This document shows positions 1-64,000 of a DNA stretch of 64,000 nt, piece after piece. How positions within the stretch are numbered: the stretch's first letter is position 1; the number at the start of each line of letters is the position of its first letter. The DNA is from Eubacteriales bacterium (GTDB lineage: Bacteria; Bacillota; Clostridia; Oscillospirales; CAG-382): contig JAZNWF010000035.1 of assembly GCA_045593165.1 (NCBI GenBank), forward strand, positions 10,078 through 74,077. The letters run 5' to 3'. The notes below the pieces were generated by a model. The model saw only the letters and a list, made by a program, of their open reading frames with translations, was not told where the DNA came from and did not search any database. Made by a program: the position numbers and the translations under genes.

Positions 1-1653
1 CCGCTTTTCCAATACACCGATTGCCAGAACAGCGGCGAAACAAGCAATAAAATTTCTTCTTTTTATTCCGGAAAGGAAATTGGACCCGAATGGGACAGCG
101 GCAAAACCTGGAATCGAGAGCACGTTTGGCCCAACAGTAAAGGCGACCTTTCAGGCAACGGAGAAAACGATATTATGATGCTTCGCCCTACTGCAACAAG
201 CGAAAACGGAAGCAGAGGAAACAAAGCCTACGGCACTTCGTCATCTTATTATAATCCCAACAGTGAAAGCAACGGAAAACACGACCTGCGCGGCGACGTT
301 AGCCGTATAATACTGTACCAATACGTCCGTTGGGGCTGTATAAATACAGGTTCGAAATATAACCCTAACGATATTTTCGGCACGAAGGGCGTTATAGAAA
401 GTCTTGATATTTTGCTTTTGTGGATGGAGAAAGACCCCGTTGACACGTGGGAGCTCGGCAGAAACGATTCGGTCGAATCGATAACCGGCACCCGTAACGT
501 ATTCGTAGACTATCCCGAGCTTGCATTTGCTTTGTTTAACGAGCAGGTGCCCGATGAATACCAAACTCCTTCGGGAAGCGCCCTGAACAGCGGATATACC
601 GTTACCGCAAAGGCAAGCAACGATTCCTACGGAAGCGTTGAGGTAAAAGGAAACGTTATTATCGCCACCCCTTCCGCGGGATATATGATTTCGGGCTACA
701 AGGTTGTAAACGGCAAAGCAACCGTCACCAAAAAAGACAACACCTTCACCGTCAAATCGGATTCCGACGTAACGGTTGAAATTACTTTTGAAAAAGCACC
801 GCTCGTCACCTTAAGATTCAGCGAAAACGGAAGTGAAGCGGTTGCCGAAAGCTGTTACAAGGGTCAGACGATAACTCTCCCCAAGCATTCGGGAAACGTT
901 TACAGCGGATATTTGTTCCTTGGCTGGTCGGAGCAGGATGTACGCGAAGGCGATGATGCTCCTCAGTATTACAAAGCGGGAAGCTATTATACGGCAACCG
1001 AAGATGTTACCCTCAAAGCACTTTACGCTTATCAGAAGGACCACGGTCCGACAGTTTATTTTACCTCTTACGATAGCGGATGCAAGCATTCCGATGCATA
1101 CAGCACGGAAAAGACAGCGCCCACCTGCACCGAGGCAGGTCGTGAATCGGGCGAATTCTGCCCCACCTGCAACGCTTACGTAAGCGGCGGTAAAACGATC
1201 GATGCAACCGGGCACACCTATTCAAACGAATGCGACACGGTGTGCGACGTCTGCGGCGAGGATAACGACAACAAAATCAAGCACGATTTCAACAGCGACG
1301 GAATATGTAACGAATGCGGCGCAAGTCAATCCGAAGCAAGCAACGATGAAAGCGACACTTCAGAAAACGATACTTCCGAAAATGATACTTCCGAAAACGA
1401 TACTTCGGAAAGCGTTTCCTACGAAGATCCCGATGAATCCGAGAAAAGCGAATCGGTTGACAATTCATTCGGCTCGAGCCAAGATGAATCGATCGATATC
1501 CCGAACGATAGCTCGGCTGTAACAAGCGAAGCGACCGCAGATGATTCGGATTCCGAAACAAATTGGTGGATAATTGCGATAATAGCAGGCGGAATATTGA
1601 TTGCCGCAGTTATTATAGTAGTTAAATCAAAAAACAAAGCTAAATCGAAATAA
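1..1653 (+). CDS. Membrane-anchored extracellular endonuclease I (EndA/Bsn-like) with B-repeat-like and Cys/His modules; 5' end lies outside the window
   Basis: Frame is open from base 1 (PLFQYTDCQ...WNREHVWPNSKG), upstream of the listed ATG at 175. It continues with the endonuclease I motifs NGSRGNK, RGDVSRIILY, W..DPVD.WE..RN and RNVFVDYPE, then an acidic linker, a C-terminal TM helix and a basic tail. Confidence 0.85.
   Translation, partial: PLFQYTDCQNSGETSNKISSFYSGKEIGPEWDSGKTWNREHVWPNSKGDLSGNGENDIMMLRPTATSENGSRGNKAYGTSSSYYNPNSESNGKHDLRGDVSRIILYQYVRWGCINTGSKYNPNDIFGTKGVIESLDILLLWMEKDPVDTWELGRNDSVESITGTRNVFVDYPELAFALFNEQVPDEYQTPSGSALNSGYTVTAKASNDSYGSVEVKGNVIIATPSAGYMISGYKVVNGKATVTKKDNTFTVKSDSDVTVEITFEKAPLVTLRFSENGSEAVAESCYKGQTITLPKHSGNVYSGYLFLGWSEQDVREGDDAPQYYKAGSYYTATEDVTLKALYAYQKDHGPTVYFTSYDSGCKHSDAYSTEKTAPTCTEAGRESGEFCPTCNAYVSGGKTIDATGHTYSNECDTVCDVCGEDNDNKIKHDFNSDGICNECGASQSEASNDESDTSENDTSENDTSENDTSESVSYEDPDESEKSESVDNSFGSSQDESIDIPNDSSAVTSEATADDSDSETNWWIIAIIAGGILIAAVIIVVKSKNKAKSK
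1354..1411 (+). repeat. 15-bp coding tandem repeat (DTSEN x~4) in an acidic linker
   Basis: gacacttcagaaaac gatacttccgaaaat gatacttccgaaaac gatacttcggaaa. Confidence 0.85.
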
Positions 1654-1680
1654 ACGAAGCACGAAATAATAATTAATATT

Positions 1681-1715
1681 AAAAACTGCACTTCAAAACC
1701 GAAGTGCAGTTTTTT
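1681..1715 (+). terminator. Intrinsic terminator of the endonuclease gene
   Basis: aaaaactgcacttc-aaaacc-gaagtgcagtttttt. Confidence 0.8.
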
Positions 1716-1732
1716 GTTGCAGATATAAAAGG

Positions 1733-1763
1733 TGTGGCACACTTCGTTCGGAAGTGTGCCACA
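1733..1763 (-). terminator. Intrinsic terminator of the minus-strand operon
   Basis: tgtggcacacttc-gttcg-gaagtgtgccaca, followed by a T-rich tract on the minus strand. Confidence 0.75.
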
Positions 1764-1780
1764 ATAAACTATTGATTTAA

Positions 1781-4252
1781 TTATGCGCGGCTTCTGCCCT
1801 TAACGATGAATACAACTGCTGCTGCGGATACTGCCATGATAATAACCATTACCATAACGTTGGTTGCATCGCCGGGTTCGATAGGCTCGGGCACAGAGGT
1901 ATCGGATTCATCACCGCCGCCAAGATCGGGTTCTGCAGGAGTGTGCGAAACGATCCAAGCGTTCTTAACCTGTGCGTTGCCGTTGTACTGACCGATAACG
2001 CCGTAAACGGTTACGGTATCGCCTGCAACGGGCTTAACCTCCATAGCGTCGTAACGGTTTTCGCCGTCTGCGCTGTAGGTGCCGTAAACGGTGATAACGT
2101 TGCCGTCTTCATCGGTGAGGTACATATTACCGTACATATCGTTGTAAACCTCGGTAATAACGCCGGTTACGTAGTATTTGTTTTCGGTATAAGCGTTGTG
2201 AGTCTTGGATTCGCCAAGCGCGATAGCATCTTCGATGGAGAGGGTGCTGTCTGCTTCGGGATCTTCAACAACGGGATCGTCTTCGTGATCGCCTACGATG
2301 ATGTTGGTGATCCAAGCGTTCTTGAGCTGTGCATTACCGTTGTACTGACCAACTACGCCGTAAACGGTTACGGTATCGCCTGCGATAGGCTGAAGTTCCA
2401 TAGCGTCGTAACGAAGCTCGCCGTCTGCGCTGTAGGTACCGTAAATCGTGATAGTGTTGCCGTTTTCGTCGGTGATGTACATATTACCGTACTGGGTGTT
2501 GTATACGGAGGTAATAACACCGGTTACGTAGTATTTTTCTTCGGTGTAGGTGTTGTGTTCCTTGGAGGTGCCGAGTGCGATAGCTTCCTCGATGGTGAGA
2601 GTATCATCCGCATCATCTTCGCCGCCTTCATTTGCGGTAGCGGTAAGGAAAATATCAACTGCGTATTTAACATCGGAGCAGTTAGCAGAATATTCTTCGC
2701 CAACAAATTCGCCGCTGGGGCAAACGAAGGTTACGTTGCAAATGTCGCCAATGGTATAGCCGTCTGCAGCGTTGAATCTGACGTACATATCGTACACTAC
2801 GCCTGCTTCAAAAACGGTGTTCAGATCCAATTCAGCAAAGGTAGTGCCATCATACCAGATAACTACGTATTCAGCAATAGCCTCGATTGCGAGGTCGGTG
2901 CTGCCGTTAACGCTGTAAAGAGTTGCGGTGAAGGTCTGGTTGCCTTCTACGATAGCAACGTCAGCGCGCAATTCAACAGAAGAAATAACTGTATCAACAG
3001 GATCGTCAACGTCGGGTTCTTCGGGATCTGTAACAGCAGGAACGTGCTCGGTGATCCAAGCATTCTTGAGCTGTGCGGTGCCGTTGTACTGACCAATGAT
3101 ACCGTAAACGGTTACGGTGTCGCCTGCAACGGGCTTAACTTCCATAGCGTCGTAACGGGTAGAACCGTCTGCGCTGTAGGTGCCGTAAACAGTGATGATG
3201 TTGCCGTCCGCATCGGTAATCTTCATGTTACCGTACTGAGTATTGTAAACCTCGGTAATAACGCCGCTTACATAATACTTGTTCGCGGTATAGGTATTGT
3301 GTTCCTTGGATGCACCAAGTGCGAGAGCGTCTGCGATAGAAAGAACGCTGTCTGCTTCGGGATCGTTGTTTTCGGGTACTTCGGGTTCTTCGGGTTCGGT
3401 CGAGGGGATATGCTCGGTGATCCAAGCGTTCTTGAGCTGTGCTGTGCCGTTGTACTGACCGATGATACCGTAAACGGTTACGGTGTCGCCTGCAACGGGC
3501 TTAACCTCCATAGCGTCGTAACGGGTAGAGCCGTCTGCGCTGTAGGTGCCGTAAACGGTGATGATGTTGCCGTCTGCGTCGGTGATCTTCATATTACCGT
3601 ACTGAGTGTTGTAAACCTCGGTAATAACGCCGCTTACATAGTACTTGTTCGAGGTATAGGTGTTGTGTTCCTTGGATGCGCCGAGTGCGATAGCGTCTGC
3701 GATAGAAAGAACGCTGTCTGCTTCGGGATCGTTGTTTTCGGGTACTTCGGGCTCTTCGGGATCAACAGGAGCGGAAGAAGACGAAGTGTAAATTGTCATA
3801 GATGCTGCACGAGCCTGTGCGGTGGTGGTAAGAGAGAAGGAATCAACTGCTTCTGCAAAAACGATAGTTACAACCTTGCCGTCGATGGTTGCGGTTGCAT
3901 TCGAATCTTTGCAGGAATCTACCCAAGGGGTGATGTATTTATCCTGACTGCCGGTAGCATCGATAACGATCTTTGTCATTCCGGGATAGGAAATGGTAAC
4001 ATCAGAGCTCTTGTAAAAGCGACCGGGGTTTGCATAATCGCCTACGTTGCTGGTAGAAGCGCCCTTGTTGTTGGTAACGGTGATACCGTTCTGTTCCCAC
4101 ACCTGCTGTTCGGTGGAATAGGTGGTACGGTTTGCTTTATCAGCAAACGAAATTGTAGCCGTAGTTTCTGCGGATACGATAACTGCAAGCATCGATGCAA
4201 GCAGGCATACGCAAAATACCAATGAAGCTACTCTTTTGAGTTGGGTTTTCAT
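1781..4252 (-). CDS. Secreted, C-terminally anchored protein with four OB-fold (YhcR-like) repeats; putative nucleic-acid-binding surface protein
   Basis: Signal peptide; four copies of (S/T)I..A(I/L)A...YYV(S/T)GVIT.VYN..YGNM..TD..GN.IT(V/I)YG...GDTVTVYG..GQYNG.AQ.KNAWI; C-terminal EPGD + TM helix + KGRSRA, resembling a sorting signal. Confidence 0.75.
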   Translation of the reverse strand: MKTQLKRVASLVFCVCLLASMLAVIVSAETTATISFADKANRTTYSTEQQVWEQNGITVTNNKGASTSNVGDYANPGRFYKSSDVTISYPGMTKIVIDATGSQDKYITPWVDSCKDSNATATIDGKVVTIVFAEAVDSFSLTTTAQARAASMTIYTSSSSAPVDPEEPEVPENNDPEADSVLSIADAIALGASKEHNTYTSNKYYVSGVITEVYNTQYGNMKITDADGNIITVYGTYSADGSTRYDAMEVKPVAGDTVTVYGIIGQYNGTAQLKNAWITEHIPSTEPEEPEVPENNDPEADSVLSIADALALGASKEHNTYTANKYYVSGVITEVYNTQYGNMKITDADGNIITVYGTYSADGSTRYDAMEVKPVAGDTVTVYGIIGQYNGTAQLKNAWITEHVPAVTDPEEPDVDDPVDTVISSVELRADVAIVEGNQTFTATLYSVNGSTDLAIEAIAEYVVIWYDGTTFAELDLNTVFEAGVVYDMYVRFNAADGYTIGDICNVTFVCPSGEFVGEEYSANCSDVKYAVDIFLTATANEGGEDDADDTLTIEEAIALGTSKEHNTYTEEKYYVTGVITSVYNTQYGNMYITDENGNTITIYGTYSADGELRYDAMELQPIAGDTVTVYGVVGQYNGNAQLKNAWITNIIVGDHEDDPVVEDPEADSTLSIEDAIALGESKTHNAYTENKYYVTGVITEVYNDMYGNMYLTDEDGNVITVYGTYSADGENRYDAMEVKPVAGDTVTVYGVIGQYNGNAQVKNAWIVSHTPAEPDLGGGDESDTSVPEPIEPGDATNVMVMVIIMAVSAAAVVFIVKGRSRA
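3045..3760. repeat. Near-identical 366-bp intragenic tandem duplication (OB repeats 1 and 2)
   Basis: tgctcggtgatccaagc starts at 3045 and at 3411; the two ~122-aa units differ at only a few residues. Confidence 0.85.
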
Positions 4253-4273
4253 GGCGTGTTACTCCTTTTTTGA

Positions 4274-6109
4274 TTATTTTACAAAAGTACAACCTGAATC
4301 AAATTCTACCTCGCAGTCGCCCGAGCTGTGCTGGTAGTTCTTAATAGTACCGCTGACTGTGATAACGTCGCCTACCTTAAGAGCAGCGGCGCCTTCACCC
4401 TTCATACGGAAGCATTTAATAGGCTGATCTTCGCAGCCTTCGATTTCGATAATTACGGTAATGTTGCCGTACTGTTCGCTGTACGGAGTATCGATTTCGA
4501 TTATTTTACCGGTAAGAGTTGCTCTATAGGGAAGAGCTTCACCGGGAGCGAGCTCGAATGCCGCCTTTACGATTTCCTTGGGGTCGGAGGGTGCGGTAAC
4601 TACCGTGCCGCCGCCGGAAACACGCTTACGCATCGTGCAGCCTGCGCCCATTTCGACAGTGCCGTTATAGTTGATGATTCTGCCGGTAACGGTGATGGTG
4701 TCACCCTTGACCAAAAGCTCTACGTCGGTACCCTTCATACGATAAAGAAGAAGTTCCTTATCCGAGCCCTCTACGTCGATAATTACGCTGATGTTCTTAT
4801 AACCGGGATCGTAAGGTGTGGTTACCATAGTGACTACGCCCGTAAGAGTTACATCATATTCCATGGTGCCGTTCTCTTCGAGAGCGTAAGCGAAGTCCAT
4901 GATCTGTGCAGGGTCGGTAAGCTGAGTCGTAGGAGTTCCGCCGCCTGCTATACGATTTTCCAGCTTACAGCCGAAATCGAATTCAATTTCGCCGAAATAG
5001 TTCTTGATAGTACCTGTAACGGTAATCGTATCGCCCTTTGCGATTCTGTCGACGTCATCGCCGGTAAGACGGTAGCACTTGATGGGCTTTTTATCTCTGC
5101 CATCAACCACGATGGTAACGGTGATATTGCCAAACTCTTCATCGTACGCGTTGTCGATTACGGTTACTTTACCGGTAAGAGTTGCAATGTAAGGAAGCTT
5201 TTCGTCCTCTTCCAGCTCATACGCTTCATCAACGATTTCTTTTTGGGTCTTATCGGTGGTCGGAGTATCGGTGGGATCGTCCGAGGTTTCTGTATCGGAT
5301 TCATCGCCCGAAACGTCGGATTCATCACCCGAAACGTTGGATTCGTCACCGGATTCGTCGCCGGAGGATTCACCGCCTGCGCTTACAAGCTTATTAAGAG
5401 TTGCGCCTGCGTCGTATTCGATAGTGCCCTTGTAGTTGGTAAGCATACCGGTTACGGTAATGGTGTCGCCAACTGCGATTTTCTGAACGTCGTTACCGGT
5501 AAGGCGGTAGCATTTAATAGGCTTGTCATTGAAGTTTTCAACCACCATAGTAACGGTGATATTTTTATACTGCTCGCTGTACTCGGTATCGATCGAGGTA
5601 ACGACACCGGTGAGAGTATACGCCTGATCAAGCGAAGCTCCCTCTTCAAGAGCATACGCCATATTGATTATTTCCTCGGCGCTGGGACCGCTCGAAATGT
5701 TAAGACCTTCTACCACATATTTAAAGGAAGCGGTCACCTGACCCTTTTCATCCTTAATGGTAGCGGTTGCGGTAAAATAGATATCCTCGTCGGGAAGATC
5801 GGGAATATCGATCTTTACGTGGTTTGCGGTTTCGGAGGAAACGACCTTAACCGAGTCTGCTTCTCCTTCGGTAACCTTTACAGACCATTGGATCTGATAG
5901 CTGACGCCATCGATTGCAACTACGGATAAAACGTCCTTATCCATAAGCATGACCATAGCTTCATCCTTGTTGCCGGTCTGATACATATTGACAATATACG
6001 CCTTTGCGTTTTCAAGGTCGCTGCCCGATTCTTCGGTTTCGTCAGTACAGCCGACGAAGGCGCAAAGAAGCATCAGCAAACACAAGGAAAGAGAAATAAG
6101 CTTTTTCAC
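4274..6109 (-). CDS. Lipoprotein with four OB-fold repeats
   Basis: GTG start, lipobox FVG-C; four copies of A(Y/F).L......TLTG....(D/T)..Y....NI(T/S)V.......(C/L)(Y/F)R(L/M).G......GD.ITV(T/S)G...NY; SGDES low-complexity linker. Confidence 0.75.
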   Translation of the reverse strand: MKKLISLSLCLLMLLCAFVGCTDETEESGSDLENAKAYIVNMYQTGNKDEAMVMLMDKDVLSVVAIDGVSYQIQWSVKVTEGEADSVKVVSSETANHVKIDIPDLPDEDIYFTATATIKDEKGQVTASFKYVVEGLNISSGPSAEEIINMAYALEEGASLDQAYTLTGVVTSIDTEYSEQYKNITVTMVVENFNDKPIKCYRLTGNDVQKIAVGDTITVTGMLTNYKGTIEYDAGATLNKLVSAGGESSGDESGDESNVSGDESDVSGDESDTETSDDPTDTPTTDKTQKEIVDEAYELEEDEKLPYIATLTGKVTVIDNAYDEEFGNITVTIVVDGRDKKPIKCYRLTGDDVDRIAKGDTITVTGTIKNYFGEIEFDFGCKLENRIAGGGTPTTQLTDPAQIMDFAYALEENGTMEYDVTLTGVVTMVTTPYDPGYKNISVIIDVEGSDKELLLYRMKGTDVELLVKGDTITVTGRIINYNGTVEMGAGCTMRKRVSGGGTVVTAPSDPKEIVKAAFELAPGEALPYRATLTGKIIEIDTPYSEQYGNITVIIEIEGCEDQPIKCFRMKGEGAAALKVGDVITVSGTIKNYQHSSGDCEVEFDSGCTFVK

Positions 6110-6209
6110 GGTTTTATTCCTTTCTTTATTTAAAATATATACGAATATTTTGACGATGCAGTAACGAAAATCGGCTATTAAAAAGCTGATTTAAGCTTTA
6201 ATGCTTCGA

Positions 6210-7562
6210 CTAATATACAGTAATATCCTTTGCGGTAAACACCTTTATCTGATATTCGCCGCTGAAATAATCTACGATGCCCGTAACGTCGATAGTTTTA
6301 TCGAGGAAATCGGATTCTATCAACATTTCACCGTTTTCATTATAAAGAACGATAGTGCGCACGTCTACGGTATAGCCGTCAACCTCGCAGGTAAGTGTCA
6401 TCGCGCCGTCGGAATCTCCGCCGTTGTGAGTAGTATATACGTCAACGACCTTGAGGTTTTTCATGCTTATCGAGGTGCTTAATGCAAGAAATGCGTAATC
6501 AAAGGTCTTGCTTACGGTTTCCTCGCTGTCGATTGCGGAAAGCACTTCGACATCGACCTTGCCGTTTACGAGCTTTTCGGCAGAGGTTTCGAGGTTTGCC
6601 GCCGAATGTCCGTCACTCAGCTTGATCGTGTTCCCCGGATCCTCGGGCTTGAATTCGCGGTAGGAAAGGCCCGACACCTGCCAGGTTCCGCCGGTTTCAT
6701 AATAGGTAACAGTACCAACCACGCGAACCATATTACCAACCGAGAGAATATTGAGCAGCTCGCCCGTTTCGTATCCGTAATAAACCGAAACACCGTAATA
6801 CATATCGGTTGCGGCGTCGTAGCTTTCTACGTATACGGAGTTATTGTTGTTGCGGGTTACCACTCCTTCGAAAGCAACCTTTGTGTTTTCATAGAGCTCG
6901 ATATTGGTACGAAGTCCCTTAAGGTCGATCTCATACGCATCGCCGTAATAGAAATCCGGATCCTTTTCGCCCGAGAAAACGTGAAGCTTCTGTGCCTTTG
7001 CCTGCTGGAACGCCTTGGATGCCTGCTCGCCGTAAAGGTCGGCGGTAGTGCCGCAGGAGATAGACAAGCCGTTCTGGATAAGCTCGAGGTTGAGGCAACG
7101 GTAATCGTCACTGCCCGCAGGCTTATACCAAACCCAAACAAGATGTCTGCCGCCGGTCGAATCGACGTTCCAATTCGCATTGTCGGATTCTACAATAATA
7201 GAAGTAGCAGAAAGCAGCTTTTCCTTGGTAAAGGAGGATGCTTTTTTGCCCCATTCTTCGATCTTGCCGGTAGATTCGGGAGTATTTACGCCCATATAGC
7301 GCGCTTTAAGAATTCCATCGGGACTAATCGAGGTAGGAACGAAAAAGTGAGTGGTGTCACCGTCGATATAGCTTTTTACGGTAACCTCCTGCTTTGCCGT
7401 GCCCGATTGTAAATTAAGCTTGGTACCCGAAACGTAATCGACGATCACCAACGAGGTTTCGGAGGATTCGTTTTCGCCGCCTTGGCAACCTGCAAAGCAG
7501 GTCACCAGAAGGCAGACGATGATAAATAACGGTAAAAATCTTTTAATGCTATTCATACTCAT
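6210..7562 (-). CDS. Thermonuclease (staphylococcal nuclease family) lipoprotein with C-terminal OB-fold domains
   Basis: Lipobox FAG-C; SNase motifs IDGDT, RYMGVNTPE, GRHLVWV and LNLELIQNGL; ATG at 7562 overlaps the upstream stop (TGATG), alternative ATG at 7556. Confidence 0.85.
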   Translation of the reverse strand: MSMNSIKRFLPLFIIVCLLVTCFAGCQGGENESSETSLVIVDYVSGTKLNLQSGTAKQEVTVKSYIDGDTTHFFVPTSISPDGILKARYMGVNTPESTGKIEEWGKKASSFTKEKLLSATSIIVESDNANWNVDSTGGRHLVWVWYKPAGSDDYRCLNLELIQNGLSISCGTTADLYGEQASKAFQQAKAQKLHVFSGEKDPDFYYGDAYEIDLKGLRTNIELYENTKVAFEGVVTRNNNNSVYVESYDAATDMYYGVSVYYGYETGELLNILSVGNMVRVVGTVTYYETGGTWQVSGLSYREFKPEDPGNTIKLSDGHSAANLETSAEKLVNGKVDVEVLSAIDSEETVSKTFDYAFLALSTSISMKNLKVVDVYTTHNGGDSDGAMTLTCEVDGYTVDVRTIVLYNENGEMLIESDFLDKTIDVTGIVDYFSGEYQIKVFTAKDITVY

Positions 7563-8983
7563 CAATATTCACATTCGTCGATAGCATCTTGGAATGCAGT
7601 ATTTATAAGCTCGTTAACGGCAGCATCGCCGGATGCATCACCGCTTAAGCATTTAAGCATCAATGCTCCGACCTGAGTACGAGCGGTGGAGGAGCCGTTA
7701 AATGCGGGAGATACGAAATAATTGTCACGTCCGTCGATACCTATCTGAACGCACTTTGCAACGAGGTATTCGTATCCGTTGCCCTTTGCGAGCCATGCCG
7801 CATAGTTTTCGTTCTTGGTAACCGACTTGAGAACAGGCATATAACCGGATGCCATAGAGAATTCAGCCTGGAAATCAATGTTGGTGCAAAGGAACTTAAC
7901 GAAGAGCCAGGATGCAAGTATCTGCTGATCGGTGGTGTTTGCACCGCGAAGTATGCAAAGGCTGGGGCCCTGAGAAATAACCTTTTTGTTATTTTTATCA
8001 TACTGAGGAATAGGTGCAACGCCTACCTCGAAAGCAAACGAGCCGTCCGCAGTGTCGTTATTGGACATCTGGTAGGAAGCACCGCCCGAGGAGCCTACGC
8101 ACATATAGCAGCGAGTATCGGTGGTTTCAACAAAGAGGTTGGAGGTATAGCTGCCGTAAAGCTCCTGAGTGGTGAAATAGCCCTTCTGATAATATTCACG
8201 AAGCTCCTTGACAAAAGCCTTGTTGGTATCGTTGTTGAAGAGATATTTGCCGCCGTTTTCAGCGCTGGTGTAGCCGGACTTCATCTGTTCGCACAGAGTG
8301 ATGAACCAGTTATCCTCGGCGTCATAACCGAGAGGATAGCAATCGGGATCGATTTTAAGAATCTTTTCACAGGTTTCCCAAAGCTCGTCCCAAGTGGTGG
8401 GAACCTTGAGGTCGTGCTTTTCAAAGAAGGTCTTATCGTAATAAAGAACCTCGGTAGACTTGTTAAGCGGCATGGTATACATCATACCGTCGCCGTATGC
8501 AAGACCCTCGTTATAATAGCTTTCAATAAAGTCGGACTTCTGTTCTGCAGTAAGACCGAGAACCTCATTGGTGCCGGGGATAACGATTTCACTTGCAATA
8601 AGGTTATCAAGCGTTACGACCGACTTTGCGATGTTATACATAGCAACGTGGTCGGGATAACAGTACGCGATGTTGGGCTGATTGTTGCCGGCGATCTCGG
8701 TATTGATCTGACCGTTGATATCGCTCCAGCCGCCTGCGGACTGATGGGTAATGTGAATGTTGGGATAGATCTTGTTAAACTCTTCTATGTAGGTATTGAG
8801 TACCTCCTGAAGCTTCGCACCCATAGTGTGAGTAAAGGTAATTTCTACCTCTTCATCGGGATTGAATCCTGCTTCGGGAACAGCAAACGCGTTATTGGTA
8901 TTGCTTGCGGTACAACCGGTCATAATGAATGCCGCAAATGCCATAGCGAGAGCCAACAGGATGGCTATGATTCTTTTTTGCAT
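7562..8983 (-). CDS. ABC transporter substrate-binding lipoprotein (CUT1/UgpB-like)
   Basis: Lipobox MTG-C; YIEEFNKIYPNI, MPLNKSTEVLYY, VPTTWDEL, QGPSLC, SGYMPV. Confidence 0.9.
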   Translation of the reverse strand: MQKRIIAILLALAMAFAAFIMTGCTASNTNNAFAVPEAGFNPDEEVEITFTHTMGAKLQEVLNTYIEEFNKIYPNIHITHQSAGGWSDINGQINTEIAGNNQPNIAYCYPDHVAMYNIAKSVVTLDNLIASEIVIPGTNEVLGLTAEQKSDFIESYYNEGLAYGDGMMYTMPLNKSTEVLYYDKTFFEKHDLKVPTTWDELWETCEKILKIDPDCYPLGYDAEDNWFITLCEQMKSGYTSAENGGKYLFNNDTNKAFVKELREYYQKGYFTTQELYGSYTSNLFVETTDTRCYMCVGSSGGASYQMSNNDTADGSFAFEVGVAPIPQYDKNNKKVISQGPSLCILRGANTTDQQILASWLFVKFLCTNIDFQAEFSMASGYMPVLKSVTKNENYAAWLAKGNGYEYLVAKCVQIGIDGRDNYFVSPAFNGSSTARTQVGALMLKCLSGDASGDAAVNELINTAFQDAIDECEY

Positions 8984-9031
8984 AGCGTTTTGATCCTTTC
9001 GGTTTTTTATTTTTATTTTATTTTTTACTTA

Positions 9032-9934
9032 TTAACCCTTTATGCCGCTTCGGCTGACGCCCGACATAATGTATTTACGCAAGCAGAGGAACACGAGGAA
9101 CAGAGGAGCGGAAACGATCGCAACCGCCGCCATCTGAACGGGGTAATTCGCCTGACCCGACGTATCGGTAAAGGCGTTACGCAAGCCGTTCGTGATCATC
9201 TGGTGTGCATCGTCGTTTGCGACGAGTTTGGGCCAGATATACGAGTTCCACGCGCCCATCATCTTTAATATCGTAACCGAAATAAGAGTCGGAAGCGCAA
9301 GCGGTATCATAACCTTCCAAAGATATTTCAGATCCGACGTGCCGTCGACCTTGGCGGCAAGATAGAGCTCGTTGGGAATCTGCATAAAGTTCTGACGCAG
9401 GAGATAGACATAAAATATACTTACCAAAAACGGGACTATAAGTGCAGTAAAGGTGTGCATCCAGCCCAATCTGTTGATGGTAATATAGTTCGTAATGGTG
9501 AAAAGCTCACCGGGAATCATCATGGTTGCAAGCAACGCGCCGAACAGGGTTTCCTTTCCCTTGAATTCAAGACGCGCAAACGCAAAGGCGGAAAGCACCG
9601 TGATAACAAGGCTCAATATAGTCGAAACAAGACCTACGTAAAGGGTATTGAGGAACAAATCACCCAAATTCGCGGTGGTGAACGCTTCGGCATAGTTGGA
9701 AAACATCATCTGACGAGGCCAGAAGGTAGGCACTGCCTGACGGTATTCCGAAAGAGTTTTTAACGACGAAATGATCATCCAATAAAACGGAAACAGAACT
9801 GCCAACGCCATAGCGAGCAAAAAGATATACGTAAGCGTTTTAGAGATGATTTTTCTGACAGTCTGAGAAGCAGAGGTTTTTTGAATGTCCCGTTCATGCA
9901 TAACGGCAATATTATTCTTAGACATAAGCGGCAC
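9032..9934 (-). CDS. ABC transporter permease (MalG/UgpE-like)
   Basis: LFPFYWMIISSLK; EAA loop IPNELYLAAKVDG; WNSYIWP. Confidence 0.92.
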   Translation of the reverse strand: MPLMSKNNIAVMHERDIQKTSASQTVRKIISKTLTYIFLLAMALAVLFPFYWMIISSLKTLSEYRQAVPTFWPRQMMFSNYAEAFTTANLGDLFLNTLYVGLVSTILSLVITVLSAFAFARLEFKGKETLFGALLATMMIPGELFTITNYITINRLGWMHTFTALIVPFLVSIFYVYLLRQNFMQIPNELYLAAKVDGTSDLKYLWKVMIPLALPTLISVTILKMMGAWNSYIWPKLVANDDAHQMITNGLRNAFTDTSGQANYPVQMAAVAIVSAPLFLVFLCLRKYIMSGVSRSGIKG

Positions 9935-9937
9935 CTC

Positions 9938-10876
9938 TTAATAATGGACGTGTTTTTTGATCACCTTGTTGTTTATCAACGTTACAACAAGAATGATCGC
10001 AAACAGGATCAACGCCGCGGCACTGGCGCGTCCCTGACGGTCGCGCTCCAATGCATCGTAAACGAATCCGACCATTGTGTTAAGTCTGCCCGCGTCGTCG
10101 GCGGGACCCATTTTTTCACCGAATATACCGATGATACTCGAATATTCCTTGAAGCCGCCGATGAAGCCCGTGATTATTACGTATGCAAGCATCGGAGAAA
10201 GCAAGGGAATGGTTATACGGGTAAGTACTCTGCGTTTGGGAGTTCCGTCGACCTTGGCGGCATCGTAATACTGCTTGTTGATGCTTTGAAGACCGCCCAA
10301 CAGAATAAGTATCTTAAAGGGGAGGGCGTTCCAGACGATATAGATGATCATAACCGCCATATTCGCCATATAGGTCGAGCCCGCATTGATCCAGTTTATC
10401 GGTTCGCCGCCGAAAAACTGAATTACGTTGTTGATTATACCCCAGGTATCAGCCACGTTGCTTCCCTGCTTAAGACCTACGATATTGAACATCGCGGCGA
10501 AAACCATACCGATAGCAATAGAGTTTGTAACGTACGGCAGGAAGAATATGGTCTGAAGAGTTTTTTGCAGAGGCTTGATAGAATTAAGCGCAACCGCAAT
10601 AAGCAACGCAAGCGTTGTCGATATAGGAACGGTCGTAACACACAGAATGACCGTGTTTTTTAAGCACTGCAGAAATTCTTTATATTCAATAACCTTAAGG
10701 AAGTTTTCGATACCGAACTCAAACGTCGCGCCGCCGATAGCTGCCATATCGCCGTAACCGTTCAACAACGCCATACGTAATGTGTTGAAGATAGGCCATA
10801 CGGTAAACACGAGCAACAACACTATCGCAGGCGAAAGGTACAACCAAGCCTTCCATTGTTGTCTGTTATCTACCAT
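9938..10876 (-). CDS. ABC transporter permease (MalF/UgpA-like)
   Basis: TIFFLPY; EAA loop LGGLQSINKQYYDAAKVDG; ITIPLLSP. Confidence 0.92.
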   Translation of the reverse strand: MVDNRQQWKAWLYLSPAIVLLLVFTVWPIFNTLRMALLNGYGDMAAIGGATFEFGIENFLKVIEYKEFLQCLKNTVILCVTTVPISTTLALLIAVALNSIKPLQKTLQTIFFLPYVTNSIAIGMVFAAMFNIVGLKQGSNVADTWGIINNVIQFFGGEPINWINAGSTYMANMAVMIIYIVWNALPFKILILLGGLQSINKQYYDAAKVDGTPKRRVLTRITIPLLSPMLAYVIITGFIGGFKEYSSIIGIFGEKMGPADDAGRLNTMVGFVYDALERDRQGRASAAALILFAIILVVTLINNKVIKKHVHY

Positions 10877-10877
10877 T

Positions 10878-11981
10878 TCACTTCACCTCAAAGTAAATAC
10901 GCTCTTCGGTTTCCTTGTTGAAGAGGAAGAATTTATGGGGCTTGATGCTGTATTTAACGGTTTCCGCCGAGGTATCAACGCATATATCGGAGCTGATGAT
11001 CGCGCGGATAACGGGGCTTACAGCCGCCTCGTGAGTAGAAACGACGCTCGCATCACGTCCCATTACCTCGACGTTGGAGAGCTTACATTCGAAGGTTCCT
11101 TCGGGATCCGGTTCGATTCCTTCGGGACGGATACCGATATAAACGTCCTGATCCTCAACGCCCGAAATACTCATTACCGCTTCGTCGCCGATATAAACCT
11201 TACCATCCTGAACCTTGCCCTCGAGCACGTTGATGGGAGGAGTTCCCAAAAACTTCGCAACAAACAGATTCGTGGGATTATCGTAAACCTCCTGCGGCTT
11301 GCCTATCTGCTGAACCACGCCAAGCTTCATTACCACGATAACGTCGGAGATAGACATTGCTTCCTCCTGGTCGTGAGTAACGAACACGGTGGTGATGCCG
11401 GTTTCCTTCTGAATACGGCGGATTTCCTCACGGGTCTGCAAGCGCAATCTTGCATCGAGATTGGAAAGCGGCTCATCAAGCAAAAGCACTCTGGGCATTT
11501 TTACAAGCGCACGTGCAATTGCAACACGCTGCTGCTGACCGCCGGAAAGCTCGCTGGGCTTACGGCCCATAAGCTCATCGATCTGAACCAATTTCGCCGC
11601 CTCGTAAGCGCGTTCGAGCATTTCCTGCTTCGAAAGCTTGTCCTTGCCTGTGAGATTTTGCAACGGGAACATAATATTTTGCTGCACCGTCATATGAGGA
11701 TACAACGCATAGTTCTGGAAAACAAGGCCTATACCTCTGTTTTCGGTTGAAAGCTCGGTAACATCATCATCGCCGAAATAGATCTTACCGCTCGTGGGCT
11801 TTTGCAAGCCGCTTATCATATACAAGGTGGTACTTTTTCCGCATCCGGACGGTCCGAGAAGTCCGACAAGCTGACCGTCGGGAATTTCAAAAGTGAAATC
11901 GTTTACGGCTATTACCTCATCCCCCGACTTTTTATCGCGGCTGGGAAAAATTTTCGTTAGATGCTCTAACACAACCTTCAT
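10878..11981 (-). CDS. ABC transporter ATP-binding protein (MalK/UgpC-like)
   Basis: GPSGCGKS, FQNYALYPHM, LSGGQQQRVA, LLDEPLSNLD, VTHDQ. Confidence 0.95.
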   Translation of the reverse strand: MKVVLEHLTKIFPSRDKKSGDEVIAVNDFTFEIPDGQLVGLLGPSGCGKSTTLYMISGLQKPTSGKIYFGDDDVTELSTENRGIGLVFQNYALYPHMTVQQNIMFPLQNLTGKDKLSKQEMLERAYEAAKLVQIDELMGRKPSELSGGQQQRVAIARALVKMPRVLLLDEPLSNLDARLRLQTREEIRRIQKETGITTVFVTHDQEEAMSISDVIVVMKLGVVQQIGKPQEVYDNPTNLFVAKFLGTPPINVLEGKVQDGKVYIGDEAVMSISGVEDQDVYIGIRPEGIEPDPEGTFECKLSNVEVMGRDASVVSTHEAAVSPVIRAIISSDICVDTSAETVKYSIKPHKFFLFNKETEERIYFEVK

Positions 11982-12022
11982 AGTAGTTCCCTCTTTTATA
12001 GTTAGATTTATTTTTTATACTT

Positions 12023-12781
12023 TTAAAGCTCGCGAGACACCTTTTCGGCGTGGCGCGCTTTTTTGTACTCTATAAGCTGTTCACGGTTATCGAAAATACG
12101 TTGGCTTGCAAAATCCACTGCCACCGTACCTGCCAGAACGTCGTGCAGTAAGCCGTAGGTATGCGAGGTGACAAAGCAGATGATCTGAACCACGGCGTAA
12201 ATAAGCATTACCGCCAGACCCGTAATACCGATGGTGTTAAAGAAGATCATAATTACGATGCTCAACGGAATCATCAGCTCAAGCGCAAATTTTCCGAGCA
12301 CAGCGCGCACGAACAGCTGCAGGTTGCTTACCTTTATGCCCTCGTTATGCATAACGCCGATGCCGAATATCTTTTTACCCAACGTCTGACCGTTCTTCAG
12401 GAAAATCGGAACGAAAAATTCAACGACCAGAACTCCGAAGAGAACACCGAAAACCGTAATGATGAGCGAAAGATTTATCAGCATATTGTAGACGTAGATA
12501 ACGTCTTTATCTTCGGATATTGCCTTGGAGGCGGCATCGTAATTCTGCCTTTGCCCGTCGTCCAACGCGTTGTATTCCTCTTGCGTTATATCAAGTGTAA
12601 TACCGTATTCGGATTCATAGCTTTGATAAGAGGAATCAAGTCGCTCCATATATCCGTCATAGCCAAGCACCGAGGAAAGTATCGTTGCCACGGCGACGGC
12701 AATAATGCTTAACAATATTCCGTCAAAGATGGCGGCAATTATTCTTTTTCCTATGCTTGCTTTTTGCAGATCTGTATTCAT
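12023..12781 (-). CDS. RDD family membrane protein
   Basis: ASIGKRIIAAIFD...GQTLGKKIFGI...R...LHDVLAGT signature. Confidence 0.85.
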   Translation of the reverse strand: MNTDLQKASIGKRIIAAIFDGILLSIIAVAVATILSSVLGYDGYMERLDSSYQSYESEYGITLDITQEEYNALDDGQRQNYDAASKAISEDKDVIYVYNMLINLSLIITVFGVLFGVLVVEFFVPIFLKNGQTLGKKIFGIGVMHNEGIKVSNLQLFVRAVLGKFALELMIPLSIVIMIFFNTIGITGLAVMLIYAVVQIICFVTSHTYGLLHDVLAGTVAVDFASQRIFDNREQLIEYKKARHAEKVSREL

Positions 12782-12799
12782 TTCGGAAATGCTCCTTGA

Positions 12800-13912
12800 T
12801 CATACGCCCAATCGGCAGCGAATTTCTTCGACAGCCCGTTTGCAGTCTTCATACTTCACGGTATAATCACACACTTGGGCATTACGCGCCTCGGCGTGAA
12901 TGGCAAGCAATCGATTTGCCTTATCCTCGGTCGTGCAATCCTTATTGAGTATTGCGGTGATCAGTTCCTTTTTATCACGCTTGACGTAGACGGTGATAAC
13001 GTGCGGAAATTGAGTTTTGAGCGCCATGGCACCGCAAATGTCCATTACGGTGATCACGCTTTTGCCGTCCGCCAATATTTTTTCGACGTCCGATTTGCGA
13101 GAGCCGTAGGAATGATAAGCATAGGTCGTCGTTTCAAACAGCTGATTACTGTCCGCCATAGCTCTGAATTCTTCGTCGGTAACATAATGATACCAGCCGT
13201 CTCCGCGCGCAAGTGCCGAAGGGTCGGTCGTATAGCCGACAAGCTTTTCAAAGGAAGGCACCTGCTCCAACAGCTCGCGTGCGATATCGTTTTTACCGCT
13301 TCCCGAGGGGCCTACGAGCACCACGATTCCCGGCTTATCAAGCGTTTGACATTCGCGGTTAACGCTGTAACCGTTTGCAATGATTTCAACAAGCTTTAAA
13401 AATTCATCGTAATTATTTACCGAAAGTATCCCCGTCGCCTCCTGATTCCACGGGCGACGCATAAGAATGGGATATGCCGCGTTGGAATTAAGAACGTTGT
13501 GCATTCCGTCATCGAAGAGAATATCAACGTCGATCATATCCTTGCGCGAGCCCATAAGTATATGGTCCTTGGGAATTTCGGGAAATTCTTGAAGTATACG
13601 CTGAAAGCGCAACGTCATATATTCGGGCCATACCGCAGTAGTTACGAAGATCTCGGTCATTTGCGAAAGCTTCTTTACAAATTCACGTGCACCCTTGATG
13701 ACCGGCTGGTTAACAAAAAAATCGGGCTCGTCCATACATTCGAAAATAACGTCGGCACGGGTTCCTGTTTTTCCCCAACGGTTTACCTCGTGAATGGAAA
13801 GCGGCGGATCGAATTTATATTTTTCGTTTGCCAAGCGGATGGCATACGGTATACATTCAAGCAGAAGATCATCCACGTCCAAGGCGGTGGAAAGACGAAA
13901 GCTTCTGTTCAT
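12800..13912 (-). CDS. Fusion of a HAD 5'(3')-deoxyribonucleotidase (NT5C-like) and a guanylate-kinase-like domain
   Basis: N-terminal LDVDD, FVTTA, K...DILFDDGMHN, RRPWN; C-terminal VLVGPSGSGK, YTT, YHYV, YGS. Confidence 0.8.
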   Translation of the reverse strand: MNRSFRLSTALDVDDLLLECIPYAIRLANEKYKFDPPLSIHEVNRWGKTGTRADVIFECMDEPDFFVNQPVIKGAREFVKKLSQMTEIFVTTAVWPEYMTLRFQRILQEFPEIPKDHILMGSRKDMIDVDILFDDGMHNVLNSNAAYPILMRRPWNQEATGILSVNNYDEFLKLVEIIANGYSVNRECQTLDKPGIVVLVGPSGSGKNDIARELLEQVPSFEKLVGYTTDPSALARGDGWYHYVTDEEFRAMADSNQLFETTTYAYHSYGSRKSDVEKILADGKSVITVMDICGAMALKTQFPHVITVYVKRDKKELITAILNKDCTTEDKANRLLAIHAEARNAQVCDYTVKYEDCKRAVEEIRCRLGV

Positions 13913-14045
13913 AAAATCTCTCTTTTCTGTTTTAAGGTAAAATTTCCCTACCTTAATTTATATTCTATTATATAATAACATATTTATATACAAAAAGGCA
14001 AGATTTTTTACGAAAAAAGTCACATTTTTGCCAAAAATAAAGCTC

Positions 14046-14074
14046 TTGATATTGCCGCGCCGCGATGATATAAT
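14046..14074 (+). promoter_or_regulatory. sigmaA-type promoter of the 5'-nucleotidase
   Basis: TTGATA-N17-TATAAT with extended -10 TG. Confidence 0.7.
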
Positions 14075-14114
14075 TTCTACGTACATACAATACGGCATAT
14101 AAAGGGTGAACGGC

Positions 14115-16544
14115 GTGAAATTTCTCAAAAAAAGCATCGCGTTTATTTTAATATTAATAATATCGGCTTCCGCCTGCGCATGCGGCTCGGAGCCCTGCTC
14201 TGCGCATACCGACGCAAATACCGACGGCATCTGCGACGCATGCAGTCAAAAGGCGTTTGCCTATATAGACGTATACTCGATAAGCGACATTACCGCAGAT
14301 CAGCCCATAAGTAAGCTCGAAAATTATATCCGTCAGGTCGGAGGCAACGAAAACACGCTTATATTGTCTACGGGAAATATGTGGCTTGACGGTGAAGAAA
14401 GAATCGCGTGGATGGACGGTCTCGGCTTTGACGCCATGGCAGTTGGAGACTGCGAGCTTTCAAAGGGGTTAAACGCGCTCGAAAGCGACGCAAAAGGTGC
14501 AAAACACCCGTTGCTTGCCATAAACGTTTATGACCGAAGCACCAAAACCCACGCCGATTTCTGCAAGCCCTCGGTAATATTGGAGCGTGACGGAGCAAGA
14601 ATAGGAATCATCGGAGCGGTCGCGGCGGAAACGAGCGAGGATTTTTATATCCGTACCGGCAACGATCTCACGTCCTTGGTAAAAGCGGAATCGGAACGAT
14701 TGCGCAATGAAGAAAACGCAGACATTATCATCTATCTGCTTCACGACGGATACGGCCGAAGCGATACCGCGTTTTTGCAAAAGGTTTCCGACGGCCAGAT
14801 AAAATCTTATTACGACATTTCCCTTTCCGAAGGCTACGTTGATATCGTTTTCGAGGGCAAAACGGGCAAGGCATACCGTCTTGAAGACCGACACGGAATA
14901 TATCACCTGCAAAACGCAGGCGGCATTTCCTACGCCTCGATAGCCGTAAATATCGCCGATAACAATGCTACAATCAGCTCTACCAAGCTCATTTCCTCGG
15001 ACGCGGAATTGCCGCCCGAAAATCCCGAGATCGAAAGCACTCCCGATATAGAAAGCTCGCTTGACACAAGCGACAACGACAGCAACAGCGATAACGATAA
15101 CAACGTTTGCGGCAAGCACACCGACAAAAACAGCGATACAGTTTGTGACGTTTGCGACGAATCGGTTATAGTTTATTTCGATTTTTACACAATAAACGAT
15201 CTTCACGGCAAGTTGGCAGATTCCGACAGCCATGTCGGTGTTGACGAGCTGTCCACGTTCCTTAAAAACGCACGCAAGACCGATCAAAACGCGATCTTCC
15301 TTTCGGCAGGCGATATGTGGCAGGGCTCCTCGGAATCCAATATGACAAAGGGGCTTATTATCACCGATTGGATGAACGAGCTCGATTTCACAGCGATGAC
15401 GCTCGGCAACCACGAATACGATTGGGGCTCGGAATATATCGGCAACAACGAAAAGCTTGCCGAATTCCCGTTCCTTGCCATAAATGTTTACGAGCGCGCC
15501 ACCAATAAGCTCGCGCCATACTGTCAGCCGTCGGTAACCGTGGAGGCGGACGGCCTGCAAATAGGAATCATCGGCGCGATGGGCGATTGCTATTCCTCGA
15601 TAGCAACAGACAAATCCGACGACGTGTATTTCAAGGTCGGTGCACAGCTTACCGCGTTGGTAAAGGAAGAATCCGAGCGTTTGCGCGGCGAGGGTGTGGA
15701 TTTTATCGTATACGTTATCCACGACGGCTACGGAAGCTCGCATTACGGATACACAAAGCAGGTTTCCTCTTCTCAGATTTCGGGCTATTACGATATTTCC
15801 CTCTCCGACGGATATATCGACCTTGTTTTCGAGGGACATACGCATCAGGGCTATTTACTGCAGGACGAGCACGGAGTGTACCACCTGCAAAACCGCGGCG
15901 ACAACAAGGGCGGAATATCACACGCGGAGGTTGCGATAAACTCGGTCACCAACAGCGCCGAGGTCGAGGTCGCGGAATTGATAAGCACCTCTGCATATTC
16001 GGGGCTTGCCGACGACCCTGTCGTTAAAAAGCTTCTCGAAAAATACGACGAGCTTATTTCTCCCGCCAACAAGGTGTTGGGATACAACAAAACCTACCGC
16101 AACAGCAATTATCTGTGTCAGCTGGTGGCTGACCTGTATTACGACGCCGGTGTCGAAAAATGGGGCGATGAATACGATATAGTGCTCGGAGGCGGATACC
16201 TTTCCACCCGAAGCCCTTATAATCTGTATTCAGGCGAGATCATGTACTCCGATCTGCAATCGCTGTTCCCGTTTGATAACCAATTGGCGCTGTGCTCAAT
16301 AAAGGGCAGTTATCTGAAATCGAAATTCTTTGAAACGAATAACAACGATTATTTTATCTGCTACGACGAATACGGAAGCAGTATCAAAAACAGTATCAAC
16401 GCCAACGCAACCTATTACGTTGTTGTTGACACTTATACCGCCTATTACGCTCCGAACCGACTCACCGTGATCGAGCTTTACGACGAAACCACCTTTGCCC
16501 GTGATCTGCTCGCAGATCACGTAGAAGCAGGCGGCTTGTCGTAG
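14115..16544 (+). CDS. Surface 5'-nucleotidase/bifunctional metallophosphatase lipoprotein with a duplicated N-terminal domain
   Basis: Likely GTG start at 14115 after aaagggtga; signal peptide with Cys; intact NDLHG, AGD, GNHEYD and GHTH motifs in the second domain; C-terminal 5'-nucleotidase domain (LFPFDN). Confidence 0.85.
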   Translation: MKFLKKSIAFILILIISASACACGSEPCSAHTDANTDGICDACSQKAFAYIDVYSISDITADQPISKLENYIRQVGGNENTLILSTGNMWLDGEERIAWMDGLGFDAMAVGDCELSKGLNALESDAKGAKHPLLAINVYDRSTKTHADFCKPSVILERDGARIGIIGAVAAETSEDFYIRTGNDLTSLVKAESERLRNEENADIIIYLLHDGYGRSDTAFLQKVSDGQIKSYYDISLSEGYVDIVFEGKTGKAYRLEDRHGIYHLQNAGGISYASIAVNIADNNATISSTKLISSDAELPPENPEIESTPDIESSLDTSDNDSNSDNDNNVCGKHTDKNSDTVCDVCDESVIVYFDFYTINDLHGKLADSDSHVGVDELSTFLKNARKTDQNAIFLSAGDMWQGSSESNMTKGLIITDWMNELDFTAMTLGNHEYDWGSEYIGNNEKLAEFPFLAINVYERATNKLAPYCQPSVTVEADGLQIGIIGAMGDCYSSIATDKSDDVYFKVGAQLTALVKEESERLRGEGVDFIVYVIHDGYGSSHYGYTKQVSSSQISGYYDISLSDGYIDLVFEGHTHQGYLLQDEHGVYHLQNRGDNKGGISHAEVAINSVTNSAEVEVAELISTSAYSGLADDPVVKKLLEKYDELISPANKVLGYNKTYRNSNYLCQLVADLYYDAGVEKWGDEYDIVLGGGYLSTRSPYNLYSGEIMYSDLQSLFPFDNQLALCSIKGSYLKSKFFETNNNDYFICYDEYGSSIKNSINANATYYVVVDTYTAYYAPNRLTVIELYDETTFARDLLADHVEAGGLS

Positions 16545-16641
16545 GGCGGCAATAAAGAAGATTGTCACTATCAAAAAAAGCAAACGATATTTATTTGGCT
16601 AACTGTATTACTCGGAAGCAAAATAAAGGAAGGATACGCCT

Positions 16642-17199
16642 ATGAACACGACGGATTGGAAATTTGATTTTTCGTCCCTGCCGCATTGGGAGAACCGTCT
16701 CCACTCGCACTTTATTTTCGACGAGTTTCACGAGATTCCGCAAAGCGATATGCTATGCTGTATATACTCAATCAGCGAAGTGACTATGTGTAATCCCTTG
16801 GGTTTTTTGGTGATACTAAAAAACAAAGAAAAGCCCGAGTTGTATTTGAACGCGGCTGACAGATTGCTTTTTTGCAATAACTTTTCGGTAAGTCAAAGGG
16901 GCGATTTGATTTTTCTTCAGCCGAGCATATACAAGGGCGAAGTCAACCGAATAAAGCGACCGATTTTAATTATAGACGTCTGCAAAAACGCGTTTTCGTA
17001 TATCGATACCGACAATACCAATCCCTGTTATAAGGTTACAGAAATAAACCACGCAGTATTCAAAATAATGCCCGATGAGGTTCAGGCAAAAAGCAACAAG
17101 CAGTTGCGGAAGTTAGCAAGAAAAACCATAAGGACAAAACGGCTGAAATGGCGCGACCTTTCCGAATTGGAATCGTTGCCCGATCTGATAAGCTTTTAA
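16642..17199 (+). CDS. Hypothetical protein
   Basis: 185-aa ORF with RBS aaggaagg; no recognisable motif. Confidence 0.6.
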   Translation: MNTTDWKFDFSSLPHWENRLHSHFIFDEFHEIPQSDMLCCIYSISEVTMCNPLGFLVILKNKEKPELYLNAADRLLFCNNFSVSQRGDLIFLQPSIYKGEVNRIKRPILIIDVCKNAFSYIDTDNTNPCYKVTEINHAVFKIMPDEVQAKSNKQLRKLARKTIRTKRLKWRDLSELESLPDLISF

Positions 17200-17204
17200 A
17201 CCCC

Positions 17205-17240
17205 AACGCCCGAAGCGTGTGCTTCGGGCGTTTTATCTTT
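17205..17240. terminator. Intrinsic terminator between convergent genes
   Basis: aacgcccgaagc-gtgt-gcttcgggcgtt followed by a T tract. Confidence 0.75.
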
Positions 17241-17241
17241 T

Positions 17242-20200
17242 TTATCCCAATGGTAATTCCAGCTTATGCTCGCCGTCGGGGACAGTCAGGGGAAACGACA
17301 CGGGTTCACCGTCAAGCGTTGGCGATTTCACATTTTCCGATGCGGAAACAGAAAGCTTGGCGTTGATAAGACCTATTTCGGCGTCGAACGCGATTTTCGG
17401 CTCTGCGGACAGCAAGCTGTTACCTGCGCCGAGCTTCAAGCCGAGCACATTTTCGATCATTATCCGATAATACCAAGATGCCGCGCCCGTATACCAGCTC
17501 CAACCGCCGCGGCCTACGTGCTCGCCCGAATAAATATCCGCCGCGATTGCATACGGCTCGCATTTATACCTGCTTGCAAGCTCCTTATCGGCACAGCGCG
17601 ACGCGGGATTTGCGCAATCCAATATCAGCAACGCTTCCTCTGTTAACCCTGCCGACAGGCAACCGAGCGCACCCCAAAGCGCGCCGTGGGTATACTGCCC
17701 TCCGTTTTCGCGTATGCCCGCAACGTAGCCGCGGATATAGCCTACCCTTGCCCTGCCGTTTGCAAACGGAGGCGAAAACAGCTTGAATATTCTGTGTTTT
17801 CGGTCATAAAGCTTTGAAAACGCCGTAACAAGCGCGGTTTTTGAGCGTTCGGGGTTGATTTTTGCAAGCTCGGCAAAGGATTGCGAAAGAATATCGATTT
17901 TGCATTCCTCGCTCGATTCCACACCCAAAACCGTGCCGTCGTCGCATATTGCACGTGCATATCTGTCGCCGTAAAAAGCTATTTCATCAACCGTGCGACG
18001 CAGTTTTTCGGTGATTGCTCTATAATGCTCTGCCGCCTCGGTATCGCCGCGCGATTCCATTATCGGAGCAAAGCGTTCCGCCGCGATGATAAACAGCAGC
18101 GTCGAAAAAACGCTTTCGCCCAACCCCTTCTCGCCAACGAGCGAAAACGCATCGTTCCAATCGCAGCTGCCCATAAGGACAAGCCCGTTTCTGCCCAATT
18201 TCTCGGCGCAGGCAAGCGCGCGCAGACAATGCTTATACACCGATTCCTTTATATCGCTTCTTTGCGGCTGCTCGTACCGTTCACCCATTTCGCCCAACGG
18301 CGAAGATGTCATATAATAGGTTTCGGTATCAAGCAGGCTGTCATCGCCTGTTTTTTGCAAATAATCGGCGGTCACTATCGGCAGGTACAATAAATCGTCA
18401 GAGCATTTGCTTTTTATGCCCCTGTTTACGCTGTCGAAATTGCGTGTATGCCACCAATGCATAACGCTTCCGTCTGTATATTGATGCGCACAGCAACGGA
18501 TTATATGCGTCCGCACCTTATGAGGCATCGAATAAACAAGCGTTAACGAATCCTGCAGTTGATCGCGGAAGCCATACGCGCCGCCGCTTTGATAAAACGA
18601 GCCCCTTGCGAAGAATCTGCAGGCGGCAACTTGATAAGGCAGAAAAAAGTTCATCAAAGCATTGTTCGCGTTGCTTCGCGTATTTACTCTTATATTCGGA
18701 ACAAGCGATTCGGCAAAGCCCCGCGCCTCCGAAACGCAGGATTCAAAAAAGTGTTTATTTATACGCGAAGCAATATTCAGCGCACCCGATTCGGTTGCAC
18801 ACGCACCGATAAAAAACAGAATATCGTTGCCCGCGGCGAAAAGACGTGTTTTGCCTACGTCCGCCCTGCCCGAAGCCACGCCCGCAAAGCCATACCCCTC
18901 GGGGTATGTCATACCGAATATATTTTTGAACAGAAAGCCGACGCTTCCGTTTTCCGAAAAGCCTGCCGATTCTATTCTGTTCGAGCCATATACGGTATCG
19001 CCCATAACCGCCTCCAACGAAAATACCGTTTCGGGAGTCATCTGCTTATCGTATTCCACACGTATAAGCTTTACGGGAAATTTTGGATGCACGGTTACCG
19101 TAACGCGATACTCGTTACCCTCGATATTGCCGTAATACGAAGCAGAGCCCTTTTCGTAGCATACCCTCGAGGAGCAGGCGCAAAGATCGTATTTTTTGTC
19201 ATTTGACAGCACAAATATCCGCTCACCGTCGTCAAGCGTCTTCGGGTCGCCGTAGAATGAGCAAAGCCTTCGTTCACGTGCGTTATCGAAAAAGGTATAA
19301 CCAAGACTGCTTTGCGTTACGACTGTTGAAAACCTATGCCCCGTCAGCACGAACGAATAAGGCGCACCCGGCAGACTGCTTTTATCCACCACAAATCCGT
19401 CGGTGATAAAATAGCCGTTTTTCGATGAAAGCGCGCCCTCGGGAACAATAAGACGCGACGCATTCTGCACGGAAGCAACCGTTTTTAAAAGCGAGATCTC
19501 ATCCGCGCCCGAGCAGTGCTCGGCATCGTTCGAAAAATCCATATAAAAGCTTGCACAGCTTTTTAAGGCACGCGCAAGAGTATCGCCGATATCGCCCTGC
19601 CGCAACAGAAATATACCGCCGCTTCTGCCGATATATTGCAGACATTTCAGTTCTGCACAGCAGTTCCTTACAGCCGTTTCGACAGGACGGTTATATCCGT
19701 CGGTATCGTTGATTATGAATATAAGCTCGCAACGGATGCACGCTCTTGCAAGGGTCAAAAATGCGTTTATTGCAGATCTCGTTCTCGAAACCGATTTTTC
19801 GGATGCCGATATCACCGCCAACGGATAATCGCCCGATATACGTCGGCTCCAAAGCTCGCCTATATCGCAGGAATCAAGCTCGGTCAGCGTACTTTTTTCT
19901 CTACCGTAAAGCAGATCAGACAGCATTTTATCGAATATTTCGCCGCCCGCAGCCGAATCGCCCTCCGACTTGTCCGCACGTGCAAGTCGGATATTTTTTT
20001 CGCATTCGTCTTTTGTTTCTCCGCAGGTTATCAGAAACGTTGCCCTGCCGCCCTCTGCTCCGTTACAGCGGACAAGACAAAGCGGATCTATGCACGCGCC
20101 GACGCGGTTATCGGCTTCACAGCCTGCATAATCAAACGGTGAAACGATCGAGCTTGCGGCAAAGCATTCCCTATCGGTGCGGAACGAAAACGCCATATCT

Positions 20201-23200
20201 TTATCGCGCGGTGCAACAGCCAAGGTATATACATGACTGCCGTCGCGTCCGCTTCTGCGGTGAAAATAGAGTATCCGCTTGTTGCGGTCATATTCGCTTT
20301 CTATAAACAGCTTTGAGAACGAAATATGCGAAAGATATTTCTTTTTCTGCTCCAAAACGGGCTCGAACGCAAGCGTGATATCGTATTTCTTCATCGACTC
20401 GGCGCGAGTGTTTATTATAAAGCAATTACTGCATTTCGACATACTGTAGCGTACTCGTCCCGAAAAGTCCTTGTCCGATGCTATATGCGCCGCAAAGCCG
20501 TTTCCTCGCTCGAAGCTGTAATTGCCGTGGCCGTAAAGGCTTGCACAGCCGAAATGCCTGCTTCCTCTCGTAAACGTGACCAACGGCGAAAAGCGCAGAG
20601 AATACCTTTTATATTCGGTATGCGATATCATACGGTCACCGCAGGATAAGCCTATATGCCCGTTGCCCGAAACCACCGCCGTAAGATCGCCCCTCGTAAG
20701 AAGCATCACCTTGGGCGACGAGAGGTCTATGCGCTCGGTGTGATCGTTACGGACACGGCTTATTCGACGTTCGTTAAGCTGAGCATCGCATTGATCCTCA
20801 AAGATATGCGCGTCTATGGGTATCTTTTCGCAAAGAAGCTCTCTTGCGGAATTCATCTGCCTATCTGCCATAAAGCGCTTTACGAAAATATTATCCCTTA
20901 CGGCATTCATACAGGCGATAATGCTCATTCCGACGTGATGCGCCATATAGCTTTTTACGCAGATACCGCCCGAGCCGTTATTCATATCCAACGCCTCGTA
21001 AAGCCCGTATTTTCCGTACATTCCGCGGTTTTCGAGGCTGTTCAGATTCTTGATCGCCGAGCCGCCGCAAACACAAAGCGAAAGATAGGTCGAGTAGGGC
21101 GAAACGGTCTGCTCGTTATCCGAAATTCGCCTTAACGCAAGCGTTTGTATGCCGTTTGCCTTGTACTGATAGTTCATATCGCTGTCGAACGAATAAAACC
21201 CGCTTTCGCTTATTCCCCACGGCGAGCATTTCGAGCGTTGTATCATTATGGCAAACGCAACGCTTTCGAACACGAACGAATCGCGGTACAGCGGCAAAAA
21301 CAGCTGTGGCATAAGATATTCGAACGCCGTGCCCGACCAGCTTTTCATTCCGATATAGCCCGATTTGTGAGTAAGCGTTCTGCCCAACGATTGCCAATGC
21401 TTTTTCGGGACCTTATTGGAAGCGACGGCGTAATAAGCGGTCATACGAGCCTCGCTCATAAGCATATCGTAGCAGCTGTTGTCGAGTCTGCCGTCGTCCG
21501 CGCGCATACCTATACGGAAAAGCTCACGTTTTTTATCGTAAAACACGTTCAAGTCGGTGGCTTCTATCAGCAATTCGACCCTCACTGCGATTCCCTTTAA
21601 TCGCGAATCGATATCCTCGTATTCGCGCAGTCCCTCCTTTAACGCGACAAGCATTACCACGAAATTACCGCTATCCACAGCGGAAACGTAATGCTCGCCG
21701 AGCACGCTTAAATCGTTCAGGTCGTACCAATTGAAAAGGTTGCCTTTGTATTTAGGCAGACGATCGATAGTAAGAAGCGTATTGCTCATACGAGAATATA
21801 GCTCGTCCTTATCGAGAACACCCATATCGTGCGCGGCAAGGAGCGACACGAGGTAGAATCCGATATTCGTAGGCGAGGTCCTCATCGCCTTTGCGTATAC
21901 CGGCGACAGCTGAATGTTATCGGGCGGAAGGTGGTGCGTTTCCTCGTTTACGTTGTCGTAATAAAACCCGAACATATCCTTGGCGTGAACAAGCAGCATT
22001 TTCTTCTGCTTTTCGGTAAGCGTCGGTCTTGCCTCATATCCGCCGTCGATACGCCTTGAAAGCACCGCGGAAACAAGCGGATACACGAAATACAAAAGCC
22101 CCGCAAGCCGCATAAACGGTGTTCTCGCAAGAGCAAGCATAGAAAAGCCTATAATAACCGAGCTTGCCCCGTCGAGCACGTATTTGCCGAGCGTTGACGA
22201 AAGTCTTTCCGCCTGCGCGGCGGTAGTCCATTCGAGCGTCTTTTTGCGAGTGACCATTCGTACTGCCGAAAGCGAAAATGCATTTACCGTAAGCACCGCC
22301 TTACGCGCGGTGGCGCACAGCTCGAAAAATACGCGTATAAGCGTTTGCGTAAGCATCGTATACGCCTTTGAAAAGAAGCGCATACAGGCAAACGGCGAGC
22401 GCGAAAGCAAAAACCGCGTCACAGAAAACACGCAGGGTATCAAAAACTCGGAATAGGCAAGCAGAAACACCCAAATACCGCTGTTTTCGGTCAGAAAACA
22501 GCCCCAAACGATTGCAGAAAACGACATCACGGGCGATAAATGTCTTAAGACCGTAAGAGCGAGTCGCAGCTTTGAAAACGCTCCGAGCAATTCTCGTCCC
22601 AAGAAATACAGATTTTGAAAATCGCCTCTCAGCCATCTATGCTGTCGGCGGTAATAGGACACGGTATTTCCCGGCGTGGAGTCGGTAAGCGTTATATCCG
22701 ATGCGCTGAGGGTACGAAGCACGCTTCCCTCCACCACGTCGTGACTTAAAACCGTTCCCTCGGGTATCCTATTATTTAAAAGATCATAAAAAAGTCCGAC
22801 GTTTATTAGTCCCTTACCGCAGAAATTTCCCGAACCGAAAAGCGATTGCGAGCGTTGAAATGACGCGTTTGCATAGGAATCCGCGCCGCCCGCGCCCGAA
22901 ACAAGCCGTGAAAAGCCCGTACGGTACGCGCTTGTCAGCTCGGTACGCACGGCAGGCTGGATTATACCGTAGCCCGAAACCGCTCTGCCGTTTTCCGTCG
23001 CCGGCTTATTTGCCGGATGGAGCGCAACGGACAGCAGTTCCGTAACACTTCCGACCGAAAGATTGGTGTCGGAATCGAGAGTAAGAAGATATTTTATATC
23101 GCGGATAAATTCTCCGCCGTAATATTCACTCTTATCGCCGTTGACCATATGCGAAACCAATTCACACACGGCGCCGCGCTTTCTTTCCCACCCACCGTAT

Positions 23201-24297
23201 TTATCCTCGCTTTTATTAAGCACTCTTTCGCGGAAAAACAGGCAAAATCGCTCGCCGTGAACAGCGTTCAGCTCGTCTATGCGTCTGCGTGCGGATTCGA
23301 TTATGTCGCTGTCGTTCACGTGGTATTGAGTGCTCGAATCGGGCAGGTCGGCAAGCAGACAAAAATATATATTATCGTCGGGATTCATATACCGAAATCG
23401 CGAAAGTGACTCGAAAACGGCGTTATCGTGTTCGTTTCCCGACATAAGAGAGGCGACGGCGACGAGCGTTTTCGCATCGTCGGGAACGGCATCAAGCAAA
23501 AGACGCGGAGCGTTGTACGCAGGCGCAAAGAAGGAAATTATCTGGTCGGATATCGCTGCTGCCGTTACGCCGAACGGAATCAAAAGCAGAAAGGTCATCC
23601 GGCCAACCGTTAAAGCAGAAAGCGCAGACAACGATAAAAACAGTATCAAAGCAATACATATCCACGCAAAAGCGTATTTTTTCTTCGGGGCAAATAACAG
23701 CTTTCCCAAAGGAACGCCCCTGCTTTTTGCCTCGGCAATAAGCGTTTTTGCCGTTTCGTATTCGTTATCGCCGTTTGCCCGCTCGGATATAATTCTGCGA
23801 TATTGATGCTTTGTTGCCGGATCGTTACGTGCATACTCGGGCTCGTTGGCATCCAACAGCCGCTCGGGTCTCCACACGGCAGGAATAATATCGGCGTAAT
23901 CGGGGTCGCTTATGGCGATAAGCATCCGCACGGATGACGCGATAAGCTGCTTTCCGCCGATTTCCGAAAGCGAATCGGATATCCTGATTATCGCACAGGC
24001 TGAAAGCAGATCGTTTAACGAGCTTAATTCCGAATAGGTATATTCCCTGCCCGTCGACAAAAGATATTTTGTAAGCGATGCCGTATCGGGCTCGTAATCG
24101 CGCGATTCGCAATATTTACGTATCGTTTCGTAAAGCGCGTTATGGCGCAACGCCCTTTTATTTCTTTTTAATCTTCGGTAATGGCGGTCGATAATATAAA
24201 AATTATCCCGAAGCCACTCCGAAGCATCGCGCGAGGAAAGCGCGTGACGTATCATCGAATATGAGCGTTTTAGTTTTACGCGTAATGAAATAGCCAT
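17242..24297 (-). CDS. Cyclic beta-1,2-glucan synthase-like multidomain protein (NdvB/Cgs: GT84 + central transglycosylase domain + GH94 phosphorylase)
   Basis: GWERKRG, TLDSDT, GKGL, LSHD..EG, RRQHRWLRGD, then TM helices; PPDN, TSPTNIG, SWSGTAFEYLMP, WGISES; YQSGGAYGFRDQLQD, DWND, ENGGQYTHG, GGWSWYTG. Confidence 0.88.
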   Translation of the reverse strand: MAISLRVKLKRSYSMIRHALSSRDASEWLRDNFYIIDRHYRRLKRNKRALRHNALYETIRKYCESRDYEPDTASLTKYLLSTGREYTYSELSSLNDLLSACAIIRISDSLSEIGGKQLIASSVRMLIAISDPDYADIIPAVWRPERLLDANEPEYARNDPATKHQYRRIISERANGDNEYETAKTLIAEAKSRGVPLGKLLFAPKKKYAFAWICIALILFLSLSALSALTVGRMTFLLLIPFGVTAAAISDQIISFFAPAYNAPRLLLDAVPDDAKTLVAVASLMSGNEHDNAVFESLSRFRYMNPDDNIYFCLLADLPDSSTQYHVNDSDIIESARRRIDELNAVHGERFCLFFRERVLNKSEDKYGGWERKRGAVCELVSHMVNGDKSEYYGGEFIRDIKYLLTLDSDTNLSVGSVTELLSVALHPANKPATENGRAVSGYGIIQPAVRTELTSAYRTGFSRLVSGAGGADSYANASFQRSQSLFGSGNFCGKGLINVGLFYDLLNNRIPEGTVLSHDVVEGSVLRTLSASDITLTDSTPGNTVSYYRRQHRWLRGDFQNLYFLGRELLGAFSKLRLALTVLRHLSPVMSFSAIVWGCFLTENSGIWVFLLAYSEFLIPCVFSVTRFLLSRSPFACMRFFSKAYTMLTQTLIRVFFELCATARKAVLTVNAFSLSAVRMVTRKKTLEWTTAAQAERLSSTLGKYVLDGASSVIIGFSMLALARTPFMRLAGLLYFVYPLVSAVLSRRIDGGYEARPTLTEKQKKMLLVHAKDMFGFYYDNVNEETHHLPPDNIQLSPVYAKAMRTSPTNIGFYLVSLLAAHDMGVLDKDELYSRMSNTLLTIDRLPKYKGNLFNWYDLNDLSVLGEHYVSAVDSGNFVVMLVALKEGLREYEDIDSRLKGIAVRVELLIEATDLNVFYDKKRELFRIGMRADDGRLDNSCYDMLMSEARMTAYYAVASNKVPKKHWQSLGRTLTHKSGYIGMKSWSGTAFEYLMPQLFLPLYRDSFVFESVAFAIMIQRSKCSPWGISESGFYSFDSDMNYQYKANGIQTLALRRISDNEQTVSPYSTYLSLCVCGGSAIKNLNSLENRGMYGKYGLYEALDMNNGSGGICVKSYMAHHVGMSIIACMNAVRDNIFVKRFMADRQMNSARELLCEKIPIDAHIFEDQCDAQLNERRISRVRNDHTERIDLSSPKVMLLTRGDLTAVVSGNGHIGLSCGDRMISHTEYKRYSLRFSPLVTFTRGSRHFGCASLYGHGNYSFERGNGFAAHIASDKDFSGRVRYSMSKCSNCFIINTRAESMKKYDITLAFEPVLEQKKKYLSHISFSKLFIESEYDRNKRILYFHRRSGRDGSHVYTLAVAPRDKDMAFSFRTDRECFAASSIVSPFDYAGCEADNRVGACIDPLCLVRCNGAEGGRATFLITCGETKDECEKNIRLARADKSEGDSAAGGEIFDKMLSDLLYGREKSTLTELDSCDIGELWSRRISGDYPLAVISASEKSVSRTRSAINAFLTLARACIRCELIFIINDTDGYNRPVETAVRNCCAELKCLQYIGRSGGIFLLRQGDIGDTLARALKSCASFYMDFSNDAEHCSGADEISLLKTVASVQNASRLIVPEGALSSKNGYFITDGFVVDKSSLPGAPYSFVLTGHRFSTVVTQSSLGYTFFDNARERRLCSFYGDPKTLDDGERIFVLSNDKKYDLCACSSRVCYEKGSASYYGNIEGNEYRVTVTVHPKFPVKLIRVEYDKQMTPETVFSLEAVMGDTVYGSNRIESAGFSENGSVGFLFKNIFGMTYPEGYGFAGVASGRADVGKTRLFAAGNDILFFIGACATESGALNIASRINKHFFESCVSEARGFAESLVPNIRVNTRSNANNALMNFFLPYQVAACRFFARGSFYQSGGAYGFRDQLQDSLTLVYSMPHKVRTHIIRCCAHQYTDGSVMHWWHTRNFDSVNRGIKSKCSDDLLYLPIVTADYLQKTGDDSLLDTETYYMTSSPLGEMGERYEQPQRSDIKESVYKHCLRALACAEKLGRNGLVLMGSCDWNDAFSLVGEKGLGESVFSTLLFIIAAERFAPIMESRGDTEAAEHYRAITEKLRRTVDEIAFYGDRYARAICDDGTVLGVESSEECKIDILSQSFAELAKINPERSKTALVTAFSKLYDRKHRIFKLFSPPFANGRARVGYIRGYVAGIRENGGQYTHGALWGALGCLSAGLTEEALLILDCANPASRCADKELASRYKCEPYAIAADIYSGEHVGRGGWSWYTGAASWYYRIMIENVLGLKLGAGNSLLSAEPKIAFDAEIGLINAKLSVSASENVKSPTLDGEPVSFPLTVPDGEHKLELPLG

Positions 24298-24321
24298 AAT
24301 AACTCCGCATCAGTTTTTTGT

Positions 24322-24389
24322 TATTATCGGCATTTGCGCGTATTTTATTCCAAAAAAACGAATAGTCCACGCCGTTTTGCCCCAAAATA
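24322..24389. promoter_or_regulatory. Back-to-back sigmaG/sigmaF-like (forespore) promoters
   Basis: Plus strand: GAATA(24360)-N18-CAAAATA(24383). Minus strand: GAATA(24350)-N17-GATAATA(24328). Confidence 0.45.
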
Positions 24390-24412
24390 AAACAAAACGA
24401 GGTGGACGTATT

Positions 24413-25093
24413 ATGTGCGAAAACAGCGAAAACGGATGCGCTTTGGAAAACGGAGAGGCTTATAACGGAAGCGTGACCACAAGCGTAAACGGAATATGCA
24501 TTCATTCATTGGTCATAGCAGGTCAGATAGAGGGGCATTTTGCAGCGTCACCGCAAACAAAATCGACAAAATACGAGCATTGTATACCTACGCTCGTGGC
24601 GGTAGAGGAAAACGACGAGATCGACGGTCTGTTATTGCTTTTAAACACTATCGGAGGAGATATCGAGGCAGGGCTTGCAATAGCCGAGCTTATAGCAGGT
24701 ATGACGAAGCCGACGGTTTCGCTTGTGCTCGGAGGCGGACATTCGATAGGTGTACCCTTGGCGGTATCGGCAAAAAAATCGTTTATCGTGCCGAGCGCAA
24801 CGATGACGCTTCATCCCGTGCGATTGAACGGGCTTGTAATAGGCGTCCCGCAAACCTTTGCCAACCTTGATAAAATGCAGGAAAGAATAATCGAATTCAT
24901 CGTCCGCAATTCAAGCACCGACAGCAACACGATACGCAGGCTTATGACGGCAACCGACGATATGACGACCGACATCGGAACTGTAATCGACGGACGCGAG
25001 GCGGTGGAATACGGAATAATCGACCGTGTCGGCGGCTTGGGTGATGCCGTTTCGGAATTAAAAAGAATGATAAACGAAGCAAGGACAAAATAA
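24413..25093 (+). CDS. tepA: ClpP-family protein TepA/YmfB
   Basis: IAGQIEGH, KSTKYEH, LNTIGGDIEAGLAIAE, GGGHSIGVP, LHPVR; RBS gaggtgg before ATG 24413. Confidence 0.85.
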   Translation: MCENSENGCALENGEAYNGSVTTSVNGICIHSLVIAGQIEGHFAASPQTKSTKYEHCIPTLVAVEENDEIDGLLLLLNTIGGDIEAGLAIAELIAGMTKPTVSLVLGGGHSIGVPLAVSAKKSFIVPSATMTLHPVRLNGLVIGVPQTFANLDKMQERIIEFIVRNSSTDSNTIRRLMTATDDMTTDIGTVIDGREAVEYGIIDRVGGLGDAVSELKRMINEARTK

Positions 25094-25133
25094 AAGTGCA
25101 GTTGTAGTGAGACTTCCGTATGGGAAGTCTCAC

Positions 25134-25343
25134 AGTTTTATTCGCCGCATTACATTTGGCGAGTTATATTGCTTCGCAGTTTTATTATGCTTTTTTGCCC
25201 CGCGAAAGACGCTTTCGCGGGGACTCATCGCATAGTGCTATTCGGCTACGCCGAGTTTGGCGAATAAAATAACACTGAAGCCATAGGCTTCAATACCACT
25301 GTCGCTTGCGACAATATCACTCCGACGAGGTCGGAATATAACT
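25134..25343. repeat. Nonamer/mini-hairpin array (4x AGTKNTATT + hairpin, then 4x AATAHMACT separated by hairpins)
   Basis: Nonamers at 25134, 25162, 25178, 25234; complementary nonamers at 25268, 25292, 25313, 25335. Confidence 0.85.
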
Positions 25344-25371
25344 TGAATAATATCTTCTGTTGTGTTATTAT
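25343..25371 (+). promoter_or_regulatory. sigmaA promoter carried by element copy 1
   Basis: TTGAAT-N17-TATTAT with extended TG; same position in copy 2. Confidence 0.75.
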
Positions 25372-25477
25372 AAAAAGGGTAAGGCTTAGCCCAATAAAGT
25401 ATTTGTACTTACAAATGCGATGCCGGCTCTTCTTGAACTGTTTGATAGATAAGAATTTGACTTACGAGGACGATTGT

Positions 25478-25918
25478 ATGAAAAAGACAATTATTATTTC
25501 TGCAGTTATTGTGATTGCATTATTATTGGTTGGTTTTGTTGTGTCTATCCCGATTATGAATGACCGCTCGGCAAAGAAAGTTGAAAAACAACTTGTGGAA
25601 GTTCCTCTGCCCGACAACACAGAAATGATCGAATCTCTATCCAAGGCAGGCAAGCTTGTTGGTAATGGCAACGGAATGCAGTATTTCGGTGCTATACTTA
25701 TCAAAAGCGAAAAAACACTTGATGAGTTATCCACCTACTATTCGCACAAACTTACAAATGCAGTTGTAAAAGAACAAAAATCACAGACAATTGAGTGTGT
25801 CGAACACGAAATCATTTCCTTTGATACTAACATCGCAGAAACCGACAATTACTTTATCGTTTATTTGTTTGGTAACGGAATTTCTCCTTTTTCAGATTTA
25901 GATATTCGTGGGCATTAA
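25478..25918 (+). CDS. Hypothetical exported/membrane-anchored protein (cargo of element copy 1)
   Basis: ATG at 25478 after gagga; N-terminal TM helix; visibly more AT-rich than its neighbours. Confidence 0.75.
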   Translation: MKKTIIISAVIVIALLLVGFVVSIPIMNDRSAKKVEKQLVEVPLPDNTEMIESLSKAGKLVGNGNGMQYFGAILIKSEKTLDELSTYYSHKLTNAVVKEQKSQTIECVEHEIISFDTNIAETDNYFIVYLFGNGISPFSDLDIRGH

Positions 25919-26069
25919 ATATCCATAGGCATAGAATATGTTTTGCATTGTTTTAGGCTTACCAATTCCAATTTGTTGTACAGAAAAACCCGACAACTTT
26001 TAGAGTCTGTCGGGTTTTTAATATCCTTATGAGATGTATCCTTAACAACTGCACTTTTGCTATTCGTCT

Positions 26070-27215
26070 TTAAGGCTTTTTGATGGTGTCCTTAATGCTG
26101 TCATAAATATATCCCGCATATACCTCATAGGTTTCGTCCTTCGGGTGCAAGCCGTCGGTAAATACCTCGGAATGCTCCTTGGACCAATCGAAAAGGTCTA
26201 TCGTAGGATATCCGTAATCGTTTGCGATCTGCTTAAGAAGCGGATGCGAATGCCTTACTATATTTGCAGTCCAAGCCTCTGCGCCCCATTGGTCGCCCGC
26301 AACCGCAAACAGCGACGAGGGCAGGCAGATATATATCTGGCAATCGGGGTTTGCCGCCTTGAAGGAATCGAGCAAGGCTTTTGTACTTTGGATAAATTTG
26401 TTTTCACGGTCGTTTGCCGCATTATCCCAATTTTTATAGGGCTGTGTGGGTGTGGGGTTTGCGTCGTTAGTACCGAGATTGAAAATCACGACGTCAGCCT
26501 TCAACGCCTTTGCATCGGCATATTGCTGACTCTTGCAATATGCATATTCGTCGGTGCTGACGATAGAATATCCGCTAAGACCCGCGTTAAGCACGTAGTA
26601 TTCCAAGCCGAGCATATTCTGTAAATAGTTAGGATAAGTCTTTTCGCGGTCATCGGAATTTATTCCCTGCGTAATGCTGTCGCCGACACACGCAACCTTA
26701 ATAACGTTCGCCTCGCCGCGCTTTTCGCAGTTTGCGAAAACACCGTCCTTGGATTCTTCGATCATATTGATTAGCTCCTTATAGCCTGCATAGCATCCCG
26801 TTGCATAAGACGACGCGATAACCACCGCATTTTCCTTTATGGCGATCTTATATCCTCCGAAGCCGTAATCGGACAACATATCCGCACAAGCCTCGCGGCG
26901 CGCGGTCGAGCCGAATATTATCTCGTTGCCCTTTTGCGGAACAAGGTCGGAGCGGTAATCGAGCTCGAAGCCGAAATTGCTCTTTACGTACTCGATAAAT
27001 TCAAGCGCAACGGTTTTGAACTGTGCCGATTCGGAGGTGCTTTTGTAAACCACCGTGAATTCAGAAAGATCTATTCCGTTTATAACAGGTTTTTTCGGGG
27101 GCGCCTTGGACTCCTCAACCGATTCGGTCCGGCTTTCGGCATTATCGGTTTCGGCACACGAAGCAACAGAAACAAGCATTAATGCCACAAGCAAAAAACA
27201 TAAAATTCGTTTCAT
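26070..27215 (-). CDS. SGNH/GDSL hydrolase lipoprotein
   Basis: Start MKRILC at 27215 after AGAGGT; lipobox VAS-C; VGDSITQG, NAGLSG, LGTND, DGLHP. Confidence 0.85.
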   Translation of the reverse strand: MKRILCFLLVALMLVSVASCAETDNAESRTESVEESKAPPKKPVINGIDLSEFTVVYKSTSESAQFKTVALEFIEYVKSNFGFELDYRSDLVPQKGNEIIFGSTARREACADMLSDYGFGGYKIAIKENAVVIASSYATGCYAGYKELINMIEESKDGVFANCEKRGEANVIKVACVGDSITQGINSDDREKTYPNYLQNMLGLEYYVLNAGLSGYSIVSTDEYAYCKSQQYADAKALKADVVIFNLGTNDANPTPTQPYKNWDNAANDRENKFIQSTKALLDSFKAANPDCQIYICLPSSLFAVAGDQWGAEAWTANIVRHSHPLLKQIANDYGYPTIDLFDWSKEHSEVFTDGLHPKDETYEVYAGYIYDSIKDTIKKP

Positions 27216-27228
27216 AACAATACCTCTT

Positions 27229-27373
27229 AGCCGAAGCATTGAAGCTTGAACCAGCCCGAAAGGACTGAACCGCAATGCTTTTCGTAAAATTTTAATTTAT
27301 CGTCTTTGCAATACACAGCCGAAGCATTGGAGCTTGAACCTGCCCAAAAGGACTGAAACGAAATGCTTCGGCT
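27229..27373. repeat. Two tandem ~55-nt structured repeats upstream of the GDSL gene
   Basis: agccgaagcattgRagcttgaaccWgcccRaaaggactgaaMcgMaatgctt at 27229 and 27317. Confidence 0.85.
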
Positions 27374-27379
27374 AGAGTA

Positions 27380-27405
27380 AAGCGCACGAAAGGCTTCGTG
27401 CGCTT
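27380..27405 (-). terminator. Hairpin, probable terminator of the dockerin gene
   Basis: aagcgcacgaa-aggc-ttcgtgcgctt. Confidence 0.6.
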
Positions 27406-27429
27406 ATGCTTTTTATTGTGATTTCGGCA

Positions 27430-27972
27430 TTATACCCAACCGGGAGTCCAGCCGGATTCCTCTGCTTCGGGATCGTACGGTTCGCAGGTATATTTATTGT
27501 TAATATTATACGTTCCCATATATGCGCGCTTGATCTTAATATAGTTCATCGCGCTGAGCTTCTTACCGTTGGCAACGTCAACGTCTGCCGCCTCAAGCTG
27601 AAGATTGGTGAGCGTCACGCCTGTTCCGAGATAAGCACGCTTTACCAAAATATAATCGTACGGCTTGATAAGTCCGTCGCCGTCAATATCGCCCTTTACA
27701 ACGGCAGTATACTGTATACTGTTTATCTTTACTATATATCCCGTTCCGATTATAACGCTGTCACTGACCTTTTTACCTTCAGTATCAAAAACAGAAATAA
27801 TTGCGTTATAATACGCATTTTTGAGATTCTTTACAGACGTATCAGCGGGAACACCATAAATTTTTCCGTTTTTCAGCTCCGGTCTGAAGCTAACGGGGTC
27901 TGCGGATGCAAACAGTGCGCAAACGCTTAACAAAAGCGTGCACGTCAATAATAGCGCAAGTATCTTTCTCAT
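27430..27972 (-). CDS. Small secreted dockerin (type I repeat) protein
   Basis: Signal peptide; KGDIDGDGLIKPYDYILVKR...AADVD...MNYIKIKR. Confidence 0.8.
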   Translation of the reverse strand: MRKILALLLTCTLLLSVCALFASADPVSFRPELKNGKIYGVPADTSVKNLKNAYYNAIISVFDTEGKKVSDSVIIGTGYIVKINSIQYTAVVKGDIDGDGLIKPYDYILVKRAYLGTGVTLTNLQLEAADVDVANGKKLSAMNYIKIKRAYMGTYNINNKYTCEPYDPEAEESGWTPGWV

Positions 27973-27990
27973 AATTTTCCTCCGAGCTTA

Positions 27991-28827
27991 TTATACTTCT
28001 ACCCAAACACCGGGGGTCTGTAATGCCTTGTTTCCTGCCTCTATAATGCCCATGACCGAAACGGTTTCCGCGTGATCGGCAAAGGTTTCGCCGGTTTTGA
28101 AGAAGGTGCAAAGCTTGTTTATAAAGTTTCCGAAATAATCACTCATCTGAGGGATTCTGTAGGTAGAGCCGTTTTCGTAGCTTACGATCATTTCAAAATC
28201 GACGCCGGTCCAATCGTAATGGCTCATAACCGCTCTTCTGCCACCCTTGAATTCGATAACCATCGATTCGTAAGGTCCGCTTCCGATAGCCATAAGACGC
28301 TCGACCTCGCTGCCCATAAGCACCACGATAGGCTCTATCTGGTGTATAGCATAGGTATCGAACTTGCCGGGTCCACGCGAATTTATAAAGCATATACCAT
28401 CGCGGGGAACGTCGTTAAGCTCGGTAGAAAAGCGGAGCGCAGAGGTAGAGAAGAAGGGCGTATTGTTTGCTTCGCCTATTTCAACTATCTGCTTTGCGAT
28501 ATCCTTTGTAAGCGCAAAGGTTTTATCAACGTAAACCCGCTTTCCGCTTGCAAGCGGCTCGCGGCAGAGATCCAGATGTCGTTCGGGATTATCGGGCGAG
28601 AGCACGATAATGCAATCACTTTTTTCAACAACCTCGGAAATAGTGTCGCAGCGTTCTACGTCAAACTGCTTGCACCATTCGTCCGTGGTCATTCCGCCCG
28701 GCTTATCCATTTCGGCATATGCATAGGCAACCTTGAATTCATCACCGAACTGCTCTGCGATGAATTTGGGGTAATTGAGTGCGTGCCACTCGTCAAGATA
28801 ATAATCGATAAATCCAATTTTTATCAT
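27991..28827 (-). CDS. Gfo/Idh/MocA family oxidoreductase
   Basis: IKIGFI, H...C...LASGKRVYVDKTFA, STSALRF, YAIH. Confidence 0.75.
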   Translation of the reverse strand: MIKIGFIDYYLDEWHALNYPKFIAEQFGDEFKVAYAYAEMDKPGGMTTDEWCKQFDVERCDTISEVVEKSDCIIVLSPDNPERHLDLCREPLASGKRVYVDKTFALTKDIAKQIVEIGEANNTPFFSTSALRFSTELNDVPRDGICFINSRGPGKFDTYAIHQIEPIVVLMGSEVERLMAIGSGPYESMVIEFKGGRRAVMSHYDWTGVDFEMIVSYENGSTYRIPQMSDYFGNFINKLCTFFKTGETFADHAETVSVMGIIEAGNKALQTPGVWVEV

Positions 28828-28855
28828 AGCATATCTCCTGTGATTATTTCATATG

Positions 28856-29317
28856 TCAAAGCAAAAACGAAAGTATTCCCAAAACGCCGTACGCGATAAG
28901 CGTTACGATAACGCCTGCTACAAGCACGCCCAGCGCGATAGGCGGAAACGCTCTTTTCAAATCAAGATTCAAGGTGATCGCAATCAACGCACCCGTCCAA
29001 GCGCCCGTTCCCGGAAGCGGCACGGCAACAAACGCCATAAGCCCCCAGAAAACCGTTTTATTCATTTTTGCGACCTTGCTTTCGCCGATTTCCAATATCT
29101 TTCGGAAAGGCCTTCCGAATTTTTCAAACGAAGCAAAATATCTTAATACCTTGCCTCCGAATAATACAAGAAACGGAACGGGAAGAAGGTTTCCCACTAC
29201 TGCCAACAGAAACGTCAGCCACATATTCATATCGAGCCCTACGCCCAAGGGAATCGCTCCGCGGAGCTCGACGATCGGCAACAAACTCATGCCGAAGACG
29301 TATAACCAATCCAACAT
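28856..29317 (-). CDS. Small multidrug export (COG2426-like) membrane protein
   Basis: PIVELRGAIP, GNLLPVP, FVAVPLPGTGAWTG. Confidence 0.85.
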   Translation of the reverse strand: MLDWLYVFGMSLLPIVELRGAIPLGVGLDMNMWLTFLLAVVGNLLPVPFLVLFGGKVLRYFASFEKFGRPFRKILEIGESKVAKMNKTVFWGLMAFVAVPLPGTGAWTGALIAITLNLDLKRAFPPIALGVLVAGVIVTLIAYGVLGILSFLL

Positions 29318-29330
29318 TATATTCCCTTAA

Positions 29331-30779
29331 TTATTTAGGCAGATATGCCGAAATATCGATAGTCTTCATACAATGACGCTTTATGATGATGTAATCGATA
29401 ACAACAGGCTCATCATCGCCGGAAATACAAGCCGCCTCGTATGCATCGCCGGTAAGCGTATAGGTCTTCATAAGGAAGCGCTTCAACATAATGTAGTCGT
29501 AAAGATTCACTTCGCCGTTGCAGTCAACGTCGCCCATAACGAGAATCTTGATGCCTGCTCCGCAGTCAACCGTCATTCCGGTAGTAACGAAGCCGCTTGT
29601 AAGCTCGTTGCCGTCCTTATCGAGCACGGTGACATCATTTTCAAACATCGCCTTGAAATCGGCTACGTCAAGCTTGTTGGTGTAAACCTTGATGACAGAA
29701 TTCGCTTCGTCATAGGTAAGCAACGCATCGGACTTGACTATGGGAGCAGCGCTTGTGATGGTGAATCCCGCATTTGTAAGAGCGGTTCCCGTTGCAACAG
29801 CGCCGGTTGCTTCGATATTTACGTTATAAAGAGTAACGGTCGAGCCAACGTATGCCGCCTGCTTGAACGCCGCAAGATCGGCGCTTCTGTTACCGTTCAC
29901 GCCAACAATGTACGAGCCTGCAGGGATAACCACCGCGGATTTATCGCTTGCGGGTCTGCCGATAACGGTATCAACGTAGGTGATCACGTTATTGGCATCA
30001 ACGATCATAATTCCGAAATAGTTCATATCCTGCTGATTGTTGGTGATCTCGATATAGCTTCTGATATAATCGCCGACGGTGATCTCCTCTTCTGCGTAAT
30101 AAATTACGTTTTCAGCCGCATGGATATATCCTGCATAGGTAAGCGCAAACGCATCCTCGGGAAGAGTGGTAAGGCTTTCGGGCTGAAGCGCATAGGAAAC
30201 GACAACGTCCTCGACTGCAACCGTTGCATTCAAGGCAAGATCCTTATCGTATGCCGTGAAATCGGAAACGGTAAATACTATATCATCCACCTTTACGCCT
30301 TCCTTTACGGTAAAGGGTATGGTGATAACGAGATCGTCGTCTGCGGTAAGAAGGTTCTTTGCGGAATATTCGGCAAAGGCAAGATCGTAAACACCGTTTT
30401 CCTCGTCAAGCTTTCCGATTGCTTCCCAAGCATCGGGAGCCGAGGTCATAAGAGCCGCAAAGCTCATCTTATCGCCATCGGAATCTTCAACGGCAAAAAC
30501 ATTAGGGGTAACCTTTTCGGTATCGTAGCAGAGGCAAAGACAAACGCTGGAGATACCGTTGCCTTCCTCGAGAACGATATCACGCACTGATAACACCACG
30601 TTGATAACGCTGCCGGGGTTGTAATTATCGGTCGATGCATCTGTGTTCACCGAGAAGAACGGCGACGATGCGAGATAAGTGTTTGCATAAATGGGTTCTG
30701 TTGTTTCAGCCGCGATCACTGCCGCGCCTGCCGAAAACAGCATCGAAAGTGCCATGAATACAGCAAGAAGCTTTTTCAT
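29331..30779 (-). CDS. Secreted protein with a cohesin-like domain and a C-terminal dockerin
   Basis: Signal peptide; PGSVINVVLSV...LCYDTEKV...ITIPFTVK; MGDVDCNGEVNLYDYIMLKR...IDYIIIKR. Confidence 0.72.
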   Translation of the reverse strand: MKKLLAVFMALSMLFSAGAAVIAAETTEPIYANTYLASSPFFSVNTDASTDNYNPGSVINVVLSVRDIVLEEGNGISSVCLCLCYDTEKVTPNVFAVEDSDGDKMSFAALMTSAPDAWEAIGKLDEENGVYDLAFAEYSAKNLLTADDDLVITIPFTVKEGVKVDDIVFTVSDFTAYDKDLALNATVAVEDVVVSYALQPESLTTLPEDAFALTYAGYIHAAENVIYYAEEEITVGDYIRSYIEITNNQQDMNYFGIMIVDANNVITYVDTVIGRPASDKSAVVIPAGSYIVGVNGNRSADLAAFKQAAYVGSTVTLYNVNIEATGAVATGTALTNAGFTITSAAPIVKSDALLTYDEANSVIKVYTNKLDVADFKAMFENDVTVLDKDGNELTSGFVTTGMTVDCGAGIKILVMGDVDCNGEVNLYDYIMLKRFLMKTYTLTGDAYEAACISGDDEPVVIDYIIIKRHCMKTIDISAYLPK

Positions 30780-30956
30780 AAGTATTTCCTTCCGTTTTTT
30801 ATTTTAGAATAGCCTGATATAGATTTTATCAAATATCTATTTAAAGGTCAATAGACTGCAATAAAAAAATAATTGGTTTTTTATTGTATTTCTTAAAATT
30901 ATATAGTATAATGATAATGAATAAATTTACTTACATTATATAAGGCGCGGTTTTAT

Positions 30957-31829
30957 ATGGAAAATTTAACGTTTGTCCTTAATGAAAATATTGACCTTGC
31001 ACCCTTTTGCTCGATGAAGGCAAGCGGCAACGCAAGATACCTCGTCCGACCCGAAAATGAATCCGAGCTTGTTTCCGCAATACGCTTTTTCAAGGAAAAC
31101 GGCATCCGGTACATCGTTGTCGGCAACTGCTCGAACCTTATCTTCCCCGACGGCTGCTTTGACGGCGGCGTTATAGTGACCGACAGGGTGAAGGGTACAG
31201 AATGCGAAAACGGGCTCATTACCGTTTCCTGCGGTGAAACGCTTTCTACGCTTGCCACCGTTGCCTGCAACGAAAGCATCACGGGACTTGAATTCTGCTA
31301 CGGTATCCCCGGCACCGTCGGCGGCGGCGTATTTATGAACGCGGGCGCATACAGCGGCGACATTTCGCAGGTTTTCGTAAGCGGCCGCTTTCTTACCGAA
31401 GGGCTTGAAATCATCACGCTCACCTCGGCAGAAATGGAGTTCGGATACCGCAAAAGCATAATGAACCGCGAAAATATCATCCTCCTTTCCGCAACGTTCT
31501 GCGGTCAGGCCGGCAACAAGGAAGACATCCGTGCGAAAATGGACGATCTTATGTCGCGCAGAAAGGCAAGCCAGCCGCTTAACTACCCCTCCTGCGGAAG
31601 CGCGTTCAAGCGTCCCGAGGGATATTATGCAGGCGCGCTTATCGAGCAATGCGGACTCAAGGGCGCGTCCATCGGAGGAGCTCAGGTTTCGGAAAAGCAC
31701 GCGGGATTTATAATAAACACGGGAAACGCCACGGCAACCGACGTTATCGATCTTTTAAAATACGTTTCCGACACGGTGTTTGAAAAAACGGGTGTAAGAT
31801 TAGAGCCCGAAATACGTATAATCAGATAA
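30957..31829 (+). CDS. murB: UDP-N-acetylenolpyruvoylglucosamine reductase
   Basis: GNCSN, GLEF..GIPGTVGG..MNAGAY, FGYRKS, QPL..PSCGSAFKRP, VSEKHAGF, LEPE. Confidence 0.96.
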   Translation: MENLTFVLNENIDLAPFCSMKASGNARYLVRPENESELVSAIRFFKENGIRYIVVGNCSNLIFPDGCFDGGVIVTDRVKGTECENGLITVSCGETLSTLATVACNESITGLEFCYGIPGTVGGGVFMNAGAYSGDISQVFVSGRFLTEGLEIITLTSAEMEFGYRKSIMNRENIILLSATFCGQAGNKEDIRAKMDDLMSRRKASQPLNYPSCGSAFKRPEGYYAGALIEQCGLKGASIGGAQVSEKHAGFIINTGNATATDVIDLLKYVSDTVFEKTGVRLEPEIRIIR

Positions 31830-31840
31830 AGGATATAAAA

Positions 31841-32521
31841 ATGTCATTTACATCCGATATAAAGCAGCAGCTGGAATCGATACATCAAAAGAAGGATTGC
31901 TGCCGCGAAAATATAGAAAACGGCAGACAGCTCGGCTCTTTTTCGGAGCATTGTGATAAGGACAGCGGCTGTTTTCTGCGGGGCGTGTTCCTGAAATGCG
32001 GTCACGTAAGCGAGCCGGGACGCAATTTCATGCTTGATTTTACACTGCCGAACGATGAAACGGCGGATCATATTGCCGATATTCTCGATTCCGCGGGACT
32101 GACGCCGAAGCGCACCGTAAGAAAAGGCAAGCCCGTGCTTTATTACAAGGCAAGCGAAAGCATAGAGGACGTGCTCGCGTTCATAGGCGGAACAAAAGCC
32201 GCATTGGATATAATAAACGCCAAGGTAATGAGCGACGTTCGCAACGCCGCAAACCGCATCTGCAACGCCGAAACGGCAAACCTCGACCGAACGGCAAGGG
32301 CGGCGGCGGAGCAATGCGAGGCCATAAATATAATCCGGAAGCACGGTGCGATGCATAACCTTTCTCCCGAGCTTCGCGAATGCGCAGAGCTTCGCCTTGC
32401 AAACCCCGATATGAGTCTTACACAGCTTCGCGAGCAGCTTCGCGAGCCGGTAAGTAAATCGGGACTCAACCACAGGTTCAAAAAGCTTATCGAAATAGCG
32501 GAAATGCTCGAAAACAGCTGA
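31841..32521 (+). CDS. whiA: DNA-binding protein WhiA (short form)
   Basis: FLRGVFL..G..S.P, NR.CNAETANL, LRL.NP..SL..L, SKSGLNHR. Confidence 0.88.
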   Translation: MSFTSDIKQQLESIHQKKDCCRENIENGRQLGSFSEHCDKDSGCFLRGVFLKCGHVSEPGRNFMLDFTLPNDETADHIADILDSAGLTPKRTVRKGKPVLYYKASESIEDVLAFIGGTKAALDIINAKVMSDVRNAANRICNAETANLDRTARAAAEQCEAINIIRKHGAMHNLSPELRECAELRLANPDMSLTQLREQLREPVSKSGLNHRFKKLIEIAEMLENS

Positions 32522-32571
32522 AGCCGTTTTGTATCAAGAACGTTTAAAGGAACGCATTATAAAGGTATAAT

Positions 32572-35500
32572 ATGGGATTTGTTCATCTTCATCTCCATAC
32601 CGAATACAGCCTGCTTGACGGCGAATGCCGTATAAGCACCATTCCCGACGCGGTTTTGTCGGGCGGAATGAACGCCGCCGCAATAACCGACCACGGCGTT
32701 ATGTACGGCGCGGTGGATTTTTACAAGGCGTGCGTTTCCAAGGGCGTAAAGCCGATAATCGGCTGTGAGGTGTACGTTGCACCTCGGGCTATGGACCAAA
32801 AGGACAGGCTTTTGGATTCGGATTACTCCCACCTCGTTTTATTGGCAAAAAACAGCATCGGCTACAAAAATCTTATGGCGATAGTATCAAAGGCGTTCAC
32901 CGTGGGATTTTATCAGAAGCCGAGAACCGATATCGACACTCTTACCAAATATTCCGAGGGCTTGATCGCGCTTTCGGGCTGTATCTCGGGAAGCATTCCC
33001 AAGGCGATACTCGCCAACGACTTATCTCTTGCGAGAGAGCGCATCATCGTGTTCGACCGCATATTCGGAAGAAATAATTTTTACCTCGAGCTTCAACGCC
33101 ACGGCATAAGCGGACAAGAGGACGTCAACCGTGCGCTGATAAATTTTTCGCGCGAGCTGAACATCCCTTTAGTTGCTACGAACGACGCGCATTATACCTC
33201 GCGCGAGGATGCACCGATACAAAAGCTTCTTTCGGCGATCGCGACCGGAAACACCATTGACAGCGTTGGCTTCGGTATGGACGGAAGCGAGCATTATATA
33301 AAATCCGCAAGCGAAATGGAAATTCTCTTCCGTGACGTTCCCGACGCGTGCGAAAACACGGTCAAAATCGCGGAAATGTGTAATTTTGAATTTGAATTTG
33401 ACAAATTACACCTGCCCGCGTTCAAGCCGCCTGTTCCCTACAATTCCGAAGGCTATCTTCGCAAGCTTTGCGATGATGGGCTTGACAGGTTAAGCAAAGC
33501 CGACCGATTGAACGGCGACGCTTCTATATACCGCGAAAGATTGGATCACGAGCTTAAAATAGTTCACGATATGGGCTTTGACGATTATTTCCTTATCGTT
33601 TGGGATTTCGTTAACTACGCAAGAAAAAACGGCATTCCCGTCGGCGCGGGAAGAGGAAGCGCGGTAGGAAGTCTTTGCACCTACCTGCTCGGCATAACGC
33701 AGGTCGACCCCATTAAGTACAATCTTCTTTTTGAGCGCTTTTTGAACCCCGAAAGAGTAAGCATGCCCGATATCGATATAGATTTCAGCGACGAGCGTCG
33801 AGGCGAGGTCATCGAATACGTTTCGGCAAAATACGGTCAATCGCACGTCGCACAGATAATAACATTCGGTACGCTTGCCTGCCGTCAGGCAGTAAGAGAT
33901 GCAGGACGCGCGATCGGCATGAGCTACGCCTCGGTAGATGAAATAGCAAAGCTTATACCCCGCCATTACGACGTAACGCTTGAGGCGGCATTAAAGGAAA
34001 GCCCCGAGCTGAAAAGCCGTTACGACAGCGTGCCCGCCGCAAAAAGACTTATAGATTACGCAATAAAGCTCGAGGGCAGACCCCGCAACACGAGCACGCA
34101 CGCATCGGGCGTGGTAATTACCGACGAGCCGCTTACTGACTATCTTCCCCTTGCCGTTAACGACAGCACCGTCGTTACGCAGTTCACTATGAATACGGTT
34201 GCGGACCTGGGTCTTTTGAAAATGGACTTCCTCGGTCTGCGCTTCCTTTCGATAATACAGGACACGGAAAAGCAGATAAGGAAAACTATTCCCGATTTTT
34301 CGGCGGAATTACTGCCGTTTGACGACAATGCAACCTTTGAAATGCTTTCCGAGGGTCAGGCGATAGGAATATTCCAGCTCGAAAGCGAGGGCATGCGCGC
34401 TCTGCTTTCAAAATTGAAGCCGCGCGATTTAGAGGATATTATTTCGGTAATATCGCTTTACCGACCCGGTCCCGCTTTATCTATAGATACGTTTTTGAAA
34501 AACCGTGCCGACCCCGAAAGTATAGTATACGACGACCCACGATTGAAGGATATATTGGGCTCTACCTGCGGCGTTCTGCTTTATCAGGAGCAGGTTATGC
34601 AGGTCTGCAGAAGCCTTGCGGGATATTCCTACGGCAGAGCTGACCTCGTTCGCCGTGCCATGGCGAAGAAGAAGCCCGAGGTAATGGCGAAGGAAAAGGG
34701 TGTTTTCCTCGACGGTGCAACCAAAAACGGCGTACAGACCGAAAAGGCGGAAAAAATATTCGACCAAATGAACGAGTTTGCAAAATACGCGTTCAACAAA
34801 AGCCACGCCGCGGCTTATGCCGTTATCGCATACCGTACAGCCTGGCTCAAATGCCACTATCCGCGCGAATATATGTCTTCCCTGCTCAATACCGTTATGG
34901 GCTACAACGAAAAGGTAGGAGAATATATCGCCGACTGTGCGAGAATGGGTATAAAAATACTTCCGCCCGACGTAAACGAAAGCTTTGGCAGCTTTTCGGT
35001 AAGCGGAAGCAATTTGCGGTTCGGTCTTGCCGCAATAAAAAACGTAGGCGAATTATTCGCGAGCCGCGTGATAAACGAGCGCGAAAAGCACAAATTCGAA
35101 AGTCTTGAGGATTTTATAACCCGTTGCTCGCCCTTTGGAAGCAGTAAGGCGTTTGAATCGCTTATAATCGCAGGCGCACTCGATAGCTTCGGCGTAAGAA
35201 GAAGCCATATGCTTGCAGGGCTGTCGCAAGCGCTTGAAACCGTTTCGAAGGACAGAAACCGCGTACCCGAGGGACAAATGAGTCTTTTCGGCGGCGACGA
35301 CCCGATATCCTCATCGGTCTTCGAGTTTCCGAAATCTACCCTGCCCGAGTTAATGCAGAGCGAAATGCTTTCGGGTGAAAAGGAAATGACGGGGCTTTAT
35401 TTCAGCGGACACCCGCTCGATAATTACAGCGATACGATAAAAAGCATCGGCGCTTTGGATGCCGACGAGCTGCGCAAGGGATTGGAAAACGGCAGCATAA

Positions 35501-36039
35501 AAAAATCCCATTCAATAAAATTTGTCGGTCTTGTAACAAAAAAACGCTCGAAAATCACGAAAAAGAATGATATAATGGCATTCGTAACCGCCGAGGATGA
35601 AAAGGGCGAGATAGAAATTATCGTGTTCCCGAACGCCTATACCGAATACGGCAGTATTATTTCGGAAAACAGCGTACTCGTATTCACAGGCAACCCCGAA
35701 ATAAAGGAAGCCTACGGCGACGAGGGCGCGGACAGCATTTCGATATTGCTGAAATCGGTATGCACGCCCGAGGAAGCGGCTGAAAAGGCTTATAAAGCCA
35801 ACAGCGCGGCGATAAGATCCGACAAATCACTATATATCAAGGTCACGTCCGAAAATTCGCACCGATTGGACGATGCGATCGCGCTTGCATCCAAATCGGG
35901 CGGAAGCGCGCGTATACTTGTATACTTTGAATCAGAGAAGCGGCTTTGCGCCGCAAAGGGCAAAAGCGCTACCCTATCGGAGCGTCTGCTTATGCAGCTT
36001 CGCGAAATCATGGGAGAAAGCAATATTGCCGTAAAGTAA
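32572..36039 (+). CDS. dnaE: DNA polymerase III alpha subunit
   Basis: FVHLHLHTEYSLLDG, GRGSAVGS, FERFLNPER.SMPDIDIDF, YAFNKSHA. Confidence 0.97.
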   Translation: MGFVHLHLHTEYSLLDGECRISTIPDAVLSGGMNAAAITDHGVMYGAVDFYKACVSKGVKPIIGCEVYVAPRAMDQKDRLLDSDYSHLVLLAKNSIGYKNLMAIVSKAFTVGFYQKPRTDIDTLTKYSEGLIALSGCISGSIPKAILANDLSLARERIIVFDRIFGRNNFYLELQRHGISGQEDVNRALINFSRELNIPLVATNDAHYTSREDAPIQKLLSAIATGNTIDSVGFGMDGSEHYIKSASEMEILFRDVPDACENTVKIAEMCNFEFEFDKLHLPAFKPPVPYNSEGYLRKLCDDGLDRLSKADRLNGDASIYRERLDHELKIVHDMGFDDYFLIVWDFVNYARKNGIPVGAGRGSAVGSLCTYLLGITQVDPIKYNLLFERFLNPERVSMPDIDIDFSDERRGEVIEYVSAKYGQSHVAQIITFGTLACRQAVRDAGRAIGMSYASVDEIAKLIPRHYDVTLEAALKESPELKSRYDSVPAAKRLIDYAIKLEGRPRNTSTHASGVVITDEPLTDYLPLAVNDSTVVTQFTMNTVADLGLLKMDFLGLRFLSIIQDTEKQIRKTIPDFSAELLPFDDNATFEMLSEGQAIGIFQLESEGMRALLSKLKPRDLEDIISVISLYRPGPALSIDTFLKNRADPESIVYDDPRLKDILGSTCGVLLYQEQVMQVCRSLAGYSYGRADLVRRAMAKKKPEVMAKEKGVFLDGATKNGVQTEKAEKIFDQMNEFAKYAFNKSHAAAYAVIAYRTAWLKCHYPREYMSSLLNTVMGYNEKVGEYIADCARMGIKILPPDVNESFGSFSVSGSNLRFGLAAIKNVGELFASRVINEREKHKFESLEDFITRCSPFGSSKAFESLIIAGALDSFGVRRSHMLAGLSQALETVSKDRNRVPEGQMSLFGGDDPISSSVFEFPKSTLPELMQSEMLSGEKEMTGLYFSGHPLDNYSDTIKSIGALDADELRKGLENGSIKKSHSIKFVGLVTKKRSKITKKNDIMAFVTAEDEKGEIEIIVFPNAYTEYGSIISENSVLVFTGNPEIKEAYGDEGADSISILLKSVCTPEEAAEKAYKANSAAIRSDKSLYIKVTSENSHRLDDAIALASKSGGSARILVYFESEKRLCAAKGKSATLSERLLMQLREIMGESNIAVK

Positions 36040-36058
36040 CGAAAGGAGTTTTCAGAAT

Positions 36059-38986
36059 ATGCAGGACAACAGCAACAATATTCCCGAAAACGAAGAAAAC
36101 GAAAGCCGTTTCGAGCCCGAAAGCACAAACGAAACGGAAATAAACAACGGCGCCGAAAGCACAGAGGAAGCCTCTTCTTCGAGATTCGACGATCCGAGCC
36201 TGTTTGCAAACGTGTCGGATAACGATGCCGATATGGCATATATAGAGGACGAAAGAGCAACCACGCGCGATTTCGAGCCGGCAACACCCTGCACGGAATC
36301 CGACGGAAAAACGCGTTGCTTCGACACGCTTGAAAGCACAAGTGCCGCCGAAAAGGAAGAAAAGACAAAAAAATCCATTCCTTTCGGCAAATCTAAAACC
36401 GCACGCGCGGCAAAATCCACCGCCTCGGGTATCGGATTCGTGATAACCAAGGCATTGGGATATTTGTTAAATATCCTGCTTACCGTTTTGGTCGTAGGAC
36501 TTATAACGGGTACTGTCGTTGCGCTCGCCTTCGTTATTTATATTAACAACTACGTCGATATGGAATTCAACGAGCTCGAAGACCTCAAATTCGATTCCGC
36601 ACAATCGACGATGATGTATTATGTTGATGAGGCAGGCAACGAGGTGTTGCTCGAGGAGGATACGCTCCACAGCAGTGAAAACAGACTTTGGGCAGACTAC
36701 AAGGACATTCCGCAACAGCTCATCGACGCGTATATTGCAGTTGAAGACCAGCGTTTTCTTGAGCACGACGGCGTAGACTTCACTCGTACCGCGTCCGCAA
36801 TATACAACTTCTTTATCCCCACAAGCTCAAGCTACGGCGGCGGCTCGACCATAACACAGCAGCTGATAAAAAACGTAACCGGCGAAAATGAGGCTACTAT
36901 TCAGCGTAAGGTGCAGGAAATATTCCGCGCATTCGACGTTGAAAAGAAATATACAAAAGAAGAGATACTCGAAATGTATCTCAACACAATATACCTTTCG
37001 CACAATTCGTACGGTGTACGCGTTGCGGCCGATACCTACTTCGGCAAGGAGCTTTCCGACCTGACGCTTACCGAATGTGCGGCTATCGCCTCGATAGGCA
37101 AATGGCCCACGCACTACGACCCGATATCCAACCCGCAGAACAATCTTACCCGACGCAATCTTGTATTGAAGCTGATGCTCGAGCAGGGCAAGATAACTCA
37201 GGAGGAATTCGATCAGGCATACGATACGCCGCTTGTTCTTGCTACGGGTGACGAATCCGAAACAACCTACACCGAAAACGTCCATTCCTATTATATAGAT
37301 GCAGTAATGGATGACGTTATAGCCGACCTTATGTCCACCTACGGATATACCGAGGTCGAAGCATCACGTATGCTCTTCTCGGGCGGTCTTGAAATAGTGA
37401 CCTGCCTTGACCCCGGAATTCAAAGCTGTGTCGAAAAGGTATATACCGATTCGAGCTATTGGCCCGAAACCGAGGGCATGCAGGCGCAATCGGCAATCTG
37501 TATACTCGACCCCAACAACGGCGACCTTTTGGCGATCGTCGGCGGTCTTGGTGAAAAGCGCGAAAGCAGAGGGCTGAACCGCGCTACCCATTCCAAGCGT
37601 CAGTGCGGCTCTTCCATAAAGCCGATATCCATATATGCGCTCGCGCTTGAGGAGGGATATATTACGGGTGCTTCGGGCGTTGACGACGTTCCTCCCGTAT
37701 ATTATGAAAGCTCCAATTCCTATTGGCCCAAGAACTCGGGCGGCAGATATCGCGGTATGGTTTCTCTTGACTATGCGATACAGGCATCGCTCAACACGAT
37801 CGTTGTAGACCTCTGCAACGAAATGGGCGTGGATAGGGTATTCAACAATATGGTCGACTACGGCTATACCACGCTTATAAGCAACAAAAAGCTTGCAAAC
37901 GGAAGCGTGGTTTCGGATATTAACGTAGCACCTCTCGCACTCGGCGGTCTTACCTACGGTGTAACCGTACGCGAGCACACTCAGGCATATGCGACCTTTG
38001 CAAACGGCGGTGTTTCGGTTAAGGCACGCACCTATTCGGTAGTCCGCGACAGCTCGGGCAAGACCATTCTCGACAACACTCCGCAGCAGAAGGCAAAATA
38101 CAGCGAGGACACCGCTGCAATAATGACCGAGCTCCTCACCCACGTTGTTACGGGCGCAAGCGGTACTGCTCACGGCTCGATAAAATTCCAGCGCAATTAC
38201 GGCGTTGAGGTTGCGGGCAAAACCGGTACGACCAACGACAAAAAGGACGTTTACTTCTCGGGCTATACTCCCGATTTCGTTGCTTGCTGTTGGTACGGCT
38301 ACGATAACAACAAGGTCATCACCACCTCGGGCAACTGCGCCGCAAAGCTTTGGAACAGCGTATTCAATGAAATATATGCATACCTTGCAGAAAACGAAAT
38401 TCCCTACACCAAAACCTTTGAGGTTCCCACCTCGGTTCAGGAAATCGAGGTTTGTATGATATCGGGTAAGCTTCCCACTGAAGCCTGCCGACTTGACCTT
38501 TGCACAGGGGCAGACGGAAGCTGTGTAGGCACGGTAACCGTCCGCAAGGCAGATATCCCGACAGAATACTGTGATATTCACATTATGGCAAAGCAGTGCG
38601 TTGCAAGCGGTGCACTCTGCTTCGACGGACACAACAGCTGTCCCGACACGGTGGACGTATCGTTGAGAAGAATAACCACCTCGGACCGTGCGCTTTATGC
38701 AAACGTAAGAGTAACCGACGCGGAATTTCTTTATATGGATATCCCCGAGGGTTATGTTTTCCCGACCGATCCTATGATGCCGTTCTTCCAGAACGCGCTT
38801 CCCGAAGGTATAACGTTCGGCTTCACAAGCGGCTCGACCCCTCCTGTTAACCGCGTTTGTCAGACACATATCATCCCCACGCTCGGTCCTTCGTTCCCGA
38901 CAGATCCTAATCAACCCGTTGACCCAAATCAGCCGACCGACCCCGCGTTACCCGTAGAGCCCGATGACCCGACGGTAACACCTTAA
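36059..38986 (+). CDS. Class A penicillin-binding protein (PBP1A family)
   Basis: EDQRF.EH.G, GGSTITQQL, RK.QE; SxxK (SSIK), SLN, KTGT; Cys-rich and Pro-rich C-terminus. Confidence 0.93.
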   Translation: MQDNSNNIPENEENESRFEPESTNETEINNGAESTEEASSSRFDDPSLFANVSDNDADMAYIEDERATTRDFEPATPCTESDGKTRCFDTLESTSAAEKEEKTKKSIPFGKSKTARAAKSTASGIGFVITKALGYLLNILLTVLVVGLITGTVVALAFVIYINNYVDMEFNELEDLKFDSAQSTMMYYVDEAGNEVLLEEDTLHSSENRLWADYKDIPQQLIDAYIAVEDQRFLEHDGVDFTRTASAIYNFFIPTSSSYGGGSTITQQLIKNVTGENEATIQRKVQEIFRAFDVEKKYTKEEILEMYLNTIYLSHNSYGVRVAADTYFGKELSDLTLTECAAIASIGKWPTHYDPISNPQNNLTRRNLVLKLMLEQGKITQEEFDQAYDTPLVLATGDESETTYTENVHSYYIDAVMDDVIADLMSTYGYTEVEASRMLFSGGLEIVTCLDPGIQSCVEKVYTDSSYWPETEGMQAQSAICILDPNNGDLLAIVGGLGEKRESRGLNRATHSKRQCGSSIKPISIYALALEEGYITGASGVDDVPPVYYESSNSYWPKNSGGRYRGMVSLDYAIQASLNTIVVDLCNEMGVDRVFNNMVDYGYTTLISNKKLANGSVVSDINVAPLALGGLTYGVTVREHTQAYATFANGGVSVKARTYSVVRDSSGKTILDNTPQQKAKYSEDTAAIMTELLTHVVTGASGTAHGSIKFQRNYGVEVAGKTGTTNDKKDVYFSGYTPDFVACCWYGYDNNKVITTSGNCAAKLWNSVFNEIYAYLAENEIPYTKTFEVPTSVQEIEVCMISGKLPTEACRLDLCTGADGSCVGTVTVRKADIPTEYCDIHIMAKQCVASGALCFDGHNSCPDTVDVSLRRITTSDRALYANVRVTDAEFLYMDIPEGYVFPTDPMMPFFQNALPEGITFGFTSGSTPPVNRVCQTHIIPTLGPSFPTDPNQPVDPNQPTDPALPVEPDDPTVTP

Positions 38987-39033
38987 AACAAAAAAGGAAC
39001 TGTTTGCGAGACTTCCCAAAACGGAAGTCTCGC

Positions 39034-39208
39034 AGTTTTATTCGCCAAAAACATTTGGCGAGTGATATTGCTTCGCAGTTTTATTATGCTTCGCATAGTG
39101 GTATTCGGCTACGCCGAGTTTGGCGAATAAAATAACACTGAAACCTTAAGGTTTCAATATCACTATTGCTTTGCAATAATATCACTCCGACGAAGTCGGA
39201 ATAAAACT
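39034..39208. repeat. Nonamer/mini-hairpin array, copy 2
   Basis: Nonamers at 39034, 39061, 39077, 39097; complementary nonamers at 39131, 39156, 39178, 39200. Confidence 0.85.
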
Positions 39209-39236
39209 TGAATAATATAAACTGTTATGATAAAAT
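39208..39236 (+). promoter_or_regulatory. sigmaA promoter carried by element copy 2
   Basis: TTGAAT-N17-TAAAAT with extended TG. Confidence 0.75.
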
Positions 39237-39331
39237 GGGTTTGGGCATAACCCAATAACGCTGTTGTGAAGACAAATGCGATGTTGGTACTAAAACAGCT
39301 TGATAAACAAGAATTTGATGGAGATGTAAAT

Positions 39332-39658
39332 ATGAAAATCGGTATTACGGATTATGAAGATTACTTGTATGACCATTACAAGAGCCACGGTATTGACAGC
39401 AGTTTGTTTATGAAATTGGTTGAAGAAGTAGGCGAAGTGGCTGAGGTTCTAAACAAACGGGACGGAAGAAAGGCTTCTGATAGTGAAGATCTGAAATCGC
39501 AGTTAGCCAATGAGCTGGCGGATGTTATTCATTATGCTTTCGCGATTGCATCATTAAATCAAATCGATTTGAATGATGTTATTTTAGAGAAGGACAAAAT
39601 AGCCTCCATAAAGTACCATCACGAAAGAAATCTTGAGCAGTTTATGGAAGCAAGATAA
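39332..39658 (+). CDS. MazG-like nucleotide pyrophosphohydrolase (cargo of element copy 2)
   Basis: ATG at 39332 after ggag; KLVEEVGEVAE...ELADV all-alpha NTP-PPase motif; AT-rich. Confidence 0.85.
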   Translation: MKIGITDYEDYLYDHYKSHGIDSSLFMKLVEEVGEVAEVLNKRDGRKASDSEDLKSQLANELADVIHYAFAIASLNQIDLNDVILEKDKIASIKYHHERNLEQFMEAR

Positions 39659-39755
39659 ACTATATTTTTCTAACAGAAAAACCCGACGGACTTTGTAAAT
39701 CCGTCGGGTTTTTAATATACTCATGAGAACCTCTCGCAAGCAGTTCCTTTTCTTT

Positions 39756-41630
39756 TTACTTTCTTTTGGGTTTTCTTTTATTATTGCCTTGCTTTTTATC
39801 TGTCGGCTTTTGCTTTTTGCGGAAATCGCCCTTATTATCAAAGCGCTTCGGCGGTTCGGGCCGCACAAGGCAATCCTTGCCAAAGCCGATAAGGTCTTCC
39901 CTTCCTGCCTTTATCAACGCCTTACGCACAAGGTGTGCGTTTGCGGGGCGGGCGAACTGAAGCAAAGCGCGTTGCATCTGCTTTTCTCCGTAATCGCGCG
40001 CAACGTAAACGTCCTTACCCGTGGCAGGGTCGATGCCCGTATAGAACATACAGGTCGAAGCGGTGCCGGGCGTGGGATAAAAATCCTGAACCTGCTCGGG
40101 ATTGAGATTATTCTTCTTTAAATACAGCGCGAGCTCTATTGCCGATTCGAGCGTACTGCCGGGGTGCGAGGATATAAGATAGGGTACGATGTACTGCTCC
40201 TTGCCCGCTTCCTTGGTAAGCTGTGCAAAGCGTGATTTAAATTTATCGTATTCCTCGATAGGCGGCTTGCCCATTAACGCAAGCACGTCGTTACAGCAAT
40301 GCTCGGGCGCGACCTTCAGATGACCGCTGACGTGGTCGTTTACTAATTTGCGGAAGAATTTCGGGTTTTTATCGGCAAGAATATAATCGTATCTCAAGCC
40401 CGAACGGATAAACACCTTTTTAACCTTGGGAACAGCCTCGACCGCCTTAAGCAAATCGATATATTCGCTGTGGTCGACGTGCATATTCTTGCACACAGTG
40501 GGCGTTAAGCAGTTTTTGCCCTTGCAGACGCCAAGCTTTTTCGCTTTTTCACATCCGTTCGTGCGGAAATTCGCGCTCGGGCCGCCGACGTCGTGGATAT
40601 AGCCCTTGAATTCGGGCATAGCCGCAATCGTTTCCGCCTCGGCAACGCAGGATTCAATAGAGCGCGAGGTAACGGTTCTGCCCTGATGGAACGCGATCGA
40701 GCAGAAGCTGCAGCCGCCGAAGCAGCCGCGGTTATGGGTTATCGAGAATTTAACCTCCTCGATACCGGGAATACCGCCGAGCTTTTCGTAGCTCGGGTGG
40801 TAGGTGCGCATATACGGAAGCGAATAGACGGCGTCGAGCTCCTTGCGGGTAAGCGGCGGCATAGGCGGATTCTGAACAAGCACCTTTTCGCCGTAGCCCT
40901 CACATATCGCCTTGCCGTATACGTGGTCTTGATTGTCGGATTGTATTTTAAACGCTTTTGCGAATGCGCGCTTATCGGTTTTTATATCATCAAATTCACC
41001 GCAGGAAACGTGTTCGAAATGCGGGGTAAACTCGCGCGATTCCAAAAAGCAGGTGCCGCGCACGTCGCGTATCTTCTTTATCGGAACACCCTTATCGAGC
41101 AGGAACGCGATACGTCTTAAAATATTTTCGCCCATACCGTAGGTGAGCATATCTGCGCGCGAATCGACAAGAACGCTTCTTCTTACCGAATCGCTCCAAT
41201 AATCGTAATGAGCAAATCGTCTTGTAGATGCTTCAAGACCGCCCAACACTATCGGCACGTCGCCGTACGCCTCGCGGATGCGGTTACAATATACTATAAC
41301 TGCCCTGTCGGGACGGTATCCGATCTTTCCTCCGGGGGAATAATAATCGTCGTTACGGCGTTTTTTGGACGCGGTATAGTGTGCGACCATCGAATCGATA
41401 TTTCCCGAATTGACTAAAAATGCCAAACGAGGTCGACCGAAACGCATAAAATCCTGCTTGCTTTTATAATCGGGCTGAGGTATAATTGCAACAGAATATC
41501 CCTCCGCCTCAAGCACTCGGGAGATTATTGCCGTGCCGAACGAGGGGTGGTCAACATATGCATCGCCCGTGACGATTATAAAATCGGGCGTATATTCAAT
41601 TTCATTTGGATATATAGGTAAGAACGGCAT
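39756..41630 (-). CDS. ygiQ: YgiQ family radical SAM protein
   Basis: GDAYVDHPSFG, GLEAS.RR.AHYDYW, RGCFGGCSFC, VAPEH, QVQDFYPTP. Confidence 0.92.
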   Translation of the reverse strand: MPFLPIYPNEIEYTPDFIIVTGDAYVDHPSFGTAIISRVLEAEGYSVAIIPQPDYKSKQDFMRFGRPRLAFLVNSGNIDSMVAHYTASKKRRNDDYYSPGGKIGYRPDRAVIVYCNRIREAYGDVPIVLGGLEASTRRFAHYDYWSDSVRRSVLVDSRADMLTYGMGENILRRIAFLLDKGVPIKKIRDVRGTCFLESREFTPHFEHVSCGEFDDIKTDKRAFAKAFKIQSDNQDHVYGKAICEGYGEKVLVQNPPMPPLTRKELDAVYSLPYMRTYHPSYEKLGGIPGIEEVKFSITHNRGCFGGCSFCSIAFHQGRTVTSRSIESCVAEAETIAAMPEFKGYIHDVGGPSANFRTNGCEKAKKLGVCKGKNCLTPTVCKNMHVDHSEYIDLLKAVEAVPKVKKVFIRSGLRYDYILADKNPKFFRKLVNDHVSGHLKVAPEHCCNDVLALMGKPPIEEYDKFKSRFAQLTKEAGKEQYIVPYLISSHPGSTLESAIELALYLKKNNLNPEQVQDFYPTPGTASTCMFYTGIDPATGKDVYVARDYGEKQMQRALLQFARPANAHLVRKALIKAGREDLIGFGKDCLVRPEPPKRFDNKGDFRKKQKPTDKKQGNNKRKPKRK

Positions 41631-41708
41631 TTGAATATGCTCCTTTTGGTTGTCAATCGCATTTTACCATTTATAAATAAAAAAGTAAAGAAAAACGTAA
41701 AATTTCTA

Positions 41709-41760
41709 TTGACAAACGCTTTTATATATGATATATTCTTAATAGAAATTATTCTTATTA
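41709..41760 (+). promoter_or_regulatory. sigmaA promoter plus a Fur/Per-box-like palindrome
   Basis: TTGACA-N17-TATATT; imperfect inverted repeat taatagaaat-t-attcttatta just before the RBS. Confidence 0.65.
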
Positions 41761-41770
41761 AGGAGTCTGC

Positions 41771-42169
41771 ATGATAAAGGAGCGCAACACGAAGCAAAAA
41801 ACGCTTATACTTTCCGCGGTGCGTGAATCGTGCAAGCACCCCACGGCAGAGCAGGTACACGCAGGGCTCGCGCCCGAATTTCCGGGGCTTTCGTTGGGCA
41901 CGGTATACCGCAATCTGAACCGTCTTGCCGAGCTCGGCACGATAAGGCGGATATCGGTTACCAATTCCCCCGACCGTTTCGACGGAAACATGACACCGCA
42001 CAACCATATCTGCTGTTTGAATTGCGGCGAGTTTGCCGACGATTTCGACACCCCCTACAGCGATGAGCTTGATGCACAGATAAGCGAACGCTTCGGGTAC
42101 GAAATAAGCAGACACGAAACCGTATTTTACGGCACCTGTCCAAAATGTAAAATAATAAAAATAAATTAA
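41771..42169 (+). CDS. Fur family regulator, probably PerR
   Basis: [19 protein letters not shown]-terminal C..C; lies upstream of rubrerythrin. Confidence 0.9.
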
Positions 42170-42189
42170 CAAATCTAAGGAGAAACACT

Positions 42190-42729
42190 ATGGAACTCAG
42201 AGGCAGCAAGACCGAACAGAATCTTATGACCGCATTCGCAGGCGAATCGCAGGCTCGTAACAAGTACACCTATTATGCAAGCGAAGCTAAAAAAGCCGGC
42301 TACACCGTTATCGCTGACATTTTCGAAGAAACCGCAGGTAACGAAAAGGAACACGCAAAGCTTTGGTTCAAGCTTCTTCACGACGGTAAGGTGCCCGACA
42401 CCATGACCAACCTTCTCGACGCGGCTGAAGGCGAAAACTACGAATGGACCGATATGTACGCAGGCTTTGCAAAGACCGCAAAGGAAGAGGGCTTCGACAG
42501 AATCGCATACCTCTTTGAAGCAGTAGGCAAGATCGAAAAGGAACACGAGGAAAGATACAGAGCGCTTCTCGATAAGCTCGGCAAGGAAGAAATCTTTATC
42601 TCCGAAGAGGTTCAGATCTGGATCTGCACCAACTGCGGCCACACCCACGTAGGCAAGAAGGCTCCCGAAATGTGCCCCGTTTGCCAGCATCCGAAGTCTT
42701 ACTTCCAGAAGAAAGTAAACAAGTTTTAA
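42190..42729 (+). CDS. rbr: Rubrerythrin
   Basis: [21 protein letters not shown]...CPVC. Confidence 0.95.
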
Positions 42730-42755
42730 TCGCTGCGCTCTCAATCAAAAACAAA

Positions 42756-42800
42756 AGCCAAATACAAAAAGCAGAGGATAATCCTCTGCTTTTGTTTTTT
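42756..42800. terminator. Bidirectional terminator
   Basis: aaaagcagagga-taa-tcctctgcttttgtttttt. Confidence 0.75.
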
Positions 42801-43233
42801 ATAAATACTGTCTTATCTGCTTTGCAAGATTGTCCTCAAGCCCGATAAGGCGCGTGGCGATGCCCTTGACCTCGTCGTCCGCCTTTGAATATTGGTTCAG
42901 ATAGCGATGGAGCGATTTTACACCCATATTACAGCCGTCGGTGATAAGGTCCGCGGCGGTTTTGTCGGAATCGTTCATCGCCATTTTCATATTCGTCTTC
43001 ATCCAAGACATACTTTTTGCGCAGACAGCAGGCTCTTTACCGTCGTCGCGGTGAACAGACAGCTTGTGCTTTATCTCGCCAAGCAGCGTTTCGTGCTCGT
43101 TGCGGCAATAAGCAAGGTCATCGCGGAATTGCTTTGATTTTACGTTGGGCAGTACCTCGTTTATCGATGATATCCCCATTTTTACGCCCGCATCGCATTC
43201 GCGAAGCAGCTTTACCGTATCGGTTTCGTGCAT
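42799..43233 (-). CDS. Conserved helical (ferritin-like) protein, possibly sporulation-related
   Basis: Start MHETDT at 43233 after GGAGG; internal repeat (G.KMG / G.NMG); upstream GTTTT-N15-GGGAAGAATA resembles a sigmaF promoter. Confidence 0.7.
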   Translation of the reverse strand: MHETDTVKLLRECDAGVKMGISSINEVLPNVKSKQFRDDLAYCRNEHETLLGEIKHKLSVHRDDGKEPAVCAKSMSWMKTNMKMAMNDSDKTAADLITDGCNMGVKSLHRYLNQYSKADDEVKGIATRLIGLEDNLAKQIRQYL

Positions 43234-43320
43234 ATAATAACCTCCGTATTGTTTTTTGTTATTCTTCCCCGAAATTGTCATTTCAAAACGATAATAATTT
43301 TAAAAAAAGCAAACGGCTAA

Positions 43321-43461
43321 GCAGAGCGGCGCAGAATGGACAAAAGCAGACCGACGCTGTACTGAGTACTGCGAGTGTCTGCTTTTGTTCATAGTGAAAA
43401 AACAAAAAGAGAATCGTAAAAAACGATTCTCTTTGTTTTTGAACGTTCTGCGCCGTTCTGC
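43321..43461. repeat. Nested palindromic element: an outer 18-bp inverted repeat enclosing two hairpins, one of them a terminator
   Basis: gcagagcggcgcagaatg / cgttctgcgccgttctgc; acaaaagcagac...gtctgcttttgt; aaagagaatcgt-aaaaa-acgattctcttt. Confidence 0.7.
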
Positions 43462-43470
43462 AAAGTCAAA

Positions 43471-44778
43471 TTATTCGTCGTCTTCTTCGCCGATGTTTAT
43501 CACAGTTCTGGGAATGATGTCACCCGATTTGGTAAGGGCGATCTTGGTGAGCATGGGACCTACAAGCTCGTAGATGAGCACTGCGAAGAGGGTGATGTTA
43601 CGAACGATAACGCCGACCTCGGATCCAAACGCCGCGTTTGCTTCCAAGGCGTATGCCGCAACGATAGCGGACATACCGAGCGCAACGCCTGCCTGCGGGA
43701 AGAGGGTGATACCGAGATATTTAACAATATTCGGCTCGCACTTCATAAATCTTGCGCTCCAGCCCGCGCCGTAGTATTTACCGAGTGCACGTACAAGAAT
43801 ATATACTATACCGATAACGATGATTACGGGGTCCTTGAAAACGTTGAATTCGAGCTCTGCACCCGAGATAACGAAGAAGATGAGGAACAAGGGCGCGGTC
43901 CATTTGTCGGTCTTGCCCATAATTTCATCGGAGAAATCACACATATTGCAGAACACGGTACCGAGCATCATACATACGAGAAGCGAGGAGAATCCGATGT
44001 GAACTCCGCCGATCTCGAACTTGAGCATCGAAAGTGCAACTGCCATAAGCACAAAGGTGATGGAAAGCGTAAGACGCTTACTGTTGGACTTGAAGAACTT
44101 TTCTGCCATAGAGAAGAGCACGCCAAGAACGAAGCCGAGAGCGAGCGAGCAGATAACCTCCAAAAGCGGCTCGACAAGTACGGATACGATGCTCATACCG
44201 TCGGAGCTTCCGAAGGATTTTGCGATACCGAACGAAATAGCGAATACGACCAAGCCGACAGCGTCATCGATAGCAACAACGGGAAGCAAAATGTCGGTTA
44301 GCTTACCCTTTGCCTTATACTGACGTACGACCATCAGGGTTGCCGCGGGTGCGGTTGCCGTTGCAACTGCGCCGAGAATTATTGCCGCTTCAATCGGGAA
44401 TTTATCGGGCATAAGGAAGTGGATACCGACAAGCGCCGCGTCAACCACAACGGTTGCCACAATTGCCTGGAATATACCGATTACGGTTGCCTGCTTACCG
44501 ATCTTTTTGAGCTGGGAGATTCTGAATTCGTCGCCGATGGCGAATGCGATAAAGCCCAAGGCAACGTCGCTTAAAACCTTATATGATTCGATAGAACCGC
44601 TTACAAATCCGAGCCAATTTACTCCGAGCAATTGACCGAGCTGACCCAAGCAATAAGGGCCAACGAGGATACCTGCGATGAGATAGCCGGTAACTGCAGG
44701 AAGTTTTAATTTTTTAACAAGACGCGATAAGAGCAGACCTGCCGTCATCGCTATGCCTATCGGCATTAAAGTTTCCAT
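43471..44778 (-). CDS. Cation:proton antiporter (CPA family)
   Basis: LPAVTGYLIAG.LVGP, ATATAPAAT, VAIDD, PQAGVALG; likely start at 44778. Confidence 0.88.
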   Translation of the reverse strand: METLMPIGIAMTAGLLLSRLVKKLKLPAVTGYLIAGILVGPYCLGQLGQLLGVNWLGFVSGSIESYKVLSDVALGFIAFAIGDEFRISQLKKIGKQATVIGIFQAIVATVVVDAALVGIHFLMPDKFPIEAAIILGAVATATAPAATLMVVRQYKAKGKLTDILLPVVAIDDAVGLVVFAISFGIAKSFGSSDGMSIVSVLVEPLLEVICSLALGFVLGVLFSMAEKFFKSNSKRLTLSITFVLMAVALSMLKFEIGGVHIGFSSLLVCMMLGTVFCNMCDFSDEIMGKTDKWTAPLFLIFFVISGAELEFNVFKDPVIIVIGIVYILVRALGKYYGAGWSARFMKCEPNIVKYLGITLFPQAGVALGMSAIVAAYALEANAAFGSEVGVIVRNITLFAVLIYELVGPMLTKIALTKSGDIIPRTVINIGEEDDE

Positions 44779-44961
44779 ATCTATACCTTCTTTATATTTC
44801 TTTCCAAGGCGAAATATTATCACAATATGAACGAATTTTCAAGGCGTTTTGTCGAATTTGATCATTTTCTCCATTAGACACATCTATCCCGCAATCAAAT
44901 GCGAAAAAAGGGGCAAAATCAACAAAAAAGAACTGCCGTTCACACAGCAGTTCTTGTTTTA

Positions 44962-45840
44962 TCAGGGAATATCCTCAACAATGGTTTCGGGACGCGTATC
45001 CAGAACCCACGGATTACGTATAAGGCTGTTCATATAGCGCAACGAAACGGAATATGCATGTCCGTCTGCGATTCTTTCGTCACAGGAAATGCGGTAATCC
45101 ATATACTTGTTCTTTTTTACGCTTCCGTCGGACTGAACCTCGTATTTGTTATAGCGTTTACCGAATGCAAAGAATATCGGAACGTTGCCGAAATTGTAAA
45201 GGTGATGATAAACCGGCGGAATACCGAGCGAGGCAAGCGAGGTGATGACCATGCTGCCGTGGCAGGGGGATATATCCTTCAACGCCTTGGGGAGCAAGCC
45301 GAAATATTCAAGCATATTCAATATCCACGCGGTGAACTTCATAACAAGTCCGGGAACATAATTGAATGCCTTTGCGATATTTTCGAAATCATCGTTTTCG
45401 TTACGCGCCTTTGTGATAACCTCGTTGGTGATACGGTATACCTCCTCCGCGGTTGCATCGGGCTCAAAATGAAGCTTTACAACGGTATCGTCGGCGTTGA
45501 GCTTCATTTCCTTTTTGATAGTCATAACTATTTCGATATTATTGCGCGCGTAAATACGCTGACCGCGGATAAAGCGGTTCATTTCGGGGTGCTGTGAATA
45601 CATTCTTACGATTGAGGCAAGGAAAACGTGCATCATATTGAAATCCTTCATTCCCTGCTCGCGCTTTTCCTTTATGTATTCCTCTGCTGTAGCGATATCG
45701 AGCGTGCCGGAAAAGAAGTTCGTAGCATCGTTACGTGTTTTCATCAAATAGATGCCGACGTAATGCATCGGGTCGAGCGAGCGGACGCGTCTGCCCTCTT
45801 TTTTGCTCTTCTTTACCGTTTTTTGTTCATTGTTGCTCAT
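44962..45840 (-). CDS. Stand-alone 2-oxoacid dehydrogenase acyltransferase catalytic-domain protein
   Basis: HPEMNRF, GSMVITSLASLG, CDERIADG. Confidence 0.75.
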   Translation of the reverse strand: MSNNEQKTVKKSKKEGRRVRSLDPMHYVGIYLMKTRNDATNFFSGTLDIATAEEYIKEKREQGMKDFNMMHVFLASIVRMYSQHPEMNRFIRGQRIYARNNIEIVMTIKKEMKLNADDTVVKLHFEPDATAEEVYRITNEVITKARNENDDFENIAKAFNYVPGLVMKFTAWILNMLEYFGLLPKALKDISPCHGSMVITSLASLGIPPVYHHLYNFGNVPIFFAFGKRYNKYEVQSDGSVKKNKYMDYRISCDERIADGHAYSVSLRYMNSLIRNPWVLDTRPETIVEDIP

Positions 45841-46016
45841 AAAGGGCCTCCTTGTAAAGGGGGGTGATTACGAATATTTTAACACATATCGCAAAAATTT
45901 GCAACATATATTTACAAAATGCATTATGTTTGAGTGTTTTAGAGATTTAGCACTTGAAATAATGTGAATTTTGTGATATCTTTAAATATACTCTATAAAT
46001 ATTTTTGGAGGAGATT

Positions 46017-47588
46017 ATGAAATACAGCAAACTGTTTTCGGCTCTGCTTGTAATCTGTCTTCTTATCACGCCCGTTTTGGTTGCGTGTGAGACCGATGAT
46101 GGCGAAGGCGGAACAAGCGGTTCGTCATCCCGTGTTGAAGAATCCGACGCTTATACTGCGCAGCTCAGCGGCGACACCTACGACGGTGAAACGGTTACCT
46201 TCTTGACCTGCGGCCCCGGTGACCAGTATGAATCCGAAATTTTGTTCAATACCTATGACGGTTGGAACGAAGCCGACATTTTCTATCCCGAAGCACTCAA
46301 CAATGACCTTGGCGAACGCGCTAACCGTGTAACCGAAACACTTGGCGTAGAGCTCGAGGAAATCCAAATTAAAAATGACTCTGCAAGACCCGGCGGAACA
46401 ATGTATTCCTACATTTACAACGCTTCTATGGCAGAGCTTGATTTCGACATCGTTGTTCCCTGCCTTTACGACGGTGCCGCTTTAGCGATCGAGGGTCTTC
46501 TTTACGACCTTAACTCTATTGAAGGTCTTGACCTTGACGAGCCCTGGTGGAACCAGGAGTTCAGAGAAACCATGACCTTTGGCGGTAAGTTCTATTTCGC
46601 TATCGGCGACATCGGTATAGTGAACAAGAACCACACCGCAGTGCTTTACGTAAACCTTGACCTTTGGAACGCATACGGTCTTTCCGAAGAAAGTAATTTC
46701 GGCGCAAGCCCCTACGATCTTGTTCGTCAGGGCAAATGGACCGTTGACCTTGTATTCGAAGCATCCAAGACAATGAGCGCTGACCTTGACCGAAACGGCT
46801 ATATCAACTACTTGGACGAATTTGGTTGGGGCGGCCAGCTCGACGACACCTGGAGCTTATTCTTCGGTACCGGTGAAAGAGTTGCCAAAGCAGGCGCAGA
46901 CGGCTTCCCCTACTTCTCAATGTATACCGAGCGCAGCTCTAAGTTTATGGACAAAATGCAGGAGCATATGCGAGATAAGGACCACTGCGTTACCTCCAAT
47001 GACTACTTCAGTGTCAGCGCATCTCCCGACGATCTCGTACGCGAGGCTTTCACCGATAGAAGATGTATGTTCTATAACAACGCTTTAGGCGAAATATTCA
47101 AAATAGGCAGAGATATGGAAGACCACTTTGCTATCGTTCCGGTTCCCAAGGGAGACGAGCAGCAGGAAAGCCATTACTCGCTCGTTAACCCGTGGAACGC
47201 AACCTGTATCGCAGTTCCTTTGGCTGTCGACCCCGAAAGACTTCCTATGATTGCAGACGTTTTGGACCTTATGGGTGCAGAAAGCCTTAATACCGTTGCA
47301 ATCAGCTATCAGGAAATTCTCGACTATATGAAGACCCGCGACGACGAATCCAAGGAAATGCTCAACGAGTACATTCTTCCCACTCGCGGATCCGACGTAG
47401 GTCTTGTATTCAGATGGGGCAGCAAGACCAACCCTGCATACAACTTCGGCATGGGCACTCTCCTTCAGCAGATGGCAACCAAACCCATAGGTACCTTCGC
47501 TTCTGAAATTCAGAGGATCCAAGACGGTGTTAGGATAGAAATGCAGAACACCATCGAAGCATTCAAGCAGCCCTCCAAGAAAAATTAA
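46017..47588 (+). CDS. Extracellular solute-binding lipoprotein without adjacent permeases
   Basis: Lipobox LVA-C; LDLDEPWW, PYDLVRQGKWT, DLDRNG, AIVPVPK. Confidence 0.75.
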   Translation: MKYSKLFSALLVICLLITPVLVACETDDGEGGTSGSSSRVEESDAYTAQLSGDTYDGETVTFLTCGPGDQYESEILFNTYDGWNEADIFYPEALNNDLGERANRVTETLGVELEEIQIKNDSARPGGTMYSYIYNASMAELDFDIVVPCLYDGAALAIEGLLYDLNSIEGLDLDEPWWNQEFRETMTFGGKFYFAIGDIGIVNKNHTAVLYVNLDLWNAYGLSEESNFGASPYDLVRQGKWTVDLVFEASKTMSADLDRNGYINYLDEFGWGGQLDDTWSLFFGTGERVAKAGADGFPYFSMYTERSSKFMDKMQEHMRDKDHCVTSNDYFSVSASPDDLVREAFTDRRCMFYNNALGEIFKIGRDMEDHFAIVPVPKGDEQQESHYSLVNPWNATCIAVPLAVDPERLPMIADVLDLMGAESLNTVAISYQEILDYMKTRDDESKEMLNEYILPTRGSDVGLVFRWGSKTNPAYNFGMGTLLQQMATKPIGTFASEIQRIQDGVRIEMQNTIEAFKQPSKKN

Positions 47589-47598
47589 ATAAAATTGT

Positions 47599-47634
47599 GC
47601 CCGAAGCCTTTTGATAGAGGGCTTCGGGCTTTTT
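47599..47634 (+). terminator. Intrinsic terminator
   Basis: gcccgaagcc...ggcttcgggc followed by ttttt. Confidence 0.7.
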
Positions 47635-47646
47635 AACGAGGTAAAT

Positions 47647-49347
47647 ATGATATTCAACGAGCTTCCTTACAAACGAATCGAGGTAGAGGACGTCGCGGCG
47701 GAATCGGCAAAATGCCTTGAAAAGCTAAAAAACGCAAAGGATTATTCCGAGGCGCGCGAGGCCTTTATAGAATTTGATACGTTAAACGCACACGTTGACA
47801 CCGCAGGCTCGATAAGCTACGTACGCCACAGCGTCGACACACGCGATGAATTTTATTCGACCGAAAACGATTACTGGGATTCCGCATCGCCTCAGATGCA
47901 GGAAAGCAGCATGGCGTTTATCCTCGCTATGCTCGAAAGCAAATTCCGCGCCGATTTCGAAAAGGAATTCGGCAACGTTTTATTTATCAACGCCGAGCTT
48001 GCTTTAAAATCGTTTGCGCCCGAAATAATTTCCGATATGCAGGATGAAAACGCGCGCACCTCGGATTATGCAAAGCTTATTGCATCCGCGCAGATAGATT
48101 TCAAGGGCGAAAAATACACCCTTGCGCAGATGTCGCTTTATAAAACCGACTCCGACGACGAAACGAGAAGAGCCGCTTGGGCGGCAGACGCCTCCTTCTA
48201 CAAGGAACACGCCGAGGAGCTCGACACGATTTACGACGACCTTGTGAAAAAGCGTACCGCGATGGCGCAAAAGCTCGGCATGGACAATTACGTTCAGCTC
48301 GGCTACAACAGAATGACGCGTAACTGCTTTGACACAGAAGACGTAAGCAAATTCCGTGCGGCAGTCAAAAAATATCTCGTACCTATCGCCAACGAAATAA
48401 AAAAGCAGCAGGCGGAAAGAATCGGTGTACCCTATCCCCTTTCGTTCGCAGACGATGCGTTGGATTTCCGCACGGGCAACCCCCGTCCCGCGCTTGATGC
48501 CGACGGAATACTCGCGGCGGGCAAGAAAATGTACGAGGAGATGTCGCCCGAAACGAACGAATTTATAAACAAAATGTTTACGCATCAGATGTTTGACGTT
48601 TTGTCGAAGCCCGGCAAGGCGGCAGGCGGATATTGCATAAGCATTACCGATTACAAAATGCCGTTTATATTCGCAAACTTCAACGGCACACAGCACGACG
48701 TTGAGGTTATGACTCACGAGGCGGGACACGCGTTTGCAGGCTATACCTGCCGCGACATAATCCCGACTATGATCGCACAGCCTACGCTTGAATCCTGCGA
48801 AATACATTCGATGTCTATGGAGTTTTTCGCTTGGCCTTGGGCAGAAAGCTTTTTCGGAAACGACCGCGATAAATTCCTTTATTCGCATCTTGCGGGCGCT
48901 TTGACCTTTATTCCCTACGGAACTATGGTTGACGAATTCCAGCACATCGTTTACGAAAATCCCGAAATGACTCCCGAGGAGCGTCACAACGCATGGGCAA
49001 GACTCGAAAGCGAATACCGTCCTTGGCTTAACCTCGACGGAAGCGCGTTCTACGGCGAGGGCAGAGGCTGGCAAAGACAAACTCACATCTATTCGCGTCC
49101 CTTCTATTATATCGATTACTGTCTTGCGCAAAGCGTTGCATTGAGCTTCTGGGCATTGATGCAGGAAAACAGAAGCGACGCGTGGGAGCGTTATATGAAG
49201 CTTGTCCGCAAGGGCGGCACGCAAACCTTTAAGGGTCTTATCGAAACCGCAGGTATCGCTTCCCCGTTCGGCGAAGAGGCGTTAAAGCAGATTGCAAGCG
49301 CGGCGAATAAATTTCTTGACGATTTCGATAAAAGCAAATTAAACTAA
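47647..49347 (+). CDS. M3 family oligoendopeptidase
   Basis: GKAAGGYC, PFIFANFNGT, HEAGH, EIHS, PFYYIDY. Confidence 0.92.
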   Translation: MIFNELPYKRIEVEDVAAESAKCLEKLKNAKDYSEAREAFIEFDTLNAHVDTAGSISYVRHSVDTRDEFYSTENDYWDSASPQMQESSMAFILAMLESKFRADFEKEFGNVLFINAELALKSFAPEIISDMQDENARTSDYAKLIASAQIDFKGEKYTLAQMSLYKTDSDDETRRAAWAADASFYKEHAEELDTIYDDLVKKRTAMAQKLGMDNYVQLGYNRMTRNCFDTEDVSKFRAAVKKYLVPIANEIKKQQAERIGVPYPLSFADDALDFRTGNPRPALDADGILAAGKKMYEEMSPETNEFINKMFTHQMFDVLSKPGKAAGGYCISITDYKMPFIFANFNGTQHDVEVMTHEAGHAFAGYTCRDIIPTMIAQPTLESCEIHSMSMEFFAWPWAESFFGNDRDKFLYSHLAGALTFIPYGTMVDEFQHIVYENPEMTPEERHNAWARLESEYRPWLNLDGSAFYGEGRGWQRQTHIYSRPFYYIDYCLAQSVALSFWALMQENRSDAWERYMKLVRKGGTQTFKGLIETAGIASPFGEEALKQIASAANKFLDDFDKSKLN

Positions 49348-49358
49348 CGGAGCAAGGT

Positions 49359-50210
49359 ATGAAAATATTATCCTTCGGCGAAATACTGTGGGACGTTTTC
49401 GGTGACGATAAAAAAATAGGCGGCGCGCCCTTTAACTTCGCGGCTCATTCGGCACGCTTGGGCGCGGAAAGCTATATGGTATCCTGCGTAGGATTTGACC
49501 AAAACGGAGAGGACGCAATTAACGAAGCAAAGGCTTTGGGCATAAAATGTAATTACGTGTATACCGACCGCAGACATATTACGGGCGTATGCAACGTAAC
49601 GCTTCGGGACGGAAAGCCATCGTATGATCTTGTGCTCGACACCGCGTACGACCATATTCCCGTCCCCGTTATACAGGGCAAATTCGACGCGATATATATG
49701 GGCACGCTCGCTATGCGTTCGCCCGAATCGCGCAGAAGCTTCGAGCAGGTGCTGAAATACGTCGATAAAAAAGAGGTTCTGTTCGACGTGAACTTCCGCG
49801 GCAATTTCTACTCGCGCGAGCTTGTTAATTCACTTATGCGCGAAACCACGATATTGAAGATAAGCGACGAGGAGATAGGCTTCTTCGGCAAGCGCGACCA
49901 CGTCGGAACCTGCATCGACATATCGGTTAAATACCCCAAGCTGAAATACATCTGCCTTACCTTGGGCGGCGACGGCGCAATGATATACGACTGCCGTGCA
50001 AGAACCGTGCTTTACTCCGAAAAGCCGAGCGTTGACGTTGTTTCGACCGTCGGCGCAGGCGACAGCTTTGCCGCGTGCTTCCTAACGAGTCTGCTTTCGG
50101 GCAAGCCGGTAAGCGAGTGCCTTGACCGCGCTGTAAAATTGAGCAGCTACGTGGTTACACAGTTGGGCGCAGTCCCCGATTACGACGCGGAAAAACTTTT
50201 CGAAGCGTAA
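49359..50210 (+). CDS. PfkB family carbohydrate kinase (fructokinase-like)
   Basis: GEILWD, GGAPFN, FDVNFR, STVGAGDSF. Confidence 0.9.
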   Translation: MKILSFGEILWDVFGDDKKIGGAPFNFAAHSARLGAESYMVSCVGFDQNGEDAINEAKALGIKCNYVYTDRRHITGVCNVTLRDGKPSYDLVLDTAYDHIPVPVIQGKFDAIYMGTLAMRSPESRRSFEQVLKYVDKKEVLFDVNFRGNFYSRELVNSLMRETTILKISDEEIGFFGKRDHVGTCIDISVKYPKLKYICLTLGGDGAMIYDCRARTVLYSEKPSVDVVSTVGAGDSFAACFLTSLLSGKPVSECLDRAVKLSSYVVTQLGAVPDYDAEKLFEA

Positions 50211-50314
50211 ATGTTATATCGCAAAATGCATTGACATTTATTTCGAAATGGTGTAATATATTTTACAGAAAGTGACAAAGCTCACACAAATTATACAAAA
50301 AGGAGTCGTTTCCA

Positions 50315-50545
50315 ATGTACACAGAAAAATACGAAGCTCTTCCCCTTTGGGCTAAGATCGTTATTCAGGTATTCCTCGGTGCAGCAGTAGGCGGCGTTTA
50401 CCGTATCCTTCGCTTCATCGAAACCAAGAACGTAGTAACTCTCGTTGCAGGTATCTTGAACTTTGTAGGTCTCGGTTTCATTTTCTGGATCATCGACCTT
50501 GTTACCGAAGTTCTTAAAAACAAGATCTGCGTCCTCGCTGACTAA
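50315..50545 (+). CDS. Small membrane protein
   Basis: Strong RBS aaggag; own promoter (TTGACA at 50231) and terminator (aaaaaccgca/tgcggttttt); two hydrophobic segments. Confidence 0.75.
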   Translation: MYTEKYEALPLWAKIVIQVFLGAAVGGVYRILRFIETKNVVTLVAGILNFVGLGFIFWIIDLVTEVLKNKICVLAD

Positions 50546-50622
50546 TTAAAAAGCCTGTTGAAAAACCGCAAAATCTGCGGTTTTTCTTTTTTTGTTTTTG
50601 CGTTGCGAAGACGCTTTTTTTA

Positions 50623-50651
50623 TTGACTTTAACACGCGGAAGTGATACAAT
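50623..50651 (+). promoter_or_regulatory. sigmaA promoter of the polA operon
   Basis: TTGACT-N17-TACAAT with extended TG. Confidence 0.7.
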
Positions 50652-50681
50652 TAAATTGATTAATTATATGGAGCGAAACCA

Positions 50682-53162
50682 ATGAAAAAGGCTTTGATTT
50701 TCGACGGAAACAGCATATTGAACCGCGCCTTTTACGGCGTGCGTCCGCTGAACGCGCCCGACGGCTTGCCCACCAACGCGCTGTTCGGGTTTGTCGGTAT
50801 GATAAACAAGGCTTTTTCACAAATCGGCGGTAAACCCGATTACACTGCGATCGCCTTCGACCTGAAGGAAAAGACCTTCCGCCATTTAGCGTGCGACAGC
50901 TACAAGGCTACGCGAAAGCCGATGCCCGAGGATCTGGCATTACAGATGCCGTATGCGCACGAGCTGGCGAATGCCTTGGGTATACGGGTAATAGAGATCG
51001 CGGGCTACGAGGCGGATGACGTTTTGGGCACGTTATCGGCACGCTTTTCGGAAATCGATGCCGAAACCTACATAGTAACGGGTGACCGCGACAGCTTCCA
51101 GCTTGTAAACGACAAGGTAACCGTTTTGCTTTCCTCCAACGACGATACGAAAATAACCACCCCAAAGGAAATAATGGAAAAATACGGTGTCGAGCCGAAA
51201 AGGCTTATCGACATCAAGGCGCTTATGGGTGACAGCTCGGACAACATCGCGGGTGTTCCCGGCATAGGCGAAAAGGGCGCGATAAAGCTGATTGCGGAAT
51301 ACGGCTCGCTTGATAATATTTACGAGCACGCAGACGAGATCGCGGGAAGCGTAGGCAAAAAGCTGCGCGACGGAAAGGAAAGCGCGTATACCTCCCGCTT
51401 CCTTGCCGAAATAAAATTGGACGTTCCGTTAGGATGCGATATCGAGGCATGCGCATACGGCGGAAGCGACGTATTGAAGCTTCGCGAGCTTTACACACGC
51501 TTGGGCTTCAGGCAGTTCCTCGAAAAGCTCGAAAGCGTTGCCCCCGAAGCGAACGAGGAGGAATATTTCCCTCTCGACAAGCTTTTTGTCGGTTCGGATT
51601 CGACAGTTTATCTCCACCGCGAAAACGGTGAAATATTCATATGTACAAACGGACAAGCCTACCGCGGCGACGAGGCGGACGGCATAAGGGCTGTTTCGTT
51701 ATGCAAAAAGGCGATCTGCTGGTCAGTAAAGGAGATCCTTCATCTTGCAAACGAAGCAGGTGTAGCTTTCGATGCGGAGCTCGAGGACGTTTCGTTGCTT
51801 GCATATGTATGCTCGCCCGCAGACAACGGTGTTTCGTTCGGAAAAGCCGTTCTCGACAATTTGGGTGTTTCGGCAGGCGAGGTTCGCGTTTCCCTGCTTC
51901 CCGAGCTTTATGAAAAGCTACGCTCGAAGCTGACGGCGGGTATGGAAGCACTGTATCGCGAGGTAGAGCTACCTCTTGCAAGGGTGCTTTGCGATATGGA
52001 AATACGCGGCTTTGAGGTAGACAAGGGCGCATTGGACGAATTTTCGCAAACGCTCGAACGCTCGGTTTCCGAGGAAGAAGAAGCGATCTGGGCGTTGGCA
52101 GGCGAAAAATTCAATATCAACTCCCCCAAGCAGCTGGGCAACATACTTTTTGAAAAGCTGAATCTGCCGCATTACCGAAAAACGAAAAGCGGCTATTCGA
52201 CCGACGTTTCGGTTCTCGAAAAATTAGAGCCTTATCACCCGATAATCAGTCTTATACTCGATTACCGCAAGGATTCCAAGCTTAAAAACACCTATTGCGA
52301 CGGCTTGGGCAAGCAGATCTCCGAGGACGGACGCATACACACCACCTTCAAGCAGACGCAAACGCTTACGGGCAGGCTCTCGTCGGCAGAGCCGAATCTG
52401 CAAAATATTCCCGTAAGAAGCGAACGCGGACGCGAGCTGCGCAAGTTTTTCGTTGCATCCGGCGGCAAGATATTGATAGATGCCGACTATTCGCAGATCG
52501 AGCTTCGCGTGCTTGCACACGTAGCGGGCGACGATACTTTGATAAACGCCTTCAAAAACGGCGAGGATATCCACACCGTCACGGCAAGTCAGGTATTCGG
52601 CGTTCCTGCCGAGCAGGTAACCGGCGAAATGAGAAAGCGCGCAAAGGCGGTAAACTTCGGTATAATTTACGGCATCGGCGATTATTCGCTTTCGCAGGAT
52701 CTGAAGATCCCGAAAAAGACCGCCGCGGAATATATCGAAAATTATCTGTCGAAATACCCCGGTGTGCGCGATTATCTGGATTCCACCAAGCGATCCGCAC
52801 GTGAAAACGGATACGTCGAAACGATGTTCGGCAGAAGACGCTATATACCCGAGCTTGCATCGAGCAACAAAAATCTGCAGGCGTTCGGAGAACGCGTTGC
52901 TATGAACACACCCATTCAGGGTGCGGCGGCTGATTTGATAAAGATAGCCATGATACGTGCCGACAGAATGCTGCGCGAGGCAGGACTCAACGCACGTCTT
53001 ATACTTCAGATACACGACGAGCTTATAATTGAAGCCCCCGTCGAAGAGGCAGAAATTGCAGAGTCGATTCTCCGCGAGGCGATGACCGAGGCGGCAAGCC
53101 TGTTCGTTCCGCTTGCGGTGGATATCGGCAAGGGCAAAAGCTGGTTCGACGCCAAGGATTGA
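50682..53162 (+). CDS. polA: DNA polymerase I
   Basis: DGNSI..RAFY, EADD, GD.SDNI.GVPGIG, TGRLSS..PNLQNIP, DYSQIELR, KAVNFGIIYG, QIHDE. Confidence 0.97.
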   Translation: MKKALIFDGNSILNRAFYGVRPLNAPDGLPTNALFGFVGMINKAFSQIGGKPDYTAIAFDLKEKTFRHLACDSYKATRKPMPEDLALQMPYAHELANALGIRVIEIAGYEADDVLGTLSARFSEIDAETYIVTGDRDSFQLVNDKVTVLLSSNDDTKITTPKEIMEKYGVEPKRLIDIKALMGDSSDNIAGVPGIGEKGAIKLIAEYGSLDNIYEHADEIAGSVGKKLRDGKESAYTSRFLAEIKLDVPLGCDIEACAYGGSDVLKLRELYTRLGFRQFLEKLESVAPEANEEEYFPLDKLFVGSDSTVYLHRENGEIFICTNGQAYRGDEADGIRAVSLCKKAICWSVKEILHLANEAGVAFDAELEDVSLLAYVCSPADNGVSFGKAVLDNLGVSAGEVRVSLLPELYEKLRSKLTAGMEALYREVELPLARVLCDMEIRGFEVDKGALDEFSQTLERSVSEEEEAIWALAGEKFNINSPKQLGNILFEKLNLPHYRKTKSGYSTDVSVLEKLEPYHPIISLILDYRKDSKLKNTYCDGLGKQISEDGRIHTTFKQTQTLTGRLSSAEPNLQNIPVRSERGRELRKFFVASGGKILIDADYSQIELRVLAHVAGDDTLINAFKNGEDIHTVTASQVFGVPAEQVTGEMRKRAKAVNFGIIYGIGDYSLSQDLKIPKKTAAEYIENYLSKYPGVRDYLDSTKRSARENGYVETMFGRRRYIPELASSNKNLQAFGERVAMNTPIQGAAADLIKIAMIRADRMLREAGLNARLILQIHDELIIEAPVEEAEIAESILREAMTEAASLFVPLAVDIGKGKSWFDAKD

Positions 53163-53194
53163 TATAAATGCTAATAAATGCGAGGTAAAATATA

Positions 53195-54742
53195 ATGGAA
53201 CTTAAAAATCTTAACGGCAAAAAGGTACGCGAGCTTTTAGTATATCCCGACTATACCGACAGAGAGCTTTCCGGAAAGCTTACGGGCGGTAATTACAGCG
53301 AGGGTCTTGCTTCTATTTCCGCAGTATTGAAGCAGGGCGGACACGACGTTAAGCTTATGCACCTGCTTTATCTTCACAATGAGCAGGAATTCAAGGAAAA
53401 GCTTAAGGCGTTGGGTGAATTCGATATTATCGGATTTTCTATCCGCACCACCGCATTCCCCGACTGCCAGCAGTATATAAAGTGGACCAAGGAGGTTTGC
53501 CCCGAGGCGTTTATCACCTGCGGCAGCTATCACTGCACGCTTGCGCCCGAGGAGGTAATTTCGGTTTACGGCGTTGACGCGCTTACCATCGGCGACGGCG
53601 AATATGCCGCGCTCGAGCTGTGCGACAAGATGTCCGCAGGCGAGGATTATACCGATATTTTGAGCATGTGGTTCAAAATGCCCGACGGTACTGTTAAAAA
53701 GAACCCCGTTGCACCTCTCTTTGAGGACCTCGACAGACTGCCCATCCCCGATTTCGAGCTTTTCGATTACGACAATCTTGACAGCGTAAAGGTTGGCACG
53801 GCTATCGTTATGATGAGCCGCGGCTGTCGCTACAACTGCACCTACTGCGGCAACTCGCAGTTCAGAAACGTATATCCGAACAAAAAAATATACTCCAGAT
53901 TCCGTTCTCCGCAAAACGGTATACTTTATCTCAAAACTCTGCTCGAAAAGCATCCGCAGATAAAGGTAATCAACTTCCGTGATGCTATCTTCAATATGAT
54001 TCCCGAATGGTTCGATGAATTTATCGACCTTTACACCAAGGAAATACATCTCCCCTTCACCGGCAACATACGCTTCGATATTCTTACCGAGGACACCGTT
54101 CGCCGTATGAAGGAGGCGGGCTGCTATACCATCGATATGGGTCTTGAAAGCGGCGATCAGGAAATGCGCTTCAAGTATTTAAAGCGTTATATGACCGACG
54201 AAATGATAATAAACTGCAGCAAGTGGTTCCACAAATATGGTATTGCACAGCTGACCTACAATATAATCGGTCTTCCCCACGAGGATAAATACCGCGCGTT
54301 AAAGACTATCAAGCTCAACGCAAAGGCGGGCGCGGACAGAGTTATCCCCAACATATTCTATCCCTATCCCGGAACAAAGCTTTACGAGATCGCAGAGCAG
54401 GGCGGATTTATTCCCGAGGGCGGCGTTTCTCCCGATGCGCGCGTTCCCTTGGTACAGCCGCAGTTCCCCGAGCACGAGGTGCTTTATCTGCAGGCATATT
54501 TTGCACACTTCGTACGCCGCTATAAATGGGCATACGCAATGCCCGAATGGCTCGGCAAGCCCTATGAAAAATGGCTCGACCACCGCGCAACCGGTAAGCA
54601 CGTTCCTTATAAGCTTCTGGTCAAGCTTCACGACGGCTATGCCGCAGTACGTAACGCATTGAAGAACTTCCTTGTAGACCACCTTCCCAAGCTTTATATG
54701 AAGCTGAGAATGTTGAAGCACAGAAAGAAAGCGAAAGCATAA
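53195..54742 (+). CDS. Cobalamin-binding radical SAM protein
   Basis: N-terminal B12-binding-like domain (G.YH.T..P, GDGE); SRGCRYNCTYC; GLESG. Confidence 0.85.
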   Translation: MELKNLNGKKVRELLVYPDYTDRELSGKLTGGNYSEGLASISAVLKQGGHDVKLMHLLYLHNEQEFKEKLKALGEFDIIGFSIRTTAFPDCQQYIKWTKEVCPEAFITCGSYHCTLAPEEVISVYGVDALTIGDGEYAALELCDKMSAGEDYTDILSMWFKMPDGTVKKNPVAPLFEDLDRLPIPDFELFDYDNLDSVKVGTAIVMMSRGCRYNCTYCGNSQFRNVYPNKKIYSRFRSPQNGILYLKTLLEKHPQIKVINFRDAIFNMIPEWFDEFIDLYTKEIHLPFTGNIRFDILTEDTVRRMKEAGCYTIDMGLESGDQEMRFKYLKRYMTDEMIINCSKWFHKYGIAQLTYNIIGLPHEDKYRALKTIKLNAKAGADRVIPNIFYPYPGTKLYEIAEQGGFIPEGGVSPDARVPLVQPQFPEHEVLYLQAYFAHFVRRYKWAYAMPEWLGKPYEKWLDHRATGKHVPYKLLVKLHDGYAAVRNALKNFLVDHLPKLYMKLRMLKHRKKAKA

Positions 54743-54744
54743 AA

Positions 54745-55575
54745 ATGGCGGGAACACTTTACGTCGTGCCTACTCCGATAGGCAATCTGGGCGATATGAC
54801 CCTGCGCGCAAGAGAAACCTTGGAAAAGGTGGATTTCGTTGCGGCTGAGGATACTCGCGTGGGCGGAAAGCTTTTAATGCTTTTGGATATCAAAAAGCCG
54901 CTTATAAGCTATCACGAGCACAGCGCGCGCCCTGTTTACGATGCTATTATAGAACGTCTTAACGCAGGCGAAGATTGCGCGCTGATAACCGACGCGGGCA
55001 CACCTGCGGTAAGCGACCCCGGTGAAAAATTGGTGCTTGCCTGCTCGAACGCGGGCATAAGCGTCTGCGCCCTGCCCGGTGCTTGCGCCGCGGTGACCGC
55101 GCTTTCGGCATCGGGATTGCCCTCGAGAAGATTCTGCTTCGAAGGCTTTCTTCCCGAAAACGCGACCGAGCGCCGCGAAAGGATATCCGAGCTTGCGCGT
55201 GAAAAGCGCACCTTTATACTATACGTTTCTCCGCACGACGCGGAAAAATATCTGAAAGAGCTGTCAATCGTTCTCGGCGACCGCCGTTGCGTGCTTGCCA
55301 AGGAAATAACCAAGCTCCACGAGCGTTATTTCAGGGGAACGGTTACAGAGGTTTATAATTTTTACTCCTCCCTCTCCTCGCCCGAAAAGAAGGGTGAATA
55401 CGTATTCATATGCGAGGGCATGCCCGAGGAAGAGGCGTTCTGGAAGGAAATGACCGTGGAACAGCACGTAGAGCACTATATTTCGCTCGGGCTTTCCAAA
55501 ATGGACGCCTGCAAATCCGCCGCGCGCGACAGAGGCGTCGGCAAGGGCGAAATATACAAGATAATCAACAGTTAA
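54745..55575 (+). CDS. rsmI: 16S rRNA (cytidine1402-2'-O)-methyltransferase
   Basis: LYVVPTPIGNL.D, AAEDTR, DAGTP.VSDPG, FEGFLP, EITKLHE. Confidence 0.95.
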   Translation: MAGTLYVVPTPIGNLGDMTLRARETLEKVDFVAAEDTRVGGKLLMLLDIKKPLISYHEHSARPVYDAIIERLNAGEDCALITDAGTPAVSDPGEKLVLACSNAGISVCALPGACAAVTALSASGLPSRRFCFEGFLPENATERRERISELAREKRTFILYVSPHDAEKYLKELSIVLGDRRCVLAKEITKLHERYFRGTVTEVYNFYSSLSSPEKKGEYVFICEGMPEEEAFWKEMTVEQHVEHYISLGLSKMDACKSAARDRGVGKGEIYKIINS

Positions 55576-55595
55576 CTCAACGGAAAGGAATTATT

Positions 55596-57017
55596 ATGCG
55601 CAACAGATACGGCAGGATATTTGCATTTTTACTTGTGCTTTGTCTGACTCTTCCGCTTTTAAGCGTGGCGTCGGCAAGCTCTGTTGTTGCGCTTTCCTTG
55701 TCCTGCGAGGGCGATATGTATTACGGTGGCGTAGTAAAAGTAAAAATCGCCGTTGCCAAACCGACTTCGGCATTGGCAGGGCTTGAATTCACTCTTTCCT
55801 ACGATCCCGAGCACGTAACGCCCGTAATAACCGAAAACACGGATGACGGTCGTGAAATGGATGCATTTTTTGCTTCAAGACCTGCAAATTGGGAGCAGAT
55901 GAGCTACCATTCCGCAGCGGACGCAAAATACCATTTCCGTTTCGTTATGCCCGATAACGCAAGCAGTCTGCTCGATACGGCAAACGAGCTTGTTTTAGAA
56001 GTGCCCTTTACCGTAAGCAACGCGGGAAGCTTTGATTTTGTCGTTACCGACGAGGATATTATAGCCATCGTTTCGGACAGCAGCTTTACCCCAAAAGGCG
56101 GTACGGGTGATACAATGACCGTGGTTGCGGCGAGTGAGGCTCATAAAATGTCGATCGATATAACGAGCGACGACACCGTTACCGAGGGCGGTATCTACTA
56201 TCTCGATATCGACGTGACCAACCTCGGCGACGAAGGCGGCATTCTTGCGCTTGAATTCGACCTGCTTTACGATACAAAATCGTTCAGCCCCATTTATACC
56301 TCGAACACCGAAAGTCAGATGGACGCCTTTATGGTTTCGATGCCGCAAAGCGCATGGGAGCAGATGTGCTCGTTGAATGCGTCAACCGGAATATACACTC
56401 TGCGCTTTGCCGCACTGCACGCCGAATCCGACACAAGTGCGGAAAAATTGGTTTCGGGCGCAAAGCTTAAAATATCCGTTCCGTTCCGCGTTATCGGTAC
56501 GGAGGGTACGGTTTCGGAGTTTTCCATATCCGCTTCGTCTATTCTGGGCATCAACGGAGCAAACTCAATAATAACCGGCGGCGGTGACACAAAAGCAGTT
56601 TCGATAGAAAAAGCCGCGGGTATTTCGATTCCGCCCGAGCTGGGCTACACCATAAGCAACGGTTACCTTTTGTACGTACCCGAAAAAACAAGCGTTGCAA
56701 GCTTTTTATCACCGCTCGGCTCGCTTTATCTCACAACGTCCGGCGGAACGCGCGTAACTATGGGATACGTTAAAACGGGTCAAATACTTACCGACGGCGG
56801 CGATTATTCGTTGACCGTGGTCGTAAAGGGTGATGCCGACAGCAACGGAATGGTTACCGCTTTGGACTACGTCTGGGCAAAAAGAGTATATTTAGGCTCG
56901 TTAAAGCCCACCAACAACGCAAAAATATACGCTGTTGCGCTTGAAAACAGAAGCAAGCCTACGCTTATCGACCTTATAAAAATCAAACGTCATTATATGG
57001 GAACGTACGAATTATGA
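55596..57017 (+). CDS. Secreted protein with two cohesin-like domains and a C-terminal dockerin
   Basis: ATG at 55596 after aaagga; two repeats of LEF.L.YD......MDAF....P..WEQM...(V/S)PF.V; KGDADSNGMVTALDY..AKR...IDLIKIKR. Confidence 0.75.
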   Translation: MRNRYGRIFAFLLVLCLTLPLLSVASASSVVALSLSCEGDMYYGGVVKVKIAVAKPTSALAGLEFTLSYDPEHVTPVITENTDDGREMDAFFASRPANWEQMSYHSAADAKYHFRFVMPDNASSLLDTANELVLEVPFTVSNAGSFDFVVTDEDIIAIVSDSSFTPKGGTGDTMTVVAASEAHKMSIDITSDDTVTEGGIYYLDIDVTNLGDEGGILALEFDLLYDTKSFSPIYTSNTESQMDAFMVSMPQSAWEQMCSLNASTGIYTLRFAALHAESDTSAEKLVSGAKLKISVPFRVIGTEGTVSEFSISASSILGINGANSIITGGGDTKAVSIEKAAGISIPPELGYTISNGYLLYVPEKTSVASFLSPLGSLYLTTSGGTRVTMGYVKTGQILTDGGDYSLTVVVKGDADSNGMVTALDYVWAKRVYLGSLKPTNNAKIYAVALENRSKPTLIDLIKIKRHYMGTYEL

Positions 57018-57457
57018 AAAAAATCCTTACAGTATTAACCGCGCTGATTCTTGTCGTAACACTGTGCGGCTGCGAAAGCAATTTCGAGCGCGCGGACGAA
57101 GCCGCGATGGGCTTTATAAAGGCTATGCTTCTTCGCGACGAGGACGGAATGAAGGATTTTATACATCCCGATTACAAAAAAACCGCCGTTCCCGACGACG
57201 AATTTTACAAAGCGCTTGAAACGCAATATTTCGAAATCGGTCATACCTTGGATGCATTGGATTCCGCCACAAAAACCTATATGGAGGACACCTCTATCGA
57301 CGGCGAGGTATTACAATGCGGATACGTTGCGCGGGTAAACGAGCTTTTTTACAACGTCGAGCTTATCATCCTCGAAAACGATAACGGATACGGTGTGATT
57401 TCGGTTGCTATGGCGCTTAATACCGATATCAATTATTATTATCACGAAGGTGAATGA
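57014..57457 (+). CDS. Hypothetical lipoprotein
   Basis: Lipobox LCG-C; overlaps both neighbours. Confidence 0.7.
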   Translation: MKKILTVLTALILVVTLCGCESNFERADEAAMGFIKAMLLRDEDGMKDFIHPDYKKTAVPDDEFYKALETQYFEIGHTLDALDSATKTYMEDTSIDGEVLQCGYVARVNELFYNVELIILENDNGYGVISVAMALNTDINYYYHEGE

Positions 57458-58326
57458 TGACGAATAAAATCAAACGTATAATCAAAAATTACCTTCTTAT
57501 AACCGTCGGCTGTATACTTTTCGCCGCCGGCGTATCGCTTTTCCTTGACCCGAACCATCTTGCATCAGGCGGAGTTTCGGGTCTTTCGATAATTATCGGC
57601 AGTCTTGTGGATATCTTCCCCACGGGTACCTGGGTGGCGATAATCAACATTCCGATAATGATCGCGGGCGTATGGAAGCTTGGTATCAAAATACTTGTTC
57701 CTACCGTGTATGCGGTAGCAGTAAGCTCTGCCGCGATGAATATTTTAGAGGAGCTTGTTCCTCCCGTTACCGCGAACCCCTTGTTAGCCTGCTGCGGCGG
57801 TGCAGTTCTGGTTTCCGTGGGCGTAGGCTTGGTGTTCCGCGGCGGCGCAACCACGGGCGGCACGGATATTATAGTAAAGCTTCTCCGCTTGCGCTTTCCG
57901 CACGTATCCACCGGCACAATATTCCTTTTTGCCGACGGTGCAGTGTGTCTGCTTTCGGGCTTTGTTTTCAAAAACGTAGACAGCGCGCTATATGCCGCTA
58001 TTGCATTGTTTATCCAGATGTACGTGCTGAATATGGTGCTTTACGGTTCGGACGAGGCGAGAATGGTCTACATTATCAGCGAGCACGACCAAATAATTTC
58101 CGAACGATTCTTAAAGGAGCTTGACGTAGGCGCAACCTACTTGAACGGCAGCGGCGCATATACGGGCAAGGACAAAAAGGTGCTTATGTGCGTTATGAAG
58201 ATGCGCACGCTTCCTCAGGCACGCGAAATAGTTAAAACCGAGGACAGCAACGCCTTTATGATAGTTACAAAGGCGACCAGCGTATTTGGCGAGGGCTTCA
58301 AGAGCCACGCCGAGGAAGATCTATGA
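57454..58326 (+). CDS. YitT family membrane protein
   Basis: GGVSGLS, NIP, TTGGTDI, GATYL.G.GAYTG, AFMIV....VFGEGF. Confidence 0.9.
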   Translation: MMTNKIKRIIKNYLLITVGCILFAAGVSLFLDPNHLASGGVSGLSIIIGSLVDIFPTGTWVAIINIPIMIAGVWKLGIKILVPTVYAVAVSSAAMNILEELVPPVTANPLLACCGGAVLVSVGVGLVFRGGATTGGTDIIVKLLRLRFPHVSTGTIFLFADGAVCLLSGFVFKNVDSALYAAIALFIQMYVLNMVLYGSDEARMVYIISEHDQIISERFLKELDVGATYLNGSGAYTGKDKKVLMCVMKMRTLPQAREIVKTEDSNAFMIVTKATSVFGEGFKSHAEEDL

Positions 58327-59405
58327 TACTCGAAGCGATCACACCGCTCGAATCGCTTGTCGATTCGTTAAAGAGCGAACGCAGAGCGATATTCCTTTAC
58401 GGAATGGGCAACGGCGCAGAAAAGATATACGAATATCTTTCCTCTCGCGGTGTCGAAATAAAGGGAATCGTCGCATCGGAAGGGTTTTTGCGAGGTCAAA
58501 GCTTTTTGGGATTTGACGTATGCTCTATATCCGCCGCCGAGGAAATATACGGCAGTCTTTGCCTTGTGCTGTGCTTCGGCCTTGAGGGCGATAAATCGCA
58601 TTTTCTGAACGATATACGCAAAAAGCACCGTTTGGTGTCGCCAAATCTGGCGGTTTTCGGAAACGGCGTTTGCGACAAGAAATTCATCCTTGCAAACATA
58701 GAAAAATTCGAACGCGTATACGAAATGCTTTCGGACGAGCTTTCGAAAGAAATATATTTAAACCTTATAAAATATAATGTTACGGGCGATGTCGATCATC
58801 TTGCCTACGGCAACGGTCTGAATCCGCCCGAGGAATTTTACAAACACAAGCTTCGCCATATTGACGTCGGCGCATACGACGGCGACACGGTTTTGGAATT
58901 TGCAAGTCATAACACCGAATATTCGGATATAATTGCATTCGAGCCCGATCATATGACCTATAAAAAGCTTGTTCGCAATACTCAAGGTATAAGAAACGTC
59001 ACCGCCGAAAACAAAGCGGTCTGCAGACGCGACGGAAGCATAACCTTTGCCTCGGGCGGAGGACGTGCCTCGCATTGTGACGAAAGCGGAATTAGCATCG
59101 ATTGCGCATCGGTCGACGTTTATTGCGGATATACGCATATCGCGGCAAACGGCATTCCCGTAGGCAGTATAAAAATCGATGCCGAGGGTATGGACGAGGA
59201 CGTTATATGCGGCGCGGTAAACACGATATACTGCTGTAAATGCAACGTCGGTGTCGCGCTTTATCATCGCGCGGAGGACATTATCGAGCTTCCGCTTTTA
59301 CTGCGCAAGCACAACAACAAATACAAATTCTATCTGCGCAAAAAAGAATACATACCCGCGTGGGACGTATTCCTTTATGCAATCGACACTTCATCGGAGG
59401 GATAA
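58323..59405 (+). CDS. FkbM family methyltransferase
   Basis: IDVGAYDGDT, AFEPD, IKIDAEG, ALYH. Confidence 0.85.
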   Translation: MILEAITPLESLVDSLKSERRAIFLYGMGNGAEKIYEYLSSRGVEIKGIVASEGFLRGQSFLGFDVCSISAAEEIYGSLCLVLCFGLEGDKSHFLNDIRKKHRLVSPNLAVFGNGVCDKKFILANIEKFERVYEMLSDELSKEIYLNLIKYNVTGDVDHLAYGNGLNPPEEFYKHKLRHIDVGAYDGDTVLEFASHNTEYSDIIAFEPDHMTYKKLVRNTQGIRNVTAENKAVCRRDGSITFASGGGRASHCDESGISIDCASVDVYCGYTHIAANGIPVGSIKIDAEGMDEDVICGAVNTIYCCKCNVGVALYHRAEDIIELPLLLRKHNNKYKFYLRKKEYIPAWDVFLYAIDTSSEG

Positions 59406-59407
59406 TT

Positions 59408-59911
59408 ATGGGATTTAAGGAAATCGGCGCAAACGAGCTTTCGACCCCCGTTTTTTCGGACATCGGTAAAAAATGGATGCTTGTCAGCGCGGCAAAATGT
59501 GACGGAAGCGTAAATACAATGACGGCAAGCTGGGGCGCATTGGGTGTGCTCTGGAACAAAAACGTATTCTTCTGCTTCGTTCGTCCGCAACGCTATACCC
59601 ACGAATTCACCGAGGAAAGCAACCGTATATCGATCTCGTTCTTCGGTGAGGAATACCGCGATGCATTGAAGCTTTGCGGCACCAAAAGCGGAAGAGATAT
59701 CGAAAAAATAAAGGAAGCGGGACTTACCGTTTTCAACAACAACGGCGACGTCGGATTTTTGGAAGCAGAGCGTATCATCTACGGCAAAAAGATATACGCG
59801 GGCAAATTGGACCCCGAATGCTTCATTTCCGATGACATAATGAAGCACTACAACAACGATTACCACACCGTTTACATCTGCGAAATAGAAAAGATAGAAG
59901 AAAAGGAATAA
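59408..59911 (+). CDS. Flavin reductase-like protein
   Basis: ATG at 59408; NTMTASWG, VRPQRYT, CGTKSGRD..K, HTVYICEI. Confidence 0.88.
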   Translation: MGFKEIGANELSTPVFSDIGKKWMLVSAAKCDGSVNTMTASWGALGVLWNKNVFFCFVRPQRYTHEFTEESNRISISFFGEEYRDALKLCGTKSGRDIEKIKEAGLTVFNNNGDVGFLEAERIIYGKKIYAGKLDPECFISDDIMKHYNNDYHTVYICEIEKIEEKE

Positions 59912-59915
59912 TGTT

Positions 59916-61199
59916 ATGCAGGTCAGCGAGCTTATTCAAAGGCTTCAAAACGGCAATTTCGACCAAACGATAACTAATCTTTATCCGCAGAGCGATGTAT
60001 CCGAAAAGCGAGCACGCATAATAAAGCTCGCAAACGATTTTTATGCGCTTTACGGCGAAAAGGACGTAACCTTGTTTTCCGTTCCCGGCAGAACCGAGCT
60101 TTCGGGCAACCACACCGACCATAATAACGGTCTTGTTCTCGCCGCATCGGTGGATATCGATATAATCGCGCTCGCGGCTCCGAGCGACGAGCCGACCGTA
60201 CGTATAAAAAGCGAGGGCTACCGCGAAGACGTGGTGGATATTTCTTCTCCCTCGCCCGAAAACGTGCGCAAGGGCAGTTCGTCTGCAATCATCGCAGGTA
60301 TCGCTGATTATTTTTACAAGCACGGATACTCCTGCGGCGGCTTTACCGCATTCACCACAAGCGACGTTATGACAGGCTCGGGGCTTTCCTCCTCGGCGGC
60401 GTTTGAGGTTATTTGCGCGCGTATCTTTTCCGAATTTTACAACAACGGCGCTATTTCCCCTATGGAGCTTGCAAAGGCGGGCAAATACGCGGAAAACAAA
60501 TATTTCGGCAAGCCTTGCGGACTAATGGATCAGGCGGCTTGCGCCTCGGGCGGATGCTTGTTTATCGATTTTGAAAACAATTCCGAGCCAAAAACCGAAA
60601 AGATAGATTTTGATCTTGCTAAATTCGGTTATTCGCTTTGTATAGTAAACACCGGCGGCAACCACGCCGACCTTACCGACGATTACGCCTCTGTTCCGAG
60701 TGAAATGCGCTCGATCGCCGCGCTTATGGGCAAGCAGAATCTGCGTTCCTGCGACGAAGAGGATTTTATGGGACGCATATGCTATATGCGAACGCTTGTC
60801 GGTGACAGAGCGATAATGCGCGCGATGCATTATTTTGCCGAAAACCGCAGAGTTATCGCGCAAAAGGATGCACTCAACCGAAACGATATAAATAAATATC
60901 TTGAATACGTAAAGAAATCGGGCAATTCGTCCTTTAAGTTCCTGCAAAACGTTTACACAAATAAAAACGTAGAGGAGCAAGGCATCTCGCTCGCGCTTGC
61001 AATAACCGAACGCTTCGGCGCGGTATGCCGTGTGCACGGCGGCGGATTTGCCGGCACGATTCAAGCGTACGTCAAAACGAACGAGGTCGACAGATACAAA
61101 TCCGCTATCGAATCGGTATTCGGCGAAAGCGCATGCAAGGTCTACACGATACGTCCCTACGGAGCATCGGTAGTGACAGAAAACGAAATCAGAGGATAA
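59916..61199 (+). CDS. galK: Galactokinase-like GHMP kinase
   Basis: PGRTEL.GNHTDHN, GSGLSSSAA, PCGLMDQ, RVHGGGFAG. Confidence 0.85.
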   Translation: MQVSELIQRLQNGNFDQTITNLYPQSDVSEKRARIIKLANDFYALYGEKDVTLFSVPGRTELSGNHTDHNNGLVLAASVDIDIIALAAPSDEPTVRIKSEGYREDVVDISSPSPENVRKGSSSAIIAGIADYFYKHGYSCGGFTAFTTSDVMTGSGLSSSAAFEVICARIFSEFYNNGAISPMELAKAGKYAENKYFGKPCGLMDQAACASGGCLFIDFENNSEPKTEKIDFDLAKFGYSLCIVNTGGNHADLTDDYASVPSEMRSIAALMGKQNLRSCDEEDFMGRICYMRTLVGDRAIMRAMHYFAENRRVIAQKDALNRNDINKYLEYVKKSGNSSFKFLQNVYTNKNVEEQGISLALAITERFGAVCRVHGGGFAGTIQAYVKTNEVDRYKSAIESVFGESACKVYTIRPYGASVVTENEIRG

Positions 61200-61210
61200 A
61201 CTGTTTTTAA

Positions 61211-62008
61211 ATGAACGAAGCAAAAATATATATGCTGTTTTCCTCGTCAAAGGGAAATGCGGCATACATAAAGCACGGCAGGGATGAATTTTTGATCGAT
61301 TGCGGAGTTTCCGCACGCGCGCTTGAGCACGCGTTGAATCAATTGGGAACAAGCCTGTCGAGCATCAACGCGATATTTATTACGCACGAGCACGGCGACC
61401 ACATACGCGGCGTTCACACGATAAGTAAATATTTCAAGATTCCTTTCTTTGCTCCCGAAAAAAGCTGTTCGTATATCGAGGAGCAGATGTATAGCAATTC
61501 CTCGCTTACTCCGCTCAATACAGGCAACGCCGTCGAGCTGTTGAGCACCGCGGTATGCCCTATCGCAACTCCGCACGATTCACGCGGGAGCGTTGGCTTC
61601 CGTATTCGCGCAGGCGAGGAAAAGATCGGCTATTTCACCGACATCGGTCATCTTTCGGAGGGGGTCTTGCGCGGTCTTTCAGAATGCAGACGAGTGGTTA
61701 TCGAATCGAACCACGATATCGAAATGCTGAAAAACGGTCCGTACCCCTATTCGCTTCAAAAGCGCATTTTGGGTGATTTCGGCCACCTTTCGAATACCCT
61801 CTGCGCAAAGCTTTTACCGCATCTTGCCAATCACGGCACGGAATCGTTTATGCTCGCCCATTTAAGCGAGGAAAACAACCGCCCCGAAATAGCGTTTGAT
61901 GAAAGCTATACCGCTTTGAAATCTCACGGCTTTTACGTAAACGATAACGAAAAGCCGAGCCTTCGCTTGCAGGTCGCATCGGTGTGCGGAATTAAAGAAC
62001 TGAAATAA
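61211..62008 (+). CDS. MBL-fold metallohydrolase (YycJ/WalJ-like)
   Basis: SSSKGN, THEHGDH, TPHD, TDIG, ESNHD, GHLSN, AHLSEENN. Confidence 0.9.
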   Translation: MNEAKIYMLFSSSKGNAAYIKHGRDEFLIDCGVSARALEHALNQLGTSLSSINAIFITHEHGDHIRGVHTISKYFKIPFFAPEKSCSYIEEQMYSNSSLTPLNTGNAVELLSTAVCPIATPHDSRGSVGFRIRAGEEKIGYFTDIGHLSEGVLRGLSECRRVVIESNHDIEMLKNGPYPYSLQKRILGDFGHLSNTLCAKLLPHLANHGTESFMLAHLSEENNRPEIAFDESYTALKSHGFYVNDNEKPSLRLQVASVCGIKELK

Positions 62009-62048
62009 AAAAGAACTGTGTTCTCGATTCAAAGAACACAGTTTTTTG
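62007..62048. terminator. Bidirectional terminator
   Basis: aaaagaactgtgttct...agaacacagttttttg. Confidence 0.7.
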
Positions 62049-62050
62049 TT

Positions 62051-62371
62051 TTATACTCTTTTATAGCTCGTTTTAATGCCGTTATCAACCAGCATCAGCA
62101 CGCCGTTTTCGATTTTGTACTGATATGTAAGCACGTCAACGCCGTTTACCGAAAGAGTGAGAATGCCGTAATCCTCCTCGGTCTCGGTGTCATAATCATA
62201 TACAAGAGTCGTACCGTCTACCGTTTCGGTGCATTTTCCGTCAGCAAACTCCAAAAACCTGCCGGTTTTTTCGTTTTCCCATTTTCCTTCGAGCTCGGCA
62301 TCGGCACCGCATGCCGCAAAGCAAGCGACAAGCGTAACCAAAACGAGCAGTAATGCAATAATTTTCTTCAT
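62051..62371 (-). CDS. Small lipoprotein
   Basis: Start MKKIIA at 62371 after GGAAGGT; lipobox FAA-C; LEGKW beta-barrel-like motif. Confidence 0.75.
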   Translation of the reverse strand: MKKIIALLLVLVTLVACFAACGADAELEGKWENEKTGRFLEFADGKCTETVDGTTLVYDYDTETEEDYGILTLSVNGVDVLTYQYKIENGVLMLVDNGIKTSYKRV

Positions 62372-62392
62372 ATAATACCTTCCGAGCAACGT

Positions 62393-62794
62393 CTATTTTT
62401 CGAGCGTGTATTCCTGATTTCTGTATACGACGAACTTGCAAAACAGAAATTCAAGAACAAGATTGCTGAGCATCGTAACAGCAAGCACAATATATTCGTT
62501 CACGCCGCTCGTTTCCGCCATATTGCCAAGCCAGGTGGACACGGGTGTGAACACGGCGTAAAAGCCCAAAACCTTTGCCATAGCAACGGGTACGTTCGCG
62601 GCGGATTTGAAGGTAAAGCGTCGGTTAAACGTGAAGTTCCAAAGAACCGAAAGCAGCAGCGACACCAGATATGCGGGCCAATACTGCCATTTCATAACCT
62701 CATTGAACAGGGCAAACGATGCAACCTGAATAATACCTGCCGATACCGAGAACAGCGCGAATTTTATTGCCTGTAAAACAGATTTCTTTTGCAT
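62393..62794 (-). CDS. GtrA family protein
   Basis: KFALFS.SAG, SVLWNFTFNRRFTFKS. Confidence 0.85.
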   Translation of the reverse strand: MQKKSVLQAIKFALFSVSAGIIQVASFALFNEVMKWQYWPAYLVSLLLSVLWNFTFNRRFTFKSAANVPVAMAKVLGFYAVFTPVSTWLGNMAETSGVNEYIVLAVTMLSNLVLEFLFCKFVVYRNQEYTLEK

Positions 62795-62919
62795 AAACGA
62801 TACTCCTCTTTAGAGATACGTTATTTTAACACATTATCGTTTATTTTGCAACTTTTTTATATATTTTATATATCAAAAGAGAAAACCGCCGAAGCTAATA
62901 ACCACGTCGGTTTGTTTTG

Positions 62920-63801
62920 TCAAATCAATCTCAATTTTCTTGCAATAGTTTCGTCATCGACGATTATAAACGAATGCGACGTGTTATCCGTACCGACCTT
63001 GATCACGTGGCCGTCGACATATGCCTGAAGCACGTGCGCGGATTCGATAATCGCCTCCATTTCGTCATACACGTTGCCGTCGATAACCAATTCGTTAACG
63101 CGTTTTACTCTACGGTAGGTGATTTTATGTCCGTTAGATTCGGTTTCAAGAAAAACCTTTGCCTTTACTTCCATATCCGCAGGTCTTAAAACGGCAGAAT
63201 CGTGAGTGGTTTCCGATGATTCCTCGCCGCCGAAATTATAGTTCTGGGGAGTCGCTTCGGAAAAATCAACCTCATCGGGAAGCTTCTTCGCCTTGAAATA
63301 TGCAGAGATGCCCATGGAAAGCGAAATGATAATACCGATATGGAATACGATATCGATAATTACGTCTGCGGTAATGCCGCCCCATATAAGCATAACAGCG
63401 GTGTCTATTGCAAAGAACACAAGACCGAACACCATCCAGCCGATGTGCTTCTTCGAAAGCAGCCAGCTTACGAAATAAAGTATTATAATCACCGCGGAAA
63501 CCGCAAGTGTGGTGTAAAGGAATGAATCGTCATAAAATTCGAGTGAATCGTAAGCTTCACCGTAAAATTCCTCGGGGAATTTGCCCGTATAGGACATACC
63601 CATAATTGCAAGGACGTACGGCACGTATGCCGAGAAGAGAAAATACGAGTCGCCGCCGCTAACAAGCAATATGATGTTTATAACCGTAAATGCAACTACC
63701 ATTAAAAGCGTGCTTCTTCCCGAATTATAACGCGTTTCAAACATCGCCTTGGGTGAACCGGGAACACCGTTCAGATTAGTTTTGCCAAAAAGTCTGGACA
63801 T
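62920..63801 (-). CDS. Hypothetical membrane protein
   Basis: RBS GGAGG; several TM helices followed by a soluble C-terminal domain. Confidence 0.75.
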   Translation of the reverse strand: MSRLFGKTNLNGVPGSPKAMFETRYNSGRSTLLMVVAFTVINIILLVSGGDSYFLFSAYVPYVLAIMGMSYTGKFPEEFYGEAYDSLEFYDDSFLYTTLAVSAVIIILYFVSWLLSKKHIGWMVFGLVFFAIDTAVMLIWGGITADVIIDIVFHIGIIISLSMGISAYFKAKKLPDEVDFSEATPQNYNFGGEESSETTHDSAVLRPADMEVKAKVFLETESNGHKITYRRVKRVNELVIDGNVYDEMEAIIESAHVLQAYVDGHVIKVGTDNTSHSFIIVDDETIARKLRLI

Positions 63802-63845
63802 ACCTGCCTCCTGTTTTATATTGCAAGTGCAATTTTATTAAATAA

Positions 63846-63874
63846 ATTATATCATGGCATTATATACGTGTCAA
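63846..63874 (-). promoter_or_regulatory. Consensus sigmaA promoter
   Basis: TTGACA-N17-TATAAT with TG on the minus strand. Confidence 0.8.
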
Positions 63875-63948
63875 CAGCAAAAAACCACAACCGCTTTTTC
63901 GCCTATCCAATTTAGAAGTTTCATATCATCACCGCAGTTCTTGGATTT

Positions 63949-63977
63949 AATATATCACAAAGCATACAGCGTGTCAA
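63949..63977 (-). promoter_or_regulatory. Second upstream sigmaA promoter
   Basis: TTGACA-N17-TATATT with TG on the minus strand. Confidence 0.65.
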
Positions 63978-64000
63978 TTTATTTGAAGTGAACTAAAAAA

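Follow-up and report, generated by a model that had tools for sequence, protein, structure and literature searches.

The locus described here very probably serves the use of extracellular nucleic acid. Going further, we suggest that it is a conserved locus of this gut clostridial genome for catching, cutting, importing and eating extracellular DNA or RNA, with short phosphorylated products as the cargo of its importer, and this complete reading we consider moderately probable; for the single point that the cargo is phosphorylated and not a nucleoside, the chances appear to us to be even. The window, that is, the whole stretch of DNA analysed, comprises 64,000 nt of a Eubacteriales bacterium (GCA_045593165.1, contig JAZNWF010000035.1, positions 10,078–74,077 of the forward strand), and its positions 1–16544 hold 11 genes of the locus (Table 1). 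The original prediction of a capture-cut-import-salvage pathway is supported by the domain content and by the collinear co-occurrence of the genes. The domains and the topology given for the 11 genes were all confirmed, as Pfam reproduces every family assignment and the signals were recovered by a hydropathy and lipobox scan.

Table 1. Features of the locus (window positions, except for the first row).
Feature	Position	Strand	Remarks
deoC, deoD, deoB, cdd, udp, DHH-DHHA1 (two genes), surE	contig C35 3313–9719 (locus L027)	+	endonuclease I gene last in run
Surface endonuclease I, 3′ part of gene	1..1653	+	Pfam PF04231 Endonuclease_1
Two hairpin terminators	1681..1763		1714–1681 (15 pairs), 1763–1733 (13 pairs), T-rich tail after each
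OB-repeat protein, 823 aa (OB-823)	1781..4252	-	Pfam tRNA_anti-codon, tRNA_anti_2
OB-repeat lipoprotein, 611 aa (OB611)	4274..6109	-	Pfam PF01336, E 7.7e-10
SNase lipoprotein, 451 aa	6210..7565	-	Pfam SNase, E 1.5e-9; lipobox
Substrate-binding protein (SBP) of importer, lipoprotein, 473 aa	7562..8983	-	Pfam SBP_bac_8/SBP_bac_1; lipobox
Permease 2, UgpE-like	9032..9934	-	Pfam BPD_transp_1; NCBIfam best UgpE, under cut-off
Permease 1, UgpA-like	9938..10876	-	Pfam BPD_transp_1; NCBIfam best UgpA, under cut-off
ABC ATPase, UgpC-like, MalK/CysA-type C-terminal domain	10878..11981	-	Pfam ABC_tran
RDD-family membrane protein	12023..12781	-	Pfam PF06271; ~5 hydrophobic segments
NT5C + Guanylate_kin fusion	12800..13912	-	Pfam NT5C 1.3e-16, Guanylate_kin 8e-21
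Divergent promoter region, operon / 5′-nucleotidase gene	13913..14105		sigma-70-like site scan
Surface nucleotidase lipoprotein, UshA/CpdB-type, 812 aa	14106..16544	+	Pfam Metallophos + 5_nucleotid_C; lipobox

Nine packed minus-strand genes followed by a terminator had been noted, and this arrangement is borne out by gaps of 18, 41, 1, 3, 48, −4, 100 and 21 nt calculated from the coordinates and by the hairpin at 1763–1733, with its T-run, that ends the operon. The endonuclease I and OB-823 genes converge, and the terminator pair sits in the 127-nt gap that separates them. In the divergent promoter region the strongest sigma-70-like site is located at 14046–14074 on the plus strand (TTGATA-17-TATAAT with TG) and a weaker one at 14001–13972 on the minus strand. 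A giant GH94 gene is found 700 nt past the nucleotidase gene with orf185 between them. Two corrections are necessary. The window edge cuts the endonuclease I gene, whose complete product has 663 aa (PF04231 E-value 8e-18 for the window part, 2.6e-19 for the complete gene), and the locus is larger than noted, as it extends ~8 kb leftward on the same contig, outside the window. In this left flank DeoC, DeoB, Cdd, Udp, DeoD and SurE pass their NCBIfam cut-offs and both DHH proteins match NrnA below the cut-off.

Two different nucleases are predicted at the cell surface. Besides its signal peptide and C-terminal membrane anchor, the endonuclease I carries an InlB B-repeat-like domain and an acidic linker, and the lipoprotein is composed of an SNase domain (residues ~55–200), an OB fold (~229–298) and a second beta domain (~336–450). 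With the AF2 model of the latter (pLDDT 92.1) Foldseek places staphylococcal nuclease on top (E ~1e-9, TMt ~0.8), and the residues D68, D70, T71, R89, T95, P96, E97 and R140 are unchanged across 45 relatives. Enzymes of the endonuclease I family leave 5′-phosphate ends, those of the SNase family 3′-phosphate ends. In OB-823 four helix+OB modules of 104 aa (module HMM, E 1e-37 to 2e-39) are combined with a signal peptide and a C-terminal membrane anchor. OB611, with the lipobox FVGC, contains four copies of the same module (E 3e-40 to 5e-46); its closest Atlas clusters are OB-fold proteins and the copy number among its relatives ranges from 1 to 7. Residues 205–310 of the SNase protein also match the module (hhalign probability 92%, E 6e-7). 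From the sequences we infer that the OB modules may bind nucleic acid, and we propose OB-823 and OB611 as candidate nucleic-acid catchers. The surface nucleotidase has its best NCBIfam matches to 2′,3′-cyclic phosphodiesterase/3′-nucleotidase/5′-nucleotidase families, below the cut-off. Here a further correction applies: direct reading of the sequence shows that the N-terminal half is a duplicate devoid of the metal-binding motifs, the duplication being visible in tblastn, and the predicted active metallophosphatase and 5′-nucleotidase C domain is located at residues ~355–745.

The SNase profile matched at least 591 stretches, of which the 80 best were kept as related loci. The conserved core has the order RDD, ATPase, permease, permease, SBP, SNase, OB-repeat. 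Counting only loci with enough sequence on the relevant side, collinearity was found for the SBP gene in 73 of 73 loci, for permease 2 in 69/69, for permease 1 in 68/68 and for the ATPase and RDD genes in 62/62 each, and because the loci were chosen by their SNase these numbers are no measure of how frequent the SBP clade is without the nuclease. The RDD gene is directly upstream of the ATPase gene in all 62 loci, and RDD genes lie upstream of the ATPase gene in the distant loci L144 and L147 as well. Of 69 such loci, 65 have the OB-repeat gene (OB611) after the SNase gene, and 32 of 60 contain the NT5C-kinase gene. Raw counts among the 80 loci are 79 for SBP, 71 for OB611, 62 for RDD, 31 for relatives of OB-823, 25 for the nucleotidase, 9 for DeoC and 6 for endonuclease I. 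From the SBP stop to the SNase start the median distance is 8 nt, and in 75 of 79 loci it does not exceed 30 nt. In a small reverse search starting from the SBP, nuclease and OB genes were found beside both close orthologues in relatives (2/2) versus none of 12 paralogues with ~30% identity. Absence of co-occurrence elsewhere had been named as a finding that would speak against the pathway; in the SNase-selected loci the genes co-occur and are collinear.

When all 1018 ORFs of the 80 loci were clustered blindly, no further common partner emerged. The rarer recurring neighbours are nucleotide enzymes as well: 13 loci have a PHP protein whose best matches, below the cut-off, are 3′,5′-nucleoside bisphosphate phosphatase and RNase RNM, 6 have a thymidine kinase, 4 an HD dGTPase-like protein and 3 a 5′–3′ exonuclease. 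A Big_2 protein that matches a ribonuclease weakly and below threshold occurs in 5. In a 300-genome sample of a second class the SNase profile matched in 177 genomes, and the 30 best loci without exception (30/30) have the SBP gene directly upstream of the SNase gene on the same strand. Five of nine extended loci of this class show one strand run of ATPase, permease, permease, SBP, SNase, a large surface protein, a second SNase and two DHH genes, in three cases followed by a Na/Pi cotransporter-PhoU gene. Going by the record titles, the gene order with the nuclease genes spans three phyla, and this retention argues against an ordinary sugar ABC transporter that lies by chance among unrelated genes. 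As had been foreseen for automated annotation, the SBP is named ‘multiple sugar transport system substrate-binding protein’ in the sources; its Pfam family is rich in sugar binders, and the GH94 gene is close by. Nevertheless, at most 3 of the 80 loci share any one glycoside hydrolase family and orf185 is unmatched in all 80, the GH94 gene not being among the queries. We regard a sugar transporter as extremely unlikely.

By its sequence the SBP is a CUT1-family member of the Ugp/dinucleotide-binding branch and is judged not to be sugar-like. Its nearest solved relative is a Thermus dinucleotide-binding protein, with an identity of only 21–22%, followed by UgpB. Among PDB sequences 7c0f and its mutants score 4e-18, UgpB 9e-11 and the other, mostly sugar-binding, chains 5e-7 or weaker; with the family profile the values are 1.6e-24 for 7c0f, 8.4e-16 for UgpB and 5.5e-13 for the next chain. 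According to the PDB entry titles 7c0f is a dinucleotide-binding protein with bound uridylyl-3′-5′-phospho-guanosine. The mutant titles name eight ligand residues, whose counterparts in the SBP are W86, Y109, D111, S176, L283, S298, Y304 and Q338. Three of the eight are identical, four are replaced conservatively and one lacks conservation; among them Y224 of the Thermus protein is aligned to a Leu. Across 50 relatives six of the eight positions never vary; the other two are W86, where the family consensus has Tyr, and Y304. The structural score of the AF2 model (pLDDT 92) does not separate the dinucleotide-binding protein (Z 37.4) from other SBPs (M. tuberculosis UgpB 37.0, maltose-binding protein 35.4).

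The best-named NCBIfam matches of the four transporter proteins are UgpB, UgpE, UgpA and UgpC, which would suit an importer of glycerophosphodiesters or similar esters in a locus mainly for phosphate scavenging, with nucleases that just release phosphate. The Na/Pi cotransporter-PhoU genes mentioned above would fit as well, and there is a precedent in YhcR, NucA and NucB of Bacillus subtilis, which are reported to reclaim extracellular DNA for phosphate (PMC11458576). However, all four proteins remain under the Ugp cut-offs (the ATPase reaches 349 bits versus the 432 bits set for UgpC), the dinucleotide binder outscores UgpB by ~29 bits in the SBP profile, and uptake of glycerophosphodiesters would explain neither the strict pairing of SBP and SNase genes nor the deo catabolic genes. 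Therefore, we consider phosphate scavenging unlikely. Instead, import of phosphorylated products is suggested by the similarity of the SBP, which is closest to the Thermus dinucleotide-binding protein, and by the position of its gene right beside that of the SNase.

The first gene of the operon codes for a cytoplasmic protein in which an NT5C-type 5′(3′)-deoxyribonucleotidase is fused to a guanylate-kinase-like P-loop kinase; the HAD DxD motif (D12, D14) and the Walker A motif (G201–K207) are invariant in 21 relatives. The scan detected no signal peptide in this protein, in the DHH proteins, in SurE or in the deo proteins. In Clostridia the DHH and surE genes form a separate convergent operon; no more than 37 of the 80 loci (37 for each gene) were seen to have it at a distance of up to 10 kb, and NrnA and SurE are housekeeping enzymes as well. 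The neighbouring deo genes point to catabolism no less than to salvage. A loss of de novo purine and pyrimidine synthesis in carriers had been raised as a point to check, and it finds no support: PurM, PurH-type, PyrB and PyrF markers are present in all three carriers tested (3/3), so that the locus looks like one for feeding and not for auxotrophy rescue.

Based on these data we suggest the following route. The two membrane-tethered OB-module proteins would hold DNA or RNA on the cell surface, where the anchored endonuclease I and the OB-bearing SNase lipoprotein would cut it to very short pieces and the UshA/CpdB-type lipoprotein might strip part of the phosphate. The Ugp-like ABC importer would bring in dinucleotides or short oligonucleotides, pNp or NMPs; of all steps it is above all this substrate, together with the cleavage products, that we infer, whereas gene content, topology signals, conserved gene order and the kinship of the SBP are observed. 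Inside the cell the two NrnA-like DHH enzymes may shorten the pieces to mononucleotides, which could be dephosphorylated by SurE and the NT5C domain and in part salvaged by the fused kinase domain. Finally, Udp, DeoD, Cdd, DeoB and DeoC would convert the nucleosides to bases, acetaldehyde and glyceraldehyde-3-phosphate.

A possible, in our opinion rather doubtful, variant is that the locus feeds on nucleic acid but the importer carries nucleosides or bases, the nucleases and the surface nucleotidase having degraded DNA or RNA as far as nucleosides outside, with DHH, SurE and NT5C proteins serving general nucleotide turnover. In the textbook route dephosphorylation takes place outside and nucleosides are imported, which the surface nucleotidase fits, and genes for nucleoside phosphorylases, cdd, deoB and deoC adjoin the locus. 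Yet the nucleotidase gene occurs in less than a third of the loci that share the constant core, the SBP groups with phosphodiester binders and not with sugar binders, the nucleotidase-kinase fusion encoded first in the operon requires a nucleotide substrate, and two DHH genes share the strand run of the importer in five of the nine extended distant loci. Moreover, the nucleoside ABC importers known so far use binding proteins of a different family, the BmpA/PnrA type. In favour of nucleosides, a study on Izemoplasmatales interprets the ABC transporters found there as importing nucleosides after dephosphorylation outside, in line with the general view that nucleotides are dephosphorylated before uptake (PMC8289736).

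Surface SNase-type nucleases of streptococci and mycoplasmas are reported to have roles in biofilm DNA, DNA traps or incoming DNA (PMC4118848; PMC9740415). A chiefly non-nutritional system of this kind, serving to remodel biofilm eDNA, to evade host DNA traps or to keep incoming DNA in check, would leave the obligatory importer, the cytoplasmic trimming enzymes and the deo genes unexplained and is very unlikely here. The concept of a nucleic-acid feeding locus is not new. A PUL-like DNA-degradation locus with nucleases and an ABC transporter is already described in the same Izemoplasmatales report (PMC8289736), and a comparable role has been postulated for the SNase-ABC operons of mycoplasmas (PMC3585158; PMC9740415). 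The present locus is a further variant of these systems.

The original prediction placed a candidate locus for the use of extracellular DNA and RNA at positions 1..16544 of the window, with a tightly packed nine-gene unit on the minus strand that ends in a terminator. ORF listing and Pfam scans of the window reproduced the gene list and its coordinates (see the table below), and the unit is indeed compact: the intergenic gaps are 18, 41, 1, 3, 48, -4, 100, and 21 nt, the genes of the importer's substrate-binding lipoprotein (SBP) and of the SNase-domain protein overlap by 4 nt, and the last gene is followed by a hairpin with a T-run. The unit opens with the gene of a fusion of NT5C and guanylate-kinase-like domains and then codes, in order, for an RDD membrane protein, a MalK/UgpC-type ATPase, two permeases, the family-1 SBP, the 451-aa SNase-domain protein, and two proteins of 611 and 823 aa with OB-fold matches (OB-611 and OB-823). 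The predicted extent, in contrast, proved too small, as the locus continues left of the window, which begins at base 10078 of the 74.5-kb contig. In these 10 kb, the plus strand carries the gene of an XRE-type regulator, deoC, deoD, deoB, cdd, udp, two tandem DHH-DHHA1 genes (DHH1 and DHH2), surE, and the complete endonuclease I gene of 663 aa. DeoC, DeoD, DeoB, Cdd, Udp, and SurE pass their NCBIfam cut-offs; the two DHH proteins reach 234 and 228 bits with the model of the NrnA oligoribonuclease/pAp-phosphatase, under its cut-off of 350 bits.

A scan for hydropathy and lipoboxes assigned lipoboxes to OB-611, the SNase protein, the SBP, and the nucleotidase, and a signal peptide together with a C-terminal anchor to endonuclease I and OB-823. 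The same scan found no export signal in the NT5C-kinase fusion and no signal peptide in the left-hand proteins (Deo enzymes, Cdd, Udp, DHH proteins, and SurE). Together, the two convergent operons are predicted to encode surface proteins for binding and for cutting, an importer, trimming enzymes in the cytoplasm, and a full nucleoside and deoxyribose catabolic set.

Features of the locus and its surroundings (positions in the window)
Feature	Position	Strand	Remark
Endonuclease I gene	1-1653	+	part within the window; flanks the unit
Terminators	1681-1763		both operons converge here
Hairpin and T-run	1763-1733		end of the minus-strand unit
Minus-strand unit	13912 to 1781	-	nine proteins encoded
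OB-823	1781-4252	-	
OB-611	4274-6109	-	
SNase-domain protein	6210-7565	-	
SBP	7562-8983	-	
NT5C-kinase fusion	12800-13912	-	
TCATCGCGGCGC or its complement	14057-14068		in the -35/-10 spacer of the promoter of the nucleotidase gene
UshA/CpdB-type nucleotidase gene	14106-16544	+	flanks the unit
N-terminal half of nucleotidase	14106-15100	+	duplicate of the metallophosphatase domain
Long frame, 760 aa	1943-4225	+	antisense to OB-repeat gene
Long frame, 533 aa	4328-5929	+	antisense to OB-repeat gene
orf185	16642-17199	+	185-aa ORF, no family match
Strong terminator	17205-17232		after orf185
2351-aa protein	17242-24297	-	GH94, glucoamylase-like, and DUF3131 domains; resembles cyclic beta-1,2-glucan synthase
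535-aa protein	55410-57017	+	weak cohesin-domain match

Some further features of the region were noted. The 12-mer TCATCGCGGCGC occurs, as such and as its complement, at position 3134 of the contig upstream of deoC and again in the nucleotidase promoter; the 1.7-Mb genome has three copies, two of them at this locus. The 12-mer is not conserved in related loci, its core 10-mer having been found just once in L028-L108, and a role as a shared operator is kept as a weak lead. Frames similar to the two long antisense ones recur in related loci (ORF clusters 7 and 11); they look like a by-product of composition and were treated as spurious. The remainder of the window contains housekeeping genes (murB, whiA, dnaE, a class A PBP, and polA).

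The search with the SNase profile, with one genome per species, gave at least 591 matching stretches, of which the best 80 loci were taken, each with flanks of up to 10 kb. Going by record titles, these loci are from gut or rumen MAGs, mostly of Oscillospiraceae, Acutalibacteraceae, and other Clostridia; a minority belongs to a few Lachnospiraceae, one 'Mollicutes bacterium', and three Spirochaetales. Twenty proteins of the locus were compared with them by tblastn. Collinearity, which required the same strand and order, was counted only in loci with enough flanking sequence, many contigs being short. The expected synteny of SBP, SNase, and OB-repeat genes was found: the core from the RDD gene to the OB-repeat gene is collinear in the related loci, and the NT5C-kinase gene joins it in part of them.

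Occurrence of the locus proteins in the best 80 of at least 591 SNase loci
Protein	Loci with tblastn match	Collinear
SBP	79/80	73/73
Permease 2	73/80	69/69
OB-611	71/80	
OB-repeat		65/69
Permease 1	69/80	68/68
ATPase	69/80	62/62
RDD	62/80	62/62
DHH1, DHH2, SurE	37/80 each	
NT5C-kinase	32/80	32/60
OB-823	31/80	
Nucleotidase	25/80	
DeoC, Udp	9/80 each	
DeoB, Cdd	7/80 each	
Endonuclease I	6/80	
XRE-type regulator	1/80	
orf185	0/80	

Blind clustering of all 1018 ORFs from the 80 loci revealed no additional common partner. The rarer recurrent neighbours are again nucleotide enzymes: a PHP protein (13 loci; best matches 3',5'-nucleoside bisphosphate phosphatase and RNase RNM), thymidine kinase (6 loci), a Big_2 protein whose match to a ribonuclease is weak and under the threshold (5 loci), an HD phosphohydrolase (4 loci), and a 5'-3' exonuclease (3 loci). 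In the reverse direction, a search from the SBP in 41 related genomes gave the full set for both close orthologues (identities of 67% and 57%), and 12 paralogous transporters with SBPs of ~30% identity that are without nuclease, OB, RDD, or NT5C genes. None of the 41 genomes contains both the paralogous and the SNase-linked unit. The distribution is patchy: in a sample of 396 high-quality genomes of the order, 21 carry the trait, as do 3 of 13 genomes of the genus.

The paralogous ATPase-permease-permease-SBP unit is present in most congeners (L015 and L018-L026; for example, L020:3007-11034 and L021:9456-18834). In both annotated congener loci, L020 and L021, it adjoins a CotH-LTD protein, a VTC-domain protein, and DUF4956, and in one of the two also a type I phosphodiesterase. 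A homologue of the 2351-aa GH94 protein lies next to the paralogous unit in L021, and hence the two transporter types may share the same chromosomal neighbourhood.

The pairing of SBP and SNase reaches beyond the Clostridia. In a sample of 300 genomes of the class containing the 'Mollicutes' MAG, the SNase profile matched 177 genomes at E 1e-8 or better, and in all of the 30 best loci an SBP homologue (26-54% identity) lies directly upstream of the SNase gene on the same strand. As the tblastn results in this sample were identical under genetic codes 11 and 4, no match depends on reading TGA as Trp, as in true mycoplasma. Nine of the 30 loci were extended. Five of them (L139-L143) show one strand run of ATPase, permease, permease, SBP, SNase, a large aBig_2 surface protein, a second SNase, and two DHH genes; the aBig_2 protein bears a lamin-tail domain (LTD) in three of the five, and a Na/Pi cotransporter-PhoU gene continues the run in three, L141 and L142 having both and L143 the transporter alone. 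RDD genes upstream of the ATPase gene were found in two other extended loci. Given the 30 of 30 loci and the strand runs with the DHH pair, the SBP-SNase pair is old and widespread, with the NrnA-like pair in the same operon over part of its range. Some small genomes of this class, of 0.8-1.1 Mb (L144-L146), have two tandem SBP genes ahead of the SNase gene, and one of these loci encodes a fused double ATPase of 641 aa.

The individual proteins were also compared with known folds. OB-611 and OB-823 each consist of four copies of a 104-aa module of a helix and an OB fold, and an HMM of this module gave copy numbers from 1 to 7 in relatives. With the same HMM no match at E 1e-3 was found in the SNase, endonuclease I, or nucleotidase proteins. 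Residues 229-298 of the SNase protein nevertheless show the OB strand order in the model and match the OB module with 92% probability, a tie made by profile-profile comparison only. The SNase protein has a predicted fold of pLDDT 92, its N-terminal domain matches staphylococcal nuclease, and the Foldseek list consisted of variants of this enzyme; the catalytic or metal-binding residues of staphylococcal nuclease align to columns that are invariant in 45 relatives. In the NT5C-kinase fusion the HAD DxD and Walker A motifs are kept in 21 relatives. In the nucleotidase of 812 aa, a domain duplicate devoid of metal-binding motifs makes up the N-terminal half, and a homologue in L013 has 517 aa and comprises the intact half alone. 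The Atlas neighbours of OB-611 are OB-fold proteins of Bacillota. Bacteroidota proteins in which BACON domains and tRNA_anti-codon OB folds are combined score 0.80-0.81 against OB-611 in the Atlas and are a lead to putative nucleic-acid-binding surface proteins in Sus-like loci.

As regards the cargo of the importer, sources call the SBP a sugar-binding protein, as foreseen. The best NCBIfam matches of the four importer parts are to the Ugp family, every one under its cut-off: UgpB with 55 bits (cut-off 411), UgpE with 102 (297), UgpA with 66 (335), and UgpC with 349 (432). A sugar importer would be expected beside conserved sugar-active enzymes or sugar regulators, and blind clustering found no glycoside hydrolase family that recurs in more than three of the 80 related loci. 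When compared with the sequences of PDB chains, the SBP matches best 7C0F and its point mutants (E 4e-18), followed by UgpB (9e-11) and by chains of 5e-7 or weaker that are mostly sugar-binding proteins. A profile of 50 SBP family members widens this gap to 89 bits for 7C0F (E 1.6e-24), then 60, then 51 or less. 7C0F is from Thermus, and the titles of its series read 'dinucleotide-binding protein of ABC transporter endogenously bound to uridylyl-3'-5'-phospho-guanosine'. The AF2 model of the SBP (pLDDT 92) likewise aligns best to the 7C0F entries (Z 37.4, rmsd 3.2-3.3 over 378-379 residues); as UgpB of M. tuberculosis reaches Z 37.0 and the highest-scoring sugar binder 35.4, fold comparison by itself does not separate these candidates. 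The N-terminus of the SBP also has a weak match to the P68 lipoprotein family (E 2e-6), the sole hint of homology with proteins of the mycoplasma SNase-ABC operon.

The ligand residues mutated in the Thermus protein are Y56, F79, N81, S127, Y224, T240, Y246, and Q274. In the HMMER alignment, which is uncertain in the region 279-284, their counterparts in the same order are W86/Y, Y109, D111, S176, L283, S298, Y304/H, and Q338, that is three identical, four conservative, and one lost. Six of the eight positions are invariant in the SBP family, the exceptions being W86, where the family consensus has Tyr, and Y304. The cytoplasmic set (the two NrnA-like proteins, SurE, NT5C, and in some loci the PHP protein) fits substrates such as short oligonucleotides and molecules with 3'- or 5'-phosphates. 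Enzymes of the endonuclease I family leave 5'-phosphates. A SNase of the YhcR type leaves 3'-phosphates according to PMC4714964, and the Thermus protein is grouped with UgpB in a phosphate-ester branch of CUT1 in PMC12718374.

From the affinity of the SBP, these cytoplasmic enzymes, and the nucleotide-requiring first product of the operon, we infer a phosphorylated cargo, which would consist of dinucleotides, short oligonucleotides, pNp, or NMPs. A serious rival is that the importer carries nucleosides, a reading with which the surface nucleotidase of the locus fits well. The phosphorylated cargo can be generalized: a large, unnamed family of Ugp-like importers may carry phosphorylated di- or oligonucleotides, with SBP-SNase pairs in Clostridia, Bacilli (including the MAG labelled 'Mollicutes'), and some Spirochaetes. 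We regard this broader proposal as tentative and put it a little below an even chance. In some lineages, paired NrnA-like nanoRNases adjoin the SBP-SNase pair.

The locus could also have been tied to a loss of de novo purine and pyrimidine synthesis, and this idea was dropped. Four marker families (PurM, PurH-type, PyrB, and PyrF) were searched in five genomes, and all four are present in the three carriers tested (G000, G008, and G011; 73.6% completeness for the genome of the window and 97% for both others) as well as in the non-carrier G010. The de novo markers in the carriers together with the deo genes point to a locus that would serve catabolic use and opportunistic salvage and not as an auxotroph's crutch. 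The fifth genome, G021, a non-carrier of the same genus with 97% completeness, gave no match to PurM, PurH, PyrB, PyrF, or the SNase-linked locus; it may be auxotrophic for nucleotides and would then have to obtain them in some other way.

The observation behind the prediction is thus confirmed and extended, and strong comparative evidence supports its interpretation as a nucleic-acid utilisation locus that would capture, cut, import, and salvage. Gut and rumen contents are rich in nucleic acid, yet to our knowledge its uptake by anaerobic Firmicutes is poorly defined. Metabolic models miss the cassette since annotation gives it as hypothetical proteins beside a sugar transporter. The sharp, testable claim from the comparative data is that a Ugp-like importer, always paired with a SNase lipoprotein, would take up phosphorylated fragments. 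If so, many gut and rumen bacteria would eat nucleic acid as short phosphorylated fragments without prior stripping to nucleosides, and the textbook view of an obligatory dephosphorylation before nucleotide uptake would have to be revised. Such an importer system would also gain new accessory parts in the RDD protein and the tandem OB-module proteins, the long-postulated 'nucleotide' ABC transporter of mycoplasma would gain a substrate, and the Thermus dinucleotide-binding protein a physiological context. Should the claim of a phosphorylated cargo fail, the locus would still be a good metagenomic marker of DNA or RNA foraging.

The concept of a nucleic-acid locus with nucleases and an ABC transporter is already known. 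New elements appear to be the form of the locus in Clostridia, which has tandem OB-module proteins, an RDD protein, and an NT5C-kinase fusion, the wide range over which SBP and SNase are paired, and the link to a dinucleotide-binding protein, which makes a specific unconventional cargo testable. The 'DNA-degradation loci' of Ca. Izemoplasmatales combine several secreted nucleases with an ABC transporter whose SBP homologues adjoin nucleases elsewhere too; they also contain 3'-5' nucleases, phosphohydrolases, phosphate transporters, and an LTD-bearing protein, and were likened to PULs (Wasmund et al. 2021, PMC8289736). Similar here are two surface nucleases with export signals (endonuclease I and SNase), SBP relatives beside nucleases (73/73 and 30/30, and in reverse 2/2 close orthologues), and the extra enzymes, that is two NrnA-like DHH proteins, SurE, NT5C-kinase, and the surface nucleotidase. 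The distant loci L139-L143 come close with their large LTD proteins (3/5) and Na/Pi transporters (3/5), whereas Pfam scans of the window and the upstream 10 kb found neither phosphate transporter nor LTD protein. Tandem OB-module proteins stand in the place of the latter, and RDD protein and NT5C-kinase fusion are added. The hosts also differ, being gut and rumen Clostridia here, and the likeness is one of locus descriptions only. The authors of that study read the ABC transporters as carriers of nucleosides or nucleobases.

In mycoplasma, the gene of an SBP lipoprotein lies directly upstream of a SNase lipoprotein gene, and the pair is cotranscribed with one ATPase and two 'sugar'-type permeases, for which import of nucleic-acid precursors was postulated (M. 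agalactiae MAG_5030 to MAG_5070 and M. hyopneumoniae mhp379; PMC3585158, PMC9740415). The Clostridial unit has a pair of this kind in the same order, with one ATPase and two permeases. Going by gene order, the transporter genes follow the pair in mycoplasma, whereas they precede it here, and descriptions of the mycoplasma operon mention no OB-repeat, RDD, DHH, or deo partners. The best match of the SBP in sequence and structure is the Thermus thermophilus protein 7C0F with 21-22% identity (Chandravanshi et al. 2021). In contrast to 7C0F, the SBP is a lipoprotein and ~70 residues longer. Among the papers listed in searches on ABC importers tied to nucleases, oligonucleotides, or nanoRNases, none describes the cassette in Clostridia or an oligonucleotide cargo.

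YhcR of B. subtilis unites OB, SNase, and nucleotidase domains in a single sortase-anchored polypeptide, whereas here SNase with OB fold, OB repeats, and nucleotidase are encoded by separate genes and wired to an importer. YhcR is a surface-bound, Ca-dependent, non-specific nuclease that releases 3'-phosphorylated nucleotides and reclaims eDNA as nutrient beside the surface phosphodiesterase/nucleotidase YfkN (PMC11458576, PMC4714964). V. cholerae uses eDNA with the nucleases Xds and Dns, of different end chemistry, and the 5'- and 3'-nucleotidases UshA and CpdB (PMC4714964). Two nucleases of differing end chemistry together with nucleotidases would be common to both routes, yet that of V. cholerae is described as periplasmic and phosphate-focused, with scattered genes and no linked dedicated importer, whereas here the importer is linked. 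UgpBAEC, the best-named family for the four importer parts, has the same fold, with all parts under the family cut-offs and with nucleases instead of glycerophosphodiesterases as context. Bacteroidota PULs encode together a surface binder, a cutter, an importer, and cytoplasmic breakdown. Pfam scans of the window's 13 proteins and the 11 upstream ORFs found no SusC or SusD family; the locus would follow the same logic with a Gram-positive-type ABC system and a different polymer, by analogy and not by membership.

Follow-up and report, generated by a model that had tools for sequence, protein, structure and literature searches.

Two copies of one structured unit, A (positions 25107-26041) and B (39006-39731), lie in the window (the whole 64,000-nucleotide stretch of DNA analysed, from a 1.7-Mb metagenome-assembled genome [MAG] that is 73.6% complete, here G000). 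On balance, they probably belong to a non-autonomous family of mobile DNA elements in gut Clostridia whose members insert into the loops of terminators and are moved in trans. The order of the chassis is identical in the two copies, and their cargo is unrelated (Table 1).

Each unit has a left hairpin (TTGCGAGAC..) at one end and a right motif (..TTATGAGAAGTAGCC) at the other. In the proposed mechanism, it would land, without target duplication, in a T-rich terminator loop of the host, the terminator being an intrinsic one. The broken host terminator would be replaced by the element's own, with the left hairpin and AGTTTTATT terminating the upstream gene and the right AAAACCCGAC..GTCGGGTTTT hairpin terminating both the element's transcript and the convergent gene. 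Inside the unit, short hairpins alternate with nonamers in a palindromic double array (Gut-1), accompanied by a promoter (or a terminator-like hairpin in another class) and a conserved small-RNA core. Members of one subclass also have one RBS-plus-ORF cargo in the loop of hairpin P4, between RNA core and terminator, so that the chassis would express whatever gene is placed there. Movement would be carried out in trans by an enzyme reading the structured ends, possibly through a single-stranded DNA intermediate.

The left chassis of A and B aligned over ~350 nt (73% identity over 356 nt) and the right end over ~56 nt (84% identity), while the ORFs gave no alignment. The first-pass annotation had described an ordered common chassis with unrelated cargoes, no transposase, and ends that are not terminal inverted repeats. 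All of its features were found at about the positions it gave, with no ORF of transposase size and no terminal inverted repeats within A or B. The flanking GAGA that it reported is present but belongs to the conserved termini (TTGCGAGAC... and ...TTATGAGAAGTAGCC) and is not a target duplication. In both copies, a host terminator has been split, and its halves lie outside the termini; the flanks of A have a longest complementary run of 14 nt. A 36-nt mini-hairpin of A is absent from B and recurs in another G000 copy (C17) and in metagenome contigs. Promoter-like sites were no more numerous in the two regions than in shuffles.

Table 1. Features of copies A and B (positions in the window; a dot marks features given without strand)
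Feature	Position	Strand	Description
A, split host bidirectional terminator, 5' half	25092..25105	+	AAAAGTGCAGTTGT; directly 3' of tepA-like stop codon; complementary to 26045-26058
A, left terminal hairpin h0	25107..25133	+	GTGAGACTTCC..GGAAGTCTCAC, then AGTTTTATT; terminator-like, 11 pairs
A, Gut-1-type double array	25134..25343	.	AGTKNTATT nonamers and hairpins, then mirror half with AATANCACT nonamers; nonamer cluster FFFRRRR
A, nested 36-nt mini-hairpin	25193..25228	.	GCCCCGCGAAAG..CTTTCGCGGGGAC; within loop of array hairpin h3; gap in B
A, sigma-A-type promoter	25343..25371	+	TTGAAT-17-TATTAT, extended TG; promoter scan
A, conserved RNA core/leader	25378..25477	+	P1, P2 (..TTTGTAcTTACAAATGC), GATGCCGG, P4 5' arm 25438-25459; putative start, from -10 box
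A, cargo (146 aa)	25478..25918	+	hydrophobic N-terminal segment; membrane or exported protein; no Pfam family
A, right module	25962..26041	+	P4 3' arm 25962-25983; hairpin AAAAACCCGACA..TGTCGGGTTTTT 25984-26019; terminal motif ..CCTTATGAGATGTATCC
A, split host terminator, 3' half	26045..26058	+	ACAACTGCACTTTT; pairs with 25092..25105
B, split host terminator, 5' half	38990..39002	+	AAAAAAGGAACTG; 3' of pbp1A-like stop codon; complementary to 39741-39752
B, left terminal hairpin h0	39006..39033	+	terminator-like score over 39004-39035
B, Gut-1-type double array	39034..39208	.	nonamer cluster FFFFRRRR
B, promoter	39208..39236	+	TTGAAT-17-TAAAAT, extended TG; promoter scan
B, conserved RNA core/leader	39243..39331	+	P4 5' arm 39296-39317; putative start
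B, cargo (108 aa)	39332..39658	+	MazG-like nucleotide pyrophosphohydrolase; PF03819, E 4.1e-8, 33.8 bits versus cut-off of 22
B, right module	39677..39731	+	hairpin AAAAACCCGACGGA..TCCGTCGGGTTTTT 39677-39713; terminal motif ..ACTCATGAGAACC; P4 3' arm degenerate
B, right border	39732..39752	+	TCTCGCAAG repeats the left terminus in inverted orientation; host terminator 3' half CAGTTCCTTTTC follows

One pair of genomes shows insertion into a terminator loop. The G002 terminator ..cttacTTATtgtaa.. is interrupted in G064 by an array element of ~330 bp, which sits precisely at the TT/AT step and has duplicated nothing; this is the only exact empty/filled pair, and it belongs to a divergent subfamily whose nonamers read AGTTATGAT. 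Across 32 junction pairs, picked by regular expressions with a few right ends miscalled, the longest flank-to-flank complementary run averaged 9.9 nt (versus 5.6 nt in shuffles, a control that is weak at the 6-nt threshold, which 48% of shuffles reached). Loop location may partly reflect selection, because these intergenic regions are 37 to 50 nt long and almost wholly terminator. The ortholog of site B in G060 is an intact hairpin (GGAACGCAGaatCTGCGTTCC). Empty alleles, which the first-pass annotation had proposed to look for, are represented by the G002/G064 pair; a strain-level empty site was found for neither A nor B. The empty-site pattern of B matched at least 120 generic terminators in metagenome contigs, none of them with pbp1A or ygiQ flanks among the matches listed, and no empty sites were found for A, the C17 copy, or the L114 site, where synteny breaks.

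The element has moved between species together with its cargo. A 1.1-kb element with cargo is 98% identical in G077, G078, and G079, where a flanking gene is 69 to 71% identical and the element lies inside different terminators with dissimilar flanks. Loci L114 and L182 share 98.6% identity over 1105/1112 bp, with no match in either 400-bp flank. Copies in G058 match the C17 copy at 97% identity (neighbouring genes, 76%). In contigs from four gut/feces runs, both junctions of site B were bridged (X1, X2, and X3) and the array region of B had 20 to 100 times the depth of its flanks; no circular or excised form, which the first-pass annotation had suggested looking for, was seen, and contig joints never skipped B.

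The prediction of many more copies was borne out: G000 holds 19 matches and 13 arrays, and the chassis occurs in 34/60 other species of the genus, in 5/16 other families of the order, and in more than 100 uncultured Clostridia MAGs. An 18-mer of the leader core was found in more than 100 MAG loci, and 112 of the 121 loci fetched with it had a leader match. The copies in G000 are 70 to 87% alike among themselves, so recent activity in that genome is not demonstrated. The left module had no match in plasmid and phage record collections. In IMG/VR, the leader 18-mer gave two matches, both by chance in coding DNA, and an array 19-mer gave four, of which three were true arrays: the first adjoins a tmRNA with a serine recombinase, the second lies where host and phage sequence meet, and the third is upstream of genes for terminase.

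The array corresponds to the Rfam orphan motif Gut-1 (RF01706), present as two convergent units. Covariance scores were 24.7 bits for A and 43.1 bits for B (E 1e-5), both below the gathering score of 50 bits, which homologous arrays reached (L002, 58.6; L014, 55.7; L008, 50.7; L111, 59.4 and 56.5; L141, 56.8 and 52.0 bits); matches fell on both strands, up to ~59 bits. Array stems were Watson-Crick paired in 456/464 and 780/794 cases, with G-T pairs nearly absent. Compensatory stem differences, noted by the first-pass annotation, hold for the array and left hairpin, where 9/47 pairs changed on both sides (2.0 ± 0.9 in shuffles, 0/500 shuffles as high) and 97.7% of cells were paired, and where h0 showed four compensatory pairs over 17 copies. 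They are not shown for the leader, in which 82% of cells were paired, no better than in shuffles. In the available part of its description (Weinberg et al. 2010, PMC2864571), Gut-1 appears among candidate noncoding RNAs, with human gut metagenomes as its only known source. Relative to that part, the hairpin-and-linker array is the same, whereas here it forms two convergent units inside a mobile unit, is linked to a second RNA, has stems resembling DNA palindromes, and comes from MAGs of animal-gut Clostridia. Most likely, the Gut-1 array acts as DNA.

Downstream, the leader is a conserved, putative small-RNA core missing from Rfam (alignment of 26 copies). Many copies end this core in a terminator, with no gene, and the promoter position is kept in class I copies. 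Where cargo is present, it sits within the loop of the conserved hairpin P4, and 17 cargo junctions share the arrangement ..GATAAATAAGAATTTG, RBS-ORF, CAAATTCCAATTTATCGAAC.. at this single docking point. P4 is empty in L070, L058, L132, and L213, reading TTCGATAAA-ttaggg-TTTATCGAA in L070 and GATAAATTTAAATTTATC in L132. The 20 cargo proteins belong to unrelated families (GNAT, NUDIX, MazG, CPT-like kinase, methyltransferase, regulators, and small membrane proteins). Cargo swapping as proposed in the first-pass annotation is supported, as the property of one subclass, many members of the family having no cargo.

No copy contains a transposase, and the suggested copy with its own HUH/Y1 or other recombinase did not turn up. 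Genes for Y1, RAYT-like, reverse transcriptase (RT), and serine recombinase proteins did not track the element. This bears on the idea of an IS200/IS605-type derivative (PATE) or a REP/REPIN-like element, in which a Y1 HUH transposase, acting on the lagging-strand template, would cut and join single strands of DNA at the hairpin ends. Such an origin fits the want of target duplications and terminal inverted repeats, the hairpins close to both ends, the T-rich single-stranded loop as target, and a right end that is often ..CC followed by TTT; pure Watson-Crick palindromes in two mirror halves would be usable in either replication orientation, and Y1 and RAYT-like genes do occur in the genus. 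We nonetheless consider it unlikely. Of the 61 genomes of the genus that were compared, 35 carry the element and 26 do not. PF01797 (Y1) was found in 21/60 species with no link to the element, being absent from high-copy G043, G044, G046, G017, G052, and G063, as well as from G000 at its 73.6% completeness, and present in element-free G011, G002, G074, G072, and G075. The RAYT-like protein (14/60 species) did not co-occur with the element either; G010 (98% complete) and G008 lack it, whereas element-free G042, G049, G062, and G002 have it. On either side of the RAYT genes lie REPs of their own, which are GTAG-tagged (GTAGGGGCG-type) and unlike the array, the ends of the G008 IS200 are unrelated to the element, and the sequence of the left hairpin differs from that of the right one. 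Two co-resident enzymes, a canonical IS200 TnpA and a RAYT, were rejected as the mover. For PF04986, the Y2 HUH transposase of IS91/ISCR rolling-circle elements, 0/5 genomes gave a match, and the control genomes gave none either. Because the genomes are all MAGs, enzymes encoded on plasmids or phages may have been missed.

PATEs resemble the element in being extragenic, hairpin-based, non-autonomous, free of terminal inverted repeats and target duplications, and often placed at gene ends. The IS200/IS605 traits of PATEs, no target duplication and subterminal hairpins at both ends, are present here, with hairpins that differ in sequence. REPINs and REPs with RAYTs share the same likenesses in the available portions of their descriptions (PMC3116915, PMC3337134, PMC3733652). 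Unlike any of these, as far as those portions go, the present unit is 350 to 1500 bp long, has a promoter, RNA, and cargo, lacks a GTAG tag, and does not co-occur with Y1 or RAYT genes. The REP/REPIN tag is GTAG or CGTC, and the nonamers here are AGTKNTATT.

Cassettes moved by a tyrosine recombinase (integron-like, Xer-like, or of a phage or ICE) at folded or palindromic sites, with P4 as the site of cargo exchange, are quite unlikely. The cargo is a single promoterless RBS-plus-ORF of the integron-cassette type, empty P4 (L070 and L132) resembles an arm-spacer-arm site, arrays adjoin tmRNA genes, tRNA genes, and prophage borders, and tyrosine recombinases were found in every genome tested. 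However, PF00589 also occurs in element-free G012 and G021, and the cargo lies between inverted rather than direct repeats, from which simple integration and excision would not be expected. No integrase adjoined the copies in the loci examined, and no attC-like repeat was seen 3' of the cargo ORFs in loci read without attC models, the 3' sequence being P4 arm and terminator; the first-pass view that this is not an attC integron agrees with both results.

An immobile small-RNA gene family with a shared regulatory region, the array serving as operators, spread by duplication and larger horizontal transfers, is improbable. In its favour are the linkage of array to RNA core in 52/59 loci (those with enough upstream sequence), a last nonamer that directly adjoins the -35 box, the divergence of the G000 copies, and XRE-type regulators as recurrent cargo or neighbours (C4, C62, C27, C17e, L044, L060, L146, L165, and L199). 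Against it, identity ends exactly at the termini between unrelated flanks, a different split terminator surrounds each copy, one terminator is known both empty and filled, some arrays stand alone with no RNA core, and nonamer spacing of 16 to 36 nt means that there is no helical phasing. The proposal that XRE regulators always flank array-only copies was rejected, a 585-aa membrane protein following the C15 array. Very improbable is an RNA-based element, transcribed within the 3' end of the upstream gene and reverse-transcribed into terminators, much as for class C group II introns: intrinsic terminators as targets, the proposal of Gut-1 as RNA in the available part of PMC2864571, the many G-U pairs in the leader P2 helix, and class II copies with no sigma-A promoter speak for it, but RVT_1 was found in 0/5 genomes (G000, G010, G008, G044, and G012), Rfam scans gave no group II intron, array stems nearly lack G-T pairs, and the left hairpin is itself terminator-like.

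The first-pass reading of a mobile, cargo-swapping, enzyme-less element is supported by these comparisons, and from them we infer movement in trans. A bolder form of the non-autonomous family reading is possible but tentative: a previously unrecognised class of mobile expression cassette with hairpin loops as insertion sites throughout, the unit entering the loops of host terminators, cargo the P4 loop, and the 36-nt mini-hairpin the loops of the array. The mover would be either a universal host function or an enzyme that belongs to no known transposase family, and Gut-1 would be a DNA-level cis-acting site rather than an RNA gene.

Other known systems share single traits with the element. A standard MITE has terminal inverted repeats and target duplications; here, GCGAGAC.. 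and ..AGTAGCC are not inverted repeats and the G002/G064 pair has no duplication, in line with the first-pass view. Mobile insertion cassettes (MICs) and transporter IS are transposase-less, passenger-carrying units moved in trans, and the likeness lies there; the terminal inverted repeats of IS type and the target duplications of MICs are absent here. Integron cassettes and pdif modules swap single small accessory ORFs on a common platform, using folded or palindromic sites. Unlike them, the present units are each equipped with a promoter and a terminator, occur scattered instead of in arrays, and have no attC, attI, or IntI. Class C group II introns home to intrinsic terminators; unlike these, the element has no intron domains or RT and inserts inside the loop, not after the hairpin. 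Putative mobile promoters (PMC3575422) place one upstream region before unrelated genes, as here, whereas the element, compared with the available part of that account, is a whole bounded unit with termini and insertion sites. The array itself has been described (Gut-1); among the papers listed for Gut-1 and for terminator-hairpin mobile elements with cargo, none described the composite element.

The orphan Gut-1 motif, catalogued in 2010 without known function, thereby gains a genomic context, and the small-RNA core, in more than 100 uncultured gut Clostridia genomes, is an uncatalogued addition. With terminator loops as its landing sites and termination restored, the element is expected to be nearly harmless to its host and easily missed in annotation. 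Single accessory genes travel between species pre-fitted with promoter and terminators, and identification of the enzyme might bring to light a new chemistry of DNA insertion whose target is a simple structure.

Copies A and B, the two loci in the window, have a left chassis of about 350 nt in common (73% identity over 356 nt), as well as about 56 nt at the right end (84% identity), whereas their cargo open reading frames (ORFs) do not align. In both, a terminator-like left hairpin is followed by a hairpin/nonamer array, a promoter (TTGAAT-17-TATAAT-like, with extended TG), a conserved leader, the ORF, a right hairpin of A-tract/T-tract type, and a terminal motif (..CCTTATGAGA..). No Pfam family matches cargo A (146 amino acids [aa]); cargo B, of 108 aa, is MazG-like. 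Neither copy contains a transposase-size ORF. Reading and alignment of both loci thus bear out the shared, ordered chassis with unrelated cargoes and no transposase proposed in the first-pass annotation, and the additional copies that it predicted were also found. The left module of B matched 19 places in the source genome (G000; 1.71-Mb MAG, 73.6% complete), where nonamer clustering gave 13 arrays, each with forward and then reverse nonamers. Distribution was patchy, with the module in 34/60 other species of the genus (at least 11 matches in nine species, 0 in 26) and in 5/16 other families of the order. A search with an 18-mer from this leader's core found at least 119 stretches of species-representative genomes, nearly all uncultured Clostridia, Oscillospiraceae, Acutalibacteraceae, or Ruminococcus MAGs (hosts in record titles: goat, sheep, deer, cattle, yak, and others). 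A leader profile matched 112 of 121 fetched loci (about a dozen being chance matches, in other phyla). Across four runs (animal gut or feces), arrays had 20 to 100× the summed contig depth of their flanks. The chassis was not found in plasmid and phage record sets; IMG/VR held true arrays in three contigs. Three array-only copies in G000 lie directly 3′ of the terminators of one tmRNA and two tRNA genes.

Coordinates of element copies and associated features (C, contigs of G000; L, single fetched loci)
Feature	Location	Observation
Copy A	window 25107-26041	
Copy B	window 39006-39731	
pbp1A-ygiQ interval	window 38987-39755	Versus L025-L033: VOC/glyoxalase-like gene in most relatives; absent in G000, B in its place
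2351-aa ORF	window 17242-24297 (-)	Upstream of tepA-like gene
Mini-hairpin	window 25193-25228	
Mini-hairpin	G000:C17:22314-22350	
Mini-hairpin	G000:C17:22237	
Mini-hairpin	G000:C17:92335	
Mini-hairpin	G000:C59:282	
Array-only copy	G000:C27:8980-9557	Tyrosine recombinase 2 kb off; XRE-TPR gene after array
Array-only copy	G000:C17:107833-108080	
Array-only copy	G000:C15:2640-2874	
Solo left-type hairpin (GCGAGATTTCC..GGAAGTCTCGC + T run)	G000:C59:6277-6315	Terminator-like, no array; may be an element remnant
Cargo-less element (L006)	G000:C17:90447-91420	Followed by inverted 169-aa ORF and second right-end motif (..CCCTTATGAGAATCAGGC); suggestive of tandem or rearranged right ends
Double array, complete	L348 (IMG/VR contig) 1530-1900	Just 5′ of terminase small and large subunit genes; phage-like contig

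Conserved element sequence starts at TTGCGAGAC and ends at ..GAGAAGTAGCC; GAGA, previously noted as flanking sequence, lies within both termini and is therefore not a duplication. Just outside, the left and right flanks of each copy are mutually complementary and bordered by A and T runs (AAAAGTGCAGTTGT/ACAACTGCACTTTT in A, GGAACTG/CAGTTCC in B), and those of other copies are quite unlike the flanks of A and B. The longest complementary flank run averaged 9.9 nt, versus 5.6 nt in shuffles, in 32 junction pairs chosen by regular expressions (a few right ends miscalled). Since the flanks are complementary and bordered in this way, every copy occupies a split host bidirectional terminator, the class II copy on contig C7 of G000 included (AAAAGCGTTGGGC ... 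GCCCAACGCTTTTT).

Evidence of movement came from comparisons across genomes. Four genomes (G012, G018, G060, and G051) have a plain 37- to 50-nt intergenic terminator 3′ of pbp1A, and the stem in G060 is orthologous to the one that B splits in G000. G002 carries a ..ggctcttacTTATtgtaaaagcc.. hairpin, and G064 has the same hairpin with an array element of ∼330 bp exactly between TT and AT, inserted without duplication. Along its whole 1.1 kb, the element at L114, with a cargo of 226 aa, shares 98.6% identity with the one at L182; neither 400-bp flank has a match, and the enclosing terminators differ. The element is also present in a third species (G079), at 98% identity, against 69 to 71% for a flank gene. 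Two copies at contig ends in G058 share 97% identity with the C17 copy, and the housekeeping genes next to them are 76% identical. A static regulatory family is a weaker alternative.

The leader is a putative small-RNA core with no family in Rfam. Common to 26 aligned copies are P1 (UUGGGC/GCCCAA), P2 (GCAUUUGUA/UACAAAUGC), and GCGAUGCYGGUUCU; the RNA structure is plausible. By its 3′ part the core was sorted into class I, with hairpin P4 (19 loci), a short form running directly into the terminator (7 loci), class II, ending ..UUCUCCGAUAAGAACAAC (40 loci), and class III, ending ..UUCGCUAACGAC (12 loci). Where 300 nt or more precede the core, a double array lies 5′ of it in 52/59 loci, and class II, including the C7 copy, has a bidirectional terminator-like hairpin at the class I promoter position. 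The class I ORF sits between ..CAGTTCGATAAATAAGAATTTG and CAAATTCCAATTTATCGAACAG.., inverted repeats of each other (17 junctions aligned), its stop codon often abutting the right arm; cargo-less copies (L070, L058, L132, and L213) keep P4 closed. The 20 scanned cargo proteins included MazG, HTH_3, DUF4279, CPT-like kinase, three GNATs, NUDIX, FMN reductase, SAM methyltransferase, DUF3795, pyridoxal-type kinase, and BspA-LRR, with weak matches to one SprT-like protein and one acyltransferase; five had no family. None was a transposase or recombinase, so the recombinase-encoding copy sought after the first-pass annotation was not found among them.

The only Rfam match was Gut-1 (RF01706), at 24.7 bits in A and 43.1 bits in B (both below the 50-bit gathering score) and 50.7 to 59.4 bits in sister copies and other MAGs. 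In the paper that defined it (PMC2864571), Gut-1 is listed as a probable noncoding RNA, with human gut metagenomes as its only known source. Most arrays have two matches, one on the element's strand in the first half and one on the opposite strand in the second half, so that an array would be two convergent Gut-1 units; the array of this family thus matches the Gut-1 motif. Spacers between nonamers are hairpins, with end-anchored stems of at least 4 bp in 59% of 59 forward-half and 78% of 50 reverse-half spacers, versus 0.5 to 0.7% of shuffles. Nonamers are spaced 16 to 36 nt apart and thus lack helical phasing. In a divergent subfamily (G064), AGTTATGAT and ATCATAAC replace AGTGATATT and AATATCACT; with both nonamers replaced, the two half-arrays change together. 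Selection on stem structure, proposed in the first-pass annotation, was supported for the array: an alignment of 17 class I arrays had 97.7% of its cells paired, and 9/47 pairs had two-sided changes versus 2.0 ± 0.9 when shuffled (0/500 as high). It was not supported for the leader, where pairing (82%) was no better than in shuffles, with two compensatory changes and many G-U pairs in P2. Stems in 87 arrays were Watson-Crick in 456/464 and 780/794 pairs, with only 1 and 6 G-T pairs; such near-purity is unusual for RNA and fits DNA palindromes or a constraint on both strands. An RNA route is a weaker alternative; RVT_1 was found in 0/5 genomes (G000, G010, G008, G044, and G012). About a dozen copies of a small palindromic repeat (CCCC..AAAA..TTTT..GGGGACCCC/GGGGTCCCC type; mini-hairpins of the table) occur in G000; some copies of this repeat are nested within array-hairpin loops, and L070 has tandem copies.

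Movement by a Y1/HUH enzyme is likewise a weaker alternative. Y1_Tnp and IS110 had no match in G000, Y1_Tnp (21/60 species) did not track the element across 61 genomes, and Y2_Tnp was found in 0/5 of the genomes searched for RVT_1 (control genomes likewise silent). The IS200 of G008 has ends unrelated to those of the element. A RAYT-like protein (174 aa; 14/60 species) showed no correlation with the element across species of the genus. RAYT-like HUH genes in G058, G051, and G069 (L220, L223, and L224) have their own GTAG-tagged REPs alongside (GTAGGGGCG..CGCCC hairpins); REP/RAYT is a separate system in this genus. A tyrosine-recombinase route is also weaker; G000 has one such recombinase. Resolvase was found in 2/5 of the genomes searched for RVT_1.

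Anatomy and genome comparisons are consistent with a non-autonomous mobile element whose targets are terminator loops. Insertion into loops is seen for the unit (in host terminators), for cargo (in P4), and for a 36-nt mini-hairpin (in array loops); this recurrence at three levels may reflect mechanism or only the places where insertion is tolerated. We favor a DNA-level, structure-reading enzyme that would act in trans, through a putative intermediate. The element would repair host termination with its own hairpins and would carry a promoter-driven small RNA, to which one subclass adds an exchangeable ORF.

Follow-up and report, generated by a model that had tools for sequence, protein, structure and literature searches.

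What is a symmetric array of short repeated words and mini-hairpins doing directly upstream of a promoter, and is it DNA or RNA that folds? The stretch of DNA analysed here (64,000 nt, called the window below) contains two such arrays, at 39034-39208 and 25134-25343, and an earlier note made from the sequence alone had taken them for a branched single-stranded DNA structure or a repeated protein-binding scaffold used in mobilisation. The array makes up the conserved leading part of a small mobile gene cassette found in terminator loops of gut Clostridia, and sits immediately inside the left terminal inverted repeat of cassettes of 738 bp and 939 bp. In each case the insertion point is the loop of an intrinsic terminator of the host. 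The cassette supplies terminators at both ends, a promoter whose start lies on the last word, a leader that is conserved and a passenger gene that varies. The 738-bp cassette near 39 kb is laid out as follows.

38990-39002, + strand: left arm of the split host terminator (aaaaaaggaactg), complementary to 39741-39751
39006-39033, + strand: left terminal hairpin, which is the left inverted repeat (terminator-like site 39004-39035, with word 1 as its T tract)
39034-39105, + strand: left half of the array, with words AGTTTTATT, AGTGATATT, AGTTTTATT and AGTGGTATT starting at 39034, 39061, 39077 and 39097, and hairpins h1 (39043-39060), h2 (39070-39076) and h3 (39086-39096)
39106-39116, + strand: hairpin h4 (cggc-tac-gccg), whose loop reads GTA on the - strand
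39117-39133, + strand: centre piece AGTTT-GGCGAATAAAAT, of which 39122-39133 is the 3' strand of the long-range helix P0
39131-39208, + strand: right half of the array, with words AATAACACT, AATATCACT, AATATCACT and AATAAAACT starting at 39131, 39156, 39178 and 39200 (AGTKNTATT on the - strand), and hairpins h5 (39140-39155), h6 (39165-39177) and h7 (39187-39199)
39208-39236, + strand: promoter-like site TTGAAT-17-TAAAAT with TG
39237-39331, + strand: conserved leader (gggtttgggcat.acccaa ... acaaatgcgatg), direct repeat D6 between the two cassettes, also found in other copies
39332-39658, + strand: passenger gene, a small MazG-type nucleotide pyrophosphohydrolase of 108 aa (33.8 bits to Pfam MazG; cut-off 22)
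39677-39713, two-way: the cassette's own terminator (aaaaacccgac...gtcgggttttt), kept in three cassettes of this genome
39719-39739, + strand: right terminal inverted repeat (actcatgagaacctctcgcaa), whose reverse complement begins ttgcgaga, as does the left end
39741-39751, + strand: right arm of the split host terminator (cagttcctttt), complementary to 38990-39002

The 939-bp cassette near 25 kb repeats this plan with another host terminator and a different gene.

25092-25105, + strand: left arm of the split host terminator (aaaagtgcagttgt), the perfect complement of 26045-26058
25107-25133, + strand: left terminal hairpin, a terminator-like site over the same interval
25134-25343, + strand: second 4+4 array, with the layout of the array at 39034
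25343-25371, + strand: promoter-like site TTGAAT-17-TATTAT with TG
25478-25918, + strand: passenger gene encoding 146 aa; the N-terminus is hydrophobic and no Pfam family matches
25984-26044, + strand: own terminator (25984-26019) and right terminal repeat (26025-26044)
26045-26058, + strand: right arm of the split host terminator (acaactgcactttt), complementary to 25092-25105

The window contains 19 matches to the word AGTKNTATT, where 3.93 are expected and no more than 9 occur in any of 100 shuffles; 16 of the 19 fall inside the two arrays. Both sites carry the four words followed by four complementary words that had been described previously, with every gap between words forming a mini-hairpin. 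The array is built of two halves that point in opposite directions, the first with four words of the AGTGATATT type and the second with four of the AATATCACT type, and contains seven mini-hairpins. This 4+4 plan is present in 80 of 145 parsed arrays. Spacers between words range from 7 to 58 nt with the base of the stem preserved in each, and 41-58 distinct hairpin sequences per position were counted for h1, h3, h5, h6 and h7 in the 80 arrays. In the second array h3 (25187-25233, 47 nt) is enlarged by a 25-nt palindrome at 25198-25222. Small palindromes inserted into array loops were also observed. In published text the 9-mer words were met only in primers and at unrelated sites. The words and hairpins also call for comparison with the omega-repressor heptad WATCACW, DnaA boxes, the lambda operator half-site, plasmid centromeres and integron attC; at least 13 dispersed chromosomal copies with diverse passengers do not fit these, and none of them accounts for covarying hairpins.

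The left terminal hairpin heads most copies in this genome, and its core CTTC..GGAAG (CTTCTCATAAGGAAG) is found inverted at right ends, while the right-end core CCTTATGAGAAG is present in sister copies. The 39-kb cassette begins with ttgcgaga... and finishes with ...tctcgcaa. Its -35 box begins on the last base of the last word, an arrangement shared by many relatives. The claim that the array lies upstream of the promoter holds for both window copies, in which it sits between a terminator-like hairpin and the promoter-like site. The leader at 39237-39331 gave no convincing Rfam match.

That the array belongs to a mobile element, as proposed from sequence, is now supported by empty orthologous sites, by insertion into a terminator loop and by the host terminator arms that flank both window cassettes. 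Genomes G048 and G060 carry one intact terminator at the locus where the window has 738 bp. In G064 a 0.3-kb relative of the element lies within a terminator loop that is intact in G002, and complementary host arms were found at no fewer than 13 of 60 other loci. Elements measure 332-396 nt without a gene and 782-1430 nt with one. The window cassettes sit between protein genes, in terminator loops and not inside a 23S rRNA helix; the sites of such cassettes are terminator loops of protein and tRNA genes. Junctions fall in T-rich loops, and a possible 2-nt TT target-site duplication would be compatible with copy C74 and with the G064 insertion. There are at least 13 copies in this genome and at least 122 loci in gut and rumen Oscillospirales, and among the sampled genomes 11 of 24 from the same genus and 5 of 16 from other families carry arrays. 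Position next to the promoter is constant across several Oscillospirales families. Copies also lie at contig ends, and in the assembled contigs of four runs summed depth over the array reached 300-600 against about 6 in the flanks, with no contig joined across an empty site. The array is therefore multi-copy and breaks assemblies.

Matches to Rfam indicate that the array is the Gut-1 motif (RF01706) in complete form, with both of its parts. No match was found within the window at curated cut-offs. The full Gut-1 model matches 39033-39125 on the + strand with 43.1 bits (E 2.4e-7), under the cut-off of 50, and the copy at 25134 scores 24.7 bits, likewise under it, because of its insert. Sister copy C4, which is 87% identical to the window copy, reaches 58.6 bits and so exceeds the cut-off, and both halves of copy L007 match on opposite strands (48.6 and 44.9 bits). 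Since close sister copies lie above the cut-off, the repeat family as a whole is assigned to Gut-1. Other sub-threshold matches, TD-1 (28.5 bits) and a Phe leader, were set aside as noise.

Gut-1 was described from gut metagenomes (Weinberg et al., 2010, Genome Biol 11:R31, PMC2864571); in the parts of that article drawn on here it is assigned no function, and a supplement table rates it 'RNA? Y'. In the literature searched, only two papers mention it by name. In both the motif and the array, short hairpins follow one another with a constant G-U-G-A-n-A-U(U) linker in between; the two also share covariation and a gut source, and the 2010 seed alignment includes members with the GUGAUAUU linker, which is the linker of the array here. 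The Gut-1 model spans 77 positions and three hairpins on one strand. The array, with four hairpins on the left, adds a mirror-image right half and a long-range helix, and it occupies a constant position within a mobile cassette. The earlier note had set its DNA reading against a match to a known RNA family transcribed as such: a known family was indeed matched, but within the cited parts of the description its RNA call rests on covariation only (PMC2864571), and they yielded no transcript evidence. Taken together, the sequence statistics appear to favour DNA at least as much as RNA.

Two accounts of the folding have to be weighed first. The one we prefer, tentatively and at somewhat less than even chances, is that the array, as folded DNA, may form a scaffold recognised by a trans-acting protein with a part in spreading or maintaining the cassette. 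Hairpins would be extruded from either DNA strand and would not be free RNA, and the repeated word would be displayed for protein recognition between GC-clamped mini-hairpins with GNA or GNRA loops. The best candidate for the protein is the Avd-like four-helix bundle PF05635, the only passenger found repeatedly in the family. With the mirror layout, each strand would bear one correctly oriented module (a word plus a C-GNA-G hairpin), so that the element could work with either strand exposed. The other account, possible but rather less probable, is a structured non-coding RNA (Gut-1) made by read-through of the left hairpin or from an internal promoter, whose words would bind or sequester a protein such as PF05635, or direct RNA processing.

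The pairing itself is firm, and strong covariation, like the published 'Y' rating, is what the RNA account would expect. The compensatory differences quoted previously are present, with h5 reading gaaacc/ggtttc against gaagcc/ggcttc and h6 reading attgc/gcaat against gtcgc/gcgac. They extend to a larger alignment of 64 arrays selected by centre pattern and 4+4 parse, in which 97.0% of cells over 45 pairs are paired against 79.2% when shuffled, none of 500 shuffles doing as well, and changes on both sides affect 454 cells where shuffles give 132.6; these shuffle counts overstate independence because kin share changes. Slid-register controls paired 33-52% of cells. In the same alignment 17 of 18 pairs of h5-h7, and 3 of 4 pairs of h4, had changed on both sides.

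Wobble pairs and loop strands bear more directly on the choice between DNA and RNA. The variable stem cells comprise 1867 Watson-Crick pairs, 23 G-T and 17 A-C as read on the + strand, and 62 others; wobble thus makes up about 1% of them with no strand bias (23 against 17), which answers a check suggested from the start and argues for folded DNA and against an RNA. The claimed GNA triloops are present, but not all on one strand as had been supposed, those of the left half reading on the - strand (GC-GAA-GC, cggc-GTA-gccg) and those of the right half on the + strand (ccgac-GAA-gtcgg). Read on the AATATCACT strand, loops are GNA in 53 cases against a single TNC and GNRA in 29 against no TYNC, and the closing pair is C-G in 80 of 82. 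Because the favoured loop strand is opposite in the two halves, no single transcript would have the favoured loop in both, a point counted for the folded-DNA scaffold and against the RNA account. GNRA loops are nevertheless typical of RNAs too, where closure by C-G is common. An invariant T-G pair can extend each hairpin on the AGTGATATT strand only (UG in 64 of 64 and 63 of 64), the strand opposite to the GNA loops and the one modelled as RNA by Rfam; this basal pair suits an RNA and counts against folded DNA. DNA folding found both strands structured (z -5.7 and -6.0), which is in line with extrusion from either of them, as are the variable spacers. Extrusion of stems of 4-6 bp from duplex DNA is energetically hard, however, and we infer the folded-DNA state from sequence statistics only.

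A further structure joins the left half to the centre. The long-range helix P0 (12 bp, 39035-39046 with 39122-39133) encloses the left half, was chosen by RNAalifold and is paired in 99.3% of cells; position 5 of word 1 and the centre W form 81 T-A, 42 A-T and one G-T combination with no mismatches (n=124). A helix of this type is retained in other subfamilies with different letters. An automatic search in six PF05635 arrays returned exact 10-nt complements in two (C48 and C29), and elsewhere matched the repeated word itself. P0 and hairpin h1 compete for one arm, a feature that resembles RNA switches and so lends some weight to the RNA account. The branched structure imagined earlier, with left words pairing to right words, was not borne out, as position-specific complementarity is absent (shuffle p 0.81, 0.69, 0.06 and 0.11). 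A ladder of four-way junctions from left and right words was likewise rejected: the variable dinucleotide matched in 12-45% of nested pairs, which does not exceed the figure for non-nested or shuffled pairs.

Among sequencing runs recorded as RNA, none was found to contain the stretch. Where a transcript could start and stop also matters. A terminator-like hairpin with its T tract comes before the array and a -35 box after it, a placement that disfavours an RNA and is counted for folded DNA. On the - strand a leftward promoter-like site lies within the array (39157 to 39129, TTGAAA-17-TATTTT with TG) and would yield the left half with its GNA loops; it speaks for an RNA and against folded DNA. 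Nevertheless, this site was not flagged in the copy at 25134, and its -35 box is part of a stem whose covariation removes the box in many relatives. A rightward promoter in the centre, with TATAAT from GAATAT+AATATC, was judged by eye to have no usable -35 box.

Less probable again, and in our judgement unlikely, is that the array is a double-stranded operator field, in which eight sites directly upstream of the cassette promoter, all read by one sequence-specific regulator, set passenger expression, PF05635 cassettes are autoregulated and the hairpins are incidental. In both window copies and in relatives the -35 box directly adjoins the last word, a single word is repeated in both orientations, subfamilies differ in word and each has its own PF05635 gene, and the right-half words, which are closest to the promoter, are also nearest to consensus. 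These regularities are what operators would predict; the distances of 7 to 58 nt between words and the tolerated 47-nt h3 are not, as helical phasing is not kept. B-form binding would further leave the 454 both-side-changed cells and the one-strand loop class unexplained, and elements without a gene retain the array. Far weaker is the idea that the array is the selfish body of a miniature transposable element with no function of its own, its palindromic spacers perfected by hairpin-templated repair (quasi-palindrome correction) and not by selection: multi-copy and patchy occurrence, copies at contig ends with high array depth, palindromes inserted into loops and near-absent wobble on both strands (the expected outcome of template-switch correction) agree with it, but we consider it very improbable given the conserved 4+4 plan, a long-range helix kept in other letters elsewhere, loop classes of 53:1 and 29:0 on one strand, and a promoter-adjacent position fixed across several families.

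For the scaffold reading, the partner protein is the next question. A search for co-occurring genes, as had been recommended, returned Avd-like PF05635 as the only recurrent passenger, in 6 of 30 downstream ORFs, the remainder being diverse. All six PF05635 genes of this genome lie downstream of a mirror array, each with its own word, and the PF05635 clade that accompanies this type of array (75-79% identity) adjoins arrays in three array-bearing genomes (G010, G008 and G027). Against the link, neither window cassette carries PF05635. A cognate PF05635 was not found with the query used in this genome (73.6% complete) or in G017, both of them array-rich, and in G012, where a 66%-identical PF05635 is present, no array was found. 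PF05635/S23p has solved structures (2rld); the family is common, and to our knowledge it has no known role outside diversity-generating retroelements (DGRs). No title or abstract in the literature searched links it to hairpin arrays.

Conventional mobility enzymes were also looked for. No transposase, reverse transcriptase or IS110 enzyme accompanies the arrays in the 30 downstream ORFs or in the interval between paired arrays; at G010:C13, the 1.8 kb between two facing arrays codes for a surface protein of 455 aa and not for a transposase. RVT_1 was not found in this genome (G000, 73.6% complete) or in G008, G010 and G027 (97-98% complete), and is present in G026 and weakly in G017. Complete Y1_Tnp was found in one of five array-bearing genomes searched (G008), and IS110 in none of five genomes. 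Of the features that mark inverted-repeat mobile elements, terminal inverted repeats and filled and empty sites were thus observed, and a transposase-encoding partner was not found.

Several known systems share parts of this design. The DGR accessory protein Avd is homologous to PF05635 (PMC10053308), and DGRs need a DNA hairpin or cruciform with free stem sequence and a strand-specific 5'-GRNA loop, according to the sections of the report used here (Guo et al., 2011, PMC3240598). Both the DGR hairpin, as far as those sections describe it, and the array are GC-rich, with free stem sequence, a one-strand loop class and a link to an Avd-family four-helix-bundle gene, which for the array holds at the level of the family and in neither window cassette. 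In those sections, however, DGRs have one hairpin of 7-10 bp beside the variable repeat and depend on reverse transcriptase, whereas the array has seven or eight mirrored hairpins of 4-6 bp, and RVT_1 was not found in this genome and three near-complete array-rich ones. The Coxiella 23S rRNA intervening sequence is reported to encode S23p (PF05635; PMC4990558). Such intervening sequences resemble the cassettes in being small selfish inserts in the loop of a stable hairpin that carry a PF05635 gene; they differ in lying in rRNA helices and in being removed from the RNA, while the cassettes occupy terminator loops of protein and tRNA genes and bring a hairpin array, a promoter and their own terminators. 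Further 23S rRNA intervening sequences that encode S23p exist.

REP/BIME elements with RAYT transposases, and MITEs such as Correia elements, are multi-copy intergenic palindromes at gene ends; some of them carry a promoter or terminator and have been proposed to work in single-stranded hairpin form. The cassettes are alike in being multi-copy, intergenic, palindromic and placed at gene ends. REP units share one sequence, whereas the array hairpins all differ and keep pairing alone, and complete Y1 is confined to one of the five array-bearing genomes. IS1397/ISKpn1 insert in the loops of palindromic units, and class C group II introns home after terminator hairpins; for these systems the target is a hairpin and not a sequence, as it is for the cassettes. 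They encode a transposase or reverse transcriptase, whereas none was found in or near the cassettes.

A broader proposal would unite these likenesses. Mirror arrays and Avd-like PF05635 might constitute a previously unrecognised class of mobile elements that home to hairpin loops without a conventional transposase, with the word as a programmable address read on folded DNA by the cognate PF05635 of each subfamily; the S23p intervening sequences of 23S rRNA would belong to the same class, and Gut-1 would be a DNA element, not an RNA. We regard this wider scheme as doubtful.

What the finding offers is a connection between two orphans, Gut-1, in Rfam since 2010 without an assigned function, and PF05635/S23p. 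Three results make them one testable system with a candidate partner: Gut-1 covers one half of a mirrored array, that array is the part of the cassette that stays constant, and PF05635 is the cassette's signature passenger. In this system a catalogued 'RNA' may act as DNA. The element also follows a polite insertion strategy, replacing the terminator that it splits. For gut Oscillospirales, the cassette accounts for assembly breaks in their genomes and for small accessory genes, which in the window encode a MazG-type enzyme and a small membrane protein.

The window contains 19 matches to the word AGTKNTATT, where 3.93 are expected and none of 100 shuffles gave more than 9; 16 of the 19 fall within two arrays, at 39034 and 25134. 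As the earlier note had described, each array consists of four words on the plus strand followed by four on the minus strand, with a short hairpin (h1-h7) read from the sequence in every gap, and ends on a -35 box. The two copies also differ as claimed, by paired changes in h5 (gaaacc/ggtttc versus gaagcc/ggcttc) and h6 (attgc/gcaat versus gtcgc/gcgac). In the copy at 25134, h3 reaches 47 nt and retains its atgc/gcat base around a 25-nt palindrome. The signals adjoining or lying within the arrays are as follows.

Signals of the two window arrays
39004-39035: terminator-like hairpin, preceding the array at 39034
25107-25133: terminator-like hairpin, preceding the array at 25134
39208-39236: promoter-like site TTGAAT-17-TAAAAT with TG, beginning at the final base of the last word
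25343-25371: promoter-like site TTGAAT-17-TATTAT, beginning at the final base of the last word
39157 to 39129, minus strand: promoter-like site TTGAAA, 17 nt, TATTTT with TG, made of h5 and the centre and directed leftward through the left half; no counterpart flagged in the copy at 25134

Several side features were observed. A conserved leader of about 95 nt, gggtttgggcat.acccaa ... tttgta.ttacaaatgcgatgctggttct, lies 3' of the cassette promoter (39237-39331 and 25372-25477) and recurs in the source-genome copy at C17:90490 and at loci L061 and L084. Some copies have a terminator instead of a gene downstream of it, Rfam gave no convincing match to it, and the leader may itself act as a small RNA or regulatory element. 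Palindromes of 25-39 nt (ccccgcgaaag...ctttcgcgggg type) occupy the h1 and h3 loops of some copies (window 25198-25222; h1 and h3 of the source-genome copy at C17:22220; X4 contigs at 39046-39052 and 39091/39092) and look like a second, still smaller insert likewise landing in hairpin loops. Elsewhere in the window, four direct repeats of about 300 nt, with 78-100% similarity to one another (1944-3710), and a tandem repeat of 15 nt (1348-1422) probably lie within a repetitive surface-protein gene. An ORF of 2351 aa spans 17242-24297 on the minus strand, and a 52-nt direct repeat in two copies (27229-27368; 90% alike, spacing 88 nt) lies near the start of the ORF at 26070-27275.

The source assembly (1.71 Mb, 73.6% complete) contains 194 word matches, including 13 clusters of five to nine words, all 13 with plus words ahead of minus words, and two further degenerate copies. 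A 319-nt array query found matches in 17 of 41 sampled genomes, the source genome counted: 11/24 of the same genus and 5/16 of other families in the order. Single genomes gave as many as 28 matches, and many matches were at contig ends. At least 122 public-genome stretches carry the centre pattern GGCGAATAWAATAWCACT. Nearly all of the matches listed come from MAGs of gut or rumen that bear the labels Acutalibacteraceae, Oscillospiraceae, Ruminococcus, Eubacteriales or Clostridia; another two or three are chance matches in other phyla. From these data 145 arrays were parsed, 80 of exact 4+4 form, and tRNA genes lie upstream of many copies. Element relatives with other words, AGTTATGAT/ATCATAAC and AATGATGTT, were seen at L172 (G064:C87) and L072/L215.

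Covariation was assessed on 64 arrays, each 4+4 and no longer than 200 nt. These are the 66 distinct arrays of this kind among the 80, less three rows (one of 196 nt, one of 190 nt and one locus present in both orientations) and with the window copy at 39034 added. RNAalifold predicted 45 pairs, which make up h2-h7 together with a long-range helix of 12 bp that joins word 1 plus CGCC to GGCG plus AATAAAAT; both-sided changes occur at 27 of the pairs. Paired cells amounted to 97.0% (79.2% in shuffles), cells changed on both sides to 454 (132.6) and the covariation score to 0.421 (0.105), counts that overstate independence, as changes are common to kin. None of the three values was reached in 500 shuffles, and sliding the partner by 1-3 columns left 33-52% paired, so the covariation expected from the earlier note is borne out. 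Among the 80 arrays, distinct stem-loop sequences number 58 for h5, 57 for h6, 44 each for h7 and h1, and 41 for h3. Position 5 of word 1 and the W of GGCGAATAW form 81 T-A, 42 A-T, one G-T and no mismatched pairs in 124 distinct arrays; judged by these letters, the array start does pair with the centre. In two other subfamilies of the source genome this long-range complement recurs with different letters (TAAGTGTGCC/GGCACACTTA and TTTGTGTCCG/CGGACACAAA), its arms 72 nt apart in each. The long-range helix and h1 compete for one shared 5' arm.

The left and right words themselves were considered as a helix, which predicts agreement of variable letters four and five within nested pairs. Agreement was 12%, 24%, 41% and 45% by nested pair in 66 distinct arrays; pairs that are not nested did equally well, and shuffles were not exceeded (p 0.81, 0.69, 0.06 and 0.11). 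The helix was therefore rejected, and the words behave as repeated copies of one consensus, most closely approached by right-half words.

At curated cut-offs Rfam gave no match in the window. The earlier note had set a match to a known RNA family, transcribed as such, against its reading, and with E-value reporting a catalogued family is matched: RF01706 (Gut-1) aligns to the left half (39033-39125, plus strand) at 43.1 bits (E 2.4e-7), below the cut-off of 50, over all 77 model positions with one hairpin taken as an insertion. The copy at 25134 scores 24.7 bits, a sister copy on C4 of the source genome 58.6 bits and an array preceding a PF05635 gene 41.8 bits; in the L007 copy each half matches, on opposite strands (48.6 and 44.9 bits). 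In Weinberg et al. (2010; PMC2864571), the Gut-1 seed includes members with the GUGAUAUU linker and CAGUUAUAUUCGCC start found here, and the entry reads 'RNA? Y, cis-regulatory n', with 43 representatives from human gut only. In the library searched, the one other paper naming Gut-1 is a 2026 structure-prediction paper. These comparisons and the covariation show a Gut-1 family member in mirrored two-part form, maintained by selection on pairing.

The array sits near the left end of small cassettes, of 738 and 939 bp in the window. Across 61 genomes of the genus, the comparison covered the locus that separates the gene of a penicillin-binding protein (36059-38986) from its neighbour (39756-41630, minus strand), and 14 loci were read. 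In G048 and G060 it holds a single A-tract/hairpin/T-tract terminator, and several other genomes carry a glyoxalase-type gene instead. In G064, a 0.3-kb gene-less relative (words AGTTATGAT) lies inside a terminator loop, and the same terminator is intact in G002.

Host terminator arms around the window cassettes
38990-39002: aaaaaaggaactg, arm of the 738-bp cassette, complementary to the next
39741-39751: cagttcctttt, arm of the 738-bp cassette
25092-25105: aaaagtgcagttgt, arm flanking the 939-bp cassette
26045-26058: acaactgcactttt, arm flanking the 939-bp cassette

The cassette ends are inverted repeats, the left one folded into the 'terminator' hairpin, whose core CTTCTCATAAGGAAG reappears inverted at the right ends. 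Each cassette has a two-way terminator ahead of its right end and so supplies a replacement for the terminator it interrupts. A-tract/T-tract host arms surround the element in at least 13 of 60 further loci (1.6-kb flanks), and four more have inverted repeats. Elements fall into two size classes, gene-less (312-396 nt), with little beyond array plus ends, and gene-bearing (782-1430 nt). The array is thus shown to be the constant core of a cassette that occupies a terminator loop. Of the role in mobilisation proposed earlier, what stands is that the array belongs to a mobile element, given the empty sites in G048 and G060, the G064 insert against intact G002, and the host arms. No transposase was found in or beside the cassettes; in five array-bearing genomes searched, IS110 enzymes were found in none and a complete Y1 transposase in one. 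At L271 (G010:C13:1800-5200), a facing array pair surrounds the gene of a 455-aa secreted, membrane-anchored protein, so two elements can enclose a single gene.

Of the two passengers in the window, one is a MazG-type protein of 108 aa (33.8 bits) and the other, of 146 aa, has no Pfam family. Genes co-occurring with the array, which the earlier note had proposed to look for, do include a recurrent one: among 30 ORFs (70 aa or longer) lying downstream in other genomes, six belong to PF05635 (23S_rRNA_IVP) and start 46-47 nt past the array, the rest being diverse (HTH_3, GNAT, DUF4830, zinc ribbon) or plainly host genes. In the source genome, a mirror hairpin array precedes every one of the six PF05635 genes. 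Each array has a word of its own, namely ATGAAG/CTTCAT (twice), GTGAAG/CTTCAC, GAATTG/CAATTC, ACATCGTT/AACGATGT and TCGATAT/ATATCGA.

Arrays at PF05635 genes of the source genome
C20:12609
C48:406
C17:63466
C29:9389
C45:7501
C17:67466

Four of these loci directly follow tRNA terminators, and the C45 copy has an in-frame TAG. The PF05635 clade of the AGTGATATT word (75-79% identity to the L199 protein) adjoins arrays in G010 (two copies), G008 and G027. With the L199 query it was not found in the source genome or G017, both array-rich and about 73% complete, and G012 has a 66%-identical gene with no array match; the sequence link between PF05635 and the array is for these reasons suggestive. 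The homologue structure 2rld comprises five chains. Avd, the accessory protein of diversity-generating retroelements (DGRs), is homologous to PF05635 (PMC10053308), and DGR homing requires a DNA hairpin/cruciform with free stem sequence and a strand-specific 5'-GRNA loop, function being lost on changing GAAA to CTTT (PMC3240598). The array mini-hairpins resemble it in free stem and strand-specific loop, a lead as to the way a PF05635-type protein might read folded DNA. Membership of the cassettes in the DGR family was rejected, as RVT_1 was not found in the source genome, G008, G010 or G027.

Whether DNA or RNA is folded was approached through wobble, loops and spacer length. No sequencing run recorded as RNA was found to contain the stretch. 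Variable stem cells comprise 1867 Watson-Crick pairs, 23 G-T on the plus strand, 17 A-C on the plus strand (G-T on the minus) and 62 others; wobble, which the earlier note had suggested counting, is thus about 1% and without strand bias, also within each half. Read on the AATATCACT-bearing strand of 286 distinct hairpins, GNA loops outnumber TNC by 53 to 1 and GNRA loops TYNC by 29 to 0, with a C-G closing pair in 80 of 82. The strand specificity noticed earlier is therefore strong, but the favoured strand swaps between array halves rather than staying the same. In 46 of 80 arrays h2 is GCTTCGC, giving GCGAAGC, a classic very stable DNA mini-hairpin, on the opposite strand. Modelled as DNA, either strand of the window copy folds well (z -5.7 and -6.0; 0/200 shuffles).

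It is rather unlikely that the array is a structured RNA, wobble in its stems being rare and unbiased, although GNRA loops suit RNA as well, an invariant T-G pair could lengthen each hairpin on the AGTGATATT strand only, and the leftward promoter-like site lies within the array. A field of duplex operators is less likely still: spacers vary from 7 to 58 nt with the stem base retained, which would fit words gathered by folding and not phased duplex sites. That the array lacks function is highly improbable. Tentatively, we favour folded DNA, in which the hairpins may display the repeated word to a trans-acting protein, the reader probably being PF05635, and the mirror layout would provide one correctly oriented module per strand.
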